Notes under the pieces: generated by a model
Told to the model about the DNA's origin: nothing
Database searches by the model: none
Seen by the model: the letters and a program-made list of their open reading frames with translations, nothing else
IMG/VR virus record: IMGVR_UViG_3300048592_000244
Location: 32,001-96,000 of that record
Direction: 5' to 3' (one strand)
Source: a virus
DNA length: 64,000 nt
In this document: positions 1-64,000 of the stretch, one piece after another
Numbering within the stretch: position 1 is the stretch's first letter
Layout: each line of letters starts with the position of its first letter
Position numbers and translations under genes: made by a program

Positions 1-1
1 A

Positions 2-94
2 GACATCAAGCCGGGCGACTACATCGTGGTCATCAGGGGCAGAGTGACAGCGATGTCGCCAGAGGAATTCAAGAGGGATTTTGCACTCGTTTGA
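2..94 (+). CDS. 3' end of a small phage protein (partial; ...DIKPGDYIVVIRGRVTAMSPEEFKRDFALV*)
   Basis: Open frame with GC3-biased codons ending in TGA at 92-94, just before the RBS of the next gene. Confidence 0.6.
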   Translation, partial: DIKPGDYIVVIRGRVTAMSPEEFKRDFALV

Positions 95-105
95 GGAAAT
101 AGCCA

Positions 106-645
106 ATGCAGGAAAACTGGAGAGCCATCCCCGGCTACAACGGGCGCTATGAGGCGTCAGACCAAGGCAACATCCGCTCCCTGCCGTGGGAATTCACGCG
201 GGTCATTCGTGGGCGTCTACAGACCTTCAAGAGCAAGTTGAAGCTGATGAAATTGCGCAAGGCCAAGGACGGCTACCTCCAAGTCGATCTGGTGATGCCA
301 GAGGGCAACAAGACCACCATACAGGTACACCGGCTCATATTGATGACGTTTGTGGGACCACCGGAAGAAGGACAGCACGCGTGCCATTACCCTGACCCGG
401 ACAAGACCAACAACAAGCCGGAAAATCTGTGCTGGGCGTCCCGGCAGGAAAATGAGGCGCACAAGCTGGAGCATGGTACACACCAGCGCGGGGAGAATTC
501 CCCCACAGCCAAACTGACTGACGATGACATCAGGGCCATCCGTGCCAGCGATGAAACAGGGACCGTGCTGGCCAAGAGATACCATGTGTCAGACAGCCTG
601 ATCTCGAAAATCCGCAGGGGCCTGAAATGGGCTCATGTGAAATAG
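106..645 (+). CDS. NUMOD4-HNH homing endonuclease with C-terminal HTH
   Basis: N-terminal ENWRAIPGYNGRYEASDQGNIRS (NUMOD4); VHRL...CH..D.DKTNN..ENL.W (HNH); C-terminal AKLTDDDIRAIR...LAKRYHVS..LIS HTH. Confidence 0.92.
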   Translation: MQENWRAIPGYNGRYEASDQGNIRSLPWEFTRVIRGRLQTFKSKLKLMKLRKAKDGYLQVDLVMPEGNKTTIQVHRLILMTFVGPPEEGQHACHYPDPDKTNNKPENLCWASRQENEAHKLEHGTHQRGENSPTAKLTDDDIRAIRASDETGTVLAKRYHVSDSLISKIRRGLKWAHVK

Positions 646-663
646 GAAAAGGAGGAGACCGAC

Positions 664-1248
664 ATGAAGTACAAGACAGCCCTATGCCCACAGTGCTCGA
701 CTGCGCTGGAAAAAGTGAAGAACCCAGCGGGCAGCTACATGAACAACGAGCAGTTCGACGCTGTGAAAGCAGGCGACTGGTTCTGCAAGCTCTGCCGCAG
801 CAACGGCAGGAATAAGATCAACAAGGTCTGCTACTGGTGGGACAAGGAGGTGGACTACGCCATCAACGAGGGCGTCTACGTGCTCGTCAAAGTCAGCGGC
901 GGCATCCGGGTAGCTCAGGTGACGGCAGAGGACACACAGAAGCCCGACTCAGCCTGCGTGCTATTTCCGGGCGGCCACTGCAATGTGCTGCACAACACTG
1001 AGATGGAAATTCTGGAGACCACTGAGAAAATCGACGATGCCCTTCACTATCTGTTCGGGTGCGTGGAAAAAGACGTGCAGAGATCGGAAAAGGTTTTCGG
1101 TTTGCTCAAGGGCATCTGCCGGGAAATCAGGGAGCGTGATCTCGTGGCACCGGATTTCTTCCGTGACCATGACAGGCGTCCGACTACAGACGAGGAGATG
1201 GCCGAGAATATCCTCAAGTACATGAAGCGGTTCGCGCCTGTGAAATAG
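664..1248 (+). CDS. hypothetical protein with N-terminal Zn-ribbon (CPQC...CKLC)
   Basis: AGGAG RBS, two CxxC motifs, typical codon bias. Confidence 0.75.
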   Translation: MKYKTALCPQCSTALEKVKNPAGSYMNNEQFDAVKAGDWFCKLCRSNGRNKINKVCYWWDKEVDYAINEGVYVLVKVSGGIRVAQVTAEDTQKPDSACVLFPGGHCNVLHNTEMEILETTEKIDDALHYLFGCVEKDVQRSEKVFGLLKGICREIRERDLVAPDFFRDHDRRPTTDEEMAENILKYMKRFAPVK

Positions 1249-1317
1249 ACGAGCGACAGGAATGAACGGGTCTGAGCAACCCGCCTGCACCCGCAGATAG
1301 TTCCTGTGGCTCCCCCG

Positions 1318-1364
1318 ACCGGCCCCGTTTGGTTCGTCCCCTGCGGGGCCGGTTCTATTCTCTT
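1318..1364 (+). terminator. putative intrinsic terminator upstream of terL
   Basis: ACCGGCCCCG (1318-1327) pairs with CGGGGCCGGT (1344-1353), followed by TCTATTCTCTT. Confidence 0.5.
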
Positions 1365-1431
1365 GACAAGGACTGAGCCAGCAACGACGATAATCCACGA
1401 GCGAACCCTTGACCGACAGTGAAACAATGCC

Positions 1432-3390
1432 GTGCCAGCCACTCTGGAGCTACCAGAAGCAGTCACGTTAGAATCTATCGCTGAGAGCGACCTCGGCGTA
1501 GACCTTGCTGTATTCGAGGAGAACGCTGCCAAGTTCGGGCAGGAGAGCTTCACGTTCTTCTGCTGGTACTACATGCGGCACCACCTCACCGACGAACTCG
1601 CTGAGTACCATCTCAAGGTCATGCGGTCGTTAGAAGGATTGATGCCGGGCAGGCACCTTGAGCTTCTCCTGCCTCGTGAGCACGGGAAATCCACGCTGGT
1701 TTCTCTCTGCTTCCTGATGTGGAATATCGTCTACAGGAAAAAGCGGCACATCCTCCTCGTGTCGTCCACCTCAGAGAACGCGCAGAAATTCCTTGGCAAG
1801 ATCAATCAGGAATTGCGCAGCAACGAACTTATCCGCAGGGACTTCGGTGACCTAACCGGCTCAGAGAACGTGGGCCGCAAGGAAGTGTGGAAAGCCTCGA
1901 AGCTCAAGACGGCAAACCAAGTGCTCGTCCTTGCTGTGGGTACAAACGGATCAGTACGTGGTGCCAACGAATCGCTGCCGGAAAATCTACAGCTTGATTT
2001 TGTGGAGTACGACCGGCATGGCCGTCCTCGCTACAAGAAGCTGAAATCATTCCGTCCTGATCTGGTTCTGCTGGACGACGTGATCGAGGACAAGTGGGTT
2101 CTCACCAAGCACGTGCGTGACCAGACGTGGAACTGGTTCTGGAAATCTCTCTACAACACGATGGACCGCGACAGGGGAAATTGCGTCGTGGTCGGTACGA
2201 CTCTGCATGACGACGATCTGGTGAGCAGGCTTTTCCGCGACCCCGTGCAGACGATGGCGTGGAAGAAAATCAAGATGCCTGCGTGCGAGGGCTTCGATCA
2301 GACCACGCTCAACCCCATCAACTGTTTGTGGCCTGCGGCGTGGCAAGCACCAGACTTGAACAAGCCAGTCAACCGCAAGGGCGAACTCATTCCGCTGGAT
2401 GAGTTGGACAACTGGCCGCTGGATGATGTGTTCTACCTCAGCAAGCTCTACTGGAAACGAATCGAAATCGGTGAGCGTGCGTTTGCGCAGGAATTCTTGC
2501 TTGACCCGTTGAGCGACAGCTTCCAGTTCTTCAAGCGTCAGTGGTTCAGGTATTTCATCATGCAGGAGAGCTATTTCACCGCAGAGGCGGAACTGGCTCT
2601 CACACGTCTGGGCCACGAGATTGAAGTATTGCCTGACGACCTGATCGTAGTGACAGCCATCGACCCGGCTGGCACGAGACAGGAACAGGTGAAGGAAGGG
2701 GCTGATCCTGATTACACCTGTATCTGCACTGTGGGATATTCACCACGTCATCGCCGGTTCTACATTCTCGACATCTGTCGTGAGCGAATTTCAGCACTAC
2801 GTCAGCAGGAAGTGCTGATGGAGCAGTACAGGAAATTCAGCAGTGAGTTCGCAGCTACTGGCACAGACGGTAGCTCAGACACAGCCAAGTTCAATTTCAC
2901 GCACATGGGCATCTTGGTGGAGAGCGTGGCATACCAGAAGGCGCTGGCTACCATGCTGGATGAAATTGCTCCGGCTCTGGGCATGTACCCTCGCATCGTG
3001 GAAGTCAAACGCGGGCGCAGGGACAAGACCACACGAGCCACAGGCGTGTCTCCTCTGTTCGAGCGCAGAACAGTTGTGTGGCCTGAGCAGTTTGATCTAA
3101 AGTTGAAGAAGCGAGATGTCGAAGAAGCAATGGACGAGCTTGATCGTTTCCCACAGGGCGACCACGATGACTGTGTGGACGCAGTGGTAGACGCTCTGGC
3201 TTTCCTGAACAGAATGAGCCTGAGTCTGAACCGGGGGCTCAATGCGTTGAACGTCATGCGGGCGATGGTGAAATCCTCGCCGGAAATGTACGCCTTCGTG
3301 AGCAAGCGTGAGGATGAGGGCATGGACTTCCAAGACGCCAGTGCCAAGTGGGCGCAGTACAACAGAGAGCACGCTGGGATGACCGCATGA
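1432..3390 (+). CDS. terL: terminase large subunit
   Basis: Walker A LPREHGKST, Walker B PDLVLLDD, VVVGT coupling motif, AFAQEFLLDP, RNase H-like nuclease AIDPA...DYT and FPQGDHDDCVDA; GTG start. Confidence 0.95.
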   Translation: MPATLELPEAVTLESIAESDLGVDLAVFEENAAKFGQESFTFFCWYYMRHHLTDELAEYHLKVMRSLEGLMPGRHLELLLPREHGKSTLVSLCFLMWNIVYRKKRHILLVSSTSENAQKFLGKINQELRSNELIRRDFGDLTGSENVGRKEVWKASKLKTANQVLVLAVGTNGSVRGANESLPENLQLDFVEYDRHGRPRYKKLKSFRPDLVLLDDVIEDKWVLTKHVRDQTWNWFWKSLYNTMDRDRGNCVVVGTTLHDDDLVSRLFRDPVQTMAWKKIKMPACEGFDQTTLNPINCLWPAAWQAPDLNKPVNRKGELIPLDELDNWPLDDVFYLSKLYWKRIEIGERAFAQEFLLDPLSDSFQFFKRQWFRYFIMQESYFTAEAELALTRLGHEIEVLPDDLIVVTAIDPAGTRQEQVKEGADPDYTCICTVGYSPRHRRFYILDICRERISALRQQEVLMEQYRKFSSEFAATGTDGSSDTAKFNFTHMGILVESVAYQKALATMLDEIAPALGMYPRIVEVKRGRRDKTTRATGVSPLFERRTVVWPEQFDLKLKKRDVEEAMDELDRFPQGDHDDCVDAVVDALAFLNRMSLSLNRGLNALNVMRAMVKSSPEMYAFVSKREDEGMDFQDASAKWAQYNREHAGMTA

Positions 3391-3578
3391 TGAAGGACAG
3401 GATCAACAAGGCCAGCCAGTACACTGAACGCAACGCGCAGGAGAAGTACATCTTCGAGCAGGCCAAGCTCTACATGGTGGCGGTGGCTAAGTACGACAAG
3501 ACAGCTACGATGACCGACATCGTGCAGGAAATTAGAGATGCCCTGAGCAGAACTTGGGGCTGGTTAGGAAAAGAATGA
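3387..3578 (+). CDS. small hypothetical protein (MMKDRINKAS...)
   Basis: ATGA overlap with the terL stop and with the next gene. Confidence 0.7.
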   Translation: MMKDRINKASQYTERNAQEKYIFEQAKLYMVAVAKYDKTATMTDIVQEIRDALSRTWGWLGKE

Positions 3579-3787
3579 AAATCCTCCAGTGTAAGCATTG
3601 TGGTGACTGGCAGGTTGAGCACAACGGCACCGTCTACTACAAGCCCTACACAGGCGATTGGACCGTAGGTGCGCCGGTGTGCTTGATTCTCGGCAGGTAC
3701 GGCTCGCATGAGTTGAGTGAATGCAATGCGTCCGATGAGCCGTGGCCTCTGGTGATAAAGCAGTTGAAGAAATTTCTGGAGAAGTAA
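3575..3787 (+). CDS. small hypothetical protein, Cys/His-containing (MKILQCKHCG...)
   Basis: ATGA overlap; CxxC motif. Confidence 0.65.
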   Translation: MKILQCKHCGDWQVEHNGTVYYKPYTGDWTVGAPVCLILGRYGSHELSECNASDEPWPLVIKQLKKFLEK

Positions 3788-3788
3788 A

Positions 3789-4133
3789 ATGACGATGGCA
3801 CTGAAACCGTGGATCGGCGTAGACCTTGACGGCACGCTGGCCAAGTACGAAGGCTGGCAGGGGATCGACCACATTGGTGACCCGATCCAGCCAATGCTTG
3901 AGCGTGTGAAAGGCTGGCTTGCTGATGGCATCAAGGTGAAGATATTCACCGCACGCGCTAGTGAGCCGGATGCTGAGGCCCTCAAGGCAGTAATTTCCTA
4001 CATCGAAGACTGGTGTGAGGAGCACGTTGGACAGAAGCTCGAAGTCACCTGCAAGAAGGACTTCGCCATGACCGATCTCTATGACGACCGCTGTCACCGG
4101 GTAGAGGCGAACACGGGACGGGTACTGGCATGA
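3789..4133 (+). CDS. HAD-superfamily phosphatase-like protein (polynucleotide kinase phosphatase-domain type)
   Basis: Motif I VDLDGTL, motif II IFTAR, Lys followed by YDDR; capless HAD size. Confidence 0.85.
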   Translation: MTMALKPWIGVDLDGTLAKYEGWQGIDHIGDPIQPMLERVKGWLADGIKVKIFTARASEPDAEALKAVISYIEDWCEEHVGQKLEVTCKKDFAMTDLYDDRCHRVEANTGRVLA

Positions 4134-4306
4134 CCAGAGACGAACGCATGTCGCTGCTCCTCACCTGCGTGGATTTCTACGCCACCAACAAACAGGGTGA
4201 CTACGGTAGACGAGCGAACGCCGTGCTGGCTAAGATAGCTGACGATGAACGTCAGGAAGGCATGAAAAAGGAACGAGAGAAGGAAAAGGAACGAGGTACA
4301 GAATGA
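4130..4306 (+). CDS. 58-aa hypothetical protein (MTRDERMSLLLTCVDFYATN...), not in ORF track
   Basis: Fills the gap exactly, with ATGA overlaps at both ends. Confidence 0.65.
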   Translation: MTRDERMSLLLTCVDFYATNKQGDYGRRANAVLAKIADDERQEGMKKEREKEKERGTE

Positions 4307-4746
4307 AGTACGTGATGATTTTCCTGATTGCTCTGCTGGCGTGTGCGTGTGACGCCCAGATCGTCGTGAACGGCAACCCTCCTGATGGCTCGGCGGGGAA
4401 AAGCTATAGCACGACGTTCACAGCCAGCGGCGGCACGGCACCGTACACCTACTTCGTCACCAACCCGCCTGACTTCCTCAGCATGGACACGAACACCGGC
4501 GTGCTGAGTGGGACGCTTCAAGCGCCGGTCATAGGTGACATCTACACGTTCACCGTCACGGCCTTTGACGCCACAATGGCTCATGGTCAGTCGAATTTCA
4601 CCATCACCGTGAGTACGTCCAGTGGTGGAAAATCTGGTAGCGACAACGGCGGCTGCACGGCAGCGCGTGGAACTGGACTGCGTTGGCTGCTGGTAGCAGC
4701 ACTCGGTCTTCTTCTCGTCCGCCAACGGAAGAAGACATGCGGGTAG
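4303..4746 (+). CDS. secreted putative-Ig (He_PIG-like) domain protein with C-terminal Gly-rich-Cys/TM/basic sorting tail (MYXO-CTERM-like)
   Basis: Signal peptide; G.SYSTTFTASGGTAPYTY...P..LSMD..TGVLSGT...YTFTVTA.D Ig motif; tail GGC...WLLVAALGLLLVRQRKK. Confidence 0.8.
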   Translation: MKYVMIFLIALLACACDAQIVVNGNPPDGSAGKSYSTTFTASGGTAPYTYFVTNPPDFLSMDTNTGVLSGTLQAPVIGDIYTFTVTAFDATMAHGQSNFTITVSTSSGGKSGSDNGGCTAARGTGLRWLLVAALGLLLVRQRKKTCG

Positions 4747-5084
4747 AATGTACCGATCCGAACTGCTACGGCTTCAAGCGCCCTGTTCTCCCTCTAGGCC
4801 GGGACAGGGCGCTTCACATTCTACGCTGCCATGACGGCGATCAGATCATGCAGGTGGTGGACATCGACCCTGACGGCAGTGTGGGTGAAGCCTGCATTGC
4901 CCGGATGCTGAAATTGATGGATGATCTGGAAGCGATGGGCGGGAAGATGTACTACACCTCAGCCAAGTACCGCAGAGTATTTTCTGCAATGCAGTCCGAG
5001 TGCGAGCATGACATCCAGCAGTTGAGCATCGCTGCCAAGGAGAAAGCATGTGGAAATTCATCCGAGTCTGCTGGGGCCGAATAA
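4737..5084 (+). CDS. hypothetical protein (MRVECTDPNC...)
   Basis: ATG overlapping the previous stop; typical codon bias. Confidence 0.65.
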   Translation: MRVECTDPNCYGFKRPVLPLGRDRALHILRCHDGDQIMQVVDIDPDGSVGEACIARMLKLMDDLEAMGGKMYYTSAKYRRVFSAMQSECEHDIQQLSIAAKEKACGNSSESAGAE

Positions 5085-5257
5085 TCCTCTGGCTGGGGGA
5101 CTGCCCCTACTGCTACAGCAAACCCGCTCACAAGCATTCCTGCCCTGTGTGTTTGGGTGAAAAGGTGGGTGACAAGCACGCGTACCGCGACTATAACTGG
5201 AAGACACGGCTCTGGAGGAGGTTCAGAGCACACATTGACAGCGATTACGGACGCTAA
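5048..5257 (+). CDS. small Zn-finger-like protein (CPYC...CPVC)
   Basis: AAGGAG RBS; two CxxC motifs. Confidence 0.65.
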   Translation: MWKFIRVCWGRIILWLGDCPYCYSKPAHKHSCPVCLGEKVGDKHAYRDYNWKTRLWRRFRAHIDSDYGR

Positions 5258-5259
5258 TC

Positions 5260-5267
5260 CGTAGATA
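5260..5267 (+). promoter_or_regulatory. CGTAGATA putative late promoter element
   Basis: Recurrent 8-mer, 36 nt before ATG 5296. Confidence 0.55.
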
Positions 5268-5295
5268 CCACAGAACCTTTCAAGGAGTGAACGTC

Positions 5296-5646
5296 ATGGC
5301 AGGAATGCAACCACAGGCAGCGCCCGCTGCGGCTCCCGCTGCGGCCCCAATGGGCGGTGGCATGGGACCGACCGGCCCGATGCCCGGCGCACAGGCCAAG
5401 CAGCAGATCGAGGAGAACGCGAACATCGCCATTCAGGGCGGTATCGCAGCAGCGGAAGCAGCCAAGGCTGCCCCTGACGTTCCCCCGGAAGCTGCGGCCA
5501 AGATCGAAGAAGGCGTGATGATGATAAACGAGGGCAAGCAGGAAGCCCTCGCACCAGCCGCGCCCACAGACGCTGGCAGCAAGCCCGGCAACCCCGTAGA
5601 GGGCACCGGCGCTCAGGCCAGCGGCACCAAGGAAGGCGGCGAGTAG
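5296..5646 (+). CDS. Ala/Pro/Gly-rich hypothetical protein
   Basis: AAGGAG RBS before ATG 5296; low complexity with a short helical core. Confidence 0.75.
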   Translation: MAGMQPQAAPAAAPAAAPMGGGMGPTGPMPGAQAKQQIEENANIAIQGGIAAAEAAKAAPDVPPEAAAKIEEGVMMINEGKQEALAPAAPTDAGSKPGNPVEGTGAQASGTKEGGE

Positions 5647-5680
5647 CCACAAGACACGCAGCCCATCCAGAAGTAAAGTG

Positions 5681-5712
5681 ACGGCAGGCGGGAATATCCT
5701 GCCTGCCGTTTT
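5681..5712 (+). terminator. hairpin/terminator immediately upstream of the portal RBS
   Basis: ACGGCAGGCGGGA-ATA-TCCTGCCTGCCGT-TTT. Confidence 0.55.
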
Positions 5713-5727
5713 CCGTAGGAGAGCCCA

Positions 5728-7959
5728 ATGCCCGGCATCAACCCAACAGGCATCGCCTTCGCTCAGGAACTCCGTGTGGCGTTCCAGTACAGCCGCTTCA
5801 TTGATGAGTTGAGCAAGAGCATCGCCAGCGACGGGACGTACCAGTCCAGCAACAACACCTTCCGTGATCCCACGTACATCGTGAAGGACAAGGAGGGCAA
5901 CATCAAACGGTACTGGCGCTCACCGCAGGATGCAGCCCGACAGGCGAAGTACGAGAAGTACATGCGGATATTGCTGGAGGGCTTGGACTTCCTCAAGCCT
6001 CAGTGGTATCAGGCACGCCAGTACACGGACACCTCGCATCAGGCTGTCTACCAAGGCTACAATTTCCTCACCCTCATCAGTGAGGCATTCGCTGACCTGA
6101 CGTGCGGTGGTGGTGTCGAGATCAAGACCGGCATCGAGTCCATCGACAAGCTGCTGACTGAGCAGCTTCGCTTCGAGGACAAAATCTACGAATGGATTTT
6201 CGAGGCCAGCGTGTTCGAGTTCGTGGGCGTGCAGGTCGTCACCCACGACGATTCCGGTGTGCTGGAAATTCAGCGCGTTCTGCCTCACTTCCTCTATCCG
6301 ATGTTCCCGAAGAACAAGGAGAACGAGCCCGTCTGCATCAGCAAGAAGGTGTGGATGCAGAAGGAGGACATCTCCGAGTGGCAGCAGATCAGGCCGGAGA
6401 ACACCAGCGACAAGATCGACCTCAACGGTGTGAAATTCGATGGCTTCGTGTTCGAGGAGCGTCACTTCAAGGGCATGGTAGAGAACTACCTGTGGGCTGT
6501 GCATGGCAATCAGATCGTCACACGCGTAGACCTGAAATTCTACGACCCGAACCTCGACGCTGTGTCCCTCACTGGCCTGCCTGACTTCGCAATCAAGCTG
6601 ATCCCCAACAAGGTGATGGTGGGGAAATTCATCAGCGATTGGGACAACATCATCGACATCAACCTGAACTTCAATGACCGCGCAAGCCGTGCAGGCGACC
6701 TGTTGAACCAGTACGCCGAGCCTCAGCTTGTCATCAACGACAGTCAGGCGACCTACGACCCGGCTACGGGCAAGGTCCATTACCGGCGTCCTCGTGGTGG
6801 CGTGATAATGATGCGCCCGCAGGACAGGCACCAGCCGAATTTCATGCAGCCGGGTGTGGACACAGCAGGCACGGAGAACAACCTCAAGTTCCTGCTCGAC
6901 ATGCTGTCCACTCACTCACAGGCTGCTGCTGTGCTGCTGAACCCAGAGGCACAGGGCAACATCGAGAGCGGTGTGGCCTACAAGCTGAAATTGACGCCCA
7001 CGCTCAAGAAGATCGCACGCAGGAAGACTCAGCAGGAAATTGCCGTGAAGGGCCTGATCCTGAACATCCTCGCGGCCATCAACTTCTACCACGACAAGGA
7101 ACTCATCACCCGTGAGTTGGAGGAGCGCGTCAACTCGTCAGACGACATGACCATGCGTACCCGCTGTGAGGATGCACTGGCCAAGATCAATCAGGGCTCG
7201 GTACTGATCTCGCTGGAGTCGTTCGACGACTATTTCTCCAAGCTGGATGTGTTCAACGACAACCCCTACGGCATTTTCATCAGCGACCCTGCACAGGCGA
7301 CCACCGGCGACCAGTTGCAGTACCTCGCTGACGGAGACCTGCTGACGGCCATCGAGAACAAGCGCACTGAGGTGATGGAATATCTCCGGCTGGATGACAT
7401 CCAAGTCGAGATGACTCCTTCCATGCCGCAGGATATTGCGCAGGCTCTTGAGCGCCTTGGTGGCCAGAAGTCCATGAGCCTGAAACGCTACCTCATGGAA
7501 TTCGACGGCTTCACTGAGGAGCAAGCCGAGGAGGAAATTCAGCGCATCATGGACGAGGACCGTGAGGTGATGGCTCAGGGCATCAGCGATTCATCCGTCA
7601 TGCTCAACCCGCGTGGTGGGTTGCAGCAGGCCATCCTCGACTTCGGTCAGACCGATCACCAGCATGAAGTGTTGCTGGACGCAGAGGGCAACGGAATTTC
7701 CGAGCGTGCTCCTGATGGCCACAACCACCGGGTACTCAACGGGCAGGCGCTCATGGAAATGGGCCACACTCACCCTGTGGTTTTCCAGCAGGAGCAGAAC
7801 ACACAGCCTGAGCCGATGATGGCCGGGGCTGGCATGGCACCAAGCAATCAGAACGTCGGAGCCGCAGGAATGAGCCCCGGCGCACCCAGCCAGACTAACC
7901 TACAGAGCACAGCGATAGCTGCTGGCACGACTCCTCAACCCGTTGGTGGGTTCAGGTAG
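5728..7959 (+). CDS. portal protein (SPP1 gp6-like) with internal insertion and His-rich C-terminal extension
   Basis: Position after terL; IESGVAYKLKL..TLKK and DIQVEMTPSMPQD, TEEQAEEEIQRI motifs typical of SPP1-like portals. Confidence 0.85.
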   Translation: MPGINPTGIAFAQELRVAFQYSRFIDELSKSIASDGTYQSSNNTFRDPTYIVKDKEGNIKRYWRSPQDAARQAKYEKYMRILLEGLDFLKPQWYQARQYTDTSHQAVYQGYNFLTLISEAFADLTCGGGVEIKTGIESIDKLLTEQLRFEDKIYEWIFEASVFEFVGVQVVTHDDSGVLEIQRVLPHFLYPMFPKNKENEPVCISKKVWMQKEDISEWQQIRPENTSDKIDLNGVKFDGFVFEERHFKGMVENYLWAVHGNQIVTRVDLKFYDPNLDAVSLTGLPDFAIKLIPNKVMVGKFISDWDNIIDINLNFNDRASRAGDLLNQYAEPQLVINDSQATYDPATGKVHYRRPRGGVIMMRPQDRHQPNFMQPGVDTAGTENNLKFLLDMLSTHSQAAAVLLNPEAQGNIESGVAYKLKLTPTLKKIARRKTQQEIAVKGLILNILAAINFYHDKELITRELEERVNSSDDMTMRTRCEDALAKINQGSVLISLESFDDYFSKLDVFNDNPYGIFISDPAQATTGDQLQYLADGDLLTAIENKRTEVMEYLRLDDIQVEMTPSMPQDIAQALERLGGQKSMSLKRYLMEFDGFTEEQAEEEIQRIMDEDREVMAQGISDSSVMLNPRGGLQQAILDFGQTDHQHEVLLDAEGNGISERAPDGHNHRVLNGQALMEMGHTHPVVFQQEQNTQPEPMMAGAGMAPSNQNVGAAGMSPGAPSQTNLQSTAIAAGTTPQPVGGFR

Positions 7960-7969
7960 GGTGTCAACT

Positions 7970-7977
7970 CGTAGATA
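7970..7977 (+). promoter_or_regulatory. CGTAGATA putative late promoter element
   Basis: Intergenic, 36 nt before ATG 8006. Confidence 0.55.
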
Positions 7978-8005
7978 CAGCAGGAACGCACACGGAGAGT
8001 AGAAC

Positions 8006-9484
8006 ATGGCCTTTGACCTGACACTTGCACGCGGTGGATTCGGCGAGCCCTGCGACAGCCCTGTGGCTGACTACCGCCAGTTTTACCAGATGTACGTGTC
8101 CGTGGATGCACGGTCCAACCCGGCTACGCAGACGAACTGGTTGAATGCGCTGGGTGCTATCTTCGGCACCACCATCGACACCTACGCACACTGGTCGAAG
8201 ATGGACAAGCACGCTCGTCGGCGTGTGCTGGAATACGCTCGCTGCCAGATCGAGGTGAACGTGTGGTCGTTCATGGCCCTCGGTCCTCGCCCGCCTGAGC
8301 AGTTCCTGATCGACTCACACCAGAGCGGGAATTTCCTGCGCAAGCCTCAGCGTGAGGTGGACGCCATCATCATGCGCTCCGAGTTCAACCACATCACTGA
8401 GCGCGGGGATGACCCGGCGCTGGCTGCCATCGCACTCACAGCCCTTGGCCTGCCCAGCACTCCGCTGGCGCTATTCAAGGATTGGGATGCGACCACGGCT
8501 CGTGCTGTGCTGAGTTTCCTGCGCATCTACGGCTCGGCCTACGAGAGCATCGTCAACGCCGACGACAACGAACTGGATTATCAGGACGTTGCCACGGGCG
8601 CACGCTTCTCCGCAGCCAGCCGCCATGACGCGACCTTCATGGACTTCATGGAATTTCACTCATGGCTGGCAGAGGCGACCTTCTGGCACGTCTCGCCCAC
8701 CGACCTGTTTGACGAGATCACGCAGACGGAAGTCGGCGTGGATGCGCTGGACGCCACGCAGGCAGAGGCGCTGGAATTGTTCAGCCTGCTTCGCGGCGTA
8801 GGTCAGGTTGCTGGCAAGCAGCGTCACATGGACATGCCCAAGGCGATTTACTTCGCCCAGCTTTCCGCCTACGGCTACCTGCCGTCGATGGACGTCCTGC
8901 TGTTCGGCCTGACGGAAAACATCGCTCTGCGCGATCTGGACGGCAACGTCATCGCCGGTCGCGTCTACATGCGAGCGCAGGCACCGATCAACGGCTCACA
9001 CCCGCAGCGCGACACATGGGTGAACACCGGCGCACAGGTCTTCGAGATGGTGGTCGAGGTGCCTGCCGGGCAGACGCCGGATCACATCGAAGCTGTGGTG
9101 GACGTGCTCCAGCCGAGCGCAGGCACACGCTGGTTCAATTTCAGCGGGCCAGCCGCCGTGGACGCCGACACATTCACCATGACGCCTGTGGTGGACGTTG
9201 CAGGAAAAACCCGCTGGACAATCGACGCCACCAAGGCAGCGAAGTGGGCCGCTGGTGAAAACATCATCGGTGAGTTCGTGCTCGCGCAGGGACCGCACCT
9301 CAAGATGTCTCCTGCCAACGGCATCCCCGTGGAGAACGTCAGCCTGCTGGTAGAGGACGGCGCGTCCGACGAATCCGCTCTCTACAGCGTGGTGCCGAGC
9401 CGCGTGCTGACCGGGCTGGAAATGCCGCCCACACGCACGCCTGTCTTCGCGCAGCGAGCGTCAGGTACACTCGACAACCTGTAG
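8006..9484 (+). CDS. 492-aa hypothetical protein, probably an abundant virion component
   Basis: GGAG RBS, strong codon bias, own putative promoter and a 3' UUCG hairpin; no family recognised. Confidence 0.75.
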   Translation: MAFDLTLARGGFGEPCDSPVADYRQFYQMYVSVDARSNPATQTNWLNALGAIFGTTIDTYAHWSKMDKHARRRVLEYARCQIEVNVWSFMALGPRPPEQFLIDSHQSGNFLRKPQREVDAIIMRSEFNHITERGDDPALAAIALTALGLPSTPLALFKDWDATTARAVLSFLRIYGSAYESIVNADDNELDYQDVATGARFSAASRHDATFMDFMEFHSWLAEATFWHVSPTDLFDEITQTEVGVDALDATQAEALELFSLLRGVGQVAGKQRHMDMPKAIYFAQLSAYGYLPSMDVLLFGLTENIALRDLDGNVIAGRVYMRAQAPINGSHPQRDTWVNTGAQVFEMVVEVPAGQTPDHIEAVVDVLQPSAGTRWFNFSGPAAVDADTFTMTPVVDVAGKTRWTIDATKAAKWAAGENIIGEFVLAQGPHLKMSPANGIPVENVSLLVEDGASDESALYSVVPSRVLTGLEMPPTRTPVFAQRASGTLDNL

Positions 9485-9499
9485 CCGGGTAGCTTGAGA

Positions 9500-9519
9500 C
9501 CGGGGGCTTCGGCCCCCGG
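9500..9519 (+). terminator. C(UUCG)G hairpin (stabiliser or weak terminator)
   Basis: CCGGGGGC-TTCG-GCCCCCGG; lacks a U-tract. Confidence 0.55.
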
Positions 9520-9539
9520 AGTTGTACTGAGGGAAATTC

Positions 9540-9692
9540 ATGCCGCTGCAATCTGGTAAATCCAAAGAGGCCATCAAGAACAACATCAGGAAACTGATGC
9601 ACGAGGGCTACCCGCAGAAGCAAGCGATAGCCATAGCTTTCAGCAACGCGGGGTTATCCCGCAAGAAGGACGGCAAGAAGAAGAAGGACTGA
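9540..9692 (+). CDS. 50-aa basic phage protein (MPLQSGKSKEAIKNNIRKLMHEGYPQKQAIAIAFSNAG...), not in ORF track
   Basis: Matches the common phage MPLKKGKS..IS.NI....G.PQKQAVAIA small-protein pattern; GAGG RBS. Confidence 0.8.
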   Translation: MPLQSGKSKEAIKNNIRKLMHEGYPQKQAIAIAFSNAGLSRKKDGKKKKD

Positions 9693-9693
9693 C

Positions 9694-10014
9694 ATGCTCT
9701 ACATCTTGATGATCCTACTTGAGACAGAAGCCTACTCCGGCCCGTGGGGTGAACTCACCGTGGGCGGTATTCTCATGGCTGGTCTGGTCGTGGTGTGGCG
9801 GGTGAACACCAAGATGGCCGAGCAGAATGAGAAGCTCCATGTCCGCATTGCGGAAATTCAGGAGGAGCGAGCCAAGGCTGCTGTGGTAGAAACCAAAGCC
9901 ATAACTGAGGCGCTCAATGCCAGCACCGAGGCCATGAAGTCTATGACCTCTGCTGTGAAGAATAACAACGCCCTGTTGGAAAGGCTCATCAATGCGCAAA
10001 ACAACGCTGCTTGA
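9694..10014 (+). CDS. single-TM coiled-coil membrane protein, holin/hemolysin-like
   Basis: TM segment GGILMAGLVVVWR followed by a coiled coil. Confidence 0.55.
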   Translation: MLYILMILLETEAYSGPWGELTVGGILMAGLVVVWRVNTKMAEQNEKLHVRIAEIQEERAKAAVVETKAITEALNASTEAMKSMTSAVKNNNALLERLINAQNNAA

Positions 10015-10228
10015 CCGGGTAGTGAAGTTTGTGACGGGCCGGACACCCGGACTGGCCAAGGAAAATGAGGCAACGTGCAAACGCTCCTCTGACCAGATTG
10101 ACGCGTCCGGCAAGGAACGATATAGCGCCAGCGTGAATTTCCGCAAGGCGCAGCACGAGTTGAAGGACGAGATCGACAAGAACGTGACGTTGAACGAGAG
10201 CGTGTTCATCAAGCCGCAGAAGGCGTAG
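9992..10228 (+). CDS. small hypothetical protein
   Basis: Overlaps the previous gene; typical codon bias. Confidence 0.6.
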   Translation: MRKTTLLDRVVKFVTGRTPGLAKENEATCKRSSDQIDASGKERYSASVNFRKAQHELKDEIDKNVTLNESVFIKPQKA

Positions 10229-10231
10229 TAC

Positions 10232-10690
10232 ATGGCCATGACGCCACAGGAGAGGAAGGAAGCTGCGCGGATCGAAGATGATCTGCGCAGTATGGCGTTG
10301 AGGATCAACGAGACCAAGCAGAAGATCGACGTAGCAGAGCAGGAAATTCGTGACTTGCAGAAGGCGATGAAGCCGAAGCAGGTGGCAGTACGACGCAGGC
10401 GGTTACAGGTGCTGTACGAGCGCCTGTCTGAAAAGAGCGTTACGAAGGCATCGACATCAGCGGCTCTTTCGGCAGCAGGCATGTCGAGTGTGGCATCAGA
10501 AATTGACGCGCTTGAGCGAGAGGTAGAATTGCTTGAGCGCATGAACACTAAGGAAATTCCCGGCAAGGTGCAGACCAAGCGAGCGCAGATACGTCTGGAA
10601 AAGCAGGTGCTGGAGCGGCTCTACTCGAAGATCAGGGAAAAGAGCAAACGCCTAGACCGGATCAAGCTGAAATTAGGAACAGAGGACTAA
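10232..10690 (+). CDS. basic coiled-coil protein
   Basis: Heptad-rich K/R/E sequence; tight gene packing. Confidence 0.7.
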   Translation: MAMTPQERKEAARIEDDLRSMALRINETKQKIDVAEQEIRDLQKAMKPKQVAVRRRRLQVLYERLSEKSVTKASTSAALSAAGMSSVASEIDALEREVELLERMNTKEIPGKVQTKRAQIRLEKQVLERLYSKIREKSKRLDRIKLKLGTED

Positions 10691-10692
10691 CC

Positions 10693-11127
10693 ATGAGCGC
10701 AGCATCTGAACTACGCGACGTACAGCGCAAACGCAGCGGGCTCAAGAAGCTGATCGCCGGGCACGTCCGTCTGGATAACCAAGGTCAGGCTGCTGAACTG
10801 GAGAAGGAATTCAACAAGCTCACCAATAAGATGCGTGAGCTTGAGCAGCAACTGCTTGAGGAGGAGCGCGAGGCAAAGGAGACAGCAGCACGCGTTGCCA
10901 AGGAAGCGGAAAAGAAAAAGAAGGACAAGAAGGCAGCCAACAATGAGTACGAGCGCCTGATGTCCAACGTCAAGGATGTCGAGGGCGCACTGTCTGACGT
11001 CCGCAAGGCCCTCTCCCGTGAGAAGGACGACAAGAAGAAGTCCAAGCTCTATCAGGAAGAAGGCAAGCTCAAGAAGCTGTGGTCCCGGCTGGTCATGGAG
11101 GCCAAGCACGCGAGGGACGGGAAATAA
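10693..11127 (+). CDS. highly charged coiled-coil protein
   Basis: GAGG RBS; K/E-rich helices. Confidence 0.7.
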   Translation: MSAASELRDVQRKRSGLKKLIAGHVRLDNQGQAAELEKEFNKLTNKMRELEQQLLEEEREAKETAARVAKEAEKKKKDKKAANNEYERLMSNVKDVEGALSDVRKALSREKDDKKKSKLYQEEGKLKKLWSRLVMEAKHARDGK

Positions 11128-11199
11128 TTCCTCGACACCTTTCAGCCTAAAGCTACCATCTCCGTGTTGCCCTGACGGCTCAGGGGGAAATTACCGGAG

Positions 11200-11523
11200 A
11201 TGAAGATGAAACGCACCACACTGTTCCTGCTCCTCGTGTTCACAGCCTGCCTCGCGGTGGGCTGCTCGAACATTCAGGTCCAGCAGGACGTTGCCGAGCA
11301 GAACGAAGTCAACGTCAACCAAGCGGCGGAAGACGTCGTGACGATGGCCGACCTGCTCGACCGCGCTGCCAAGGGCGACGAAACTTGGAAGGAGGAATGG
11401 GACGATCCGAACACGACCGACCCGGACCTCAAGGGAGCTATTCGCGGCTCCATCACGGCGAACATCGCTGGATGGAAAAAGACCGCGAAGGAAATTGTGG
11501 AGATCGCCAAACTCAGTGAGTAG
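11200..11523 (+). CDS. lipoprotein (possible spanin-like component)
   Basis: Signal peptide MKMKRTTLFLLLVFTAC-LAVGC lipobox, then helical body. Confidence 0.7.
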   Translation: MKMKRTTLFLLLVFTACLAVGCSNIQVQQDVAEQNEVNVNQAAEDVVTMADLLDRAAKGDETWKEEWDDPNTTDPDLKGAIRGSITANIAGWKKTAKEIVEIAKLSE

Positions 11524-11561
11524 CTGAGTAGCGACCACAGCGATTCTGAGGGAGAACCCAG

Positions 11562-12572
11562 ATGCCAGAGGACACGCCCAATGCAGAACAGCCAGAAGTC
11601 GCCGGAGCAGGAGGTGCGGGAGACGGTGAAGGAAGTCCGCCGCATCCAACAGAGCAGCCTGCCGGAGAGCAGCCTGCGCCTGACGCCGGAACAGGAAGCC
11701 CTGATTCGGGAGCAGATGGAGCAACCGACTCCGCAGCACCAGCCGGGGAGAGTGAACCCGGAGGCGTTGCCGGAGGAGGAACAGGAGGCGAGAGCCAGCC
11801 TGAACCGACGCCAGCGGAAGGCAGCGGACAAGAAGTTCCTGAAATCGCGGGGAGTGAAGAAACCCCGACTGCGGAAACTCCTGCGCCGGAATCCGCCCCG
11901 GTAGTTCCGCCGCCTCCACCGGCGACACCGCCCGTAGCAGCAGTGCCGACCGTGCCGATGGCGTCTGACGATCCGCGTAAGATGACCATGTTGGGTGCCG
12001 GACCCACGACACCTGATACACCACCGACCGAGGCACCATCCGACCCTACCACGCCGCCATCGTCCGACGTGCAGCCAGCGGTGGGGCTGCCTACCGAGAA
12101 CGAGAGCGACGAGAGCGATTCCGATGGTTTGAGTGACGAGGAAAAAAGCATCGGAGAAGAACTCACCGAACTCGGTGGCGAGGCGCTGGACAAGGCGAAG
12201 GAAATTGGGCGTGCCACGCTCAAGTCCGCGCTGAACGAGTCACGCGATTTCATCAAGACCGTGCTGAACAACAAGGACATGACCGAGGCGGAGAAGCACG
12301 AAGTCGCCCGGCTGTATCGCGCTGCCGAGAAGCACGCCCTGATGGGCAAGGTGGCCACAGCACACGCGATGGGCAAGCGTCTCGACAACTTCGTCAAGAG
12401 CAGCAGCAAGGTGCTCAAGAGCCAGAAGGCGCGGGCCTCACAGAATTATCTGACGGGCCTGCTCAAGCTCGCAACCGGCGCTGTGAGCACGTTCTTCGGT
12501 GCATTCGGCACCCCGCTGGTGGACAAGCTCACCGATATTGGCTTGAAAGCCACGGACGAGTTTTTACAGTAA
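11562..12572 (+). CDS. protein with long disordered P/E/G/A-rich N-terminus and helical, amphipathic C-terminus
   Basis: GGGAG RBS; C-terminal half shows normal codon bias. Confidence 0.7.
   Translation: MPEDTPNAEQPEVAGAGGAGDGEGSPPHPTEQPAGEQPAPDAGTGSPDSGADGATDSAAPAGESEPGGVAGGGTGGESQPEPTPAEGSGQEVPEIAGSEETPTAETPAPESAPVVPPPPPATPPVAAVPTVPMASDDPRKMTMLGAGPTTPDTPPTEAPSDPTTPPSSDVQPAVGLPTENESDESDSDGLSDEEKSIGEELTELGGEALDKAKEIGRATLKSALNESRDFIKTVLNNKDMTEAEKHEVARLYRAAEKHALMGKVATAHAMGKRLDNFVKSSSKVLKSQKARASQNYLTGLLKLATGAVSTFFGAFGTPLVDKLTDIGLKATDEFLQ
11581..11904 (+). CDS. candidate nested (+1 frame) 107-aa protein
   Basis: Own AGAGGA RBS; near-uniform G/C third positions; NRRQRKA basic motif. Confidence 0.45.
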   Translation: MQNSQKSPEQEVRETVKEVRRIQQSSLPESSLRLTPEQEALIREQMEQPTPQHQPGRVNPEALPEEEQEARASLNRRQRKAADKKFLKSRGVKKPRLRKLLRRNPPR

Positions 12573-12620
12573 GGGCACGGACAGGAAAGTGATGGGTTCG
12601 CTCCCTGCTTCCTCATGGCT

Positions 12621-12650
12621 AAGGACGGCTGCTCTCGGGCAGCCGTCTTT
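12621..12650 (+). terminator. intrinsic terminator
   Basis: GACGGCTGC-TCTCGG-GCAGCCGTC-TTT. Confidence 0.65.
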
Positions 12651-12651
12651 G

Positions 12652-12659
12652 CGTAGATA
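12652..12659 (+). promoter_or_regulatory. CGTAGATA putative late promoter element
   Basis: Immediately after the terminator, 25 nt before the holin ATG. Confidence 0.55.
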
Positions 12660-12676
12660 AGCCAAGGAGGCTTTAC

Positions 12677-12931
12677 ATGGACAAGCTCATCGAATTGGTT
12701 CCTGAGCGCCTGCGCTCACGCAAGCTGGCACTGACGTCGGTGCTGATGTACGTGCTCTCGCAACTACAGTCGTTCGGCATCGAGATTCCTGCGGAGACGC
12801 AGGCGTACTTGATCGCCGGTGCCGGTGGGCTCTACGTCACCGTGCAGGGTGTGCAGGACACGATTGAGAAGGCCATCAAGGCGTGGAAGGGCACGCCGAC
12901 CGAGCCAATCGTAGATACACCGGAAGGGTAG
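12677..12931 (+). CDS. holin (two-TM, SRK...Y...QG..D type)
   Basis: AAGGAGG RBS; LRSRKLAL + TM1, TM2 ending LYVTVQGVQD, the pattern of small phage holins. Confidence 0.7.
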   Translation: MDKLIELVPERLRSRKLALTSVLMYVLSQLQSFGIEIPAETQAYLIAGAGGLYVTVQGVQDTIEKAIKAWKGTPTEPIVDTPEG

Positions 12932-12960
12932 CCACGGCACTGCACTTCCAATCTCCTGAT

Positions 12961-12999
12961 GACCCCGTTGGGAGTCGGTCCCCAGCGGGGTCTTCTTCT
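12961..12999 (+). terminator. hairpin / weak terminator
   Basis: GACCCCGTTGGG pairs with CCCAGCGGGGTC, followed by TTCTTCT. Confidence 0.5.
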
Positions 13000-13012
13000 G
13001 TCTAGGGAGCAG

Positions 13013-13549
13013 ATGATGAAACGACTGGCACTGTTGCTCCTGCTGTTCCTCGCGGGATGCACGATACCTCTTTACGAGTCAAGAGACCGCGTGGGCATTG
13101 ACTTGTGGGGCTCGCCCACCGTCACTGAGGACAGCTACGAATTCCAGATGAAATTCGACTCGCCTACTGATGATCCTTACCTCATCCAGTGGATCGACGT
13201 AGGTCCGTACCACGGGGTGGAAGCATTCCGTGTGGTCGAGCCCTACAAGAGTCAGGTGGACACGCACTCAGTCAGCGAGACCAATTTCCAGCACAGGCGC
13301 ATCACCATCGCGCCGGGTGACATCGAAGGCGCTGATGAGACCTTCTGGGGGTTCTCCATGCTGCCCTCGCAGTGGCCTGACAACTTCAACGCGACCTACC
13401 GAGCCAACCACAACATTCAGGGCAGGGTCGTCTACCGCAAGCCTGAGCATGAGACTGTCTACTACCTGCACTTCGAGAACGGCGTCCTGACGTGGTGGAT
13501 AGAAGGCCACGAGGATGAAAAGCGGGAGTGGCGGGCAGAGGGAAAGTAG
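13013..13549 (+). CDS. lipoprotein, beta-rich
   Basis: AGGGAG RBS; MMKRLALLLLLF-LAGC lipobox. Confidence 0.8.
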   Translation: MMKRLALLLLLFLAGCTIPLYESRDRVGIDLWGSPTVTEDSYEFQMKFDSPTDDPYLIQWIDVGPYHGVEAFRVVEPYKSQVDTHSVSETNFQHRRITIAPGDIEGADETFWGFSMLPSQWPDNFNATYRANHNIQGRVVYRKPEHETVYYLHFENGVLTWWIEGHEDEKREWRAEGK

Positions 13550-13563
13550 GCTAATCTTTCCGC

Positions 13564-14883
13564 ATGGCACGCACGACAAGCACATCATTCAGCATCAACG
13601 ACGCAGGCACGTTCTTTGCCAACAAGTCGCTGCTGCTCGATCTCCAGAAGTTCCAGCAGGAGGTTGAGGAAGACCCCAACAAGTACAACCGGGGCGTACT
13701 GCTTGGATTCCAGACACAGTTCGACATCTATGGCACCGGGGAGTTCGACCGGATGTACGCGGCGATGGTGCAGCGGGACTTCGGTGACACGCTGGACGGC
13801 AGGCAGGAAAGAATGCTGGCAGCCATGCTGGACCGCCATAAGGGCCTCTGGACGCAGGCGATCACGAAAGCCTTTTCTGTGGCCGCCAACAGCGTAGAAG
13901 GCAGGACACAGTTCGGTCAGCCGACCATCCTCCAGCGCATTGTCAATTTCTTCACTCAAGAAGACCGACAGCAATCATCGCTGGGCTTCTTCGTGGATGA
14001 GCATGATCGTGTGTTCAGCACACGGAAGCTGGCTACTGCCGCAGCCGAGGAAACGACGATCACGGTGAAAATGTCCGCACTGGATTGGGTGCTCGACGCC
14101 AAGGTGATGATAATTGAGGTGCCGGGCGAGCCGGACAAGTACGTCACTCCGCGTCAGTTGATTCGGCTGGTGGACACAGGCCAGTACCCAGAGAACGACG
14201 TGCAGAATCACGTGAACAGAACTGCACGCGCCAACTTGAATTTCCCCATTATCATCAGCAAGTGGGGGACTGTAGACGCGACTGTTGTGGATGGAATTCA
14301 CCGCATACTCAAAGCCCACCTTCTCGGACGGCGTACCATCAAGGCGCAGGTCTTGCGCGGGGGCGTACCGGAGTCTGCTACAGCAGTGCGATTCAAGATA
14401 CCCACCGAGGCACAGATGAAGCCGCAGCTACTCGGTGTTGCTCGCGCAGCCACACAGGGGAGCAGTAAACGTATCTTCAAACAGCGGTTGGCACCCTTCG
14501 TCCAGATGCTTTACAAGACGATGGGCATGAATTTCCGCAGGGACTTCGAGATCATGGTGGCCCGGTTTGCTGTCAGCCAGAAGGGCGGCGAACAGCTATT
14601 CCTCATCAACAGCCACGTCTCGCAGGTTAGCAGCAAGACATGCAGATTATGCGCAGGGAGGGTTTTCACCCGTGAATCTCTACGCTATGCTGCGCAGGAG
14701 TTGTCACCGAATCTTTTCCACCCGAACTGTGTTCACTACGTCGTCAGGTCTTTTCAGGAAACGACCGAGACCTACGACGGCAAGCAGGGCGCGGTTGTCA
14801 CGATGCAGGAGATCGGCAGGTGGATTTCATCCGGCAGGACGAAGAAGGCAAAGCGTCAGGCCCCGGTAAGCATAAACGTCTAA
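13564..14883 (+). CDS. MuF/SPP1 gp7-like minor head protein with inserted ParB/Srx-like domain
   Basis: C-terminal TCRLC.GRVF...FHPNCVH (MuF Cys/His motif); internal ANLNFPIII...VVDGIHRILKAHLLGRRTIKA (ParB-like); position before scaffold. Confidence 0.75.
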   Translation: MARTTSTSFSINDAGTFFANKSLLLDLQKFQQEVEEDPNKYNRGVLLGFQTQFDIYGTGEFDRMYAAMVQRDFGDTLDGRQERMLAAMLDRHKGLWTQAITKAFSVAANSVEGRTQFGQPTILQRIVNFFTQEDRQQSSLGFFVDEHDRVFSTRKLATAAAEETTITVKMSALDWVLDAKVMIIEVPGEPDKYVTPRQLIRLVDTGQYPENDVQNHVNRTARANLNFPIIISKWGTVDATVVDGIHRILKAHLLGRRTIKAQVLRGGVPESATAVRFKIPTEAQMKPQLLGVARAATQGSSKRIFKQRLAPFVQMLYKTMGMNFRRDFEIMVARFAVSQKGGEQLFLINSHVSQVSSKTCRLCAGRVFTRESLRYAAQELSPNLFHPNCVHYVVRSFQETTETYDGKQGAVVTMQEIGRWISSGRTKKAKRQAPVSINV

Positions 14884-14895
14884 GGAGATTGGATC

Positions 14896-16053
14896 ATGGC
14901 AGGAGCAGCGCAACAGCCGCAAGGCCAGCCGGTGGCGACCGACCCCACCAAGGCACAGGACGGCCAGATTTTCAAAGGTGGTGATGTCAAGGGCGAGGGC
15001 TACGACGACTTCGACAAAGCCCGCGAGGGCATGAACCAGAAGCTGCGTCAGAAGCAGGAAGCAGACGCCGCTGCTGAACAGGCCAAGATCGCGGAGGGCC
15101 AGACAAAGGCCAAGATCGAGGGCAAGGCCGCAGCCATCGTCGAAGGCATCGACATCAACGCCATCGCTGATGAGGTGGATGCTGATTTCAAGATGGCGGA
15201 AAAGATTCGCGCCTTCCGCAAGCTGTCGCCGGAAAATGAGCAGAAGCTCGCGGCCATTTCCAAAAGTGTCCAGCAGCGCCGACAGGAGCGCATTGACAAG
15301 TTGCTCAACGACCCTGATATGAACAGCGATCTTGACAATGCGCTGGACGCCGCTGGTGCCCAACCGCCGACGCAGCCGCAGAAGCCTGCTGGTCAGCAGG
15401 AGCCTGCCGGGCAACAGGCACCGGCAGAAGGTACGCCACAGGCACAGCCCGGCCAGCAGCCCCCGGTACAGCAGCCCGATCAGCAACTGGACATCAACCA
15501 GTTGTTGGACAGCAAGTTGGCCGGTGTGCGCAAGGAACTGGAAGACAAGATCAAGAAGACGAACAACGAGCTTGAGCAGGAGCGCATCCGCCGCCAAGAA
15601 GCTGAAAACAAGATGAAGGAAATGAAGCAGGCGGAAGAAAATCGTGTCCAGCAGGAAGTACGCACGAATTTCAACAGCAATGCTGGCAAGCTGGGTATCC
15701 CCGAAGACCTGCTTGACGTAGCCTTTGGCAAGGCACGCGACATTGTGAACGCCAACCAGCGCCAGATGTCGTGGGACGACATTTTCGCTGCCATGAAGAC
15801 GCAATTCCCGTCGCTTTTTCGCGGCAAGCAGGCCACGGCCCCAGCCGAGGGCGGTGGAAACGCTGGCGCAGACGCTGGCGAGGCGGCGAAGAAAGTCACT
15901 GTGAAGGCCGGAACCGGCACCGGCGCAGGTGGAGCAGGCCCCAAAAATCCGCCCCCGGCAGCAGGCGGAAAGAAGGAGCATGATTCCTTCGACGAAGCCA
16001 AGAAAGCCCTGAGCAAGCGGGCGGAGCAGATGGCAGCAGGTGGTGGGGGATAA
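14896..16053 (+). CDS. capsid scaffolding protein
   Basis: AAGGAG RBS; Q/P-rich linker, coiled coil, FPSLF motif and Gly-rich tail; immediately before the major capsid gene. Confidence 0.8.
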   Translation: MAGAAQQPQGQPVATDPTKAQDGQIFKGGDVKGEGYDDFDKAREGMNQKLRQKQEADAAAEQAKIAEGQTKAKIEGKAAAIVEGIDINAIADEVDADFKMAEKIRAFRKLSPENEQKLAAISKSVQQRRQERIDKLLNDPDMNSDLDNALDAAGAQPPTQPQKPAGQQEPAGQQAPAEGTPQAQPGQQPPVQQPDQQLDINQLLDSKLAGVRKELEDKIKKTNNELEQERIRRQEAENKMKEMKQAEENRVQQEVRTNFNSNAGKLGIPEDLLDVAFGKARDIVNANQRQMSWDDIFAAMKTQFPSLFRGKQATAPAEGGGNAGADAGEAAKKVTVKAGTGTGAGGAGPKNPPPAAGGKKEHDSFDEAKKALSKRAEQMAAGGGG

Positions 16054-16081
16054 TTTCGGCCTGACACCCATCGAATAAATT

Positions 16082-16128
16082 CCAGCGGTATTTCTCCCAC
16101 AGGGGTTGAAATACCGCTGGTTTCTTTT
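16082..16128 (+). terminator. strong terminator-like hairpin between scaffold and major capsid genes
   Basis: 13-bp perfect stem CCAGCGGTATTTC/GAAATACCGCTGG followed by TTTCTTTT. Confidence 0.65.
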
Positions 16129-16196
16129 CCATGCTCAGGGGGCACCGCAGTAACCCCGCTCTGTGCGGGAAATTGTTTTCGGACTAGGAGTAACAC

Positions 16197-17198
16197 ATGC
16201 CCGGCGTAGCAGGCTTCAATTTCGCTGACGCCGCCGTCATGGTGAAAGAGGAGTTCGAGTCCACGTTCTACCGGACTTTCGTCCGCAACAACGTGTTCAT
16301 GGAACTGCTCAACCCCACTCGTGAGGAGTACGTCGAAAAGGACATCCGCTGGAAGCTCTACTACAGCGGAAACCCTGCGGCGGGCTCGTACAGCGAGGAC
16401 GGCGACATTGGCATCAACCGCACCGACCTTGGTGAGCGTTTCACCACGGCCCAGCTTGACTGGAAGCTGAACGGTGTGCCGATCAAAGTGAGCGGTCTGG
16501 CGCAGGCCATCACCCAGAGCCCCAAGGCGATCATCGACGCCGTGGGGGAAAACACCGAGCAGGCCCTCAAGCAGTTGCAGGCGAACATGAACCTGCAACT
16601 CCTGAGCGACGGCGCTGGCAACCTGAACGGCGTCAACCCGGCCCTCAACGCCGGTCTTGACATCACCGGAATTCAGGCGGCCATCGACGACGGTGGTGAC
16701 GTAGCGATCTACGGTGGCATCGACCGCACCGTGGACGTCTACTGGCAGAGCTTCGTGCTCCGCAATCCACTGGCCCCCGGCACCCCGCGCCCGCTGACCG
16801 AAGCACTGATGCACCAAGTGATGAACGAGCTTCGTCAGGTGCGTCAGGGCCGCGTCACGCACATCCTGTGCAGCCCGAACGTCTTCACGCAGTACGGTCT
16901 CCTGCTTCAAGGCGACCGTCGCTACCCGCTTACGGGCGGTGGCGCGAACCGCTATGTCGGCGGTTTCGAGGCGTTGAAGTTCGACGACGTTGCACTGGTG
17001 AGCGTTCCTCTCTACGAGGAAGGCCGCATGGACTTCGTGGACATGGACCTGTTGAAGTACAAGATTCTCTTGGACTTCACCATTTCCCCGCGTGACGCAG
17101 GCATCCGCGATGCCAACGTCATGCACGCGAAGACCTACAGCCAGTTCCAGTGCAAGAACAGCTTCGTCATGGGAAGCATCCGCGACCTGATCGTCTAG
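16197..17198 (+). CDS. major capsid protein (HK97 fold)
   Basis: 333 aa, strongest codon bias; YSEDGDI, LSDGAGN...ITGIQAAID..YGGIDR...W, THILCSPNVF..Y motifs; AGGAG RBS; followed by a terminator. Confidence 0.9.
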   Translation: MPGVAGFNFADAAVMVKEEFESTFYRTFVRNNVFMELLNPTREEYVEKDIRWKLYYSGNPAAGSYSEDGDIGINRTDLGERFTTAQLDWKLNGVPIKVSGLAQAITQSPKAIIDAVGENTEQALKQLQANMNLQLLSDGAGNLNGVNPALNAGLDITGIQAAIDDGGDVAIYGGIDRTVDVYWQSFVLRNPLAPGTPRPLTEALMHQVMNELRQVRQGRVTHILCSPNVFTQYGLLLQGDRRYPLTGGGANRYVGGFEALKFDDVALVSVPLYEEGRMDFVDMDLLKYKILLDFTISPRDAGIRDANVMHAKTYSQFQCKNSFVMGSIRDLIV

Positions 17199-17229
17199 TA
17201 GAGCAGGCGGTCTGACAAGCTAGGAAAAG

Positions 17230-17263
17230 AGGGCCGTCCTTCGGGGCGGCCCTTGCATTATTT
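17230..17263 (+). terminator. terminator after the major capsid gene
   Basis: AGGGCCGTCC-TTCG-GGGCGGCCCT then an AT-rich tail. Confidence 0.7.
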
Positions 17264-17317
17264 ATGATGCAAACCACAATGAGGGCCTTGGTTTGAATTT
17301 CTCACAGGAGATGGAAA

Positions 17318-18538
17318 ATGTCAGGACCGACGTCTGGACTCCCTGCTGGTTATCCTGCACCGCCCGCTGCGCCGACAGGGCTGGTTCCGCAGGGACAAGC
17401 AGGACCGTATCAGTACGGGAGAAATCGTGGCCAGAACCGGCCCGACATGAACCCGCTCAACAGCCGACCGGCGATGCTGGTGAAAAACAGCGCCCGCAAA
17501 CGCCTAAACGAGTACCTTCGGGACCAAGGGCTCCAGCCCTTCGCAGAGCACGAGGAAATTCCCGGCCTGTTTATCCTGATCGAACTCATGCACATGACCG
17601 TGGAGCCACTGCGCACAGACGCCAACCGCGCCTTCCGCGACATGCCCGTCAAGCTGTCCACCAGCCAGACTGTCCGCACAGTCTGGCGTCGTCTTCCCTA
17701 CGAGGCCGTGCCCTACGAGGCCCGCACATTCCCGCTGCACGTCGCCCGGATGATGCTCCAGCAGATCGAGAATTACAGCTACACGATCTACCCGGAACTC
17801 GTTCAGCAGGGCAACTTGCAGGTCTGGCAGGCGCGTCCACTGATGCAGGGTGAAGGCGTGCAGATCGCGCCGGTGCGCTGGCGTGCGCCGACCCAGCAGG
17901 AATTGAACGCCATGAACGCGATGGCGAATCGCCTCAGCCAGTCAGACGGCATTGCCAGTCGTCGTCCGGGCGGAGGTGGTGGCCTGATGGTGTCGCTCAA
18001 CCCTGAGAAGGACAGACGGGTGATGGACGCCACGCAGACAGCAGAGGCGAAGGGAAATCCCGATGTCCACACATTCCAGCAGCCACAGGCACCGCAAGGA
18101 GCCCCGGCACCGACGCCGGAATATCCGCAGCCGCAGTCAGCACCACCGTCCGCTCCACCGGCGTCGAGCCAGCAGTACGCCCAGACACCACAGGGACAGC
18201 AGGTGCAGCAGGGCCTGCCTCCGCAGCCAGCGCCGCAGATGCAGGTTGACCCGCAGGCGTCACCGCAGCAGGCAGGGCAGAGCACCAGCATGAAGTCCGA
18301 TCTGCATGAGCCTGTGAACGCGACCAACGAGATACCTGAGACAGTCCGCCGCAACACCGCTGCCAGCAATGAAGCGACAGCGGAGGAAAATCAGGAAGCT
18401 CTGGCGGCGGGCCACCGGGAAATCCCCGAGGATGCACCGCCACCGGCGACCAGCAAGGCGCACGTTCCACCGCCGCCAACGACACAGGCGCAAAACCCCG
18501 GCAACGTACCACCTCCGCCTCCGCCACCGACTCGCTAG
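17318..18538 (+). CDS. head-associated hypothetical protein with long Pro/Gln-rich disordered C-terminus
   Basis: AGGAG RBS; position after the capsid gene. Confidence 0.75.
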   Translation: MSGPTSGLPAGYPAPPAAPTGLVPQGQAGPYQYGRNRGQNRPDMNPLNSRPAMLVKNSARKRLNEYLRDQGLQPFAEHEEIPGLFILIELMHMTVEPLRTDANRAFRDMPVKLSTSQTVRTVWRRLPYEAVPYEARTFPLHVARMMLQQIENYSYTIYPELVQQGNLQVWQARPLMQGEGVQIAPVRWRAPTQQELNAMNAMANRLSQSDGIASRRPGGGGGLMVSLNPEKDRRVMDATQTAEAKGNPDVHTFQQPQAPQGAPAPTPEYPQPQSAPPSAPPASSQQYAQTPQGQQVQQGLPPQPAPQMQVDPQASPQQAGQSTSMKSDLHEPVNATNEIPETVRRNTAASNEATAEENQEALAAGHREIPEDAPPPATSKAHVPPPPTTQAQNPGNVPPPPPPPTR

Positions 18539-18545
18539 AAAAGAC

Positions 18546-18577
18546 ACCGGCCAGCTTCGCGCTGGCCGGTTCTCTTT
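18546..18577 (+). terminator. intrinsic terminator
   Basis: ACCGGCCAGC-TTCGC-GCTGGCCGGT-TCTCTTT. Confidence 0.65.
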
Positions 18578-18590
18578 GTAGGATGCACGC

Positions 18591-18989
18591 ATGGGTGACG
18601 GCAGCATTTCCATCAACGTGACGAAGAAATTTCCTCTCAGGGCGCTGAGGAAGGGGTTCGCTGCTGCCACTGAGTACGCTCTCAAGCGAGTGGCCGACCG
18701 GCTGTTGTCAGACTCACGTCAGTTCGTCCCTGTGCTCACCGGCGCGTTGAAGGACAGCGGCTTCGTGGAAGTGATGCCCACGGTCGATCAGGCGTTCGCT
18801 ATGGTGAAGGTGATCTACCCACTGGACTACGCTGAGACACAGCACGAGGATGAGTACCGGCACCCATCCCTTGGATTCAGGGGCGCAGCCAAGTACCTAC
18901 AGAAACCACTAGACCTCTACACTGACTTTTACTTTGAGCTTTTCGCCTTTGAATTCGATGAGTACGTTGAAAGGAACGGCCTCTCGTAG
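18591..18989 (+). CDS. HK97 gp10-like neck/tail-completion protein
   Basis: SRQFVPVLTGALKDSG...YAETQHE...AKYLQKPL motif. Confidence 0.85.
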   Translation: MGDGSISINVTKKFPLRALRKGFAAATEYALKRVADRLLSDSRQFVPVLTGALKDSGFVEVMPTVDQAFAMVKVIYPLDYAETQHEDEYRHPSLGFRGAAKYLQKPLDLYTDFYFELFAFEFDEYVERNGLS

Positions 18990-18992
18990 ATA
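18985..18992 (+). promoter_or_regulatory. CGTAGATA putative late promoter element
   Basis: Overlaps the stop codon, 24 nt before ATG 19009. Confidence 0.5.
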
Positions 18993-19008
18993 AGGGAAGG
19001 AGACGACC

Positions 19009-19695
19009 ATGCCTGACAAGGTTCTTGAGCACATCTGCTTCGGGGGCACCATTGAAGGTGGCCCGTTTGACCAACACCGACTCCGCGTGAGCGCCAATCG
19101 TGAGGGCCGCAAGTACGTCCCCAGCGTCACTGTCATGGGGCCTGACGGAATGTATCTACCGGCGAATCCGCTGGAAATTCCATCAGCGATCCTGCGCACC
19201 AGCAAGGAGAGCCCGGCTGCCGCGCTGGACGTAGCATTCAAGGCGCTCTACTTCTACCTGAACAACGAAGTCGCTGCTGCCCGCCTCAGTGAAGTGCAGG
19301 AGGAGTCCAAGCACTGGATTTACCTCGACGAGATGGGCAAGCGCGATTACACGGCCATGCCTGACTACGACACCGAGGAGTACAAAACCTTCCAAGAGGA
19401 GGAATTCAACTACACGCCGCCCAACAGCGAAGCCGTGGTTGAAGCAGGGCTGATGACCATTGGCTCCAGCGCCAGCGTTGAGTCTGACGACGGTGTTGAC
19501 GGCGATGCCGCTGATGTCGGCGGCCAGAGCAAAGGCACGGGGGAGGGAGGTGTTGGTGCTGCCCCCGGCTCCGAGTCGTCTGTAGATGGCAACATGGCCG
19601 CAGACGAGGGCCTCCAGAATTTCCTCAAGAGCAATTCCGGCCTCAACCCGGAACTGTCCAGCACGCAGGGAGTAGGCACCGGCGAGAAGGGCTAA
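19009..19695 (+). CDS. acidic hypothetical protein
   Basis: AAGGAG RBS; typical codon bias. Confidence 0.75.
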   Translation: MPDKVLEHICFGGTIEGGPFDQHRLRVSANREGRKYVPSVTVMGPDGMYLPANPLEIPSAILRTSKESPAAALDVAFKALYFYLNNEVAAARLSEVQEESKHWIYLDEMGKRDYTAMPDYDTEEYKTFQEEEFNYTPPNSEAVVEAGLMTIGSSASVESDDGVDGDAADVGGQSKGTGEGGVGAAPGSESSVDGNMAADEGLQNFLKSNSGLNPELSSTQGVGTGEKG

Positions 19696-19698
19696 ACC

Positions 19699-20517
19699 AT
19701 GCCAGAGACAGTCACGTTCGAGGACAAGGTGATCGACCCGACCACGCTACTCGGCGTGCCGGTGACTGCGTTGACGCTGGAGATCAGGAACCGCAACAAG
19801 GCCCTGCAAGAAACACTGGTCTTTCCTGCGGGAATTTCCGAGATCATCGGTGCCGGTCCTGACTACAGCTACAAGGTCACGGACTTCGACATCAGCGATC
19901 AGGAGAAATTCCCCGGCACGTTCATCTGCGTGCGGTGGTTCGCCACTACAGCAGCCGGTGTCGTGCGCCCGTGGGATCAGGTCGTGTCCATCACCGGCGC
20001 GGCGTCACCCACGATCCCTGCCAACCGTGAGCCCTACATCGACATCACCGAGGCGGAGGAATTTTTCCAGACCCGACTCGACTACGTGGATTGGGACCGC
20101 TTCGACGCCATCACTCAGTTGCGGGCACTCGTCTCCGCCAGCGACTGTCTTGACGGTGAGCGGTACAAGGGTCTGAAAATCCGTTTCTTCGAGACGGACA
20201 CCACGCGCCAGTGGCCCCGCACGATGCCGTTTGAGGAAGCGATGGCCAGCTTCTTCCTTGGCATCGACCGCATCCCCACGCGCATCCGCTGGGCGACTGC
20301 TGTGCAGGCTTTGTACCTGCTCAAGCAGATCGAGCGCGGGCACGATTGGGAGGCACGCCGCGACATGCAGTTGAAGGGCCTGACCGGCATCACCCGTGGC
20401 GATAACAGTGAGCAGTGGTCACTGGAGTTCGCCACGCGCCGGTCGATCTGCGAGGAAGCCTACGAACTGATCCATCCGTTCTTGGCTCAGAGCATCGACA
20501 GCATGAACGCGTATTAG
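19699..20517 (+). CDS. head-tail adaptor (DnaT-like family) with extra N-terminal beta domain
   Basis: YIDITEAEEFF..R...W...RALVSASD.LD...YKG...QWPR...IP.RIR.A motif. Confidence 0.8.
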   Translation: MPETVTFEDKVIDPTTLLGVPVTALTLEIRNRNKALQETLVFPAGISEIIGAGPDYSYKVTDFDISDQEKFPGTFICVRWFATTAAGVVRPWDQVVSITGAASPTIPANREPYIDITEAEEFFQTRLDYVDWDRFDAITQLRALVSASDCLDGERYKGLKIRFFETDTTRQWPRTMPFEEAMASFFLGIDRIPTRIRWATAVQALYLLKQIERGHDWEARRDMQLKGLTGITRGDNSEQWSLEFATRRSICEEAYELIHPFLAQSIDSMNAY

Positions 20518-20525
20518 GAGCAGGC

Positions 20526-21320
20526 GTGGGCATCGAGAGCAAACTACAGGGGTTCGAGCGTGACGCGGAACGCGGCGAGAAGCTGCGTGAGGAAATTGGC
20601 AAGAAGCTCGGCCTCCTCAACCGCGATCTCATGCGGGACATCTCCGAGATGGTCCGTGTGATGTTCCGCTCTGACAAGGAGTTTGAGCGTGCCCTGAAAC
20701 AGCGCCTTGATGCAGCCGCTACCAGCAAGAAGGAATTCATCCTCACGCAGAGCGGTCAGAAGTTCAAGGTCAGCGACATCGACCCCAAGCGCGTGATCGC
20801 CCAGCGCGAACTCACCGGCTTCGAGGAGGAAAAGCTCAAGAAAATCAAAGAGACCATCGGTGAGGTAGAGACCGCTGCCAAGGCCGCCATCGGTGCCGTG
20901 CGTCGGGAGCGTGTGCTGCTGAACGAGTTCTCCAAGGACGCCCGGTCTATCGCCAGCGATCTGCGCCGGGAACTCCGCGACAGTGACGACAAGAGCAAGC
21001 TCGAAAGCCAGATCAACGATTTCGAGAGTAAGGCCGGAAGAATTTCCTCCGCTGAGTCCGATCTGGAAGGAATGCAGCGTGAGGCGCTCAAGGTGATGCA
21101 GACGGCCAAGTCAGCACAGTCTGTGATCTCCGGTGTGAGCAGCCGGACAGACCTTGAGGAAATTCTTGTGGGCGCAGCAGGTGGCTTTGGCATCACAGCC
21201 GCCGTGGCCGCGCTAGTGGGATCAATGGGCGCTGCCGGTATTCTGGCGATGCCTGCTCTGATAGCATTCGCCCTGTCACGTATCGTGAAGCTGGTGAAAG
21301 ACGTGGCAGGGGACGACTGA
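20526..21320 (+). CDS. coiled-coil protein with C-terminal hydrophobic hairpin
   Basis: AGGAG RBS before GTG 20526; ILVGAAGGFGITAAVAALVGSMGAAGILAMPALIAFAL. Confidence 0.7.
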   Translation: MGIESKLQGFERDAERGEKLREEIGKKLGLLNRDLMRDISEMVRVMFRSDKEFERALKQRLDAAATSKKEFILTQSGQKFKVSDIDPKRVIAQRELTGFEEEKLKKIKETIGEVETAAKAAIGAVRRERVLLNEFSKDARSIASDLRRELRDSDDKSKLESQINDFESKAGRISSAESDLEGMQREALKVMQTAKSAQSVISGVSSRTDLEEILVGAAGGFGITAAVAALVGSMGAAGILAMPALIAFALSRIVKLVKDVAGDD

Positions 21321-21712
21321 TGTTCTACTATCCGCACATGATTGTCGCGCTCATCAAGCGAGACGCACGCCCCAAGTCCATCTACGAGGGGCTGTGTGAA
21401 AACGACTTCATCAAGTGCCGCATCCCGTGCTCGTGGGACACCAAGCGCCAGTGGATCGGCCCGAGGGAAAAGCGCGTCGAGATCGAGGGCACGCTTTCGG
21501 TCAAGCTGAACAAGACGACAGAGCGGTACATCGCTGTCGTAGGAAATGCTGTGATTCTGCGGCACATCCCCAGCGTTATCTGGGTGATCGAGCAGGTGAA
21601 CCACAATGACGGCGTGTTCATCAGCGACGGCACATTCGACCTGTTGTTGAGCCGCCACGGGGTTGAAGTACCGCCCACAGGCGATCTGCGGAAATACTTG
21701 GACGAGTTCTAA
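21320..21712 (+). CDS. hypothetical protein (head-closure position)
   Basis: TGATG overlap; beta-rich; synteny only. Confidence 0.6.
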   Translation: MFYYPHMIVALIKRDARPKSIYEGLCENDFIKCRIPCSWDTKRQWIGPREKRVEIEGTLSVKLNKTTERYIAVVGNAVILRHIPSVIWVIEQVNHNDGVFISDGTFDLLLSRHGVEVPPTGDLRKYLDEF

Positions 21713-22410
21713 TGCCTGACTTTGACGACCTGTTCGTAGTGATCGAGGAAGGCGAGGACACCATTGAGGTGCGCCAGCGTGCCCCGGTCCAAGGCATGGA
21801 CCCGGCTGCCATCACACGCCACAGGGTCTACCCAAGGAAATTCCGCATCAGGGCTACCATCGCTCAGGCGCTGGCCGTCTACATGGAATCCATCCAATTT
21901 CCAGTGGACATTCCGCTGGCACCGGGTGTCGCCGCAGCCCTCCCTGCTGGCTCGATCCCGATACCCTCAACGGAAATTCACGACTTCATCCCAGCAAAAA
22001 TGTTTGAAAATCTGTTCTGGGGCTTGACTTCGGATGACCTTTTCCAAGACCGTAAGTACGAGGGCAGTTTGGTAGGGTTCCTGTCGGATGCAGGATCGTT
22101 CAACCTGAGAGGGAGGCAAGGTGCCAACCAACAGGTCACGACAGTCGAAGTCGTAGTTGAGTCTTCGCCTGCCCGGACAGCCCTCGATACGGCTATGCGC
22201 TTGTGGTCGATGTTCTTGGAGCCGATTGGTTTCACAGTAGAGTCCGAGTTGCTGGATACACAAACTGGTCAACGGCTGAAAGTCCGACAGCCAGACCTCG
22301 CGGTGCAGCGAGTGGAACCAGCAAACGAACCACGGATACTCGAACGTGTGGGAGCAGGACGCGTCAAGGCAGCTTTCAGGCTCATAGTCAAGTACACACG
22401 GTTTATTTAG
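21712..22410 (+). CDS. putative tail terminator protein
   Basis: Immediately before the tail tube gene; C-terminal alpha/beta pattern ending AAFRLIVKY. Confidence 0.5.
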   Translation: MPDFDDLFVVIEEGEDTIEVRQRAPVQGMDPAAITRHRVYPRKFRIRATIAQALAVYMESIQFPVDIPLAPGVAAALPAGSIPIPSTEIHDFIPAKMFENLFWGLTSDDLFQDRKYEGSLVGFLSDAGSFNLRGRQGANQQVTTVEVVVESSPARTALDTAMRLWSMFLEPIGFTVESELLDTQTGQRLKVRQPDLAVQRVEPANEPRILERVGAGRVKAAFRLIVKYTRFI

Positions 22411-22419
22411 GGAGCACTC

Positions 22420-23655
22420 ATGCCACAGATCGGTCGTTCGGTGGTGAGCCCTTTCAACCCGCAGAACCTCGTGCTGCCGTCACGAATTTCTGTGTGGTTC
22501 GCGCCTTTCGACGCGCAGGGCCGCCAGTCCGACTACTTCGAGCTTGGCGATGTCTCGGACATTGAAATCAACATCGCTGAAACCTTTGCTGAAAAGAAGT
22601 CAGCGCGACAGGGCACCTTCCAGACCATCAAGCGCCTCATCAACGACCTCGTTGGCGAGATCACGATGAACCTCTCGGAAGTCGTCGGTCGCAACCTCGA
22701 ACTTCTTTTCCGCCCAGCCCAAGTCCTCCTCCGCGACGGCGTAGCAAACGCTCTCAGTGTGTGGCACGAGAGCACTCGTCCTCGCCTGACCGGAACCACA
22801 CCGTCCGACGTAGCACCCGGCATCGCGCAGGAGCGCGTTGACGGCGGCGCGTTGAACGAGCAGGACTTGACCATCCTGAGCGTCACGAACCTCGCGGGCA
22901 ACGTCCAGTACATTTCCGGCACGGACTACACGTTCGTGCAGGCAGTGACTGGCGTGTTCGACTCGGCCACGCTGACGTTCGCCACGTTCACCACGGCAGT
23001 CGGTGACGAAATCATCCTCACCGAAGACGACGGCACCATCACGACTCTGACGGCAGGTACGGAGTTCGAGGATGGCGCAACCGCAGGTTCAGTAGGTGCT
23101 CTGGCGGCGGGAGTGGCGGAAGCCATCAACGCTTACAGCAGCAGCTACCACGCCACGGCGGCTGCTGGCGTCGTCACGATCAACCACAACAGCCTCAGTG
23201 CGGCGGCCCCGGCTGCCATCACTGTGACTGGCGCGGCCCTGATCGTGGACGTCGGTGCAGGCCCGTTTGCCTTCGCTGGCTTCGTCGCCACGGTCCCGGC
23301 CACCATCGCACGCATCAGCACCGGAGCCATTCCGAACGGTGCCGAAGTGAAGGTGACGTTCACCTTCGAGCGTGCAGCGGTCGAGTACCAGTTGCAGTCG
23401 GGGCAGGTCTTGGAGGGAGCGATGAAGCTCCAGATTCTCTCCACGTCCGGCCCGCAGGGGTTCTACGAGTTCTACCGCGTGAACCTCGAAATCGGCGGCA
23501 ACATCACCGTCAACCCGCAGGAATTTATGATGGCCCCTCTCAAGGCCACCATTCTGACGGGCGGCGACGGACGCCGAGGCCGCTTCGTGCAGGCGTGCAA
23601 CTTCGCTGACTTCTTCGTGCAGTCCAGCGTCACGACCTGCTCGGCAGTTGCGTAA
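22420..23655 (+). CDS. major tail (tube) protein with inserted beta domains
   Basis: YFELGDVSDIEINI.E...EKKSARQG tube-protein motif; strong codon bias; followed by a terminator and chaperone. Confidence 0.85.
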   Translation: MPQIGRSVVSPFNPQNLVLPSRISVWFAPFDAQGRQSDYFELGDVSDIEINIAETFAEKKSARQGTFQTIKRLINDLVGEITMNLSEVVGRNLELLFRPAQVLLRDGVANALSVWHESTRPRLTGTTPSDVAPGIAQERVDGGALNEQDLTILSVTNLAGNVQYISGTDYTFVQAVTGVFDSATLTFATFTTAVGDEIILTEDDGTITTLTAGTEFEDGATAGSVGALAAGVAEAINAYSSSYHATAAAGVVTINHNSLSAAAPAAITVTGAALIVDVGAGPFAFAGFVATVPATIARISTGAIPNGAEVKVTFTFERAAVEYQLQSGQVLEGAMKLQILSTSGPQGFYEFYRVNLEIGGNITVNPQEFMMAPLKATILTGGDGRRGRFVQACNFADFFVQSSVTTCSAVA

Positions 23656-23693
23656 GCAGCAGCCTTGCAGTAAAAATCCGACATGGATAGACT

Positions 23694-23729
23694 CAGCCCC
23701 GGTGCTCCTAGCCGGGGCTGTTTCTTTTT
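23694..23729 (+). terminator. intrinsic terminator
   Basis: CAGCCCCGG...CCGGGGCTG-TTTCTTTTT. Confidence 0.75.
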
Positions 23730-23744
23730 CAGCAGGAGGAAATT

Positions 23745-24278
23745 ATGGCACGCAAGATCGACACTGCCGAGACGCGGGAAATCACCCTACGAGGTGGCAC
23801 CGTGCTCGTCGTGCAGGAGTTCGCGTCCTTTGGCTTCATGCAGGCCGTGGGCTCGATCAGGAAAATCGTCACCAGAATCCGTGAGTCCGGTGACTTGGAG
23901 GCCATGTTCCGTGGCCTCTGGGACGCGGCCCCAGATGAGGGCGGCGACCGCAAGGTGAACATCAACCAGCTTGTGGAATTGCTGGAGATGGTCATGGGGG
24001 CAATGGGCGATGACCCGGACCCGCTGTTCAAGATCATCGAACTCAGTGTGCGCGACGGCGACAAGAAATTCACCGCTGATGACGCGCACAACCTCATGGT
24101 TGAAGACGTCGTGGGCATCCTCAAGGCCATCTACGAGTTGAATTTCACCAAACTAAAAAAGGCTCTGACCAAGGCGGGGTTGGTCAAGGAGACCAGCGAC
24201 GAAAATCCCTCGCCGAGTCCCTCGACCAGCTTGCCGACGACGCCGAGCGAGCCCTCGACGACGCCCGCAGCGAGCTAG
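23745..24278 (+). CDS. tail assembly chaperone (gpG-like)
   Basis: AGGAGG RBS; between tail tube and tape measure; contains a slippery site. Confidence 0.85.
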   Translation: MARKIDTAETREITLRGGTVLVVQEFASFGFMQAVGSIRKIVTRIRESGDLEAMFRGLWDAAPDEGGDRKVNINQLVELLEMVMGAMGDDPDPLFKIIELSVRDGDKKFTADDAHNLMVEDVVGILKAIYELNFTKLKKALTKAGLVKETSDENPSPSPSTSLPTTPSEPSTTPAAS

Positions 24279-24868
24279 ATGCACGACGTGCAGAGCACCA
24301 GCTAATCGCTGCGGGTTTCGACCCGGAGTTCATTCGCTGGGGCTGCACGATCAAGGACTTCAAGGCGTACCTGCTGTCCGTGATGAAGGACCGGATGGAG
24401 CGGCAGCGGGAACAGAGCATGGCGCTTTCGCTGGCGGTGGCTTCCTTGTTCGACCCGAAGGTAGGCAAGGAAGCCTCCACAGCAATCCAGAAGGCCATCG
24501 AAGCTCTTGAAGACCAGCAAGAGGGGCTGTACGGATTACAGGAATTCGCCAGAACAGGAGAACGACCAGTCCGGCAGACCAAGCAGGAACGTCGGGCGCA
24601 GGAAAATCAGAAGGACGAGTCGGGGCTCACCAAGAAGCAGGTGGACACTTGGAAGGACGCAGGGAAAATCGACCTGCTGATGGCTAAGATGACCGGCAGG
24701 CCCACAGGGGCGCTCTGGTCGGGTGTCACTGACGGCAACCTCCAGATGAATGCTGACGGCCTGAATTCTATGGTCGAAGGCGTTACAGGAGCCCAGATCG
24801 TAAGTAAGATGCAGAACATCCACCAACGGATGAGAAGCAGCGTTAGGGCCGGACCACGGAAAAAGTAA
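23745..24868 (+). CDS. frameshifted tail assembly chaperone (gpGT-like)
   Basis: -1 frame reads GSDQGGVGQGDQRRKSLAESLDQ...WGCTIKDFKAYLLSVMKDRMER and joins ORF 24380-24868. Confidence 0.8.
24155..24161 (+). other. programmed -1 ribosomal frameshift site A AAA AAG
   Basis: In-frame CTA AAA AAG; the -1 frame stays open through to TAA 24868. Confidence 0.85.
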
Positions 24869-27800
24869 ATGGCGCTGTCAGTCGGTGAAGTAGCAGTCGA
24901 TTTCGTCGCTAACCTCGACGACCTTTTCAAGAGCTTGGAGAAGCTCGGGGAAAAGTTGGACGAGGCTCTCAGCGGCAAGCAGGAGATCAAGGTCTCCTTC
25001 GATGAGCGCATTATTGCTCAGATCGACAAGATGGCCGATGGGGTTGAAAAGATTTCCAACCTCACTGAGCGCGTCCGCACCGTGGCAGAAGGCGTCTTCG
25101 ATTCACTGGACGGTCGCATTGGCAACACCAGTGAGCAGATCGAGAAGTCATTCGGTGGCGCGGTCAAGAACATCGAAGGCCAGACAGACGACTTCATCAC
25201 CACGTTCATCAACAAAGTCACCAAGGGGGTCTCGCGCCTGAGCCCCTTGGTGCTTGGACAGTTGTTCGGTGCCACGCTGCTGATCGAGCGGCTTGTCGCC
25301 GGTGGGTTCAAGCTCACATCCATCCTGCCGAAATTCCTTGTGTCTGGCACCGGCGCTGTCGGGATCATGCAGGGACTTGTGCAGGCAGTGAAGACATTGA
25401 ATTTCCCGTTCCTGCTCGGCTTCCTTGTGGATGTGTCGCAGTCCCTGCTGTCGGTGACGACAGTGGTGGCGTTGTTGACTACAGGGCTCCGTGGATTGAC
25501 AGGTCTGGCTTTGCGCTTCCTTGGCAAACGCCCAGAATCGCAGGTGCAGAAATTCGTCGTCCTGCTGGAAACTCTGAACGCCGGTCTGACGGACATGCTG
25601 GCCAAGACGCGCATCTTCATTGAGCGCATGTTCTTCATCACGTCCGGCCTGACGTCCATCGCAGGCTTGCTCACGATTCTCGGCACAGGCGTTACCGGCC
25701 TGACAGCCGTGGTCAGCCCGTTCCTCGCTGCGGTCTTCGTCGGAATTTCCGGCATCAGGCTGGCCGCTGCTCGTGTGTCGGACATGCTGCTGCGCTTCCG
25801 TGCCTCAGCCGGTGACGGTCGTGCCCAGACCACTTTGTTCCTGCGTGCGCTTCGTAGCCTGTTCCCGATCCTTGACGCCATCGCTCGCAACGCCAAGCCG
25901 ATTGCGAAGATGATAAACGAGTTCGCAAAGGGCGGGTTCGCCAAGCGCATGAAGCAGGTGATCGGTGAATTCCAGAAGGCACTGAGCGGAATTTCCCGCA
26001 TCGAAGACGCCATCAACCGTCTTGCTGCCACGATGGAGAAGACGTCGAAGCAGGTGATGAAGCAGATGGGCCAGTTCATCAGCAAGGCTGATGAGTTGTT
26101 CAAGAAAATTGGGCGTCAGGGTGCCCGTGATGCTCTCGCATCAATCGAGCGCGTCCGTTCGTCGGCCACCAGTGCGACGAAGGAAGTCCAGCAGAGCGTG
26201 GCCCAGATCGCGCCCGCAGCCGACAAGGCAGAGAAATCTGCAACGAGGCTGGGGGCGCGTCTCGTTGAGATGGGCAAGCGGACTCTCGGACTGATCGGAC
26301 GCACTGGTGTTGCTGGCACCGGGTCGCTGCTCGGCCTCATGTTGTTCGGCACGTCCGGTAATATCGCACCGTTCCTCGCTCCTCTCGCACAATTCCGTGA
26401 CCGGCTGCTTGGTGGATTTTCCGAAGTCAGCAAGGGCGCACGTCAGGTAGGCGACACAGTAGCTGAATCGTTCGGCTCTGGCGCGGCAGTAGAAGCTGCG
26501 ACAGGCTTCCTTGACGCAATGTTCTCCACGCTGGGCGGGCTGCTCGACGTCGGCGTTGAACTCAGCAAGAAATTCTGGGGCGTCTTCGTTGACCCCGCGA
26601 CACTAACCAGCGCATTCGCTTTTGCCGGTCAGACGGTCGCAGGATTGGCCCCGCTTCTAGCGACAGGGGCTGGTGCTGTCCTCACGCCCTTGGTGTTGCG
26701 CGGCGTAAAGAACCTGACTGTCGCCAGCGCCGGTGTGATTCGTGACGCTGCCTCGGGCGTCTGGCCGGTCGTCCGTAAGAGTCTTGTCGAGCCGGTGAAG
26801 GATTTCCTCCTTTTCCTGCCACGGCAGACCAAACGCTTCGCTACGCAGACCGTACCTGATATGGTCAACCGTCTCACTGCTCGTGTCTTCAAGGGCACGG
26901 TTGCTGTGGGAGAGCGCGTCAAGCAGTTCTTCGGCCTCGCTGAACTCACCGAAGAACAGGCGAATGAAAAAGCGATAGCGGCCATCCAAGAGCGCACCGC
27001 AGGGATGCGTGAGCAGCGTTCCGCTCTCAAGGAGCAACTCAACCTGCTCCAGCGCAGTAAGGACTTCGGTGAGGATGAAGTTGCCCGGCGTGCCAAGCTC
27101 AAGCAGGTCGAAGATCAGCTAACCACGGCACGGTCCAAGGCGGCGGAGCTTGAACGCAAACTCAAGGGCGATCTGACGGTTGACCCGGAAGGCGCGAAGA
27201 AAAAGCTCGCTGCTACACGTGAGGAAATAAAGCGACTGGCGCAGGAAGCCAGCACGCTCGACGCGCCGTTTACCGAAGTGCAACAGCGCATCATTGAGGC
27301 GGAGACACAACTTCGTTCTCTGACCGATGCGCTGTCCAAAGAACTGTCGCAGGAAGCCATCGAGAAGCTGACTGCGGACATCAAGGCGAACAGCAGGCCG
27401 ATCCGCTCTGCCATTGCCAACGTCGGCATTGACGCAGGAAAATCATTCGCCTCCGGCATGAAGGCTGCAACATCGTTGGTCCGCGCTGTACTGGTGTCTC
27501 CATTCTCGTCTGCGGCCACCAAGCGCAACATTCAGGCAGCGGCCAGTAACTTGTCCAAGTCGTTCCGGTCGGCATTTTCCGCAGCCTTCCGCATCGGTGG
27601 TGGCATCCTCGGCCTGATCCCCGGCCTCAAGGGAATTGGTGAGCGGCTCAAGGCACGCGCTGGCACCACAGCCGGGCTCACTGCTGGTACGCCGGAAGAA
27701 GAAGCTGCCAAGCGCAAAGCGGCGGCTGACGTCAAGGCTGCCAAGGCACAGGACGAACTCACGCAGGTGCTGCGTGCGGAAAAGGTCGTAGCCGAAGCGG

Positions 27801-30800
27801 CTATCAGACAGAAGGAACTTGAGAAGGCTGCCAGCGAACTCCAGATCAACAACCAGATGCTCATGTCTGGTCAACTGGAGAAGACCGAAAACGTCATGCG
27901 GGAAATGACCGGCTCGTTCCTCGGGCTGGCGAATCTCGCCGGGCGGCTAGAGGAGACAACAAACGAAACTGCCACCAGTGCTCGTCTGTTGTCTAAAAAT
28001 CTGCGGGCCGCTGATTTCCAGCCAGCGATTGATCTTGCCCGGCAGATCGACCAGTCGATGCCGTCGTTGCAGGACATGCGCTCACAATTCGAGCGGCTGG
28101 CCGATGCGGTTGGTATGGATGTAAAGACGCGGGAAGCGGCCCGCGCTCAACTGGATGCTGCCGAAGACAAGATCACTTCTGTATTGGGTGAGCGTGCAGA
28201 AGCCCTCGTCAAACTTACCGGCTCCGACAGCTTGCAGATTGAAGCTGCCCAGAAGGAATTGAAGGCGCTTGAAGCCAAGGCTGCCTCTGACTTGGGCACG
28301 GTGCAGGATCAGGAAGCTGTCGTCGCACAGCGCGTCAAAGTAGCCAAGATGGTACAGGCTGCTGAGACCAAGCTGATTCAGGAATTGAAAGACGCGGAAG
28401 AAGCAGTGAACGTCAACTCGGCGGCATTCGCCAAGTGGACGAAGGAAATTGATAAGCAGCAAGCGATCATCGACACGTCCGGTAAGTCTTCCAAGGCTGG
28501 TAAGGAGGCGCAGGAAAAACTTACGCGGGCGATGGAAAACCGCCAGAAGGTGGCGGCCACGGCAGAAAATGAACTCACCAAGCGTGTAGACGAAGTGCAG
28601 CAGGTGATGCTGGCTTCGCGGGCAGCGTTGAACAAGCTGCCGAATGCGGTGAAGGATTTTGCGGCCACGTTCAACCGGATCACTAATGTTGAGGGCGTGC
28701 AGACGCTGGCATCATTGGCTGCTCAGGAAGCCGCTGGTGAAGAACTACGTATCTTCACAGATCAGTATGCGAACTCTCTCAAGGAGCAGGCTGCGGAAAT
28801 TGAATTGCAGCAGCAGGTGCTCAAGGAAGAAGAAGCTGCTGCCCGCGCTCTGTTGAAGGAAAAGCGTTCGTCCGCTGTGATCCAGAAGGAATTGGACGCT
28901 GCGCTCAAGCTGTCCACCATCCGCGAGGAACAACTTGCTGTGGCTGCCAAGGGCGCACAGCTTGCGATGGAAGACATCAAGGTCGCCGAGGAAGAAACAG
29001 CGGACGCGGCCACAAAGCATGAAAAAGCACTCCAGCAGGGAACATCAGCCACGAAGGAAATGTCCACGCAGGCGCTGCGAGTCGCCGGTGCGCTGGAGAA
29101 GGCCAAGCTCGCCATTGACGAGGGCGGCCAGTCCATGAAGGAACTGGCTGTCGCCGCTGATGAAACTGCGACAGGTACTGGTACAGCGAAGCCACCACGT
29201 TCAGGCGCACGCATTGGCCAAGGACAGACTGGTCAGCTTGCCGATCTGGCCGCTGTGCTGCTTTCCGGGGCGACAGCAAAAGACATCGAAAAGGCACCAC
29301 TCACGCCGATCCGCGAGCGCATGAAGAATGCACCGGAAGTTCAGGCGATCCAAGCCTTGGTTGGAACTGAGGACGCTCTTGAGCGCGTGCTGGCCATCCT
29401 CAATCAGATCACGCAGCAGCCTGTTCAGCGCCTCAAGAAATTGAGCGACGGGTTCTCGAACTTGCTGACGTTGCTCAAGCGGTTGGAGGCGAGCCCCGAG
29501 CGGTTGGAGAAGTTCACCCAGCAGTTCTCTGGTGAGGTGATCGGCGATATGTCGCGCATGGTCGGCCTGATGGACAAGATGGTCGCCAATGTGAAAAAGC
29601 TCAAGGTGCCCGGTGGTGCGGGAGCCCGTGGGCAGTTGAAGGGTTTCGAGTCTTTTGCTTTGCGCACACAAGCGCAGCTTATGCAAAAGGCTATGGAAGG
29701 CGCTATTGATTGGTCTACGGTAATTGAACGCTGGATGGCAGCACTCCGAGCGGAATTTCCGAATGTCAAGATAGACTTGAGCGCGGGGCAGCAAGTATTA
29801 GCGACCGAACTTGAACTTGCTGCTAGAAATGCTCTCAAGCAGGTCATGGGGCGTCTGTCTGCTCGTGGTAATCAGGGCGAAAAACTGGTTGCCATGATTT
29901 TCGACGGTGCTCGTGCTGCAAAATCCAAAGCAGGCAAAGCTGGCGAAGAAGTAGCTGATGAATTCGCCGCCAATTTCCCGCAGTCGATGCCAAGGCGTGG
30001 TCCTCTGCGTGAAATGCTGACCAAGCTGCCGATGCTCGGCCAGATGATCGGGCAGCGTATGCTTGCTGGCATTGGTGTGCTCAAGGAGCTTACCAGCCAG
30101 TTCATGCGTCAGGGCTTCGAGGGGTTCCTGCCCGCTGCATTCAACATGGGTGCGAGCGTAGCTGAGAAGTTCTTTGGTGGCCTCGGCAGTGGGCTCAACA
30201 AGATTGGTGACGCGCTCCGCAAGATTCCGGTCATCGGCATCCTTGGTGAAATTCCTCTCAAGGTAGCAGGCTTCATCGCTAAGGGTCTCGGCGTCATCAC
30301 CGCAGGCATCGCCAAGATGGCGGCGCAGGTCAGCGGTGCTGTCACCAACCTCGTCAAAGAGACGAGCACGAAATTGTTGAAGCTCGGTCTGGACGCTACC
30401 CGGCTGCGTCTCGATCCGAATAACCTCCAACGCTTCAATGAGGCGATGGGGATTCTCGGTGGGTCTGCATCTGATGCGGAGGCCGGGCTTCAACAGCTTA
30501 CCCAGAGCATTGAGCAAGTGGCGCGTGGTTCCGCACCGGAACTGGAAGCGGCCTTTGCCGATGCTGGCCTGTCGATGCAGGACTTGAGCAAGCTCGGTTC
30601 TGACGAGATTTTCCTGCGCATCGCCAAGGCAGCCAACGAAGCAACCGGGGATATTCGCAAGCAGAGCGATCTCCTGCGCCTGATCGGTGCGGATTTCAGC
30701 AGCCTGCGTGGCGTGGTGCTCTCAGGTAGCGAAGCCATTGCTGACGCCTTCACCCGCGCCAACAAGAACCCGCCGATCAGCCAGAAGACGCTGGAGCTTG

Positions 30801-33244
30801 CCTCCAAGTTCACCGGCGTGATGTCGCAGATCGAACAGACCATCGAGCGCATCAAGATCATCGTGTTCGAGGAACTCGCGCCGGTACTCAACGACGCGCT
30901 GGAGACGTTCGGCAAGGACAGCCGCACGCAGATCGACTTCATTCTGGAGAACGTCCGCACAGCCGTCCGCATCGTCATCAACACGATCATGCTCGTGGCG
31001 GATTTCATCAACAAGCGGTACATCCAAGCAGGCAACGGCGCGGAGCAGTTGTTCGCGGACATTGTGGTGGCCGGACGCATCGCATGGAATGCTATCGGCG
31101 ATCTGCTCGGCATTGCGATGGAGCATGGCGTGCGTCTGGCTGGCGCTGTCCTCGATGCAGCGTGGAATTCACTTGAAGGAAAAAGCAAGAGCAAGCTGTT
31201 TGGGGTGTTAGTTTGGTTTGGTGGTTTGCTAGGAAAAGCAGGCGCGTCCATCATTGCTTTGGTAGGTGCTACTTTTGAAAGTGCTCTTGTCGTAGGCGGA
31301 AATTGGGTCGATGAAGTCAAGATCATTGCCTTGAAATTAGGGGCATGGCTGTTGGAGCAGTCCGAAGGGCTCATCAATAAAATCGGCGGTGGTGTCTTCG
31401 ACGTCATCAATGCAGTTCGTGCGTTCTTCGGCGAAGAAGCCCTCGATATACCGGGGCTAGATAAGTTGGTTCAGGGGCGTCTTGCGATAGAGAAGTCCAT
31501 CGCCTCTATCGCGGCTGAAAACGCGAAGGAAAATAAAAAGTCCCTATCGTTTGCAGAGCAGTTCTCCAAGATTTTTGGAGACATTAGTAAGAAGGTAGAC
31601 GAGGGCGGCGCGTCTTTACAAAAGATGTTCGATACTTCGCTCGCTACAGACGAAGTAAACGCGTTTCTTGAAAGCATCGAAGGAGCAAGCGATGAAGCAG
31701 AACGTCTTAGTGGCGTAATCGACCGCCTGAATAAAGATGGCACGCTAGATTTCGCCCTCTCCGGTGAGGAAAGTGTTGAACGTCTGCGCAGTGTGCTTGT
31801 TGATTTTGCTGAACGGGGCATCATCCCACCGGGTGCTGTTTCGGAAGGCACAGAACGTCTGCGTAAAGAAGCCATCAAGGCGCTGGGCGACGTCGCCGAC
31901 GAAACTGGTCAGGCACTCAAGACGGCGTTCGAGGTTGGCTTTGACAAGCTGGCAGATGAATTTCCCGAAGTCGTCGAACTGCTCAAGCAGATCGGCATTG
32001 AAGGACAGCGCGAGTTGGACGCCACGGCTGTTCGGTTGGCGAACCTGCGGAAAGAGCAGGAGAAAAACACTAAGGAGGTAAAGAAGAACCTCGCGGCGCA
32101 GCACGCTGTCACGTTGGAACTTATCGAACAGCGGCGGGTATTGGATGCGTTGCGAAAGGGTTTCGACCTACGGCGTGAATTGCGAAGTCTGACCGACAGT
32201 TTTGTTGGTCCGTTTGAAGAAGCCGCACGTAAGGTCGAAGAACTAAAACTCCAGATGCAGGAAAAGATTCTGGAGTTGCAGGAGACGTTTGCTGAGTTCT
32301 CTAAAAACTTCGATCTCGACGACCAGCTTGCGGCCACAATCGCAATGGCAGAGGGCCTTGGCCTAGCTACTACAAAAGCAACGTCTGACTTTGACGCGCT
32401 AACTACTGCCACGTTCAATCTTGTAACGGCGCTACAGGCGCTCTCGTCAGCAGACACGCCGGAAAAACGAGCGAAGGCCGAGCAAGATGTGCTCAATGCT
32501 AGGGCTGCGCTCGCTAATGCCCAAGCAAACGCGAAAAAGTCTCTTGGTGATCTGCAAGGTAAAATCACTAAGGATGTGAAAAAGGGCTTTGAAGACGGAA
32601 TCCGTGTAGCCGGTGGAAAGCCCATCGTCGATATTCTGCGGAACAACCTTATTGTGCCAGTGCTCGGTGCCTTCAAGGAAACCATCAAGGGGTTGGTTGA
32701 TGGCACTCTTGTCGAAGCCGCACGTGAGGCTGAAAAAGTCGCCGAGATAACAGGCCAGAAATTCAGCCGTGCGCTGTTCATTATCGCGGACTTCGGAAAG
32801 AGGATTTTCGAGACGGCGTTCGACAGTCTGCTTGAAAGCACTTTCAACAATCTGACCGAAGGGCTGTCTGCTTCGATTCAGGACGCGTTCAAGGACGCAG
32901 AGGGCTCGGCCTCCACGCTGGGTGACGCTGCTGGTGCAGCCATCGCCGCTGCCATCCAAGCGGCCATCGCTCTTGCCGGTCTGATCCTGTCGCGCTTGCA
33001 GGGTGAAATTAGCGCCACGGAAGAAGCAGTCGAGAGCATCGTTGATTCCAGTGAGGCTATCCGGGGCGTGATCTCTGGTTCGACCACAGTGGCTATCAAG
33101 GAGGCGGAGGATGCTTTCCGTGACGCCCAGAGGCCGATTGTAGTGCGTCTGGACACCATCATTGGACTGATGCGCTCGGCCATCGCTGGTGGTAGCATAC
33201 CGACGATCCCACTTTCAGGCGCAGGTGGCACAGCCATACCCTAA
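24869..33244 (+). CDS. tape measure protein (2791 aa)
   Basis: MALSVGEVAVDFVANLDD start; Ala/Leu/Gly/Lys-rich helical repeats with hydrophobic stretches; follows the G/GT chaperone. Confidence 0.93.
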   Translation: MALSVGEVAVDFVANLDDLFKSLEKLGEKLDEALSGKQEIKVSFDERIIAQIDKMADGVEKISNLTERVRTVAEGVFDSLDGRIGNTSEQIEKSFGGAVKNIEGQTDDFITTFINKVTKGVSRLSPLVLGQLFGATLLIERLVAGGFKLTSILPKFLVSGTGAVGIMQGLVQAVKTLNFPFLLGFLVDVSQSLLSVTTVVALLTTGLRGLTGLALRFLGKRPESQVQKFVVLLETLNAGLTDMLAKTRIFIERMFFITSGLTSIAGLLTILGTGVTGLTAVVSPFLAAVFVGISGIRLAAARVSDMLLRFRASAGDGRAQTTLFLRALRSLFPILDAIARNAKPIAKMINEFAKGGFAKRMKQVIGEFQKALSGISRIEDAINRLAATMEKTSKQVMKQMGQFISKADELFKKIGRQGARDALASIERVRSSATSATKEVQQSVAQIAPAADKAEKSATRLGARLVEMGKRTLGLIGRTGVAGTGSLLGLMLFGTSGNIAPFLAPLAQFRDRLLGGFSEVSKGARQVGDTVAESFGSGAAVEAATGFLDAMFSTLGGLLDVGVELSKKFWGVFVDPATLTSAFAFAGQTVAGLAPLLATGAGAVLTPLVLRGVKNLTVASAGVIRDAASGVWPVVRKSLVEPVKDFLLFLPRQTKRFATQTVPDMVNRLTARVFKGTVAVGERVKQFFGLAELTEEQANEKAIAAIQERTAGMREQRSALKEQLNLLQRSKDFGEDEVARRAKLKQVEDQLTTARSKAAELERKLKGDLTVDPEGAKKKLAATREEIKRLAQEASTLDAPFTEVQQRIIEAETQLRSLTDALSKELSQEAIEKLTADIKANSRPIRSAIANVGIDAGKSFASGMKAATSLVRAVLVSPFSSAATKRNIQAAASNLSKSFRSAFSAAFRIGGGILGLIPGLKGIGERLKARAGTTAGLTAGTPEEEAAKRKAAADVKAAKAQDELTQVLRAEKVVAEAAIRQKELEKAASELQINNQMLMSGQLEKTENVMREMTGSFLGLANLAGRLEETTNETATSARLLSKNLRAADFQPAIDLARQIDQSMPSLQDMRSQFERLADAVGMDVKTREAARAQLDAAEDKITSVLGERAEALVKLTGSDSLQIEAAQKELKALEAKAASDLGTVQDQEAVVAQRVKVAKMVQAAETKLIQELKDAEEAVNVNSAAFAKWTKEIDKQQAIIDTSGKSSKAGKEAQEKLTRAMENRQKVAATAENELTKRVDEVQQVMLASRAALNKLPNAVKDFAATFNRITNVEGVQTLASLAAQEAAGEELRIFTDQYANSLKEQAAEIELQQQVLKEEEAAARALLKEKRSSAVIQKELDAALKLSTIREEQLAVAAKGAQLAMEDIKVAEEETADAATKHEKALQQGTSATKEMSTQALRVAGALEKAKLAIDEGGQSMKELAVAADETATGTGTAKPPRSGARIGQGQTGQLADLAAVLLSGATAKDIEKAPLTPIRERMKNAPEVQAIQALVGTEDALERVLAILNQITQQPVQRLKKLSDGFSNLLTLLKRLEASPERLEKFTQQFSGEVIGDMSRMVGLMDKMVANVKKLKVPGGAGARGQLKGFESFALRTQAQLMQKAMEGAIDWSTVIERWMAALRAEFPNVKIDLSAGQQVLATELELAARNALKQVMGRLSARGNQGEKLVAMIFDGARAAKSKAGKAGEEVADEFAANFPQSMPRRGPLREMLTKLPMLGQMIGQRMLAGIGVLKELTSQFMRQGFEGFLPAAFNMGASVAEKFFGGLGSGLNKIGDALRKIPVIGILGEIPLKVAGFIAKGLGVITAGIAKMAAQVSGAVTNLVKETSTKLLKLGLDATRLRLDPNNLQRFNEAMGILGGSASDAEAGLQQLTQSIEQVARGSAPELEAAFADAGLSMQDLSKLGSDEIFLRIAKAANEATGDIRKQSDLLRLIGADFSSLRGVVLSGSEAIADAFTRANKNPPISQKTLELASKFTGVMSQIEQTIERIKIIVFEELAPVLNDALETFGKDSRTQIDFILENVRTAVRIVINTIMLVADFINKRYIQAGNGAEQLFADIVVAGRIAWNAIGDLLGIAMEHGVRLAGAVLDAAWNSLEGKSKSKLFGVLVWFGGLLGKAGASIIALVGATFESALVVGGNWVDEVKIIALKLGAWLLEQSEGLINKIGGGVFDVINAVRAFFGEEALDIPGLDKLVQGRLAIEKSIASIAAENAKENKKSLSFAEQFSKIFGDISKKVDEGGASLQKMFDTSLATDEVNAFLESIEGASDEAERLSGVIDRLNKDGTLDFALSGEESVERLRSVLVDFAERGIIPPGAVSEGTERLRKEAIKALGDVADETGQALKTAFEVGFDKLADEFPEVVELLKQIGIEGQRELDATAVRLANLRKEQEKNTKEVKKNLAAQHAVTLELIEQRRVLDALRKGFDLRRELRSLTDSFVGPFEEAARKVEELKLQMQEKILELQETFAEFSKNFDLDDQLAATIAMAEGLGLATTKATSDFDALTTATFNLVTALQALSSADTPEKRAKAEQDVLNARAALANAQANAKKSLGDLQGKITKDVKKGFEDGIRVAGGKPIVDILRNNLIVPVLGAFKETIKGLVDGTLVEAAREAEKVAEITGQKFSRALFIIADFGKRIFETAFDSLLESTFNNLTEGLSASIQDAFKDAEGSASTLGDAAGAAIAAAIQAAIALAGLILSRLQGEISATEEAVESIVDSSEAIRGVISGSTTVAIKEAEDAFRDAQRPIVVRLDTIIGLMRSAIAGGSIPTIPLSGAGGTAIP

Positions 33245-33255
33245 CGAGGTTGAAC

Positions 33256-33834
33256 ATGCCGAGGGCAGAGAGCTACAACCAGACGTTCCAACTACACACC
33301 TTCACCAAGGTGCAGTTGAACAAACCCACTCTCATCATCTACCCGGACCCCGCGTTCGGTGCCGGTGGTGGGACAGCATGGTCATGGGAAATTTACGACG
33401 TGGCAGCCGCCACGATTATTTCCTCCGGTGTCGAGACCTTCGGGCCGGTCACGTTCAACAACTACCGCGAAGTGCTGATCGACGACGTGACCTACGTGCT
33501 GGGGAAAATCTACCGAGTGCGGATTTTCAACAACGCGCTGGCGCTGGTGGACGAGTGGTACTTCATCACCTACTCCAGCGACTTCGCTGGCACGGCACCG
33601 ATCAACCTCGCGCTCATCAACGGCAACATCGCACGTATCGCTGGCCTGCTGGGGCTCAATCAGGTCATCACGCACGACGAACACGACAAGGGCGTGCCGA
33701 CGAAGACAACCATCGACCTGTACGACGGCGACCCGAACGATCCGGGCTCGACCGTGATCTACCAGTACGAACAGAGGAAATTCGTTGACCCGCAGTACCG
33801 GGTTGACGGGGAAATCAGCAAGAGGGTTCTCTAA
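33256..33834 (+). CDS. virion/tail protein, hypothetical
   Basis: GAGG RBS; beta-rich; follows the tape measure gene. Confidence 0.7.
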   Translation: MPRAESYNQTFQLHTFTKVQLNKPTLIIYPDPAFGAGGGTAWSWEIYDVAAATIISSGVETFGPVTFNNYREVLIDDVTYVLGKIYRVRIFNNALALVDEWYFITYSSDFAGTAPINLALINGNIARIAGLLGLNQVITHDEHDKGVPTKTTIDLYDGDPNDPGSTVIYQYEQRKFVDPQYRVDGEISKRVL

Positions 33835-34499
33835 TGGCGCTGCTCGACCATCCGAAGCTCGATCCGCAGAACGTCCACTACAATGACGTGATCGCTCTGC
33901 CCATCGCTTCCGGCTACAACTTCGTGAACCCCGGTGCCACGCACGAGGTTCGCATCAAGCGCGTGAACCCGGCGCACGCAATCAACCCCGGTCATCTGGT
34001 GATGACCGAAGGCCCTGCTGGCGAATGGACAGTGCCAGCGTGGGACTTGGCTTTGCAGATCGACGGCAACCCTGATCTCATCAACTTCGATGTGAACAAC
34101 GATCTGCTTTACATCAACCCAACGACGTTTCCTGTCGAAGACGAGTTCTACCTCGTTGGAGTCGTGGAACTTGCCACGGGCAGAGCCGTGGACATCAAGT
34201 TTCTGTTTCTTGAAAAGCAGAACCTCGACATCTTCGACGTCACGGTGGCTACGGTGGACACGGATACTCTGGAGGTGGCATTGGGATTAGCGGGCGACAA
34301 TGTGAAGCAGCGTAAGTCCGAATATCTCGCAGGCCAGATTTCCGCGTTCGAGGTAGCGATTTTCAACAGCGGTGCCGTCTTGTCGCTGGACGAAGCAGAC
34401 ATCGACAGCGACGTAGGACTGGAGAAGGTGATCGAGGCCGCCCACATCGTGGACAACATGGGAGACGTGAAAACGAGCACAACCGTAAGGACACTGTGA
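33834..34499 (+). CDS. virion/tail protein, C-terminus similar to the preceding gene
   Basis: TAATG overlap; shared GL.G.N...I.(Y/F) C-terminal pattern. Confidence 0.7.
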   Translation: MALLDHPKLDPQNVHYNDVIALPIASGYNFVNPGATHEVRIKRVNPAHAINPGHLVMTEGPAGEWTVPAWDLALQIDGNPDLINFDVNNDLLYINPTTFPVEDEFYLVGVVELATGRAVDIKFLFLEKQNLDIFDVTVATVDTDTLEVALGLAGDNVKQRKSEYLAGQISAFEVAIFNSGAVLSLDEADIDSDVGLEKVIEAAHIVDNMGDVKTSTTVRTL

Positions 34500-34681
34500 T
34501 GCCACGAGAGAGGAAATTCACCGACGAGGAAGTACGCAACATTCGGGAGAATCCAAAGGGCCTGTCGCAGCGAGAATTGGCGAAGGTTCACAAGTGCTCC
34601 CAGCAGGCAATCTACAGGATTCAGAAAAAGAAGTCGTACAAGGACGTGGAAGATGGAATGGAAAAGCGTTCAAAACTTTGA
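34499..34681 (+). CDS. stand-alone HTH protein resembling the C-terminal HTH of NUMOD4-HNH nucleases
   Basis: KFTDEEVRNIR...LSQRELAKVHKCSQQAIYRI...SYKDV; TGATG overlap. Confidence 0.7.
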   Translation: MPRERKFTDEEVRNIRENPKGLSQRELAKVHKCSQQAIYRIQKKKSYKDVEDGMEKRSKL

Positions 34682-35141
34682 GGGCCGTTACGAGGTGTCC
34701 GATGAGGGCATGGTTCGTAATTGTTCTGGAAAAGTATTGAGCCCGCGAGTCTGCCGAAAAGGGGGACATCTTCGCGTTGCTTTGTTCAAGGACGGCGTGC
34801 GCTCTGATTTCATGGTGCATCGTCTTGTTCTTGAAGCCTTTGTAGGGCCATGTCCAGATGGTATGGAAGGCTGCCACAACGACGGCGATCCGGCGAACAA
34901 CCGAGAAACGAACTTGCGTTGGGGTACGCGAAGTGAAAATCAGTTGGACAGGCACCTACACGGCACGATGCTAACTGGCGAAAATCATCCGAACTCAAAA
35001 CTTACAGACGATCAGGTGCGTGAAATTCGCCGTCGTGTTGCTAACGGCGAACAGAAGCAGACCCTTGCGGAAGAATTTCACTTGAGTGATGTAGCCGTGG
35101 GTAAATTGGTACGCCGCCAGACATACAGGAGCGTAGCATGA
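34653..35141 (+). CDS. NUMOD4-HNH homing endonuclease
   Basis: EWKSVQNFEGRYEVSDEGMVR; VHRLVLEAFVGPCPDGMEGCHNDGDPANNR..NLRWGTRSEN; lower GC than flanking genes. Confidence 0.93.
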   Translation: MEWKSVQNFEGRYEVSDEGMVRNCSGKVLSPRVCRKGGHLRVALFKDGVRSDFMVHRLVLEAFVGPCPDGMEGCHNDGDPANNRETNLRWGTRSENQLDRHLHGTMLTGENHPNSKLTDDQVREIRRRVANGEQKQTLAEEFHLSDVAVGKLVRRQTYRSVA

Positions 35142-35782
35142 GCGGGCGCACTTTTGGACGGATCGGCCACGGATACGGTGGCGCAAAGTTCGGGGCGCAC
35201 CTCGGCTCCTACTGGTCTGTTTACTCACCGTCGAACATCTGGACGCGTCTGCTGTTTCATTCCGGGCTGGACCCGCAGCATCAGGAATGTCTGTACCCGT
35301 ACACACCGGAGGAGACGGAATTTTTCACCTTCGACGTGCTCGGCCATCGTGACGTAGCGTTTGCAAAGACGCTGACCGGAAACGTCACCAGCAAGTGGCC
35401 ACGGGTTCTGGAAGACACGATCATCAAGGAGATTTTCCGGCCTATCGGCGGACTCGCTGTATCGTGGGCGTTTTTCCACTGCGTTGAGCGCATGTACCTA
35501 AAAGACCCGGATTGGGATGAAGGTGAATTTCTGATCTGGCGTCCGTTCGACAGGACATGGAAGGTCTACTCGGTGGAAATTGTGAACCTGCTGCTCAACG
35601 GTGAGGAGTGGGGGCCGGAGCACGCAGGTTGGACCGGCAATCAAGACCATCAGGCCATCAATGAGATGCAGATATGGCTGAAAATCCGCCCAGAGGAAGC
35701 GCCACAGGCCGCCCTCTTTATGACTGGTGGTAGCGAGACGCCTGAGTTCTCGTTGTTCTCGAATAACGGAGAGCCTGCTTGA
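35138..35782 (+). CDS. tail protein (distal-tail-like position)
   Basis: ATGA overlap; aromatic/beta-rich; synteny. Confidence 0.6.
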   Translation: MSGRTFGRIGHGYGGAKFGAHLGSYWSVYSPSNIWTRLLFHSGLDPQHQECLYPYTPEETEFFTFDVLGHRDVAFAKTLTGNVTSKWPRVLEDTIIKEIFRPIGGLAVSWAFFHCVERMYLKDPDWDEGEFLIWRPFDRTWKVYSVEIVNLLLNGEEWGPEHAGWTGNQDHQAINEMQIWLKIRPEEAPQAALFMTGGSETPEFSLFSNNGEPA

Positions 35783-36612
35783 CCCTCGTCTACGGCTACA
35801 ACACGCAGACGGTCGGAAATCCGTTTTGGGCAGACCGCCCTCCTCGCAACCAGTCACGCACGGACGTCGCAGAACTCAACCTCTACGACGGAGGACACGG
35901 AAATCAGGCCATCACCAAGAACCCGATCTTCGCGGGTCTTGGTCTCACGCTGCGTATGGCGCTCAACCAGTTCGCCCAGAGCTTCGTGGTGGAAATTACC
36001 GACGTCGAGGCCGACGTCACCGTGGACATCAGCAATCAGTTTGAGCGCATCGGCACTACCCGCGTCTACGAGCTTCGCGGGCGTGCTGGCTTCGGTGCGC
36101 TGAACCCGGCTGCTCGTCCTCCCGGCGACTACACCACGACCCGGACATTCAAGGTGGTGGTCACGACGACTAACGTGACAATTTCCAACAGGATTGAGTA
36201 CCTGCTCTACATCGGCTATGAAGCCGACGTGCGTTCGTGCTCGGAGCCGCGCCTTGACGACCTGACGATGCTCCAGTGTCTGCGAGAGAATTTCATCCAC
36301 ATCTGGAAGGATCACATCGTTCCGCTCAGGCAGCCCGGCGATTCACCGAACCAGCCGCTGTACTTGTTCTTCGATCAGGCCGACCAGTTGGCCAAGATGG
36401 TTCCCTGCATGTGCGAGTGCTTCAACTGGTATCAAGTCGTCACCACGGCCTTCAAGTTCTTCGTGGTGGGCGACGGCGCTGCTGCGGACGCTGCGGCATT
36501 CCCGAATGCTGCTGGCTGCAACCCGTGGGATGAAATTACCCAGATTCCTGATGACGGCGCTGGCGGGCAATGCACGTTGCCGCCCGGCTACCAGACGACG
36601 GGGTGCCCCTAA
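35779..36612 (+). CDS. tail protein, Cys-containing C-terminus
   Basis: TTG start overlapping the previous TGA, GGAG RBS; typical codon bias. Confidence 0.65.
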   Translation: MTLVYGYNTQTVGNPFWADRPPRNQSRTDVAELNLYDGGHGNQAITKNPIFAGLGLTLRMALNQFAQSFVVEITDVEADVTVDISNQFERIGTTRVYELRGRAGFGALNPAARPPGDYTTTRTFKVVVTTTNVTISNRIEYLLYIGYEADVRSCSEPRLDDLTMLQCLRENFIHIWKDHIVPLRQPGDSPNQPLYLFFDQADQLAKMVPCMCECFNWYQVVTTAFKFFVVGDGAAADAAAFPNAAGCNPWDEITQIPDDGAGGQCTLPPGYQTTGCP

Positions 36613-38621
36613 TGGCCAGCCCCACCACAATGCGAGGAGAACTGCTGCGTGAACGGAAGACGTTCAACGACAAGTTTTTCCTCACCCTTGGAGACAGCAC
36701 AGCAGGCATGTCTCCGTACAACCCGATCCAGCTTGGATTGGGCGTGACTTTACGCGTCAACACCAACAACCACGTCAACTCGGTTAGGATGACGCTCAGG
36801 CGTGTCACCGATGGCCCCTCTGAAACACCCGGAACCATTACGGTCACGAAAGTGTCCGATACTGAATGGAAAGCAGAAGGGGCCATCGGTGGTGCAAAGT
36901 TAGGATTTCCGCAGCCGCCACCGGACTACCACGTTCCGCAGTGCTTCGAGTTGACCATGCTGGTCAGGAATCGTGGCCGCACGATCACGCGCACTTTCAA
37001 CTTCTGGGTAGCCGAGGGTCCGGTCGGCACCATCGTGGATTGCATCGACAGGGAAATGATCGGCGCGAAACCGCTGGTGTGCTGCTTTGACGGTCTCAGC
37101 TTCCGTGACCCGCTGTTCGCATGGCCTGATGAGTTCGCTGCGTTCTTTGCGAATAATTTCAGCCCGGCGATGGCGTGCCTTGAGGATGAGGGCGAAGCAC
37201 TGCCACCAGACCCCGCGCTGGGTGTGTACGTCGTTGGTCTACCCGAGCCTCTGTTCGGGGCTCCTGCGCCGGAAAATCCGTGGGCGCGTGGGGCGGAGCC
37301 GTCGCCGACAGGACTGGACTACCCGTTCGAGCCGGGCTCGCCGGAGTACACGGTCAACGCCATCGACAACACTGGCACGCCGGTGGTTGGATCAATCTGG
37401 GGATTCGATTTTCCGACTGTAAGCTCGCTCTTGACGCGTCCAGTGTCGCTGTTCAACGACAAAGCATGGGTGCTTACGCCACGCGAGCCGTACACGGCCA
37501 CGACGTTCACATGGGTCGTGAGCCCCCTGTTGGATTTCAGCAACTACCAGAATGCCAAAGTCGAGTTTTACCTCTGGGATGATGTCGAGTTCGATGGTGG
37601 CGTGAAGCTCCAGTACAGCCAAGATGAAGGAAATACGTGGACAGACTTTGCCCCCGGTGACTACTCGTCACCGCTGATATTCGGCGGCCCCCCGATGGGC
37701 GTGTTTGGCGGGCTTCCTGACAAGATCGACATTCCGCAGCAGACGCTCACGCGAGTTGAAGTAGACCTGAGCCAGTTCGACGGCCAGCGCGTGCGTGTAC
37801 GCTGGTGCCACGGTCTTGACGGCGGCGTTCCTGTTGACGGAGTAGGCTCCGTAGTTTCCGGCATCAAGTATTTCGCTCAGGCTGGTCCGATCATTCAGAT
37901 GGAACAGGACATGGACCGGCTGCGTGCTGGTCATGGCGACCAGTGGAAATACCCGCGCCCGAGTGCAGTAGAACTCTGGCAGCACGGCACCATCCAGAAG
38001 GCACGCCGTGGTGCCCCTGCGGGCGTTCACCCGACACTCGGCACCGGCGTACCGAATACGTTGCTCGCTAACCCGCAGGTAGGAAATGACATCGGCGGTG
38101 GACCCGGTGGACCGAACATCGGATTTCCTCGCGGCGTGGACGGCGTGCGAATTGAATATGTGAGCGGCGAAAGCTGGGGTCCGAGCGGCAGTGACGACTT
38201 CGTGTTCGATCTCGTGCTCGACTCGTGGGCTGGCGCTGGCTACCACATCCTGTTTGGTGCCGCCGCTGATTGGGTTGGCGTGCAGGGCGGCTTTGTTCAT
38301 CTGGCTGGCGCACAGCCTGCCCACCTGATGTGTTCGATTGACCAAGCGGCTGCTTACTACGACGCGCTCACAGGAGCCGTGGCATGGCCTGCGGCAAACA
38401 CGTTGGGCGCGACCATCGGTGTAGCGGTGCCGGGCACCACGAGGATCACGTTGCGCCGGTCTACGAGCGGTATCGGCTTCCTGAACGGAGTGACGTTCGC
38501 TGTGCAGGTCATCGTCCATACACCGGGCATCTTGCCAGCCGGTGGTGCGGGATATTTCACAACGCTGTTCCCTGCTGATACACTGCGCTCGAATGTGCTG
38601 CGGCTAGTGACGGTGCCATAG
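36612..38621 (+). CDS. tail/baseplate protein with a MAM/cleaved-adhesin-like jelly-roll domain
   Basis: TAATG overlap; WVVSPLLDFS....KVEFYLW.....DGG..LQYS.D.G.TW...VDLSQFDGQRVRVRW motif. Confidence 0.7.
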   Translation: MASPTTMRGELLRERKTFNDKFFLTLGDSTAGMSPYNPIQLGLGVTLRVNTNNHVNSVRMTLRRVTDGPSETPGTITVTKVSDTEWKAEGAIGGAKLGFPQPPPDYHVPQCFELTMLVRNRGRTITRTFNFWVAEGPVGTIVDCIDREMIGAKPLVCCFDGLSFRDPLFAWPDEFAAFFANNFSPAMACLEDEGEALPPDPALGVYVVGLPEPLFGAPAPENPWARGAEPSPTGLDYPFEPGSPEYTVNAIDNTGTPVVGSIWGFDFPTVSSLLTRPVSLFNDKAWVLTPREPYTATTFTWVVSPLLDFSNYQNAKVEFYLWDDVEFDGGVKLQYSQDEGNTWTDFAPGDYSSPLIFGGPPMGVFGGLPDKIDIPQQTLTRVEVDLSQFDGQRVRVRWCHGLDGGVPVDGVGSVVSGIKYFAQAGPIIQMEQDMDRLRAGHGDQWKYPRPSAVELWQHGTIQKARRGAPAGVHPTLGTGVPNTLLANPQVGNDIGGGPGGPNIGFPRGVDGVRIEYVSGESWGPSGSDDFVFDLVLDSWAGAGYHILFGAAADWVGVQGGFVHLAGAQPAHLMCSIDQAAAYYDALTGAVAWPAANTLGATIGVAVPGTTRITLRRSTSGIGFLNGVTFAVQVIVHTPGILPAGGAGYFTTLFPADTLRSNVLRLVTVP

Positions 38622-38630
38622 GAGAGGAAA

Positions 38631-41129
38631 ATGTCGGGTACACCCGGTCTTGGAGTAAATGACCCAGAGGGATTCGCCAGTATTCTGACGCCCGATCTGC
38701 CGTTGACCATCGCGGTAGATCAGTCGGCTGGCGACGTACCTATTCCTTTGTCGGTTCTGCCCTTCTGGCGCAACGACGGAGGCTTCCGCAGCTACGGTGG
38801 TGCCACGGTAATTTCCATCTTTGACGCCGCTGGCGTTGAGGGTGTGAGCACGCCTGACATCCCGGCGATTACTGACCAGCCGATCTCGGCGCAGGGCACG
38901 TTCCAAGTCTCGAACCCGGATGCCCAGAAGCTGTACCGCATCATAGTCCGTATCCGTTCGGCAGCCAACGACCCTAATTTCCGCGACTTCATCTGCGTGT
39001 TCCGTTTGATCCTGCCGTTGGAAGTACCCATTGAGTACACCACGCACCTCGATGGCGACATTCCGACGCCGACGTACACAGGCGTGGATTTCTTCTGGGA
39101 CATGGACGCGCCTGTGGTGGAAATTCGTCTACGTGACGGCACAGGCGGCATTCAGCTTCCAAACCTCGCGGCGTCGGCGTGGCCTGCTGCGGCCAAGGCG
39201 TACATGCTGCGCCAGCTACAGAATCTGCGCGACGGCGTGCTCATGGTGGACTTCTACGCCGGTGGTGGAATTTCCGCGTCTACTCGCCGCCAGTTGTACC
39301 ACTACTATTGGGACGGTGCAGCGTGGCAATTCGCCAAGATCAGGCACCGTGATTTCCCTGCATTCGACCCGTACTCCGGCTCGGACCTTGGCGTGGCGCA
39401 GGCAACCATCGACATCGGCGGCGGCAGTGCGCAGTTGGACTTCAATTACAACGCCTACGTCTACGGCCAGCGGTTTGAGAGCTTCATTGTTGTTGGCCCA
39501 ACTGGATTTCTCAACGTGGACCCGAAAGCCATCTTGGCTGGCGGCACGATTGACATTTCCTCCATCATGGACTTCTCGATCCAGAACCTGTTCCATCGCT
39601 TCAACCAGACGGATCAGTACGTCACGATCATTGCCACGACCGAAGAAAAGATCGTCTACCGCCAGATTCCGATATGGCCGACCAGCACTGATCTCGTCAC
39701 CATCGACAACGACAAGCTCGTGCCCGGCACCACGACGCCGGTTCCCACAGACATCCTGCGGGCGCGGTTGGTTACATGGCCGTGGATTGAGTTCCCGAAT
39801 CTTTTGAATTTCCTCACCGTGCCTCCGGGCGGCGTGGGTGCAGACCCGGCAGGTACGATCTACCCGGACCTACTGACGATCAATCTCTACGACGGGCTCA
39901 ACCCCGTCCCCGTGGCTACCTACACCGACGAGGTTGATCTGTGGAACAACATGGTCGAGCTACAGCTACCGAATCAGGGCTTGACCATCCCTGTGCTGGA
40001 CGTGCGGGCGCTGCTCACACCGACCAGTCCGTTTTTCCGCATTGAAGCAGATGTCAGGACTGCACTCAGCGCCCCCGGCACAGCGTACAAGTACATCGCG
40101 GATTTTCCGCTCAACGCGAACGGCGAGCCCGAGGTTTGGGAGCGCGATGACGTGGTGCTGTCCACGATCTTCCCGACGTTCGAGTTTGACGAATGGGGCA
40201 AGGTCAAGGTCACATGGCCGGGCACCGTGGTCTCGTTCAGCACACCGATCACTTTCACCGGCGACGTGGGCTCGATGGACTTCGCGGCTCCGGCTGGACC
40301 GTTCCCTGTCACTGTGGAGTACGACTTGCGCAATGCGGTAATTTCCCGCGAGGCGGCGTACTTCAACATCAATTTCAACGCTGACGATGGCGGCGGCGAT
40401 ATTCCCTATGAGTTCAGGGTGCCGACCAACGTGAAGCACCAGCAGTTGATCGGCCCGACCGACATCAACGTCTTCTTCGCTGGCAACGTGATTGTCTTCC
40501 CGACAGGCTCGCTGGCCGTGATCGACCCGGCGTTCCCGGTGACGTTCATCGGCGACGTCGGGCAGATCGAATTGAACGACCCATCGGAAAATGTCCCGTA
40601 CTTCACCGGGCAGCTTGGAGATGGTGGTGAACGTATTTTCTCGAATCCGCTCCATCCCTATGTGGATGTTGATTTCACTAATGCTGGTGCTGTGCCGTGT
40701 CGGGTTCGTATCCCGAATACTTTTTTCGACATTCGCCAAGCTACTAAGGAGACGTTCGCGGTAGCTTCGCGTGCTCACGGCCCGACAGCCGGTGGTCTGG
40801 CATCGTCGGCGTTCGATTTCTCGGTGCCCAATGCCAAGATCAACCTCGGCACCGGCGAGATCGAGTTTGAGGATGACGGCTCCGGCTTTGCATGGAATTT
40901 CGCAAGCTGGCAGGTCATCTTGGGCAAGACCCTGCGCAGGCAGAAATTCACAGGCACGATCACGGCAGCCACGCCCTACAATATTTCCAGCATCCTGCCC
41001 ACGGTGGCGCTCAATGAGTACGTCTTCGTGGTCTTCAAACACAGGAATGGATTCCAGCGCGTGGGTGCGTATAAGATAACCAACGACTTCGAGAAGGCAC
41101 TCAGGGTAGAGATCGACGCGTTCGTATGA
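38631..41129 (+). CDS. large beta-rich tail protein
   Basis: GAGG RBS; 832 aa, P/F/I/D/T-rich multi-domain beta protein in the tail module. Confidence 0.7.
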   Translation: MSGTPGLGVNDPEGFASILTPDLPLTIAVDQSAGDVPIPLSVLPFWRNDGGFRSYGGATVISIFDAAGVEGVSTPDIPAITDQPISAQGTFQVSNPDAQKLYRIIVRIRSAANDPNFRDFICVFRLILPLEVPIEYTTHLDGDIPTPTYTGVDFFWDMDAPVVEIRLRDGTGGIQLPNLAASAWPAAAKAYMLRQLQNLRDGVLMVDFYAGGGISASTRRQLYHYYWDGAAWQFAKIRHRDFPAFDPYSGSDLGVAQATIDIGGGSAQLDFNYNAYVYGQRFESFIVVGPTGFLNVDPKAILAGGTIDISSIMDFSIQNLFHRFNQTDQYVTIIATTEEKIVYRQIPIWPTSTDLVTIDNDKLVPGTTTPVPTDILRARLVTWPWIEFPNLLNFLTVPPGGVGADPAGTIYPDLLTINLYDGLNPVPVATYTDEVDLWNNMVELQLPNQGLTIPVLDVRALLTPTSPFFRIEADVRTALSAPGTAYKYIADFPLNANGEPEVWERDDVVLSTIFPTFEFDEWGKVKVTWPGTVVSFSTPITFTGDVGSMDFAAPAGPFPVTVEYDLRNAVISREAAYFNINFNADDGGGDIPYEFRVPTNVKHQQLIGPTDINVFFAGNVIVFPTGSLAVIDPAFPVTFIGDVGQIELNDPSENVPYFTGQLGDGGERIFSNPLHPYVDVDFTNAGAVPCRVRIPNTFFDIRQATKETFAVASRAHGPTAGGLASSAFDFSVPNAKINLGTGEIEFEDDGSGFAWNFASWQVILGKTLRRQKFTGTITAATPYNISSILPTVALNEYVFVVFKHRNGFQRVGAYKITNDFEKALRVEIDAFV

Positions 41130-42901
41130 TTACAAGCCTGATTGGTACGAAGCTGGATCAGCGGACGCAGAGCCTTCAACAGAAGCCTGCGTACCAAGTC
41201 CTGCTATTTTCCCGCTGGCTCGACACGGACAGCGACATCGTGCGGGGCACCTACACGCAGACTCCGATGGACGTGACTGAGCAGGTGCAGTCAGCGTCCA
41301 TCAACCTCGACATGGAGACGGACGCGTCGTCAGCCTCCGTCACCTTCGCCATCGACAAGTTGCCGCTGGGTATTTTCTACAACAGCATCATCGTCATCCG
41401 CGAGGGCGACGAACTGGTGGACATCGCAAACTGGCCCACGACGTTCACCGGCTGGCGCATCGGGCAGCCCGGCTCATCGGAAACACTCAAGCCGTTCGCA
41501 GCTACACCGGCGCAAGGTCAGGGCAAGCGCGGCGGAGTCAGACAGGTGACAGTGAATTTCGTTTCACGCGAGCGCCAGTTCGCTGACTTCGAGATCACCA
41601 GCGACGGTGTGTGGCTGCCGAACAGCAAGCCGAACCCGCAGCCGAACTCACCACGCGACGACTACGACGACGTAGGTCTGATTGCGAAGGAAATTGCCAC
41701 AGACTCAAGTTGGGGCATGGGGCTCCAGCCTGATGAAGTGCAGATTGGGCCACTGCCGTATCGCATCGAGAAGCAGCTACAGTTTGTGCAGATTCCCGTG
41801 TGGGAAGCCCTGATGGAGCTTCTACAGGTGCTGCATTTCGTTCCCGGCGTCAATGGTGAGGGGCGCGTCGTTGTCCGCGACCGGAATATCACCAAGGCGT
41901 CCGTGCGCCAGTACCGCAGCACGCACATCGCGGCGATTTCCCAGCCTGACGCCAGCTTCACTCAGGTGAACGCTGTCATCGTCAAGGGCTTGGCTAAAGA
42001 CCTGACCGAAGTCATCAAGCCTGACCAGAAGCTGGTGTCCATCGACGGCACGTTCGGCTTCTTCGACCCGCACATGCAGTTCGAGTCGAATTGGGGCAAT
42101 GACGAGCAGCAGACATACCGCGTGAAAATCGGCGGCGCGGTCACTGATGGTAACGGAAAGACACATGAATCGCCGCGCATCAGGAAATTCCAGACAGAGG
42201 GGTTCATCACCTCTGTGTTTCCGCCTGACATCACTGACGCGAATGAGTTCTACTACAAGGTCGAGATCGAGAACGACACACTGCTGGTGATTGGTCTGCT
42301 GGCCGCCACGTTCGCCGGGTACGTCGCGGGCATGACCATCGCCGCCCTGCTGACCCCGTTCGAGACCGGCACCCCCGGCAACCGGACCACGGTGGACCCG
42401 TTGCAGGTGGTGGCGCAGACGGCGGCATCGCTCCTTCTTCTCGGCGGTCTATTCGTGCTCCAGCAGATCGCCAATTTCCAGTTTGAAATCTGGGGCGTTC
42501 CTTTTGAAACGGTCTATGAAGAACTCAGGCACGACGCCATCCTCGCGCAGTTCTCGCAGATTTCCGGTGGGCAGCCCTTCCGTGAGTGGGAACGCAAAGA
42601 CATCGAAATCAAGAACTACATTTTCAGCACTCTCGCTGATTCGCCGGTTCCTGCGTCGGGTACAGAACCGGCAGTGACAAACCCCGGCATCGAGACCTTC
42701 GCTGTAACTGAGCTTGCTATTCAGCTTGCCCAGCAGGGATCGCGTGAACTGGAGATGGTGCGGGATATTCTTCTGGAGCCAGCCGACATCATCACCGATC
42801 AGGACTCTGGCTTCCGTTACTTTGTCAAGTCGATCACCCGTGAACTGATTCGCGGGGAGTCGCCGAGCACGCAGCAGATCACTGCGTTCAGGGTGCCGTA
42901 A
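41126..42901 (+). CDS. baseplate hub / tail tip (Tal-like) protein with internal hydrophobic hairpin
   Basis: DVTEQVQSASI, WEALMELLQ..HFVPGVNGEGRVVVR, VNAVIVKG, LLEPADIIT...YFVKSITREL hub-type motifs. Confidence 0.7.
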   Translation: MITSLIGTKLDQRTQSLQQKPAYQVLLFSRWLDTDSDIVRGTYTQTPMDVTEQVQSASINLDMETDASSASVTFAIDKLPLGIFYNSIIVIREGDELVDIANWPTTFTGWRIGQPGSSETLKPFAATPAQGQGKRGGVRQVTVNFVSRERQFADFEITSDGVWLPNSKPNPQPNSPRDDYDDVGLIAKEIATDSSWGMGLQPDEVQIGPLPYRIEKQLQFVQIPVWEALMELLQVLHFVPGVNGEGRVVVRDRNITKASVRQYRSTHIAAISQPDASFTQVNAVIVKGLAKDLTEVIKPDQKLVSIDGTFGFFDPHMQFESNWGNDEQQTYRVKIGGAVTDGNGKTHESPRIRKFQTEGFITSVFPPDITDANEFYYKVEIENDTLLVIGLLAATFAGYVAGMTIAALLTPFETGTPGNRTTVDPLQVVAQTAASLLLLGGLFVLQQIANFQFEIWGVPFETVYEELRHDAILAQFSQISGGQPFREWERKDIEIKNYIFSTLADSPVPASGTEPAVTNPGIETFAVTELAIQLAQQGSRELEMVRDILLEPADIITDQDSGFRYFVKSITRELIRGESPSTQQITAFRVP

Positions 42902-43678
42902 ATGCCTACACGATTCGTTGGCGGCCCAATCACTGACAAAGAAGCCCGCAGGCTTTGGAAGGTCATTCGTGGCCTAGCCAAGAAGGAAATAAAGTCGGGG
43001 CGGCAATTCACCACCGGCGTCACGGTCGGCTCGATCCGACGCAAGGTGTTCCCCGTGGATGCTGGCCCCGGCGATCCAACGCAGATCGGCTTTGTCGTCA
43101 ACGTGCGCCTGATCGAATTTCCCGGTCAGCCGCTGGCTGTTGACGTGCTGGTTGCGAACCAAGCCCGACAGCTTGTCTCAGACGCCGCTGACGAGACCAA
43201 CACGCCGGTCATGGTGCAGATCGACACCAGCGGCAACCTGACGGTCACTGGCAGGGCTCTCATCAATACCAGTGACGTGTTCACCCGCAGCTATCACGAG
43301 ATTGACGACGTGGACGGTCTCGACCTGAGTTTCCTCATGGGTCTGGAGACGTGCCTGTTTAGTGATCTCAGCGCGGATGTGCAGGCAGGGCTCAATGCGT
43401 ACAGGGCGGCGTTGGCAATTCCTCTGCCGCCTCTGGCACCGGGCGACACGATCATCAAAGACCCGGTGATCTACTTCCACGGCCCGAATTACTGGCCGGG
43501 GTACATCGACCCGCTGAACAGCCACAGGTTCGGGGGTTTTGGCTCGATCACCTGCAAGCAGTCTTCGGCTTTGGTGCCGTGGAATGACCCGCGTTGGGTG
43601 TGGGGCGGACCACCTACCGGATGGGGCGTCGGTGTTGTATCGTGGGGCTTGACCGAAACTACAACTGTTTGCGTATAG
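42902..43678 (+). CDS. tail tip protein (spike-like OB-type N-terminus)
   Basis: Directly follows the hub gene; synteny. Confidence 0.55.
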   Translation: MPTRFVGGPITDKEARRLWKVIRGLAKKEIKSGRQFTTGVTVGSIRRKVFPVDAGPGDPTQIGFVVNVRLIEFPGQPLAVDVLVANQARQLVSDAADETNTPVMVQIDTSGNLTVTGRALINTSDVFTRSYHEIDDVDGLDLSFLMGLETCLFSDLSADVQAGLNAYRAALAIPLPPLAPGDTIIKDPVIYFHGPNYWPGYIDPLNSHRFGGFGSITCKQSSALVPWNDPRWVWGGPPTGWGVGVVSWGLTETTTVCV

Positions 43679-43684
43679 GAAATT

Positions 43685-43972
43685 ATGTCTGGCGAAGAAC
43701 CGAAAACACCGAATCTGGATGAGCAGATCGCCGAGGCGATGAAGCGGGCGCAGCAACACCCGAACATCATGGGTCAGGCCATGCAGATGACGAACATGGC
43801 CTATGCGTTTCAATTCGCGCAACACGCGAAGCCGCTGGCTGAGATCGTTCCGCTGGCGGAAGTGAATGAAAACCTCAACCGCCTGCACAATGACAAGGCG
43901 CTGATAATTTCCGTCAGCGTGATTGCTCCGAAAATGGATGTGCTCATCACGTATTACAAGATGGAGAGTTAG
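43685..43972 (+). CDS. small hypothetical protein
   Basis: AGGA RBS; fills the gap. Confidence 0.65.
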   Translation: MSGEEPKTPNLDEQIAEAMKRAQQHPNIMGQAMQMTNMAYAFQFAQHAKPLAEIVPLAEVNENLNRLHNDKALIISVSVIAPKMDVLITYYKMES

Positions 43973-43975
43973 ACG

Positions 43976-44971
43976 ATGGCGAACGATCCTCCGTTCTCTG
44001 GTGTAGGAAATGACCTTGTTCTCCCGATCACACCGGGTGATTATGTCAATGAAATCCAAGACAACTTTGCCAAGTGCAAAGATGAAATCATCGGTGTAGA
44101 CACACGGCTCAAGGCTGCAACCGGCCCTAGTGCCTCGTCCTTCATCGAGGTGCAGAAGAATGGCGTCGTCGTTCCTCAGTCTCCGTTCAAGATTCTGAAT
44201 TTCCGTGGCAGCGGCGTAAACGCTGTAGACATTTCTGCCGACCAAGTGGACCTGACCATTGAGACCGGCACGCTGGTCAATCAAGTGGCTCACGGGTTCA
44301 TCGTGCGTGATGTCCTGCGTGCTACGGCTGCTGGTTGGGTGTTGGCGCTGGGTGATGCGCTGGCGAACTCGGCTGATGCCATCGTTGTAGCCGTGATCGA
44401 CCCGGATAACTTTATCGTTTCTCGCAGTGGTCTGGTGCAGGAAATTGCTCACGGTCTTACTGCGAACACTCCGTACTTCCTGTCGAACACCATTGCAGGT
44501 GCGGTGCAGACGGCGAAGTCTGGTATCGGTCAAGGCATCCTCAAGGCGCTCGACGCGAATCACTGGTATGCTGCGCTGGATAACCTACGCACTGGTGTCT
44601 GGGGCGACGACTACCAGTCAGCAGTCTCAGCCGCACGAAGCACAACGACTTCCGCGATCTTCCAGACCAAGACCGCGTTGGTCACGCCCGCGCTGACCGG
44701 CACGTACCGTATTCAATGGTCGGCTGTAATTGACCAAGATAACACCGGCGACAGTGTGGAAGCCCAGCTATACAACGTCACTGATGCAGTCGTGGTAGGT
44801 GCTGTTGTGATTCACGAACCGAAGGATGTGGCCAATCGGTTCTATGCAGGTCAGGTGGATGAAATTGTCTTCGCAGGCGCTCCGAAGACCTTCGAGATTC
44901 AATATCGCCAGCAGGGCGGTAACACAGCAGGCATCGAGAACGCCCGCATTGAAATCTGGAGAGTGGCATGA
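43976..44971 (+). CDS. tail fibre / receptor-binding protein
   Basis: LNFRGSGVNAVD and VNQVAHGF.V.DV...W.LA.......A..IV...GL...YFLS....G fibre modules; beta C-terminal domain; followed by a fibre chaperone. Confidence 0.75.
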   Translation: MANDPPFSGVGNDLVLPITPGDYVNEIQDNFAKCKDEIIGVDTRLKAATGPSASSFIEVQKNGVVVPQSPFKILNFRGSGVNAVDISADQVDLTIETGTLVNQVAHGFIVRDVLRATAAGWVLALGDALANSADAIVVAVIDPDNFIVSRSGLVQEIAHGLTANTPYFLSNTIAGAVQTAKSGIGQGILKALDANHWYAALDNLRTGVWGDDYQSAVSAARSTTTSAIFQTKTALVTPALTGTYRIQWSAVIDQDNTGDSVEAQLYNVTDAVVVGAVVIHEPKDVANRFYAGQVDEIVFAGAPKTFEIQYRQQGGNTAGIENARIEIWRVA

Positions 44972-45570
44972 TCTACACGTACAGCATCGGCACCTATTTT
45001 CCAGAGGGCAACCTCGACACGCGCATCCTGCACGACACGATTGGAAATTCCTCAATCACGGGTGTGCTCATTGGCCTCCACACCGAAGGCGACGACCTCA
45101 AGGTGGAATTTCAAGACGCGCTCTCTGTACCAGACAAAGACCTCCTCGACGGTTTGATTGAAGCTGCGCCAAACTCAATGGGCTTACTCATCAAGGCTAA
45201 GGAAAAGAGGTACGTCGAGATCGACGAACGCACCTCCGAACTGATCGGAGAGGGGTTTACTTACGACGGCAAGATTTTCAGCTTGTCACGACAGGCGCAG
45301 TCAAACATGCTGGGTGTCAGGGCCGCCATCGCTGACTACCGGGCCTCAGGTACGCTGTCAGCCTTTGAGGCGGCGTTCTTTCCGCTGAAATTCAACACGC
45401 TCGACGACACCGATTCTACCGGGCTGGCCCTCGTAGATGATTTCCTCACGTTCTATGACACCGCGATGGGCACTGTGCGTGCCTACTTGGACGGTGGCAC
45501 CGCTCTCAAGGCAGCCATACGCGCAGCCGTAGATATAGCAGGAGTGGATGCGGTCGTAGACGAAAGGTGA
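44968..45570 (+). CDS. tail fibre assembly protein (DUF4376-like)
   Basis: AKEKRYVEIDERT..LI..GFTYDGKIF...AQSN...LKAAIRAAVDIAGVDAV pattern. Confidence 0.75.
   Translation: MIYTYSIGTYFPEGNLDTRILHDTIGNSSITGVLIGLHTEGDDLKVEFQDALSVPDKDLLDGLIEAAPNSMGLLIKAKEKRYVEIDERTSELIGEGFTYDGKIFSLSRQAQSNMLGVRAAIADYRASGTLSAFEAAFFPLKFNTLDDTDSTGLALVDDFLTFYDTAMGTVRAYLDGGTALKAAIRAAVDIAGVDAVVDER
45528..45535 (+). promoter_or_regulatory. CGTAGATA putative late promoter element
   Basis: 47 nt before the patatin ATG. Confidence 0.45.
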
Positions 45571-45574
45571 CACC

Positions 45575-46450
45575 ATGAGAGCACTGGTACTGGCTGGCGG
45601 CGGGTCGAAGGGAAGCTGGCAGGCCGGTGTGCTCAAGGCACTCGCTCATCACCCGGAATATCACTCAGGCTTTCACTACGTTGCGGGCACCTCTGTGGGT
45701 GCCCTCAATGCTGCTGCGGTGGCGATGAACACCAAGCACGACTTCCCAGAGAGCATCCATCTGCTGGAGGAAATCTGGCACAGCAAGCTGAACATCTGGA
45801 AGCTGAAATTCCCGCCGTACATCTCCGGCCTGTGGTCGAACTCCTTGGGCACCAACAAGGGGCTCAAGGACTTGCTCAACGTCTACATCGACTGCGAGCA
45901 GATCGCCCGGTCGAACGTCACGCTCAACATCACGGCTGTGAGCCTACAGTCCGGCAAGGTGCGTAGGTTCAGCGGAAAAGACCCGCTGTTGGTAGACGGC
46001 CTGCTGGCAAGCTCCTGCTTCCCCATCGCGTTCCCGCCACAGAACATCGAAGGGGAACTCTACACGGACGGCGGAGTCCGCGACGTCGCTCCACTGAGCC
46101 CGGCTATCAAGTCGGGTGCCACGGAGATCGTGGTTGTCCTGTGCAGTGACCCGGACGCTTTGGAGCACAACCCACTTTCCGCAGACCGGCTCAACCGCGT
46201 CTACAAGGTCGCCATGCAGGTCGTGGAGATCATGGCGGCGGAAGTCCTGATGAACGACATCAAGAAGTGCAATGCGATGAACGCTGAGATCGAGGAAGGT
46301 GGGGCACCGGGTAAGCGCCGGATCAAGCTGCACCTGTATTTCCCGCAGCGCCCGCTGGGAGACTCACTGGACTTCTCGCCCAATCTCATGCGCAGCCAGT
46401 ACGCAATGGGATACGCTGACGGCATGGCCAAGCTGCGCGAACTCTACTAG
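45575..46450 (+). CDS. patatin-like phospholipase
   Basis: Oxyanion LAGGGSKG, nucleophile GTSVG, ASSCFP.AFPP and catalytic DGG all intact. Confidence 0.95.
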   Translation: MRALVLAGGGSKGSWQAGVLKALAHHPEYHSGFHYVAGTSVGALNAAAVAMNTKHDFPESIHLLEEIWHSKLNIWKLKFPPYISGLWSNSLGTNKGLKDLLNVYIDCEQIARSNVTLNITAVSLQSGKVRRFSGKDPLLVDGLLASSCFPIAFPPQNIEGELYTDGGVRDVAPLSPAIKSGATEIVVVLCSDPDALEHNPLSADRLNRVYKVAMQVVEIMAAEVLMNDIKKCNAMNAEIEEGGAPGKRRIKLHLYFPQRPLGDSLDFSPNLMRSQYAMGYADGMAKLRELY

Positions 46451-47301
46451 CGGAATCCCTGCGTGGTGTGATCCATAATTTCCTTCGCGGTGGGCACTTT
46501 GACGGACATGCCACCTAGAAGGAAAATGGTGAGCGCGGCACGCTTGGTGCCGATGTAGTGCTTGAGGGCGCGGATGGCACCAAGGCGTGGGTAGGTTTCG
46601 ATGCGCCTGACGATCTCGGCCTGATGCTCCTCGTTGTGCATGAACAGCCAGCCACGGATCATCGCCACGAGAAACTGAGCGACGTCCACAGGCCGACCGG
46701 CTGCACTGGTGTCCACTTCCTCTTTGCCCAAGATCGAATCGACGCGACGGATCACAGCCGGGCTGATGGTGAATCCACTGCGCTCCACAGCCTCGTACAG
46801 CAGGGCGAACAACCGGCTGGAGCAGTAGAAGGGGAAGAAGGCGCGTAGCTCGGTGAAGAACTCTGTGTCCAGCAGCTTGTCAACCGTACCCTCGTGCATC
46901 AATTCCAGCGTGTCGTGATCCACATACTCTGTGCGCTGGCGGCGGAAAAAGTCGATGCAGAGGTTCTTGATGATCGCCGTCGCCCACGAATGCAGCTTGC
47001 CGTTCTTCCGGTTGAAGCTGTCAATGGCGGCGTCGATTTTCAGCAGGCTGTCCTGCACCAAGTCTTCTCTGGTGTGGCTGTCCGCGCTCTTGGCGAAGGT
47101 ATTCACCGTGGCCACCACCATCGGGTGCATGATGGTGTAGAAATCCCCCTGCGTATCAGGGCTGGGCTTCTTCTGGAGCTTGACCGCTAATTCCTCGGCG
47201 GCGTCGTTGTCGAACGGGTGCCTAGCGGAAGGTGCGGGTTGCTTCCTCGTGGAACGAGTAGGTCTCTTTGAGTTCTTCGATTTTCCCGCGCTGCTTGGCA
47301 T
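46447..47301 (-). CDS. phage sigma factor (region 2, late/gp55-like) with atypical C-terminus
   Basis: REDLVQDSLLKI..AIDSFN..NGKLHSWATAIIKNLCIDFFRR is sigma70 region 2; no clear region 4 HTH. Confidence 0.8.
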   Translation of the reverse strand: MPSSAGKSKNSKRPTRSTRKQPAPSARHPFDNDAAEELAVKLQKKPSPDTQGDFYTIMHPMVVATVNTFAKSADSHTREDLVQDSLLKIDAAIDSFNRKNGKLHSWATAIIKNLCIDFFRRQRTEYVDHDTLELMHEGTVDKLLDTEFFTELRAFFPFYCSSRLFALLYEAVERSGFTISPAVIRRVDSILGKEEVDTSAAGRPVDVAQFLVAMIRGWLFMHNEEHQAEIVRRIETYPRLGAIRALKHYIGTKRAALTIFLLGGMSVKVPTAKEIMDHTTQGFR

Positions 47302-48004
47302 TCAGTCGTTCCATCAGGCCGGGGTAGACGAAAGCCGTCATCCCGATGAGGGACATTACCATAGAGTCCCCGGCGTGAGCAAGCCAGCTTGCTTTGGCCG
47401 TTCGTTTAGGGGGTTTCTTCCCCAGCCACTCGACCTGATGAAATTCAGACTCGATCTCGCAGACGCTGGGGTGAACCAGATCAGGCCATAGATGCTGAAT
47501 GAATCGTAGGACGCCGGGCACGCTGCCGTCGTAGACGTCGTGGGGCACGTTCTTGTTGAATGGCTTGCCCTTCTTATTGACGCTTGGCCGCGAAACCATG
47601 ATTTTCGAGAACAGGTGGACGAGAGACGGGTGTACGGTGATGGCAAACCTGAATAACCGAGCCAACCTCTCACGGAATAGGGCGTCGTAAAAGGCGCGGT
47701 TGTAGATCACGCCGGGGCTCGTCTTTTGGCCGCCAGAGACCCTGTACTCCTCCAACACCAGCAGGCAGTTCAGTGGCACGTTGCCGCGCTGGCCAAGCCA
47801 GCTAAGGACGTCTCTGACACGCTGGAACTGCCACTCGACCCGGCCCCAGATGTCGGTGTTGCTGTCAGTGACCGTGGCCTTCGACATCATCAACTGCGGC
47901 ACCGGCCCGCGATTATCCCACACGTTGATCCCCTGCGTGGCGTAGCCGGGGTCAATGCCGATGGTGAAATCAACGGGTAGGTCTTTGTTGAATGTGTTTG
48001 ACAT
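47222..48004 (-). CDS. ruvC: RuvC-like Holliday junction resolvase
   Basis: IGIDPG...G, LVLEEY and C-terminal HAGDS acidic catalytic positions. Confidence 0.75.
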   Translation of the reverse strand: MSNTFNKDLPVDFTIGIDPGYATQGINVWDNRGPVPQLMMSKATVTDSNTDIWGRVEWQFQRVRDVLSWLGQRGNVPLNCLLVLEEYRVSGGQKTSPGVIYNRAFYDALFRERLARLFRFAITVHPSLVHLFSKIMVSRPSVNKKGKPFNKNVPHDVYDGSVPGVLRFIQHLWPDLVHPSVCEIESEFHQVEWLGKKPPKRTAKASWLAHAGDSMVMSLIGMTAFVYPGLMERLNAKQRGKIEELKETYSFHEEATRTFR

Positions 48005-48485
48005 GGATGTCCAAGTTAGCCCAGAGCGACGTGAAATGCACGACGCGATTCAAGTTCACCAGCGCGGTGTCCAGCATGACGAACACCGAGTCCTTGAATT
48101 TCAGCCGGTGTGATGTTTTCAGATTGAAGCGGTGCGCTGTGGTGAGCGACCGTCCGTTGTCGAAGACGAACTCGAACACCCAGCCCATCGGTGCGCCCTC
48201 AATATCGTAGCCTTGGTCCGTCAGCCACTGGAGCGCGTAGGGATGCTCGGTGTTGACCTTGCGGGCAAGGTAGTAGCAGTCACCCATTTTCCAGCCGTTG
48301 CCGTCGAAGTGAAGGATGTCAGTCTCGGCGTCGTAGTTCTTGTTGTGCTCTTGCTTGAGGGCGTGCCACGCGTGCAGGATAATGTCGTTGTGGGACTCGA
48401 AGACATTGCCGTCTGGCTGCGGCTCCACAAACTCGTGGTAAACCACGAACAGTGGGTTCTTGTGCATCATCGGTGGTACGGCCAC
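47970..48485 (-). CDS. hypothetical protein
   Basis: GTG start abutting the previous stop; typical codon bias. Confidence 0.7.
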   Translation of the reverse strand: MAVPPMMHKNPLFVVYHEFVEPQPDGNVFESHNDIILHAWHALKQEHNKNYDAETDILHFDGNGWKMGDCYYLARKVNTEHPYALQWLTDQGYDIEGAPMGWVFEFVFDNGRSLTTAHRFNLKTSHRLKFKDSVFVMLDTALVNLNRVVHFTSLWANLDIHVKHIQQRPTR

Positions 48486-50468
48486 TTAGGTCTCCTGCAC
48501 GGACACCAGCGACGAAATTCCATCGGCCATCGTGCAGCGGTATCCGTGAGCCACAGAAGCTACCAGTTCCCGCTTGTTGGTCAACAGAAGGCAGGAGACG
48601 CCGTACTGCTGGCAGAAGAATTCCAGCACCTCGACCACGGCCTGCTGGCCGGTGTCGTCCATGAAGTCAGCGATCTCGTCAAGGAACAGGACGCCGGAGT
48701 TGAAGACGTGCTTGGACGCCATGAGGTGCAGGGTGAGGAAAATGCAGAAGTCGATGCGCCTGCGCTCACCACCACTGAGGTCTCCGTAGCCTGTGGTCTG
48801 GTCTCCCTTGCTGGCCTCGACGTAGAATCCCTCGACGGTCTTGCTGCCCTTTTTCTTGTGGGACTTGAACGCCACACGCAATTCGTCCTTGGAGAACAGG
48901 CTCAGGCACATCTGGGCCGTGGCCGTCATCTCTGGCAGCAGGGCCTCAAACATGAAGTGCTGTAGGCTACCCTTGCCGCCGCCGAACATGCTGGCCACGT
49001 TGTCCCACAGGGTCTTTTCACCGGCCCACTGCTCTTGGTTGTTGGCAGACGCCTTGCGGTCTTCCTTGAGGCGACGTGTTTCATTTTCCAGCCGGTCTAT
49101 GTCCTTGGCGATCTGCTCGATGGCCTCTGTGTCCGGCTTGAGCGCGGCTTCCAGATCGACCTTCACGGCTTCGCCTCTTTCGATCTGTTCCTTGTTGGAC
49201 TCGACACGGTTGGCGAGATCGCGGTCCTGCCTTATCAAGTCGCTTTGCTGCTGTTCAAGAGACTTCATGTGGGCGTGAGCAGCTTTATAGTCCACGAGCA
49301 GTTTGGCAGCGGTCTCCTCGTTGAGTCCGGTTTTCGTTTGCCGGGCTAAGTAGTGCTGCTGTGTCTTGTCGTAGCTGCGGATAATGTCCAGCTTCTTTTC
49401 GTTCAGGCGCTTCAATTCATTCTGTGTGCTGGCCAGCGCCTTCTGTAGAGCTTCTTCGCCGAGAGGTTGACCGCATGTGTGGCAGAGTCTGCCTTCGGAA
49501 TCTTGCTGGAGACGCTGGTTCTCGTTGGTGATGTCACGGTCAACCCACTCAAGAGCGTTTTTCCTCTCTGTCTCTTGACGCGTCAACATCTCCGTGGCTG
49601 CGTTGAATTCAATCCAGCGGTCCTTGGCTTCCTCGAACTGTTGTATCACTGGCTTGTATTTCTCGACGGCATCGTTGGTGGCATCCATCTTGGGGCGGAG
49701 TTCCCTGCGCTCGTGTTCTGCGCTGGTGACAGCGAGTCGGTACGTGGCGAGGTGCTCATCCAGCGTGTGGATTTTCTCCCAGATGTCATCTTCATCCTCG
49801 CCGCGAATTTCTGTCCTGCGCTGGTCGAGTTCAAGCATCGCGGTTTCGTTCTTGGCGATCCACGCGTCAATGGCTTTGCTCACGCCGTTGCATTCGATCT
49901 CCGTCTCCATTGCGAATTTCCACTTCGCCTTCGCTCGCTCATGGAGGCCGGAAAAGTCGAACGGCACGATGGTGTCCAGCAGCGACTTCTGCTCCTTGTC
50001 GGTCATCAGGGCGAAGGTCTGGGATTCCGCGCCGGTAAACACCATCGTCCGCACGAAAGTCTCGTAGTTCATGCCGAGGATATTCTCCACGGCCTCGTTC
50101 ATCACCTTGAGGTCGCCGCTCTGGATGCCGTCCTTGTCCGGCCTGCGGATAAACACGTTGTTGCCGTGCTCCGAATGCTTGCGATACCGGCTGATGGTGT
50201 AGACTCCGCCCGGCTTGGTGATCCAGACGGAGCCCGAGCAGTCTTTGTTCACCGGCTGGCGCACGCAGGAGTCTGCGTTCTCCATCCCCGGCCATTTTCC
50301 GAACAAGGTCCAGAGGACGAGGTACATCAGGCTGGTTTTTCCGGTGCCGTTGCTGTCCGCGTAGTCGCTCTGGCTGTCGCCAAAGACCACAGACACCCTG
50401 TGGGTGCCGAATTCCATCTTCACGTTCTGGTAGGAACGGAAATTCGTGCCATGAACCATCTGTAACAT
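48486..50468 (-). CDS. sbcC: Rad50/SbcC-like (T4 gp46-like) ATPase
   Basis: NFRSY, Walker A NGTGKTS, zinc hook CHTCGQ, signature LSGGERRR, Walker B LFLDE. Confidence 0.93.
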   Translation of the reverse strand: MLQMVHGTNFRSYQNVKMEFGTHRVSVVFGDSQSDYADSNGTGKTSLMYLVLWTLFGKWPGMENADSCVRQPVNKDCSGSVWITKPGGVYTISRYRKHSEHGNNVFIRRPDKDGIQSGDLKVMNEAVENILGMNYETFVRTMVFTGAESQTFALMTDKEQKSLLDTIVPFDFSGLHERAKAKWKFAMETEIECNGVSKAIDAWIAKNETAMLELDQRRTEIRGEDEDDIWEKIHTLDEHLATYRLAVTSAEHERRELRPKMDATNDAVEKYKPVIQQFEEAKDRWIEFNAATEMLTRQETERKNALEWVDRDITNENQRLQQDSEGRLCHTCGQPLGEEALQKALASTQNELKRLNEKKLDIIRSYDKTQQHYLARQTKTGLNEETAAKLLVDYKAAHAHMKSLEQQQSDLIRQDRDLANRVESNKEQIERGEAVKVDLEAALKPDTEAIEQIAKDIDRLENETRRLKEDRKASANNQEQWAGEKTLWDNVASMFGGGKGSLQHFMFEALLPEMTATAQMCLSLFSKDELRVAFKSHKKKGSKTVEGFYVEASKGDQTTGYGDLSGGERRRIDFCIFLTLHLMASKHVFNSGVLFLDEIADFMDDTGQQAVVEVLEFFCQQYGVSCLLLTNKRELVASVAHGYRCTMADGISSLVSVQET

Positions 50469-51532
50469 TAGCGTGCCCCCGGCGCGTTGGCAGGACGAAG
50501 AATTTCCATCACAGCCCGCAGTATCTTGGCCTTCCTGTCCTGCACCAGCAGCCCCTGATTGACCTGATAGGTCAGGTAGCGTTCGATGGATTCACCAAGG
50601 CTGGCGTTGGATAGCTGAATGCGTGGTGCGCCCTGCTCCTCCAGCGACCGGGCGATTACCGTAGCCGGTTTTTCCCGCATGTAGTCGTTGCCCGGCGTCT
50701 CGTAGCGTTGCTCGACCGTGTAGAACTCAGGAGCGGTAGTGGGGAGGCGGGCTATGGTGACGGCGGTGGGGTCGTTCCCCCACAGACCGAGTGCCCACCA
50801 GCCGTACTTGTAGCCCTCCTCCCCGAACGTGTTCTGATGCGTGCAGCCAAGGTGGTAAGCCTTCTCGCTCACCGGCTGTGCCTTGTGGATGTCGTTGAAA
50901 AGCAGCGCCTCGAATTGCGCCGGGCGGAAATCCTCCAGCTTGATACCGAAGTGTGGCTTGACGCCATTCACCTCGGCACCATCGACCGGGTAGTGGCCGA
51001 CGAAGACCAGAGTTTCCCCTGTCGGCACCTGTTCCCACAGCTTATGCAGGTCGATGTCAACCATCGCCTGCTTGTGGTTGTAGTAGAACGGCACCAGCAT
51101 GACGTTCAGCTTCAATGATGAGCCGTGGCGCTCCAGACGGATCAGGTGGGGCTCCGAAGCAATGAGATCAACCACGGGCTCGAAGCACTTGAGCGTGTGC
51201 AGGTTGTGGTACTTCTCAGTGCGCTCATGGTTGCCGACGTTGAGGATAATCCTGCTGCCGTTGGCTTTTTCCTGCGTGAACAAGTCCATGAGTTCCGATG
51301 TCACCACCGGGTTCAGGTTGTTCTTGTCGTGCGTCAGGTCGCCGTTGATTATCAGCGGCACGTCCATCGCTCGGGCTGCTTGAATTCCTTGCAGCAGCAC
51401 ATGCACGCTGGACATGATGCGCGTCTCGGGGTCAGGTTGCTTCCACGCGTGGATATGGTGGTCCCCGCCCACGACCGCGAAGGGCGTGAACTGAGATTTA
51501 TCGGCGGTGGGGTCGTCGATCACATAGAGCAT
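50468..51532 (-). CDS. sbcD: Mre11/SbcD-like (T4 gp47-like) nuclease
   Basis: Metallophosphoesterase motifs GDHH, NGDLTH, VGNHE, VGHY, DIHK; start at ATG 51532 just after the upstream stop. Confidence 0.9.
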   Translation of the reverse strand: MLYVIDDPTADKSQFTPFAVVGGDHHIHAWKQPDPETRIMSSVHVLLQGIQAARAMDVPLIINGDLTHDKNNLNPVVTSELMDLFTQEKANGSRIILNVGNHERTEKYHNLHTLKCFEPVVDLIASEPHLIRLERHGSSLKLNVMLVPFYYNHKQAMVDIDLHKLWEQVPTGETLVFVGHYPVDGAEVNGVKPHFGIKLEDFRPAQFEALLFNDIHKAQPVSEKAYHLGCTHQNTFGEEGYKYGWWALGLWGNDPTAVTIARLPTTAPEFYTVEQRYETPGNDYMREKPATVIARSLEEQGAPRIQLSNASLGESIERYLTYQVNQGLLVQDRKAKILRAVMEILRPANAPGAR

Positions 51533-51534
51533 GT

Positions 51535-52551
51535 TTAGTAACTCGGCAGTTTGTCGTAGGGACTTGAGAGTTTTCTGCACAAAGGCGAGCTTTCCAGTTT
51601 GGATAGAAGGCTGCCGCTGCTGTCGGAAAATTCATGCCACGCCATCCACTGCTTGATCCAGTCAATGTTGGCGGAGCCCACGGCACAGAGCGGGTTGCCC
51701 ATGTCGAGCTTGTCCGGTCCCTGCGGTGGGTTCAGGCGCATCAGGTGAGCATTGAGGGCGTAGACGCGCTGGCTATTTTCACTCGCCAGCTTCTCCAGTG
51801 TCTTCGTGACCTTCTCACCGACCGACATCTTCGTGTGGATCAAGTTGCAGAAATTGTTGTAGCCGCCGTACTCACGCAAAATCATCAAGGCCCGCTTTTC
51901 CGCACAGCTTGGCAGGCCGGGGATCATGTCGGACTTATCGCCTTGCAGCCAGCGGTATTCCGCCCACTGATCGAGCGTCAGCTTGATCTGCTTGTCGGCT
52001 GGCAGCTTCTTGTTCTCTTTGAAAAAGTGGGCGCTCTGTTCGTAGAAATTGTCGTGGGTCAACCAGCGCGGCGGTTTGCCGGGGTAGTAGATGGTGAAAT
52101 TCGGCGAGATCAGCGGGAACATATCCTTGTCGGTAGACACGCAGATGATCGGCGTGTCGGCATACATCATGCGCAGGTGCCCGATGATGTCGTCTGCTTC
52201 CATCTTCGCCTGCTCGAACCAGAATACGTTCAGTTGCAGCAGCGCCGTGCGGAGTTCAGGTAACTGTGCCTGAATAGCTTGATATTGTTTTTCCTCCTCG
52301 GGGGTGCGTTTCTTTTGCCGTTGTTTGTAGTCCGGCAGGTACTGAGTTCTCCAACAGCCTTTGTTGGAGTAGTCATTCGGATCGCTGACGAGCCACACAT
52401 GCTCCGGCTTCAAGTCGTTCACCAGCTTCACCAGCATGTTGAACATGCCGTAGTAGAGCCCGGTGAACTGGCCGCTGTTCTTCGACCAGAGTTCACGGTG
52501 CGAATGGGCACCACGGTGCGCCATGTTGTGGACGTCGATCAGCAGGATCAT
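51535..52551 (-). CDS. 5'-3' exonuclease / flap endonuclease (PolI N-terminal, T4 RNase H-like)
   Basis: LLIDVHN..HR, YKQR, EADDIIG, STDKD, LQGDKSD.IPG motifs. Confidence 0.93.
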   Translation of the reverse strand: MILLIDVHNMAHRGAHSHRELWSKNSGQFTGLYYGMFNMLVKLVNDLKPEHVWLVSDPNDYSNKGCWRTQYLPDYKQRQKKRTPEEEKQYQAIQAQLPELRTALLQLNVFWFEQAKMEADDIIGHLRMMYADTPIICVSTDKDMFPLISPNFTIYYPGKPPRWLTHDNFYEQSAHFFKENKKLPADKQIKLTLDQWAEYRWLQGDKSDMIPGLPSCAEKRALMILREYGGYNNFCNLIHTKMSVGEKVTKTLEKLASENSQRVYALNAHLMRLNPPQGPDKLDMGNPLCAVGSANIDWIKQWMAWHEFSDSSGSLLSKLESSPLCRKLSSPYDKLPSY

Positions 52552-53225
52552 TTCTTTTCCTTGAGGCGGCTGCGTTCGCGTGAGAGGTTTACTTCGTAGG
52601 CTTCGCGGTAGAGCGTAATCAGCCTGTCCTTCAATTCAGACAGCACGCGCTCCCGCTTTGCAATCCACAGCTTCGGGATTGTGAACAGGGCGATGTACGG
52701 CATGACGGGGATGAAATTCTGCACGCCGGGGGTCTTGTTGCAGTACAGCGAAGTCTTGACGCGTAAAGAGTTGTTCACCTGATCGTCCTTCTCGGGCTTC
52801 TCAGGGAACCAGAATGGATGGCTGACGTGGCAGACCATGCGCTGGAAGCCAAGCTGCTTGCCACGGAAGATCAGCGAGCCGGAGTCCATTGCAGTCGGGT
52901 CGTTGGCGCTGTAACGCTGGTCATCCCATTCATCGGCGTCCAGTTCCTCGAACACAATCGTGGGGTCAGCGAACGCGAGTTCCGTGTTGGCGTCGATCAC
53001 CAGTTCAGCGCCAAGGTCGCGGCACAACTCGGCAATCACCTGATCGTCAGGGATGCAGGATATTTCCTGATTCTTCACCATCTGGGCGATGATCTGGGCG
53101 TTGGGGCTCACGGCGTCCACAATGCCCGGATGGTCGCCAAGGGAGTTCGCGGGAATAAAAATCCTGCGGCCCTTGTAGAACAGATCGGTCGGTCTAACGG
53201 AATGCTGGGTTGGTGCCTTGTGCAT
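52548..53225 (-). CDS. hypothetical protein in the recombination module
   Basis: Overlaps both neighbours; typical codon bias. Confidence 0.7.
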   Translation of the reverse strand: MHKAPTQHSVRPTDLFYKGRRIFIPANSLGDHPGIVDAVSPNAQIIAQMVKNQEISCIPDDQVIAELCRDLGAELVIDANTELAFADPTIVFEELDADEWDDQRYSANDPTAMDSGSLIFRGKQLGFQRMVCHVSHPFWFPEKPEKDDQVNNSLRVKTSLYCNKTPGVQNFIPVMPYIALFTIPKLWIAKRERVLSELKDRLITLYREAYEVNLSRERSRLKEKK

Positions 53226-54507
53226 CGTCGGTCTTCTTTCCGTAGATAATTTCCTGCTTCCACTTGTTCAGCGCCTTCCAGATTTCAGCGCCGACTTCGC
53301 AGTAGATGTTGTACCAGCTTTCGATCTTGAAGTTCTCCGGCCAGCAGGCGTGAAAATCCCCCTGTAGTGCCCACCATCCACCGGACGTGTGTTTGACGAA
53401 GCCGCGTTGGTGGAAGAATTCCCACAGCGAGTTCACCGGGTCAGTGCCGGTAGCCCCCAGCATGAACAGCGGCACGTCCATCTGCAACGAGTCGAGGTTC
53501 TTCTTGATCGAGCAGGAGACGATGTTGCCAAGCTGGTAGAGCCGGTCGCTCGTGGCGACCAGCTTGTCCGCCTTGAGGATGCCGTCGCTGCGTGGGTCAC
53601 GGTACAGCACCGAGCCCGAACCACCGGCGAATATCTGCAAGCGTACCGTGTTGTAGAATTCTTGTGACGACGTGACAGCCGGGCGCTTGTAGGCGTTGCC
53701 CTTGCCCATGATGCCAGCGGTCCTGATCTGGGCGAGTTGCAGCATGGCGACACGCTCGTCCATGAACAGGCAGTTGCGTAGCTGGTGACTCCACGAGCGT
53801 GCCTGCAACGCTGGCTGAGGGCTCGTGTTGGCCAGTCCTGTCTTCGGGTCGAATGCTTCCTCGCGTGACGGCACCGCAGTGGTGGAGTCAACGACGATCA
53901 GGATGAGCGACTTGTCTTCCTGACGAAGCTGATTGGGCGAGGCAAAGTTCTTGCCGTCTTTTCCTGCGATGGCAGCGCACTGGCCTTCTTTGTCCTTGCG
54001 CGTCTCCCACTGCTTGCCGCAGTCGAGAGTCCTGCCGTAGTATTCAATTTCCTTCTTCGTGGCCACTCCGCTGAGGAACCTTTCGCGCACTTTCCGCAGA
54101 TCGTCTTCACGGATCACCTTGTGGATGCGCGTGCAGTCCTCGAACATGCGCTCGACGTTGATGATGTCGTCAGGCTTTTCCGCTGGCACAAGGTCTTTGA
54201 AGTACCAGAAGAACGGGTTGTCTTTGTTGGCCTTGTTGATGCCGAGTGTCTTGAACCTGCTCTCGGTCATTTTCCGCTCTTTGTCGAACACGATGGCGTG
54301 GCCACCGAGATCGAGCACGGCACCGACGACTTCGCAGGCGAGCGTGGACTTGAACATCGAAGGGTTGCCGGAAATTTCCGTGATGAACCCGCACTGGATA
54401 CCCCCGGTCATCAGGTTCAGAATATCCGACTTGAACGGAATGTACCCCGGCGTTGCCGGATCACCTGCACGCATCGACTGGCGAAGTTCTGCTGGCGTCA
54501 TTGTCAT
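53194..54507 (-). CDS. uvsX: RecA/UvsX-like recombinase with an internal insertion of about 65 aa
   Basis: GFITEISGNPSMFKST (UvsX-type F-K-S P-loop), FDKE, IVVDS, LQAR, QIR motifs. Confidence 0.85.
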   Translation of the reverse strand: MTMTPAELRQSMRAGDPATPGYIPFKSDILNLMTGGIQCGFITEISGNPSMFKSTLACEVVGAVLDLGGHAIVFDKERKMTESRFKTLGINKANKDNPFFWYFKDLVPAEKPDDIINVERMFEDCTRIHKVIREDDLRKVRERFLSGVATKKEIEYYGRTLDCGKQWETRKDKEGQCAAIAGKDGKNFASPNQLRQEDKSLILIVVDSTTAVPSREEAFDPKTGLANTSPQPALQARSWSHQLRNCLFMDERVAMLQLAQIRTAGIMGKGNAYKRPAVTSSQEFYNTVRLQIFAGGSGSVLYRDPRSDGILKADKLVATSDRLYQLGNIVSCSIKKNLDSLQMDVPLFMLGATGTDPVNSLWEFFHQRGFVKHTSGGWWALQGDFHACWPENFKIESWYNIYCEVGAEIWKALNKWKQEIIYGKKTDDAQGTNPAFR

Positions 54508-55907
54508 AGTTGTCCACTCCGAAGGGCTTGGGAAAATCCACGGTCATCCATGAAGGTCGTCTGTGCCCAGCCCTCGTTGTCCAGACAGTCCCTTCTCTTA
54601 TCGGCCCATCGCCGCAACATCTTTACACCGAAATCGTCAATATCTACCCAAAGGAACGGTCGCCCGTCTGCCTTGGGGATCAGACCACGCCCGAGCTTCT
54701 GCACCGTCACATGGTCAGCCTGCATGGCCTCAGCGTTGATGGCGAAGTCGCACTGGAAGGTCACGCCCTCGCGCCACTTTTTGGTGCAGCACACGCAGGA
54801 AATCTCCCCGGCGTTGAACAGCTTCTTGATGTGGTCAGCCTCGCTCTGACTGATGAGCTTGCTGGCGACCACGTAGCAGCCGGGGATGTCATTGGCGATG
54901 CGCTGGCCCTGCTCGGAGTAGTTGACGAAAATCAGACCCTGCTTGCCGGTCTCGGTCAACTGCCGGGCGAGCCACGCGATCATCAGGTTACGCTCGCGGT
55001 TCTGAACGATGGACGACTTGTACTTGTCGTCGAAATTCTCCGTGGGTAATTCACCGTGATGGAAAAACGGCAGCCACACTGCATTGACCGGCGCGATGAT
55101 CCCGTGGGCGGCAGCGGCGGCAGCGGTGACTTCAACGCGCTTGGGTCCGTGCCAGCCGATCAGGGCGTAGTCCTTGTATTCTTTTCCTACCAGCGGAGTA
55201 GCTGACGAGCCCCACGACCAGATGCAGTTGGGCATGTACTGGTAAATCAGCATCTGCCTGTCGCCTGCCTTGTGGCACTCGTCGCGGATGCGAGCCTCGC
55301 AGGCCGCAAGGTAGGGAATTACCTCCGGCTTGACGCCACCGCCTTTTCCTTCGCACAGAGAGTTCTCGATGCAGATGGTGATATTCTGCCAGTCGTGTTC
55401 CTTCTGGACCGTGGCCGCGACCATGCCGATTGGTTCGTCTGTCACCGTGCGCCAGTCTTCACGCATCTGTCCGGCGATGTCTGCGGTGGGAGCGAAGACC
55501 AGTGTGCGCGGCCTGCCTGCGCGGAAATACCACTGGAGGTAGACGAAGGACTTACCGAAGCGAGTGGCGATGTCGATGATGCCGTAGCGGTGCTTGAGCA
55601 TCTCGTCCACGACCCAATCTTGCAGGGGCCGACCGAACGTCACCTCACGCGGGCTGTAGTTGTTCTGCTGGCGTGGCCGCTGGTGCCACTCGGTGTGGAC
55701 ACCGTAGCGGAAAAGTTCTTGCACGACAAACGGAGTGAGCCCACGAAGGAAATATGGATAACCGGGCTGAAAGAACGGAGGATATTCCCCGTCCTGATCC
55801 GGTGCGACCGTGAGGATGCGTTCTATGATGTCATGGATAAGGCTCACGTCGTACCCGGTGACGTGTACCTCTGTCCAGTTTGTATCTTCCACCAACATCA
55901 CAGGCAT
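54504..55907 (-). CDS. uvsW: SF2 DExH helicase (UvsW-like)
   Basis: GIIDIATRFGKS, DECH, SATP, QKLGRGL motifs. Confidence 0.85.
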   Translation of the reverse strand: MPVMLVEDTNWTEVHVTGYDVSLIHDIIERILTVAPDQDGEYPPFFQPGYPYFLRGLTPFVVQELFRYGVHTEWHQRPRQQNNYSPREVTFGRPLQDWVVDEMLKHRYGIIDIATRFGKSFVYLQWYFRAGRPRTLVFAPTADIAGQMREDWRTVTDEPIGMVAATVQKEHDWQNITICIENSLCEGKGGGVKPEVIPYLAACEARIRDECHKAGDRQMLIYQYMPNCIWSWGSSATPLVGKEYKDYALIGWHGPKRVEVTAAAAAAHGIIAPVNAVWLPFFHHGELPTENFDDKYKSSIVQNRERNLMIAWLARQLTETGKQGLIFVNYSEQGQRIANDIPGCYVVASKLISQSEADHIKKLFNAGEISCVCCTKKWREGVTFQCDFAINAEAMQADHVTVQKLGRGLIPKADGRPFLWVDIDDFGVKMLRRWADKRRDCLDNEGWAQTTFMDDRGFSQALRSGQL

Positions 55908-56083
55908 GAGCGAAGCTCCGTGGGCGACCGGCGAAGCCGGGCTGCCCTAGTAGTTCGTAAGAACTACTAGAAAAAAACCTTTGTTTATATAGCTATACTT
56001 CATCGGCCATTTTGGCCTTTAGCAGAGTGCGAGTTTCTATCGGCCATTTTGGCCTTTAGGCTTTAGGCCATTTTGGCCTTTAG
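55908..56083. other. putative replication origin (iterons, AT-rich tract, hairpins)
   Basis: Three GGCCATTTTGGCCTTTAG repeats, AT-rich 55971-56001, perfect 10-bp inverted repeat and two GCGAAGC mini-hairpins, next to a wHTH initiator-like gene. Confidence 0.7.
56002..56083. repeat. three direct repeats (ATC)GGCCATTTTGGCCTTTAG
   Basis: Copies at 56002-56022, 56039-56059 and 56066-56083. Confidence 0.95.
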
Positions 56084-56481
56084 AGACTCTCGATTTCCTG
56101 TGGTTTCCAGTTCCCTTCAAGGTGCCCCACACGGAGTTCTAGGTCTTCTGGTGGGATGACGTTCACGCTGTAGAGGTTGGATGTGCGCCTCTGTTTATTC
56201 CTGCGCTGCTGTCTGGTGATGGCCCCCACGACTTCGAGAACAGACAGATGGCGGCTGATCGACCGGACGCTGACGTGGGTTTCCTTTGAGATCGTGACGT
56301 ACTCAGGGAAAACATTGTCGTTGTACTTCATCGCCATGCTGTGCAGGAAAATGTAGACGATCTTAGCGTCACCGGAGATCGGTAGCGCCATGATCCAGTT
56401 GGGTAGTTGCCCATAAGGAACGACGCCCTTCTTGGCGGCAGCATGACCGGCGACGACGCCGATGGATGATTTCTTCTTCAT
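56080..56481 (-). CDS. winged-HTH replication initiator-like protein (HTH_36 type)
   Basis: ISGDAKIVYIFL...VFP....ISKETHVSVRSISRHLSVLE.VG.I...R....SNLY. Confidence 0.8.
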   Translation of the reverse strand: MKKKSSIGVVAGHAAAKKGVVPYGQLPNWIMALPISGDAKIVYIFLHSMAMKYNDNVFPEYVTISKETHVSVRSISRHLSVLEVVGAITRQQRRNKQRRTSNLYSVNVIPPEDLELRVGHLEGNWKPQEIESL

Positions 56482-56816
56482 CTGTATTCTCCGTGGAAAA
56501 TCACACGAGGTAGGAATGGTGCTTGTAGTGATGACCGATATTCTTCGAGTGTCTGGTCTGACTTTTTGAGATTGCAGTCTGGGCAGGAGGGGGCGCGGTT
56601 GCTTTTTGCGTGCGACCCGTTTCGGCTTCTAGGCACGACATGATCCATGTGCCGGAAATTCAATTCCTCACCGCAATAGAAGCAGTGATTGGGGCTGATA
56701 TTTTCAGGCAATGGCGGCAGCGGTAGGAATTTCCCGTGACTGTTGACAGTCACGTCTACGCCGACGATGAGTTCTCGTCGCTCGCGTGCGGCATGGCCGC
56801 CTTGAGATTGTCGCAT
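56478..56816 (-). CDS. small HNH endonuclease (McrA/HK97 gp74 type)
   Basis: CFYCG...DHVVPRSRNGS....N.APSCPDCN..K; AAGGAAAGG RBS before ATG 56816. Confidence 0.88.
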   Translation of the reverse strand: MRQSQGGHAARERRELIVGVDVTVNSHGKFLPLPPLPENISPNHCFYCGEELNFRHMDHVVPRSRNGSHAKSNRAPSCPDCNLKKSDQTLEEYRSSLQAPFLPRVIFHGEYR

Positions 56817-56846
56817 GGAGTTCACCTTTCCTTGTTGGCGGCACGC

Positions 56847-56876
56847 ACTATAAGGTCGGCAGATGATGGGTGTCAA
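56847..56876 (-). promoter_or_regulatory. sigma70-type promoter for the leftward replication/recombination operon
   Basis: Minus strand TTGACA-N18-TATAGT, 30 nt upstream of ATG 56816. Confidence 0.7.
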
Positions 56877-57093
56877 CAAAAGAGAAAACCCCAGCTTGCG
56901 CCGGGGTCTCTCTGCCAAACCAAGGAAAGAAGATTGAAGCAGCCGAAGTCGTGATCTTGTGGTGTTGCACCCTTCGACCACGACGGCTGGTATTGTGCAG
57001 AGGATGTGGGGTAAACTTCAAGAGGGAACTAAAGTTTCCGCTGGAAAGTTCCGACTAAGGAAGGTGTCATCGACACAGCCAAGGAAGGAACCC

Positions 57094-57744
57094 ATGAACC
57101 CCACACTTGATGAACCGCCTGCACAGGCGGCCCGAAGCGACGACGAAGCCATTGCGCTGATGCTGCTCTACCAGCAGGTCTCCTGCGAGATCACCGGCAA
57201 GACCCGGTGGCTGGGCAACCAGCAGAAGCTGAAAGACGGTGGATGTCGTTGGATGGCAGCGTTTGTCACGCTGGCGAACAAGCTACGCATCTGGAAGTTC
57301 GACGCAGAAGCATTCATGCGCTGGGCGATCTCGACGAACGAGATGGTGTTGGACCGCCCAAACGTAATCAACGCGGACTGGCTGCTCGGAAAGTACAGCC
57401 AGTACCGTGTTGATTCGATGGCTGATGCTGTCGTGCAGGACAGGACCGTCAGAGGTGATCTCGACTTGATCCGCACTTCTATGGAAGCGGACGTCGAGAA
57501 CCTCGCCCGCTGGCGGAAATTCATGCCGGACTACAAGCAGCGCCTGTTGAGCCAGTACCAGTCGCTTTCGCCTCACTTCCTTGCCACGGATGTCGTGTTC
57601 CTCGATCTGGTCAAAGCCAACCAGATCGAGCAGGCCACCGTGTTGAAGGTGGGTGAGGTGTTGCGGCAACTGAACGGCGACAAGAGGTTCTACCAACAGG
57701 TGAGGCAAGCTCGTGATACAGCCATCATGGACGCCGGAGAATAA
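57094..57744 (+). CDS. hypothetical protein preceding the helicase (possible loader)
   Basis: AAGGAAGG RBS; synteny only for function. Confidence 0.7.
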   Translation: MNPTLDEPPAQAARSDDEAIALMLLYQQVSCEITGKTRWLGNQQKLKDGGCRWMAAFVTLANKLRIWKFDAEAFMRWAISTNEMVLDRPNVINADWLLGKYSQYRVDSMADAVVQDRTVRGDLDLIRTSMEADVENLARWRKFMPDYKQRLLSQYQSLSPHFLATDVVFLDLVKANQIEQATVLKVGEVLRQLNGDKRFYQQVRQARDTAIMDAGE

Positions 57745-59143
57745 TTTCCCCGGCAGCTTTCAAGAAGCGATTGTAAAACTGATGGTCCGCGACCCGCAAT
57801 TCATGCGGGTCGTTCGGCCTCATCTACCGCTGGAGTTCTACAGCCAGCAGGAGCAGGGCGCTGAGTACATGATGGCGGCCATCAGGGTCGTCTATGGGTA
57901 CTACGACCAGCATCACACGCCACCGACGAAGATGATATTCGATACGTGGGCGGCCCATCAGCTATCCGGCGTCAAGACCGAGTGGCAGTCCTACTACAAG
58001 CAGGGCTACGACTACTATGGCTGGAAATTCTACGACGAGCCTGTGGTCCCCAAGGAAGCGGAGTACGTCAGGGACAACACCTTCCAGTGGGTGCGTAAGC
58101 GTGCGGAAATGTCTCTGCTGGTTGAGGCGAAGAACGCCATCGACCAAGGCAAAGACCTACAGCAGATCAACCTCGTCAAGAAGGCGCAGGAAATTTCACA
58201 GATCGGGTTCGCTGGCACGGACCTTGGTATCGAGTTATTCACTGACCCGCAGGCGTCGTGGGCCACGATCTGGACGCCGGTGGTACGTGAAGCAATCCCT
58301 GTGGGCAAGCCGGGGCTCGACAGGGTGATGGGCGGCGGCGTCGGCGTTAAGGAACTCACGGTCGTCGGCGCTCCGCCCAATACAGGCAAGACCACGGTGA
58401 TGTGTGACTTCGCCGCTGGTTTCCTCCAGCAGTGCGAGCCGGTCATCTACATCACCTGTGAGCAGAGCGCCTTGCTCATCATGCAGAAGGTAATTTCCAA
58501 CATCGTCCGCATGATCCCGACCAAGTGGCACGAGTTGAACAACCCTGCTGTGATCTGGCAGTGGGTGCAATACTTCGCCAGCAACGCGGCTCCGCTGTTC
58601 ATCAAGCAGTTCCCGTCAGGCCGGGCAACCATCCATGATATTGAGGCATACGTGCTGGCAGTACAGGCACGGACTCAGCGGAAAATCAAGTGCGTGCTGG
58701 TGGACTACGCCGACCTTCTGCGCCCGGCGTTCACTCAGCAGGAGCGCAGGCACCAGTTGCAGGAAATTTACACCGACCTGCGTGCGCTGGCTGTGGACAT
58801 GAACCTCGCGGTAGTGACGGCCACGCAGACCAACCGTGAGTCGGTCGGTCAGGAACGCATCAACCTCGACAAGCTGGCCGAGGACTTCGGCAAGGCAGGC
58901 ATCGCCGACATCATCATGTTCCTCTGCCAGACTGAGCTTGAGCAGGCGAACAACCGTGGCCGCATCTTCTTCGCCAAGAACCGTAACCAGCGGAAATTCA
59001 TTGAGGTGGGCTTCAACATGCTGTACGAGTTGTCCCGCCTTGAGGAAGACGAGCGCATGATGGGACCGGGTGCGGCAGAGGCGCAGGCCGAGCAGGTGAT
59101 GAACACGATGCAGAGATTCCTCCCGAGTGCTGCACATGGCTAG
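57713..59143 (+). CDS. dnaB: replicative DnaB-family (T4 gp41-like) helicase
   Basis: GAPPNTGKTT, YITCE, VDYADLL, TATQTNR, LAEDFGK..IAD, AKNR motifs. Confidence 0.93.
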   Translation: MIQPSWTPENNFPGSFQEAIVKLMVRDPQFMRVVRPHLPLEFYSQQEQGAEYMMAAIRVVYGYYDQHHTPPTKMIFDTWAAHQLSGVKTEWQSYYKQGYDYYGWKFYDEPVVPKEAEYVRDNTFQWVRKRAEMSLLVEAKNAIDQGKDLQQINLVKKAQEISQIGFAGTDLGIELFTDPQASWATIWTPVVREAIPVGKPGLDRVMGGGVGVKELTVVGAPPNTGKTTVMCDFAAGFLQQCEPVIYITCEQSALLIMQKVISNIVRMIPTKWHELNNPAVIWQWVQYFASNAAPLFIKQFPSGRATIHDIEAYVLAVQARTQRKIKCVLVDYADLLRPAFTQQERRHQLQEIYTDLRALAVDMNLAVVTATQTNRESVGQERINLDKLAEDFGKAGIADIIMFLCQTELEQANNRGRIFFAKNRNQRKFIEVGFNMLYELSRLEEDERMMGPGAAEAQAEQVMNTMQRFLPSAAHG

Positions 59144-60146
59144 ATGGTTCAACCAGAGCAAGCTGATGGATTTCGTCTACGACGATCTCTCCTTCCGGTA
59201 CAGCGCCGGGGATGAGATGGTCTGCGACTGCTGCTACTGCGGGCACGACTCCACGCTGTGGGTGAATAAGGAGAGCGGGCAGTTCATCTGCTACCGCTGT
59301 CTGGAGCACGGCAGTGTCTACCTGCTGGTCGAGTCTGTGAAGGGAGTCGAGCGCGGGCAAGCCCGCATCATCTTGGGCGTGGCCGCAGGTGAAATCATCC
59401 AGCCAGCAGACGCGTTGAAGGAAGTCTTCGCCGGTCTCGCGCAGAGATTTTCCGGCCCTCCAGTCGTGCAGGAAAGTAACCAGATCGTGCCGGAAAATAC
59501 TCAGTTCTTCGGCTGGGGAAAACCTGTTTATAAGGTCGAGGAGGAAATGGTAATTTCCATGATCCAAGCACTGGAGGCGAGAGGTTTTCCTTACCAACAG
59601 ATTGTGGAAAATAGGGCGGGCTGGGGGTTCGGTGGCAGGTGGGATCACCGGGTAGTCCTGCCGGTGTATTTCCGCAACGAACTGGTCTGGTGGCAGGCAT
59701 GGGACTACACCAAGACGCAGAGCATCAAGTACAACAACCCTCGCAATGACGAGGTGAAGATTTCCCGCAAGGCTCTGGTCTACAACATTGAGAAGCACGC
59801 TGATGCCAAGGCCCTGTGTGTGACCGAGGGTGTCTTCAACTCGTGGGCCTGCGACCAGATCGGTGTGGCTGGCGTGGCTACCTTCGGAAAAGGCGTCACG
59901 CCTCTACAGATTTTCCAGCTTGTCACGCACCGGGCAGAACGCATCTATATTGGGCTGGACCCCGATGCACGAGACAAAGCCGTTGGGCTCTACAACACAC
60001 TGCGGGCGCTGGGCAAAGAGACACTTCTTTGCACCATGCCATCGAAGGCTGACTGGAATGACCTCACTCCTGCCGACAGGCAACGGGTCATCGACAGCGC
60101 CGGGCACCCGGACTGGTTCTGGGACAGCCACAAAGGATCGAACTGA
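59136..60146 (+). CDS. dnaG: DNA primase (Zn finger + TOPRIM)
   Basis: CCYCGH...CYRC..HG zinc-binding domain; KY.NP, VTEGVFN, GLDPDA, DWND. Confidence 0.9.
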   Translation: MARWFNQSKLMDFVYDDLSFRYSAGDEMVCDCCYCGHDSTLWVNKESGQFICYRCLEHGSVYLLVESVKGVERGQARIILGVAAGEIIQPADALKEVFAGLAQRFSGPPVVQESNQIVPENTQFFGWGKPVYKVEEEMVISMIQALEARGFPYQQIVENRAGWGFGGRWDHRVVLPVYFRNELVWWQAWDYTKTQSIKYNNPRNDEVKISRKALVYNIEKHADAKALCVTEGVFNSWACDQIGVAGVATFGKGVTPLQIFQLVTHRAERIYIGLDPDARDKAVGLYNTLRALGKETLLCTMPSKADWNDLTPADRQRVIDSAGHPDWFWDSHKGSN

Positions 60147-60471
60147 TTTCAACTTTTTTGTCTGCTGGCCCCCGACGACAAACTGAATTTTTGGGCCTGC
60201 TCTTGACCCGTCAATAATTGCATATACAACGACCTTTTTTGTGCCCCAAAAACTTGACGCGTCAATATATAATGCCGTAATGACTAGGAATTTTACCCCA
60301 AAAAAAGTGCCCAAAAGGGCTCTACGGTGCGGGTTCTGGGCCGTTTGAAAAACTTTTGCCTAAAAATTTTGTTGATTTTTTGGGGCGAAAAGCCGTAAAA
60401 TGCTTGCGTCGCCGCCGATGGCATAGGGCTACCGGGGCAGACAGAGAGTCCCCAAAATTGGGAGAGTTACC
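60147..60471. other. AT-rich non-coding region with A/T tracts (candidate genome terminus / early control region)
   Basis: Abrupt GC drop; many A4-7/T4-6 tracts, repeated CCCCAAAA, two TTGAC-N2-GTCAA palindromes. Confidence 0.6.
60372..60401 (+). promoter_or_regulatory. sigma70-type early promoter with AT-rich UP region
   Basis: TTGATT-N18-TAAAAT preceded by A/T tracts. Confidence 0.6.
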
Positions 60472-60651
60472 ATGAAGAACTGCAAAGTGACAGTCAAGGG
60501 CAACAAGGCAATCATCGAAGTCGATCTGACTCAGGACTTCGGCCCATCCTCCTCTGGCAAGACCGTCATCATCGCATCCTCTGAGGGCAACCAGTCTCTG
60601 CCCGGAAAGCCTGAGATCAAGCTGGGTCTCAACGTCTACAAGAAGCCGTAG
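60472..60651 (+). CDS. 59-aa small conserved beta protein (MKNCKVTVKGNKAIIEVDLTQDFGPSSSGKTVIIASSEGN...KLGLNVY), not in ORF track
   Basis: GGGAG RBS, strong codon bias; resembles a conserved bacterial hypothetical family (VDL..EFGPS.SGKT.IIAST.GN...IGLNVY). Confidence 0.8.
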   Translation: MKNCKVTVKGNKAIIEVDLTQDFGPSSSGKTVIIASSEGNQSLPGKPEIKLGLNVYKKP

Positions 60652-60662
60652 GCAGACTAGGC

Positions 60663-60756
60663 AGGCTGGCCCGATCATGGGCCAGCCTTGCCCCTTGCCC
60701 ACTGCTGGCCTAGTGCGGGCCGTGGGCAAGGGGCAAGGCTTGTTGCCTTGTTTTTG
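60663..60756 (+). other. two overlapping inverted repeats (10-bp and 19-bp perfect stems)
   Basis: AGGCTGGCCC/GGGCCAGCCT and AGCCTTGCCCCTTGCCCAC/GTGGGCAAGGGGCAAGGCT, followed by a T-rich run. Confidence 0.8.
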
Positions 60757-60864
60757 TGTCCAGTGGGCCGTGTGGCCTGCTGGAATTTCCGTTTGTCTGT
60801 CCGGGCATTCTGTCCGGCCAGTTTTGTCCGCCCGGTCTATCCGGGCACAGTGGAGGCTATTGCC

Positions 60865-61146
60865 ATGAGTGAGAAGACCAACAAGAAGCCCGTGGATGCT
60901 CGCAGCAAGATCGACGCCCTGTTCGCCACGTCCCCGGCGAAGGTCCGTGTCCGGGCCGCCGACGACGGCAAGGTCTATTCCGGCGTGGTCGGTTCGGCCC
61001 TTGTCGAGAAGTTCGCCGCTGCCGGTCAGGACGACGCCTTTGTGGCGCTCGGTCTGGTCAACGCCGAGACCCTCAAGCGGTCCAGCAAGACGATGGACGC
61101 CAACGCCAACACCGTCAGCTTGACGCAGGACGCCATCGCCAAGTAG
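60865..61146 (+). CDS. small early protein (MSEKTNKKPVDARSK...)
   Basis: GGAGG RBS before ATG 60865; strong codon bias. Confidence 0.8.
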   Translation: MSEKTNKKPVDARSKIDALFATSPAKVRVRAADDGKVYSGVVGSALVEKFAAAGQDDAFVALGLVNAETLKRSSKTMDANANTVSLTQDAIAK

Positions 61147-61153
61147 GCCCACA

Positions 61154-61185
61154 GGGGCTGGCCGGAATTTCCTCCGGCCAGCCCC
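61154..61185 (+). terminator. 13-bp hairpin after the early gene
   Basis: GGGGCTGGCCGGA-ATTTCC-TCCGGCCAGCCCC; no U-tract. Confidence 0.5.
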
Positions 61186-61246
61186 ACCGTGGTCTACCGT
61201 CGCTGCTCCGTGGAGCGGCAACGGCAGGTCACTTGGGAGCAAGGCA

Positions 61247-61744
61247 ATGCCAGTCAACAAGGCCAGTCTAAAGCGGCACGTAGTCCGAAAGACAGCAACC
61301 CGGCACGTCTACCGGGACAAGCTGACGGTACTGCGTGAAGCCAAACACCCCGGTGTCGCCGCTGTCCGTGGCTACGTCACCGACAAGGCTGGCAACCGGA
61401 CCACCATGCCGTGGCAGCTAATTTCCGACAATGCCGCTGCCCACTTGCCCACTGAGCAGGTCTTCACCGAACGCTATGCCCCGATGCGACAAGCCGTGTT
61501 CTTCCGCTTCCGGGCTTGGAAAACTCTGACCGGCAAGACCAACGGAAAGAAGCGGGCAAGGGCCATCCTTCGCCGCGTCAAGGAACTGCTGGACCTGCCG
61601 GAACTGAACAACCCGGACAACCCCGACAGAATCGACAACGGGGTTTTCCGCTTGCTGCCCCGGACTGAGCGGCACTTGGAATTGCTGCAAGCCATCGTCG
61701 CCGACAATGACGATTGCTTGCTGCCGCTGTCCGATACGCTTTGA
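61247..61744 (+). CDS. basic hypothetical early protein
   Basis: GGGAG RBS; typical codon bias. Confidence 0.7.
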   Translation: MPVNKASLKRHVVRKTATRHVYRDKLTVLREAKHPGVAAVRGYVTDKAGNRTTMPWQLISDNAAAHLPTEQVFTERYAPMRQAVFFRFRAWKTLTGKTNGKKRARAILRRVKELLDLPELNNPDNPDRIDNGVFRLLPRTERHLELLQAIVADNDDCLLPLSDTL

Positions 61745-61937
61745 CCCCTTGACGGGTCAACACTGCCTTACGCTGCCTTCACTGTGCGGCTCGGCGGTTT
61801 CCGAAAGCGGAGATAATCCGCCCACGGTCTAACGTCGCTTCTCAGCGCGAGACGCGACGTGAGCCCGTGGCTCAGTCCATACAATTTCACTCACGCCAGC
61901 CCCACTCTGTGGGGCTGGTCTGCATTGGAGACCAGCC

Positions 61938-62114
61938 ATGAACCCATACGCTGTCCTGCTCGAAATGGCCGTGAACCAACGGCGCACCGTCCGTGAGGAA
62001 ATGGCTGAGGCCCTGCGCAACCGGCATCTCAAGAAGTACGCCGTGCTGGAAAAAGACCACACCAAGCTGTCCGACAAGATCACTGACTACCAGTCGAAAT
62101 TGAAGGCGGCATAA
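61938..62114 (+). CDS. 58-aa helical early protein (MNPYAVLLEMAVNQRR...), not in ORF track
   Basis: GGAG RBS; typical codon bias. Confidence 0.7.
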   Translation: MNPYAVLLEMAVNQRRTVREEMAEALRNRHLKKYAVLEKDHTKLSDKITDYQSKLKAA

Positions 62115-62132
62115 CCCGGAGGATATTCCCGT

Positions 62133-62357
62133 ATGAAGGAAATCGCTCTTTTCCGTCGTCTCGCCGTCTATGGTGTCCACGACCGCAACTTCGTCTGCTT
62201 CCGTCGCGTTGACGGCAGCTACGGGGTGTACGACAAGCTCACCAACGAGCAGTTGTTCACCATCGCTGAGGACGAAGCCTACAACACGTTCTACCTCGGG
62301 CGTGAGACCGCTGCCAAGTTCACCTTCTTGGACAGCCCATTCCGCAAGTCGGCCTAA
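62133..62357 (+). CDS. small early protein
   Basis: GGAGG RBS; typical codon bias. Confidence 0.75.
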   Translation: MKEIALFRRLAVYGVHDRNFVCFRRVDGSYGVYDKLTNEQLFTIAEDEAYNTFYLGRETAAKFTFLDSPFRKSA

Positions 62358-62464
62358 GACCGGCCAGCAATCAGCGCACTGAGCGCATCGAGCGGGAGCT
62401 ACGACGATGCCGGGCTTCGTGTGCTGTCTGCTGTTCGTTCCTAACCCACCAAGGAGGAAAAGCT

Positions 62465-62704
62465 ATGCACGCAACAAAACTCGAAGCACGCAAGAAGTTC
62501 GACGCTCTGTTCTCCCAGAAGCAGCCGACGCGGGAGGAAATGTTCATGCGTCCTGACTTCCGGGTGCTGGCCGCGATGGTCGGCATGAATTTCGGCCAGT
62601 GCTGGGATGCGTTGGTCAACAAGGCCAGTGCCACGAAGTACGGCGGCAACATCCTGCTGGCCGCCGAAGACTGGTACGGCGAAGTCTCGGCTCCCCGCTT
62701 CTAG
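62465..62704 (+). CDS. small early protein
   Basis: AAGGAGG RBS; typical codon bias. Confidence 0.75.
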   Translation: MHATKLEARKKFDALFSQKQPTREEMFMRPDFRVLAAMVGMNFGQCWDALVNKASATKYGGNILLAAEDWYGEVSAPRF

Positions 62705-62712
62705 GAGGAGCC

Positions 62713-62907
62713 ATGTCGGAAAAACAGCGTCATATCCGTTTGCGCGTCGAAGTCCGTGACGCGCTGGGCGCGTTGGTACTCACCTACGCATTCTGGCTGG
62801 ACGATCACGTCGCACGCCGGGCATTCGCTGCCCGGTGTCCTGACGCGTGGTTGGCTGGCCAACGCATCACCACGTTCAAGGAGAACGCCGATGGCAGTGA
62901 ACTATGA
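62713..62907 (+). CDS. small early protein (MSEKQRHIRLRVEV...)
   Basis: AGGAGGAG RBS. Confidence 0.7.
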   Translation: MSEKQRHIRLRVEVRDALGALVLTYAFWLDDHVARRAFAARCPDAWLAGQRITTFKENADGSEL

Positions 62908-63499
62908 TTTCACCCGGATAGACCGGGACATCTGGCTGAGTCTGTTTTTCGGGCTTACTCAGGAGCGCATCGACAGCGACAACGACCACTATGGGCTCGA
63001 ACCGGAATTGCCGATCAAGCCCGATGAGTGGGTTGACGCGGTACACTCGCCGTGGTTCAAGCCAGACCCGGAGAGCGACAAGCCTCTGGACAAGCACGGT
63101 GTTGAGCAGGGCTGGGTCATCATGGCCCAGCACAGTTTCGTCCACAACGTGATGATGGCGCTGATCCCCTGTATGCCAGCGCCGGGCTGGGGCCTGTCGG
63201 ATAAGAACATCGACGAGGCTGTCCGCCGCGTTCTGATCTATCAGGAAGTCACCGGCCCCTTGGGCAGTAAATTCGTCGGCCCGTGGATTCTGCCGCAGAA
63301 GAAACAGCGCAACTTCTGGGAGCCGTACTACGTCACTGAGGAGGAAATTCGCAAACTGAACGGCTTGTCCGTGAATTTCTCCACGGTGAACATCTCCACG
63401 TTCCGCAAGACCGTCGAGCGGTGCCTTGAGGAAAAGGTCGCCCAGCGTGCCTACCGGGCGAAGAAGGAGGCAGAGGAGAAGATGGCCAAGACCGGGTAA
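62891..63499 (+). CDS. hypothetical early protein (MAVNYDFTRIDRD...)
   Basis: AAGGAG RBS before ATG 62891; typical codon bias. Confidence 0.75.
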   Translation: MAVNYDFTRIDRDIWLSLFFGLTQERIDSDNDHYGLEPELPIKPDEWVDAVHSPWFKPDPESDKPLDKHGVEQGWVIMAQHSFVHNVMMALIPCMPAPGWGLSDKNIDEAVRRVLIYQEVTGPLGSKFVGPWILPQKKQRNFWEPYYVTEEEIRKLNGLSVNFSTVNISTFRKTVERCLEEKVAQRAYRAKKEAEEKMAKTG

Positions 63500-63709
63500 T
63501 CTCACTCCTCGGTTGAGGCCAGTGCCCCGACGTGGAATTCGGTGGGCGTCGGGGCACGCATCTCAACTGACGAAGGAGGTGCCCTATGAAACGCTAACAC
63601 AGACATTGCTTTGGAAAAGTTGAGTACACAAAAGGTGGAGTACCGAAGCACGGGCCATCGGCGATCACGCCTTTGGCCCGTTGTTCGTTTCTCCCCGTGA
63701 GGAAATTCC

Positions 63710-64000
63710 ATGACCAACCATCCGCCCTTCCAGCGGCCTGATCGTTTCGTGCCTTGGGACAGCGAAATGATCGCCCAGCTTCCATCCGGCCAGAGCCGGG
63801 CGTGGTTCGTCACGCTTGACCAGCACGGTGAAGTCAGCACTGGCCGGGTGCTGAACATAGACACCCGCCGTGAGTACGTCTGGTTTGTCGCAGCCAACGG
63901 TAAGATCACTGTCGAGGCAGAGGTGCCGAAGCATGTGGTCAAGACTGTGCGGAGTCTGCTGGTGCGTCCGAAGCGAGACGAACTGACTGAGGCAGCCAAG
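63710..64000 (+). CDS. hypothetical early protein, truncated by the window edge (MTNHPPFQRPDRFVPW...)
   Basis: GAGG RBS; frame open to the end of the window. Confidence 0.65.
   Translation, partial: MTNHPPFQRPDRFVPWDSEMIAQLPSGQSRAWFVTLDQHGEVSTGRVLNIDTRREYVWFVAANGKITVEAEVPKHVVKTVRSLLVRPKRDELTEAAK

Follow-up and report, generated by a model that had tools for sequence, protein, structure and literature searches.

A dispersed GGAAATT word family

The window analysed here, a stretch of 64,000 nucleotides, comes from the 106-kb genome of an uncultured phage from activated sludge. It contains portal and tape-measure genes together with a helicase/primase block on the + strand, in which a DnaG-like primase (59136-60146) would work with a DnaB-like helicase (57713-59143). 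Over its whole length (1..64000) and on both strands, GGAAATT and close variants of this word are dispersed in genes. Exact GGAAATT occurs 90 times in the window (48 copies on the + strand and 42 on the - strand) and 157 times in the genome, and its core GAAATT 155 and 267 times, respectively. Genes hold 140 of the 157 genomic copies (89%). Exact copies are spaced at about one per 0.7 kb (1-1.4 kb per strand), and the family as a whole, with about 400-600 members in the genome, at about one per 0.2-0.3 kb.

The family follows the consensus [G>T>A]-G-A-A-A-T-T-[C>G], with GGAAAAT, GGAATTT and GGAAATA as weaker variants, and lies ~6-16x above the level permitted by chance, codon usage or protein sequence. 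The 16 most enriched 7-mers of the genome all belong to it, no other word family stands out, and its one-letter variants show a graded enrichment resembling a binding-site matrix. Neither a bipartite partner nor extended conservation was found within 15 bp of the word. Placement is slightly more even than Poisson (CV 0.85-0.94), with fewer close pairs than expected. The test for spacing periodicity proposed in an earlier note on this DNA returned a near-uniform spread, with no 10-11.5 bp phasing or helical periodicity. A motif obtained by an EM search with an order-0 background was discarded, since it had drifted to codon periodicity.

Near-palindromic sites in the window

The earlier note had taken the near-palindrome GGAAWTTCC as the enriched unit and counted at least 17 exact copies; the 17 that it listed were all found, and are given here without strand. 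The form GGAATTTCC is read as G-I-S in the portal gene (7693..7701, GGA-ATT-TCC) and, in phase 0, in gene 19699-20517 (19831..19839), twice in the tape-measure gene (25742..25750 and 25988..25996) and in gene 38631-41129 (39267..39275). It is read in phase 1 as G-N-F-L in gene 8006-9484 (8328..8336), and in phase 2 as A-E-F-P in the tape-measure gene (29752..29760). Further copies lie at 56726..56734, adjoining a hairpin in the spacer that separates the initiator gene (-) from the divergently oriented helicase/primase block (+); at 60782..60790, which is intergenic; and at 61164..61172, at the tip of a G+C-rich terminator-like hairpin with 13-bp arms on each side. The form GGAAATTCC appears in phase 2 in genes 10232-10690 (10552..10560, K-E-I-P), 17447-18538 (17554..17562, E-E-I-P) and 19009-19695 (19173..19181, L-E-I-P), in phase 1 in genes 21712-22410 (21836..21844, R-K-F-R) and 41126-42901 (42183..42191, R-K-F-Q), and in phase 0 in gene 44968-45570 (45043..45051, G-N-S). 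Its last copy (63701..63709) immediately precedes the ATG of gene 63710-64168, where GGA is also the ribosome-binding site.

All three codon phases are thus used, as the note had described, and so is non-coding DNA. The related form GGAAATTTCC is indeed present at 54370 (genome position 86370), and one-mismatch forms are frequent, GGAAATTCA for example reaching 33 copies versus 1.0 expected. Dinucleotide-preserving shuffles gave 0.40 +/- 0.53 copies of GGAAWTTCC (at most 2), and none of 100 reached 17.

Nonetheless, the unit under enrichment is not GGAAWTTCC but the asymmetric GGAAATT / GAAATT. The 22 copies of the 9-mer in the genome compare with 24.7 expected from its overlapping sub-words under a maximal-order Markov model, and 135 of the 157 GGAAATT copies lie outside it. 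In addition, the base following GGAAATTC is A in 33 cases, C in 22, G in 14 and T in 11, so that the C demanded by the palindrome is not the commonest, and on the opposite strand the palindrome reads only as GGAATTT, one of the weaker variants. The near-palindrome is therefore a by-product of asymmetric GGAAATT. A dimeric protein bound to the 9-bp site, as put forward in the note, would accord with 17 copies against 0.4 expected and with the quasi-symmetric G-W5-C frame (146 GAAATTC), but with the 9-mer explained by its sub-words it is extremely unlikely.

Coding constraints and the word

Under a second-order Markov model about 9 copies of GGAAATT are expected in the genome, versus the 157 observed. 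For the 140 copies in genes, the expectation is 9.2 when codon order is shuffled, 19.4 +/- 4.0 when synonymous codons are shuffled, 23.4 +/- 4.2 when proteins, per-gene codon usage and 49 banned words are kept, and 73.6 +/- 6.0 in a dicodon-preserving Euler shuffle. The last type of shuffle, which the note had named as a possible refutation, left GGAAWTTCC in excess as well (18 in genes versus 8.3 +/- 3.0, with none of 100 shuffles reaching 18). GGAAATT is enriched 3.6-24x in all six frame/orientation classes, and the same surplus is visible in pairs of residues, with Glu-Ile written as GAA-ATT 71 times (16.9 expected), Ile-Ser as ATT-TCC 41 times (5.3) and Gly-Asn as GGA-AAT 20 times (3.0). 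The use of otherwise disfavoured codons is also as the note had it, family words wholly enclosing 30% of all ATT and AAT codons, 22% of AAA and 20% of TTT.

The orientation of the word follows coding constraints only. Its sense/antisense ratios in four genome regions, relative to those of the null (0.67/0.71, 0.71/0.69, 0.50/0.56 and 0.67/0.72), show no polarity beyond coding, and because they equal the null, orientation is without importance. This disfavours the parS- or Chi-like polar signal that the note had listed among its candidates. As all nulls were exceeded, selection at the DNA level and independent of protein sequence, the other part of its proposal, is strongly supported.

A neutral origin is already largely refuted, and we regard it as highly improbable. 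GGAAATT would then be a by-product of biased mutation or codon pairing, or of A/T-rich codons being squeezed into whatever contexts the bans have left. This view can appeal to the at least 49 words banned from this genome and to the absence of CAAAT, one letter off the core, which forces G before AAAT. However, keeping proteins, codon usage and bans yields 23 copies rather than 140, antisense classes are enriched too, only one word family stands out, and the word is missing from related and unrelated genomes.

A/T tracts and purged words

Runs of A/T that are exactly 5 bp long are over-represented (521 versus 355 +/- 17), mostly by virtue of the GGAAATT family, while runs of 3, 4 and at least 7 bp are depleted and those containing TpA fall to 0.3-0.6x. 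Among tracts, AAATT is enriched 4.0x, AAAAT 1.8x, AAATA 1.75x, AATAT 1.4x and AAAAA 1.25x. The preferred tract is one of about five A/T pairs with G/C on either side, as at AT-hook and minor-groove sites.

The genome also lacks many words. Six-base palindromes have been purged in 48 of 64 cases, and CAAAT is never observed against 159 expected; this total ban accounts, in part at least, for the strictness of the G preceding AAAT. Engineering of a "domesticated" genome was rejected as a possibility, as BsaI, BbsI and BspMI sites occur at normal frequency and relatives come from six independent studies, dated 2016 to 2025.

Relatives and host

Relatives designated P0002-P0005 are 78-87% identical, and four activated-sludge or bioreactor runs hold contigs of 80-99% identity, with ~1,550 differences. 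Beyond this narrow clade, scans of viral contigs with TerL and PolA found no match above 49% identity, and a metagenome scan gave a sole hit of 24% identity amid unspecific peptide patterns. The phage isolate collection contained no megablast match and no portal tblastn match, its PolA proteins being at most about 26-28% identical. Relatives at ~48% TerL identity show neither the GGAAATT enrichment nor the 5-bp A/T bump, and the enrichment is equally absent from unrelated phage and bacterial loci, which speaks against the generic bias that the note had considered as a refutation. Since relatives lack the word, the trait is young. Regarding the host, the phage genome contains no tRNA genes, and the TerL matches among genome contigs, whatever their length, did not exceed 28% identity and lay mostly in prophages of Bacillota.

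A candidate reader protein

From the selection on GGAAATT we infer that a protein reads it. Given that only a narrow clade carries the word, the phage most likely encodes this reader itself. Among the binders proposed in the note, the 56080 protein, described there as a wHTH, is a lambda-O/DnaD-like replication initiator (PHROG E 1e-14), and an initiator would be expected at an origin and not genome-wide. The 34499 protein is a small HTH regulator. The "MuF-ParB" label of gene 8006-9484 has no support in Pfam, PHROGs or NCBIfam, the basic protein at 9540 matches solely a PHROG without assigned function, and no match was obtained for the 60472 protein.

The best candidate is a clade-restricted 131-aa protein encoded on the + strand at L088:7358-7753, ~24.2 kb before the window start and two genes upstream of DNA polymerase. 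It combines a histone-H1-like Lys/Ala/Pro tail with a PGSRGRPP AT-hook core, is the only RGRP protein of the proteome and jointly its most basic one (pI 10.9). A search of 5.8 billion clusters yielded six homologues, which share 69-87% identity and lie on contigs of up to 106.7 kb, and the core, RGRP with its surroundings, is invariant across the homologues (6-7). No homologue was found in the ~48% TerL relatives. Searches against Pfam, PHROG and NCBIfam gave no family match, the Pfam AT_hook model remaining silent, and the AlphaFold model is poor (pLDDT 61), Foldseek returning nothing below E 2.5 against the PDB.

That this protein is the reader is a speculative assignment and, on balance, improbable. 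If it were, its AT-hook would occupy the minor groove at the 5-bp A/T tract. A pure minor-groove reader, however, might not be expected to separate AAATT from AAAAT and AAAAA to the extent observed, nor to show any preference for 5' GG.

Possible functions of the word

Our preferred reading, held tentatively and short of being probable, is that GGAAATT sites are orientation-free docking sites for a DNA-binding protein, and so a selected mark on the double-stranded phage chromosome. A protein docked on them may mark, coat or organise the phage DNA. This reading leaves the choice of reader wide, as any of ~90 phage proteins without assigned function, or a host protein, could fill the role. An extended version, which we consider unlikely, would join the docking sites to the purge in a two-part DNA identity system, with nearly all restriction targets erased and ~400-600 private GGAAATT-family tags read by the H1-like/AT-hook protein. 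The candidate would then tell phage from host DNA, and could coat, compact or shield phage DNA during replication.

A host word copied by the phage is also rather unlikely. It might be a Chi-like word taming RecBCD/AddAB, which could in addition curb, via the nuclease, the acquisition of CRISPR or Argonaute guides; alternatively, it might be the site of a host nucleoid protein or an uptake sequence. Like Chi, GGAAATT is asymmetric and, at 7 bp, of similar size, and a second DNA-level adaptation would fit the extreme defence pressure evident in the purged palindromes. Chi enrichment in phages was reportedly established by Bobay, Touchon and Rocha in 2013, phage P1 being a case. Against a host word, Chi/KOPS-type signals act in one orientation, the density here is far above the need of DNA-end protection, relatives are without the word, and the Chi words known so far are rich in G. 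That of E. coli, GCTGGTGG, is raised 3.7x under a first-order model but stays at the codon-aware null level. It is quite improbable that the word acts as an intrinsic structural element devoid of a specific reader, in which A3T2-type A-tracts without TpA would be selected because they stiffen the DNA locally or shape its grooves, be it to aid packaging or to evade silencing proteins. The excess of exact 5-bp runs and the scarcity of TpA within runs agree with it, but tracts without phasing give no net curvature, the bias towards AAATT rather than AAAAA and towards 5' GG is sequence-specific, and the 5-bp excess is largely one word family.

The phage encodes both a primase and a helicase, and the spacing per strand is of Okazaki-fragment size. 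GGAAATT might accordingly be the template word of the DnaG-like primase, seeding fragments every 1-1.4 kb. Known primase words have a 3-nt core (GTC for T7, CTG for DnaG) rather than 7 nt, though. Neither strand switch nor polarity is seen, an observation whose weight depends on the mode of replication. The absence of GGAAATT from relatives would count against a priming role insofar as their primases are comparable. Such a role is very unlikely. A modification target had been suggested in the note; methylation or hypermodification of the word, with protective marks covering the genome, would suit the defence context; hyperabundant words such as HIP1 are said to have been linked to methyltransferases by Elhai in 2015. 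A modified genome, however, would not need so thorough a purge of restriction sites. Moreover, no methyltransferase, transglycosylase or other base-modifying family was detected among 95 non-structural proteins (Pfam E<=0.001), and this function is very improbable.

Comparison with known systems

A literature search returned nothing specific on GGAAATT or on comparable phage cases. HIP1 (GCGATCGC), shared by cyanobacteria and their phages, is similarly selected at the DNA level, with hundreds of in-gene copies in all frames and on both strands. It is an exact palindrome common to host and phage and tied to methyltransferases, whereas GGAAATT is asymmetric, its palindrome does not exceed its sub-words and no methyltransferase was found among the 95 non-structural proteins of this phage. 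Chi in phages (P1 and lambdoid phages without RecBCD inhibitors) is likewise an asymmetric, over-represented word of 5-8 nt with a plausible link to defence, but is skewed to one orientation, while GGAAATT is much denser and has no such skew. Stoperators of Cluster A mycobacteriophages, bound by the L5 repressor gp71, offer another parallel, with many dispersed asymmetric sites and one phage-encoded DNA-binding protein. Those sites span 13-14 bp and amount to about 20-35 copies, placed mostly between genes and aligned with transcription; here, 157-600 copies of a 7-mer are predominantly in genes and both orientations are enriched.

Sites for the AT-hooks of HMGA share the same core letters, a 5-bp A/T tract bounded by G/C, and the phage candidate has the RGRP core. 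The interferon-beta PRDII element GGGAAATTCC has an AAATT centre that recalls the word. HMGA carries three hooks with little flank specificity, unlike the candidate with its one hook and H1-like tail, which is no HMGA homologue (no Pfam hit). Mycobacteriophage replication requires Lsr2, an AT-hook-like nucleoid protein of the host (PMC10066036). In that system a protein that reads A/T in the minor groove acts on phage DNA and benefits the phage, which also lends some weight to a host word. Lsr2 is a host protein without a discrete enriched word, in contrast to the candidate, which is phage-encoded. GGAAATT also differs from other candidate words, namely TCCAGAC in a 110-kb phage, TTCCAGAAA in a 100-kb phage and AGTACT in jumbo coliphages.

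Implications

Words selected at the DNA level and present in hundreds of copies are known from few cellular systems (Chi, uptake sequences, HIP1 and KOPS), and to our knowledge have barely been described in phages. The signal reported here is unusually clean, with one dominant word family, independent of frame and orientation, together with a candidate reader and an exceptional purge of restriction sites. Should the host carry GGAAATT, it would represent a new Chi-like or nucleoid signal of an uncultured activated-sludge bacterium. If the reader were confirmed, the word would reveal a phage way to mark and handle its own chromosome, and provide a tractable pair of sequence and protein. Were the identity-system reading true, the phage would encode its own "self-barcode plus reader", with no counterpart so far described among phages.

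The enriched unit is an asymmetric heptamer

All 17 copies of the near-palindrome GGAAWTTCC that an earlier note had reported for the window, and had attributed to DNA-level selection for a site bound by a dimeric protein, were recovered at their positions (17 of 17), against 0.40 ± 0.53 in dinucleotide-preserving shuffles. Genome-wide there are 22 copies, and a maximal-order Markov model, which builds the 9-mer from its sub-words, expects 24.7. On the contrary, the heptamer GGAAATT occurs 157 times (96 on the + strand and 61 on the − strand) versus ~9 under a second-order model, while GGAAAT and GAAATT reach 262 and 267 copies versus 43 and 39 expected, respectively. The excess resides in these shorter asymmetric words and not in GGAAWTTCC. 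The base following GGAAATTC is A in 33 cases, C in 22, G in 14 and T in 11; A outnumbering C, completion of the palindrome is not favoured. A single-letter scan yields a matrix opening with G (16.6-fold) over T (5.2-fold), A (4.8-fold) and C (1.7-fold), followed by G-A-A-A, T over A, T over A, C and G, and finally C > G > A > T, and no conservation was detected for the GGAAATT family (the heptamer and its close variants) outside these ~8 positions.

Genes contain 140 copies of GGAAATT. Shuffling synonymous codons within each gene, so that protein and codon usage are kept, leaves 19.4 ± 4.0; shuffling codon order leaves 9.2; an MCMC shuffle that also forbids the creation of the 49 words purged from this genome leaves 23.4 ± 4.2; and a dicodon-preserving Euler shuffle, which keeps the anomalous codon pairs themselves, leaves 73.6 ± 6.0. 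The 9-mer also exceeds this last null (18 in genes versus 8.3 ± 3.0), so the dicodon control put forward in the earlier note leaves the enrichment standing. All six frame and orientation classes of GGAAATT are enriched, from 3.6- to 24-fold, and codon pairs depart from codon usage accordingly: Glu-Ile is written GAA-ATT 71 times versus 16.9 expected, Ile-Ser as ATT-TCC 41 versus 5.3, Gly-Asn as GGA-AAT 20 versus 3.0, Asn-Phe as AAT-TTC 45 versus 13.4, and Lys-Phe as AAA-TTC 50 versus 17.7. Family words contain 30% of the ATT and AAT codons of the genome and 22% of its AAA codons, and the 16 most enriched 7-mers of the genome relative to the constrained null all belong to the family. The enrichment is explained neither by coding, nor by codon usage, nor as a by-product, and DNA-level selection is present; this part of the earlier proposal holds, whereas the palindromic dimer site does not.

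Disposition of the sites along the genome

GGAAATT sites occur along the entire genome and are spaced in a near-Poisson manner, slightly more evenly (CV 0.85-0.94), with fewer pairs <30 bp apart than expected, a widest gap of 3.4 kb and no 10-11.5 bp periodicity in the genome. Observed and null sense fractions in five genome regions are 0.67/0.71, 0.71/0.69, 0.50/0.56, 0.53/0.69 and 0.67/0.72, so that coding accounts for the + strand excess. Since the sense fraction tracks the null region by region, selection on the word takes no account of its orientation, favouring a feature of duplex DNA over a polar signal.

A/T runs of exactly 5 bp are also in excess (521 versus 355 ± 17), while runs of 3 and 4 bp stand at 0.73-fold and runs longer than 5 bp are not enriched. 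Among the 5-bp runs AAATT ranks first (4.0-fold), followed by AAAAT (1.8-fold), AAATA (1.75-fold), AATAT (1.4-fold) and AAAAA (1.25-fold), TpA-rich runs remaining below 0.6-fold. GAAATT, GGAAAT and GGAAAWT pooled amount to 608 sites versus ~162 expected in genes. Another 17 exact GGAAATT copies fall between genes or at their edges; several also serve as ribosome-binding sites, and two or three lie at the tip of terminator-like hairpins. G+C-rich hairpins of this kind, with GGAAATTC in the loop or tip, are found at window 61150-61185 and, in a stretch of the same genome outside the window, at L089:2466-2495.

Near-total purge of restriction targets

Forty-eight of the 64 six-base palindromes have zero sites in the whole genome, each being expected 10-75 times, and palindromic hexamers sum to 225 sites versus ~1,700 expected. 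Only GACGTC, TGGCCA, GAATTC, TGCGCA, ACGCGT and AAATTT occur at normal frequency, suggesting avoidance of specific enzymes rather than of palindromes in general. The genome is thus purged of restriction targets almost completely. TTAA occurs once (30-115 expected), CCWGG never (261 expected), and neither does the asymmetric pentamer CAAAT/ATTTG (159 expected); ACTGGG, CTGAAG, CTCTTC, RGATCY, CAGCTC and several 7-mers of the CCTNAGG, CGGWCCG and GCTNAGC type are also absent, and CCACCC/GGGTGG (2 versus 63) and AGAAAG/CTTTCT (3 versus 40-47) nearly so. CAAAT, CCACCC and AGAAAG could each be the target of a defence system, Type III/IIS-like or otherwise. CAAAT differs by a single letter from the enriched core GAAAT, and its ban means that AAAT never has C before it; nonetheless, the bans fail to explain the enrichment of GGAAATT (23.4 in the ban-preserving shuffle versus 140). 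The purge is arguably the more striking of the two features, and both are possibly related. An engineered origin of the genome was also considered, and is argued against by the normal frequency of common Type IIS sites such as GGTCTC and GAAGAC.

The phage and its relatives

The window corresponds to bases 32001-96000 of a single contig of 106,113 bp and 57.7% G+C, with 148 gene calls spanning 94% of it, almost all on the + strand and with GC3 of ~75%. It is the genome of a tailed phage, encoding a large terminase (window 1432-3390), an SPP1-type portal (5728-7959), a 2,791-aa tape-measure protein (24869-33244), an SbcC/SbcD-like pair, a RecA/UvsX-like protein, a helicase, an O-like initiator, DnaB and a DnaG-like primase. 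A sigma-70 protein (46447-47301, − strand), in which Pfam detects region 2 only, without a detectable region 4, adjoins the SbcCD-like recombination genes. In L088, a stretch preceding the window, a 1,005-aa family-A DNA polymerase with a 3'-5' exonuclease domain (L088:8292-11309, + strand) carries a weak uracil-DNA-glycosylase-like stretch at its N-terminus. A 316-aa protein (L088:1214-2164, + strand) matches PHROG 6247 'DNA topoisomerase' from end to end (E 1.6e-98). Neither Pfam nor PDB sequences gave a match, and NCBIfam gave only a faint hit, to a topoisomerase A-subunit model; the protein may be one of the Topo VI-A/Spo11-like 'mini-A' enzymes carried by mobile elements.

No close isolate was found in the phage isolate collection. 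Contigs 80-99% identical to window 1-20000 come from activated-sludge and bioreactor runs of four independent studies, with several segments diverged or replaced (e.g., 8049-8226 and 13784-14501), and weaker word matches appear in an anaerobic-digester and an aquatic run. Together these occurrences span six studies, dated 2016-2025, indicating that the sequence is natural and recurrent.

Closer relatives exist, with terminases 78-87% identical. In the distant relatives L001-L003 (terminase 43-49% identical) and L004 (33%), as in unrelated loci, GGAAATT occurs at expectation and the excess of 5-bp A/T runs is absent; from these comparisons the enrichment appears young and clade-specific. L001-L004 show a milder purge with different banned sets, TTAA being missing from L001 and L003, and CCWGG from L002. 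In L001, a 99 kb IMG/VR contig, CGATCGC, the core of the HIP1 word of cyanobacteria, is enriched too, a hint that this relative may infect a cyanobacterium.

Candidate readers and alternative explanations

Several binders had been suggested earlier. That at 56080 is the origin initiator, that at 34499-34681 a small HTH regulator, and the basic protein at 9540 matches a PHROG of unknown function; neither 60472 nor 8006-9484 has a family match, leaving the 'MuF-ParB' label of the latter unsupported. A further candidate is a 131-aa histone-H1-like/AT-hook protein (L088:7358-7753, + strand), 24.2 kb before the window and two genes upstream of the family-A polymerase. A stretch of ~55 residues built of KKxAAKK repeats precedes a Trp/Lys-rich domain with PGSRGRPP; the protein is the sole RGRP protein of the proteome and, with pI 10.9, is its most basic one jointly with one other. 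Among 5.8 billion clusters only six homologues were found, all 69-87% identical and on contigs of up to 106.7 kb, which places them in the close clade; the AT-hook does not vary, nor do ~45 other positions, whereas the Lys/Ala tail is N- or C-terminal. No homologue was detected in three distant relatives lacking the word, though this negative carries little weight, the records being ~80% complete. The structure model is poor and gave no fold match. AT-hooks place their RGR core in the minor groove of ~5 A/T pairs, the classic case being HMGA, which binds the central AAATT of GGGAAATTCC. By analogy, the match between this AT-hook and the AAATT tract of the word is suggestive, the 5' GG and the preference for AAATT over AAAAA being unexplained by a pure minor-groove reader.

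Among the alternatives, a host word or Chi-like signal is unlikely, and an A-tract structure acting without any reader more so. A word recognized by the primase is improbable, and slightly more so a modification target, Pfam having revealed no methyltransferase or base-modifying enzyme among 95 non-structural proteins. It is very hard to regard the word as a neutral by-product, when four coding-aware nulls give 9.2-73.6 copies versus 140, and the least probable reading is the palindromic dimer site, given that sub-words account for the 9-mer and that C is not preferred after GGAAATTC. The general model tentatively favoured here, at somewhat less than even confidence, is that GGAAATT would be an orientation-free docking site of a DNA-binding protein, for which the H1-like/AT-hook protein would be the leading, albeit doubtful, candidate reader.
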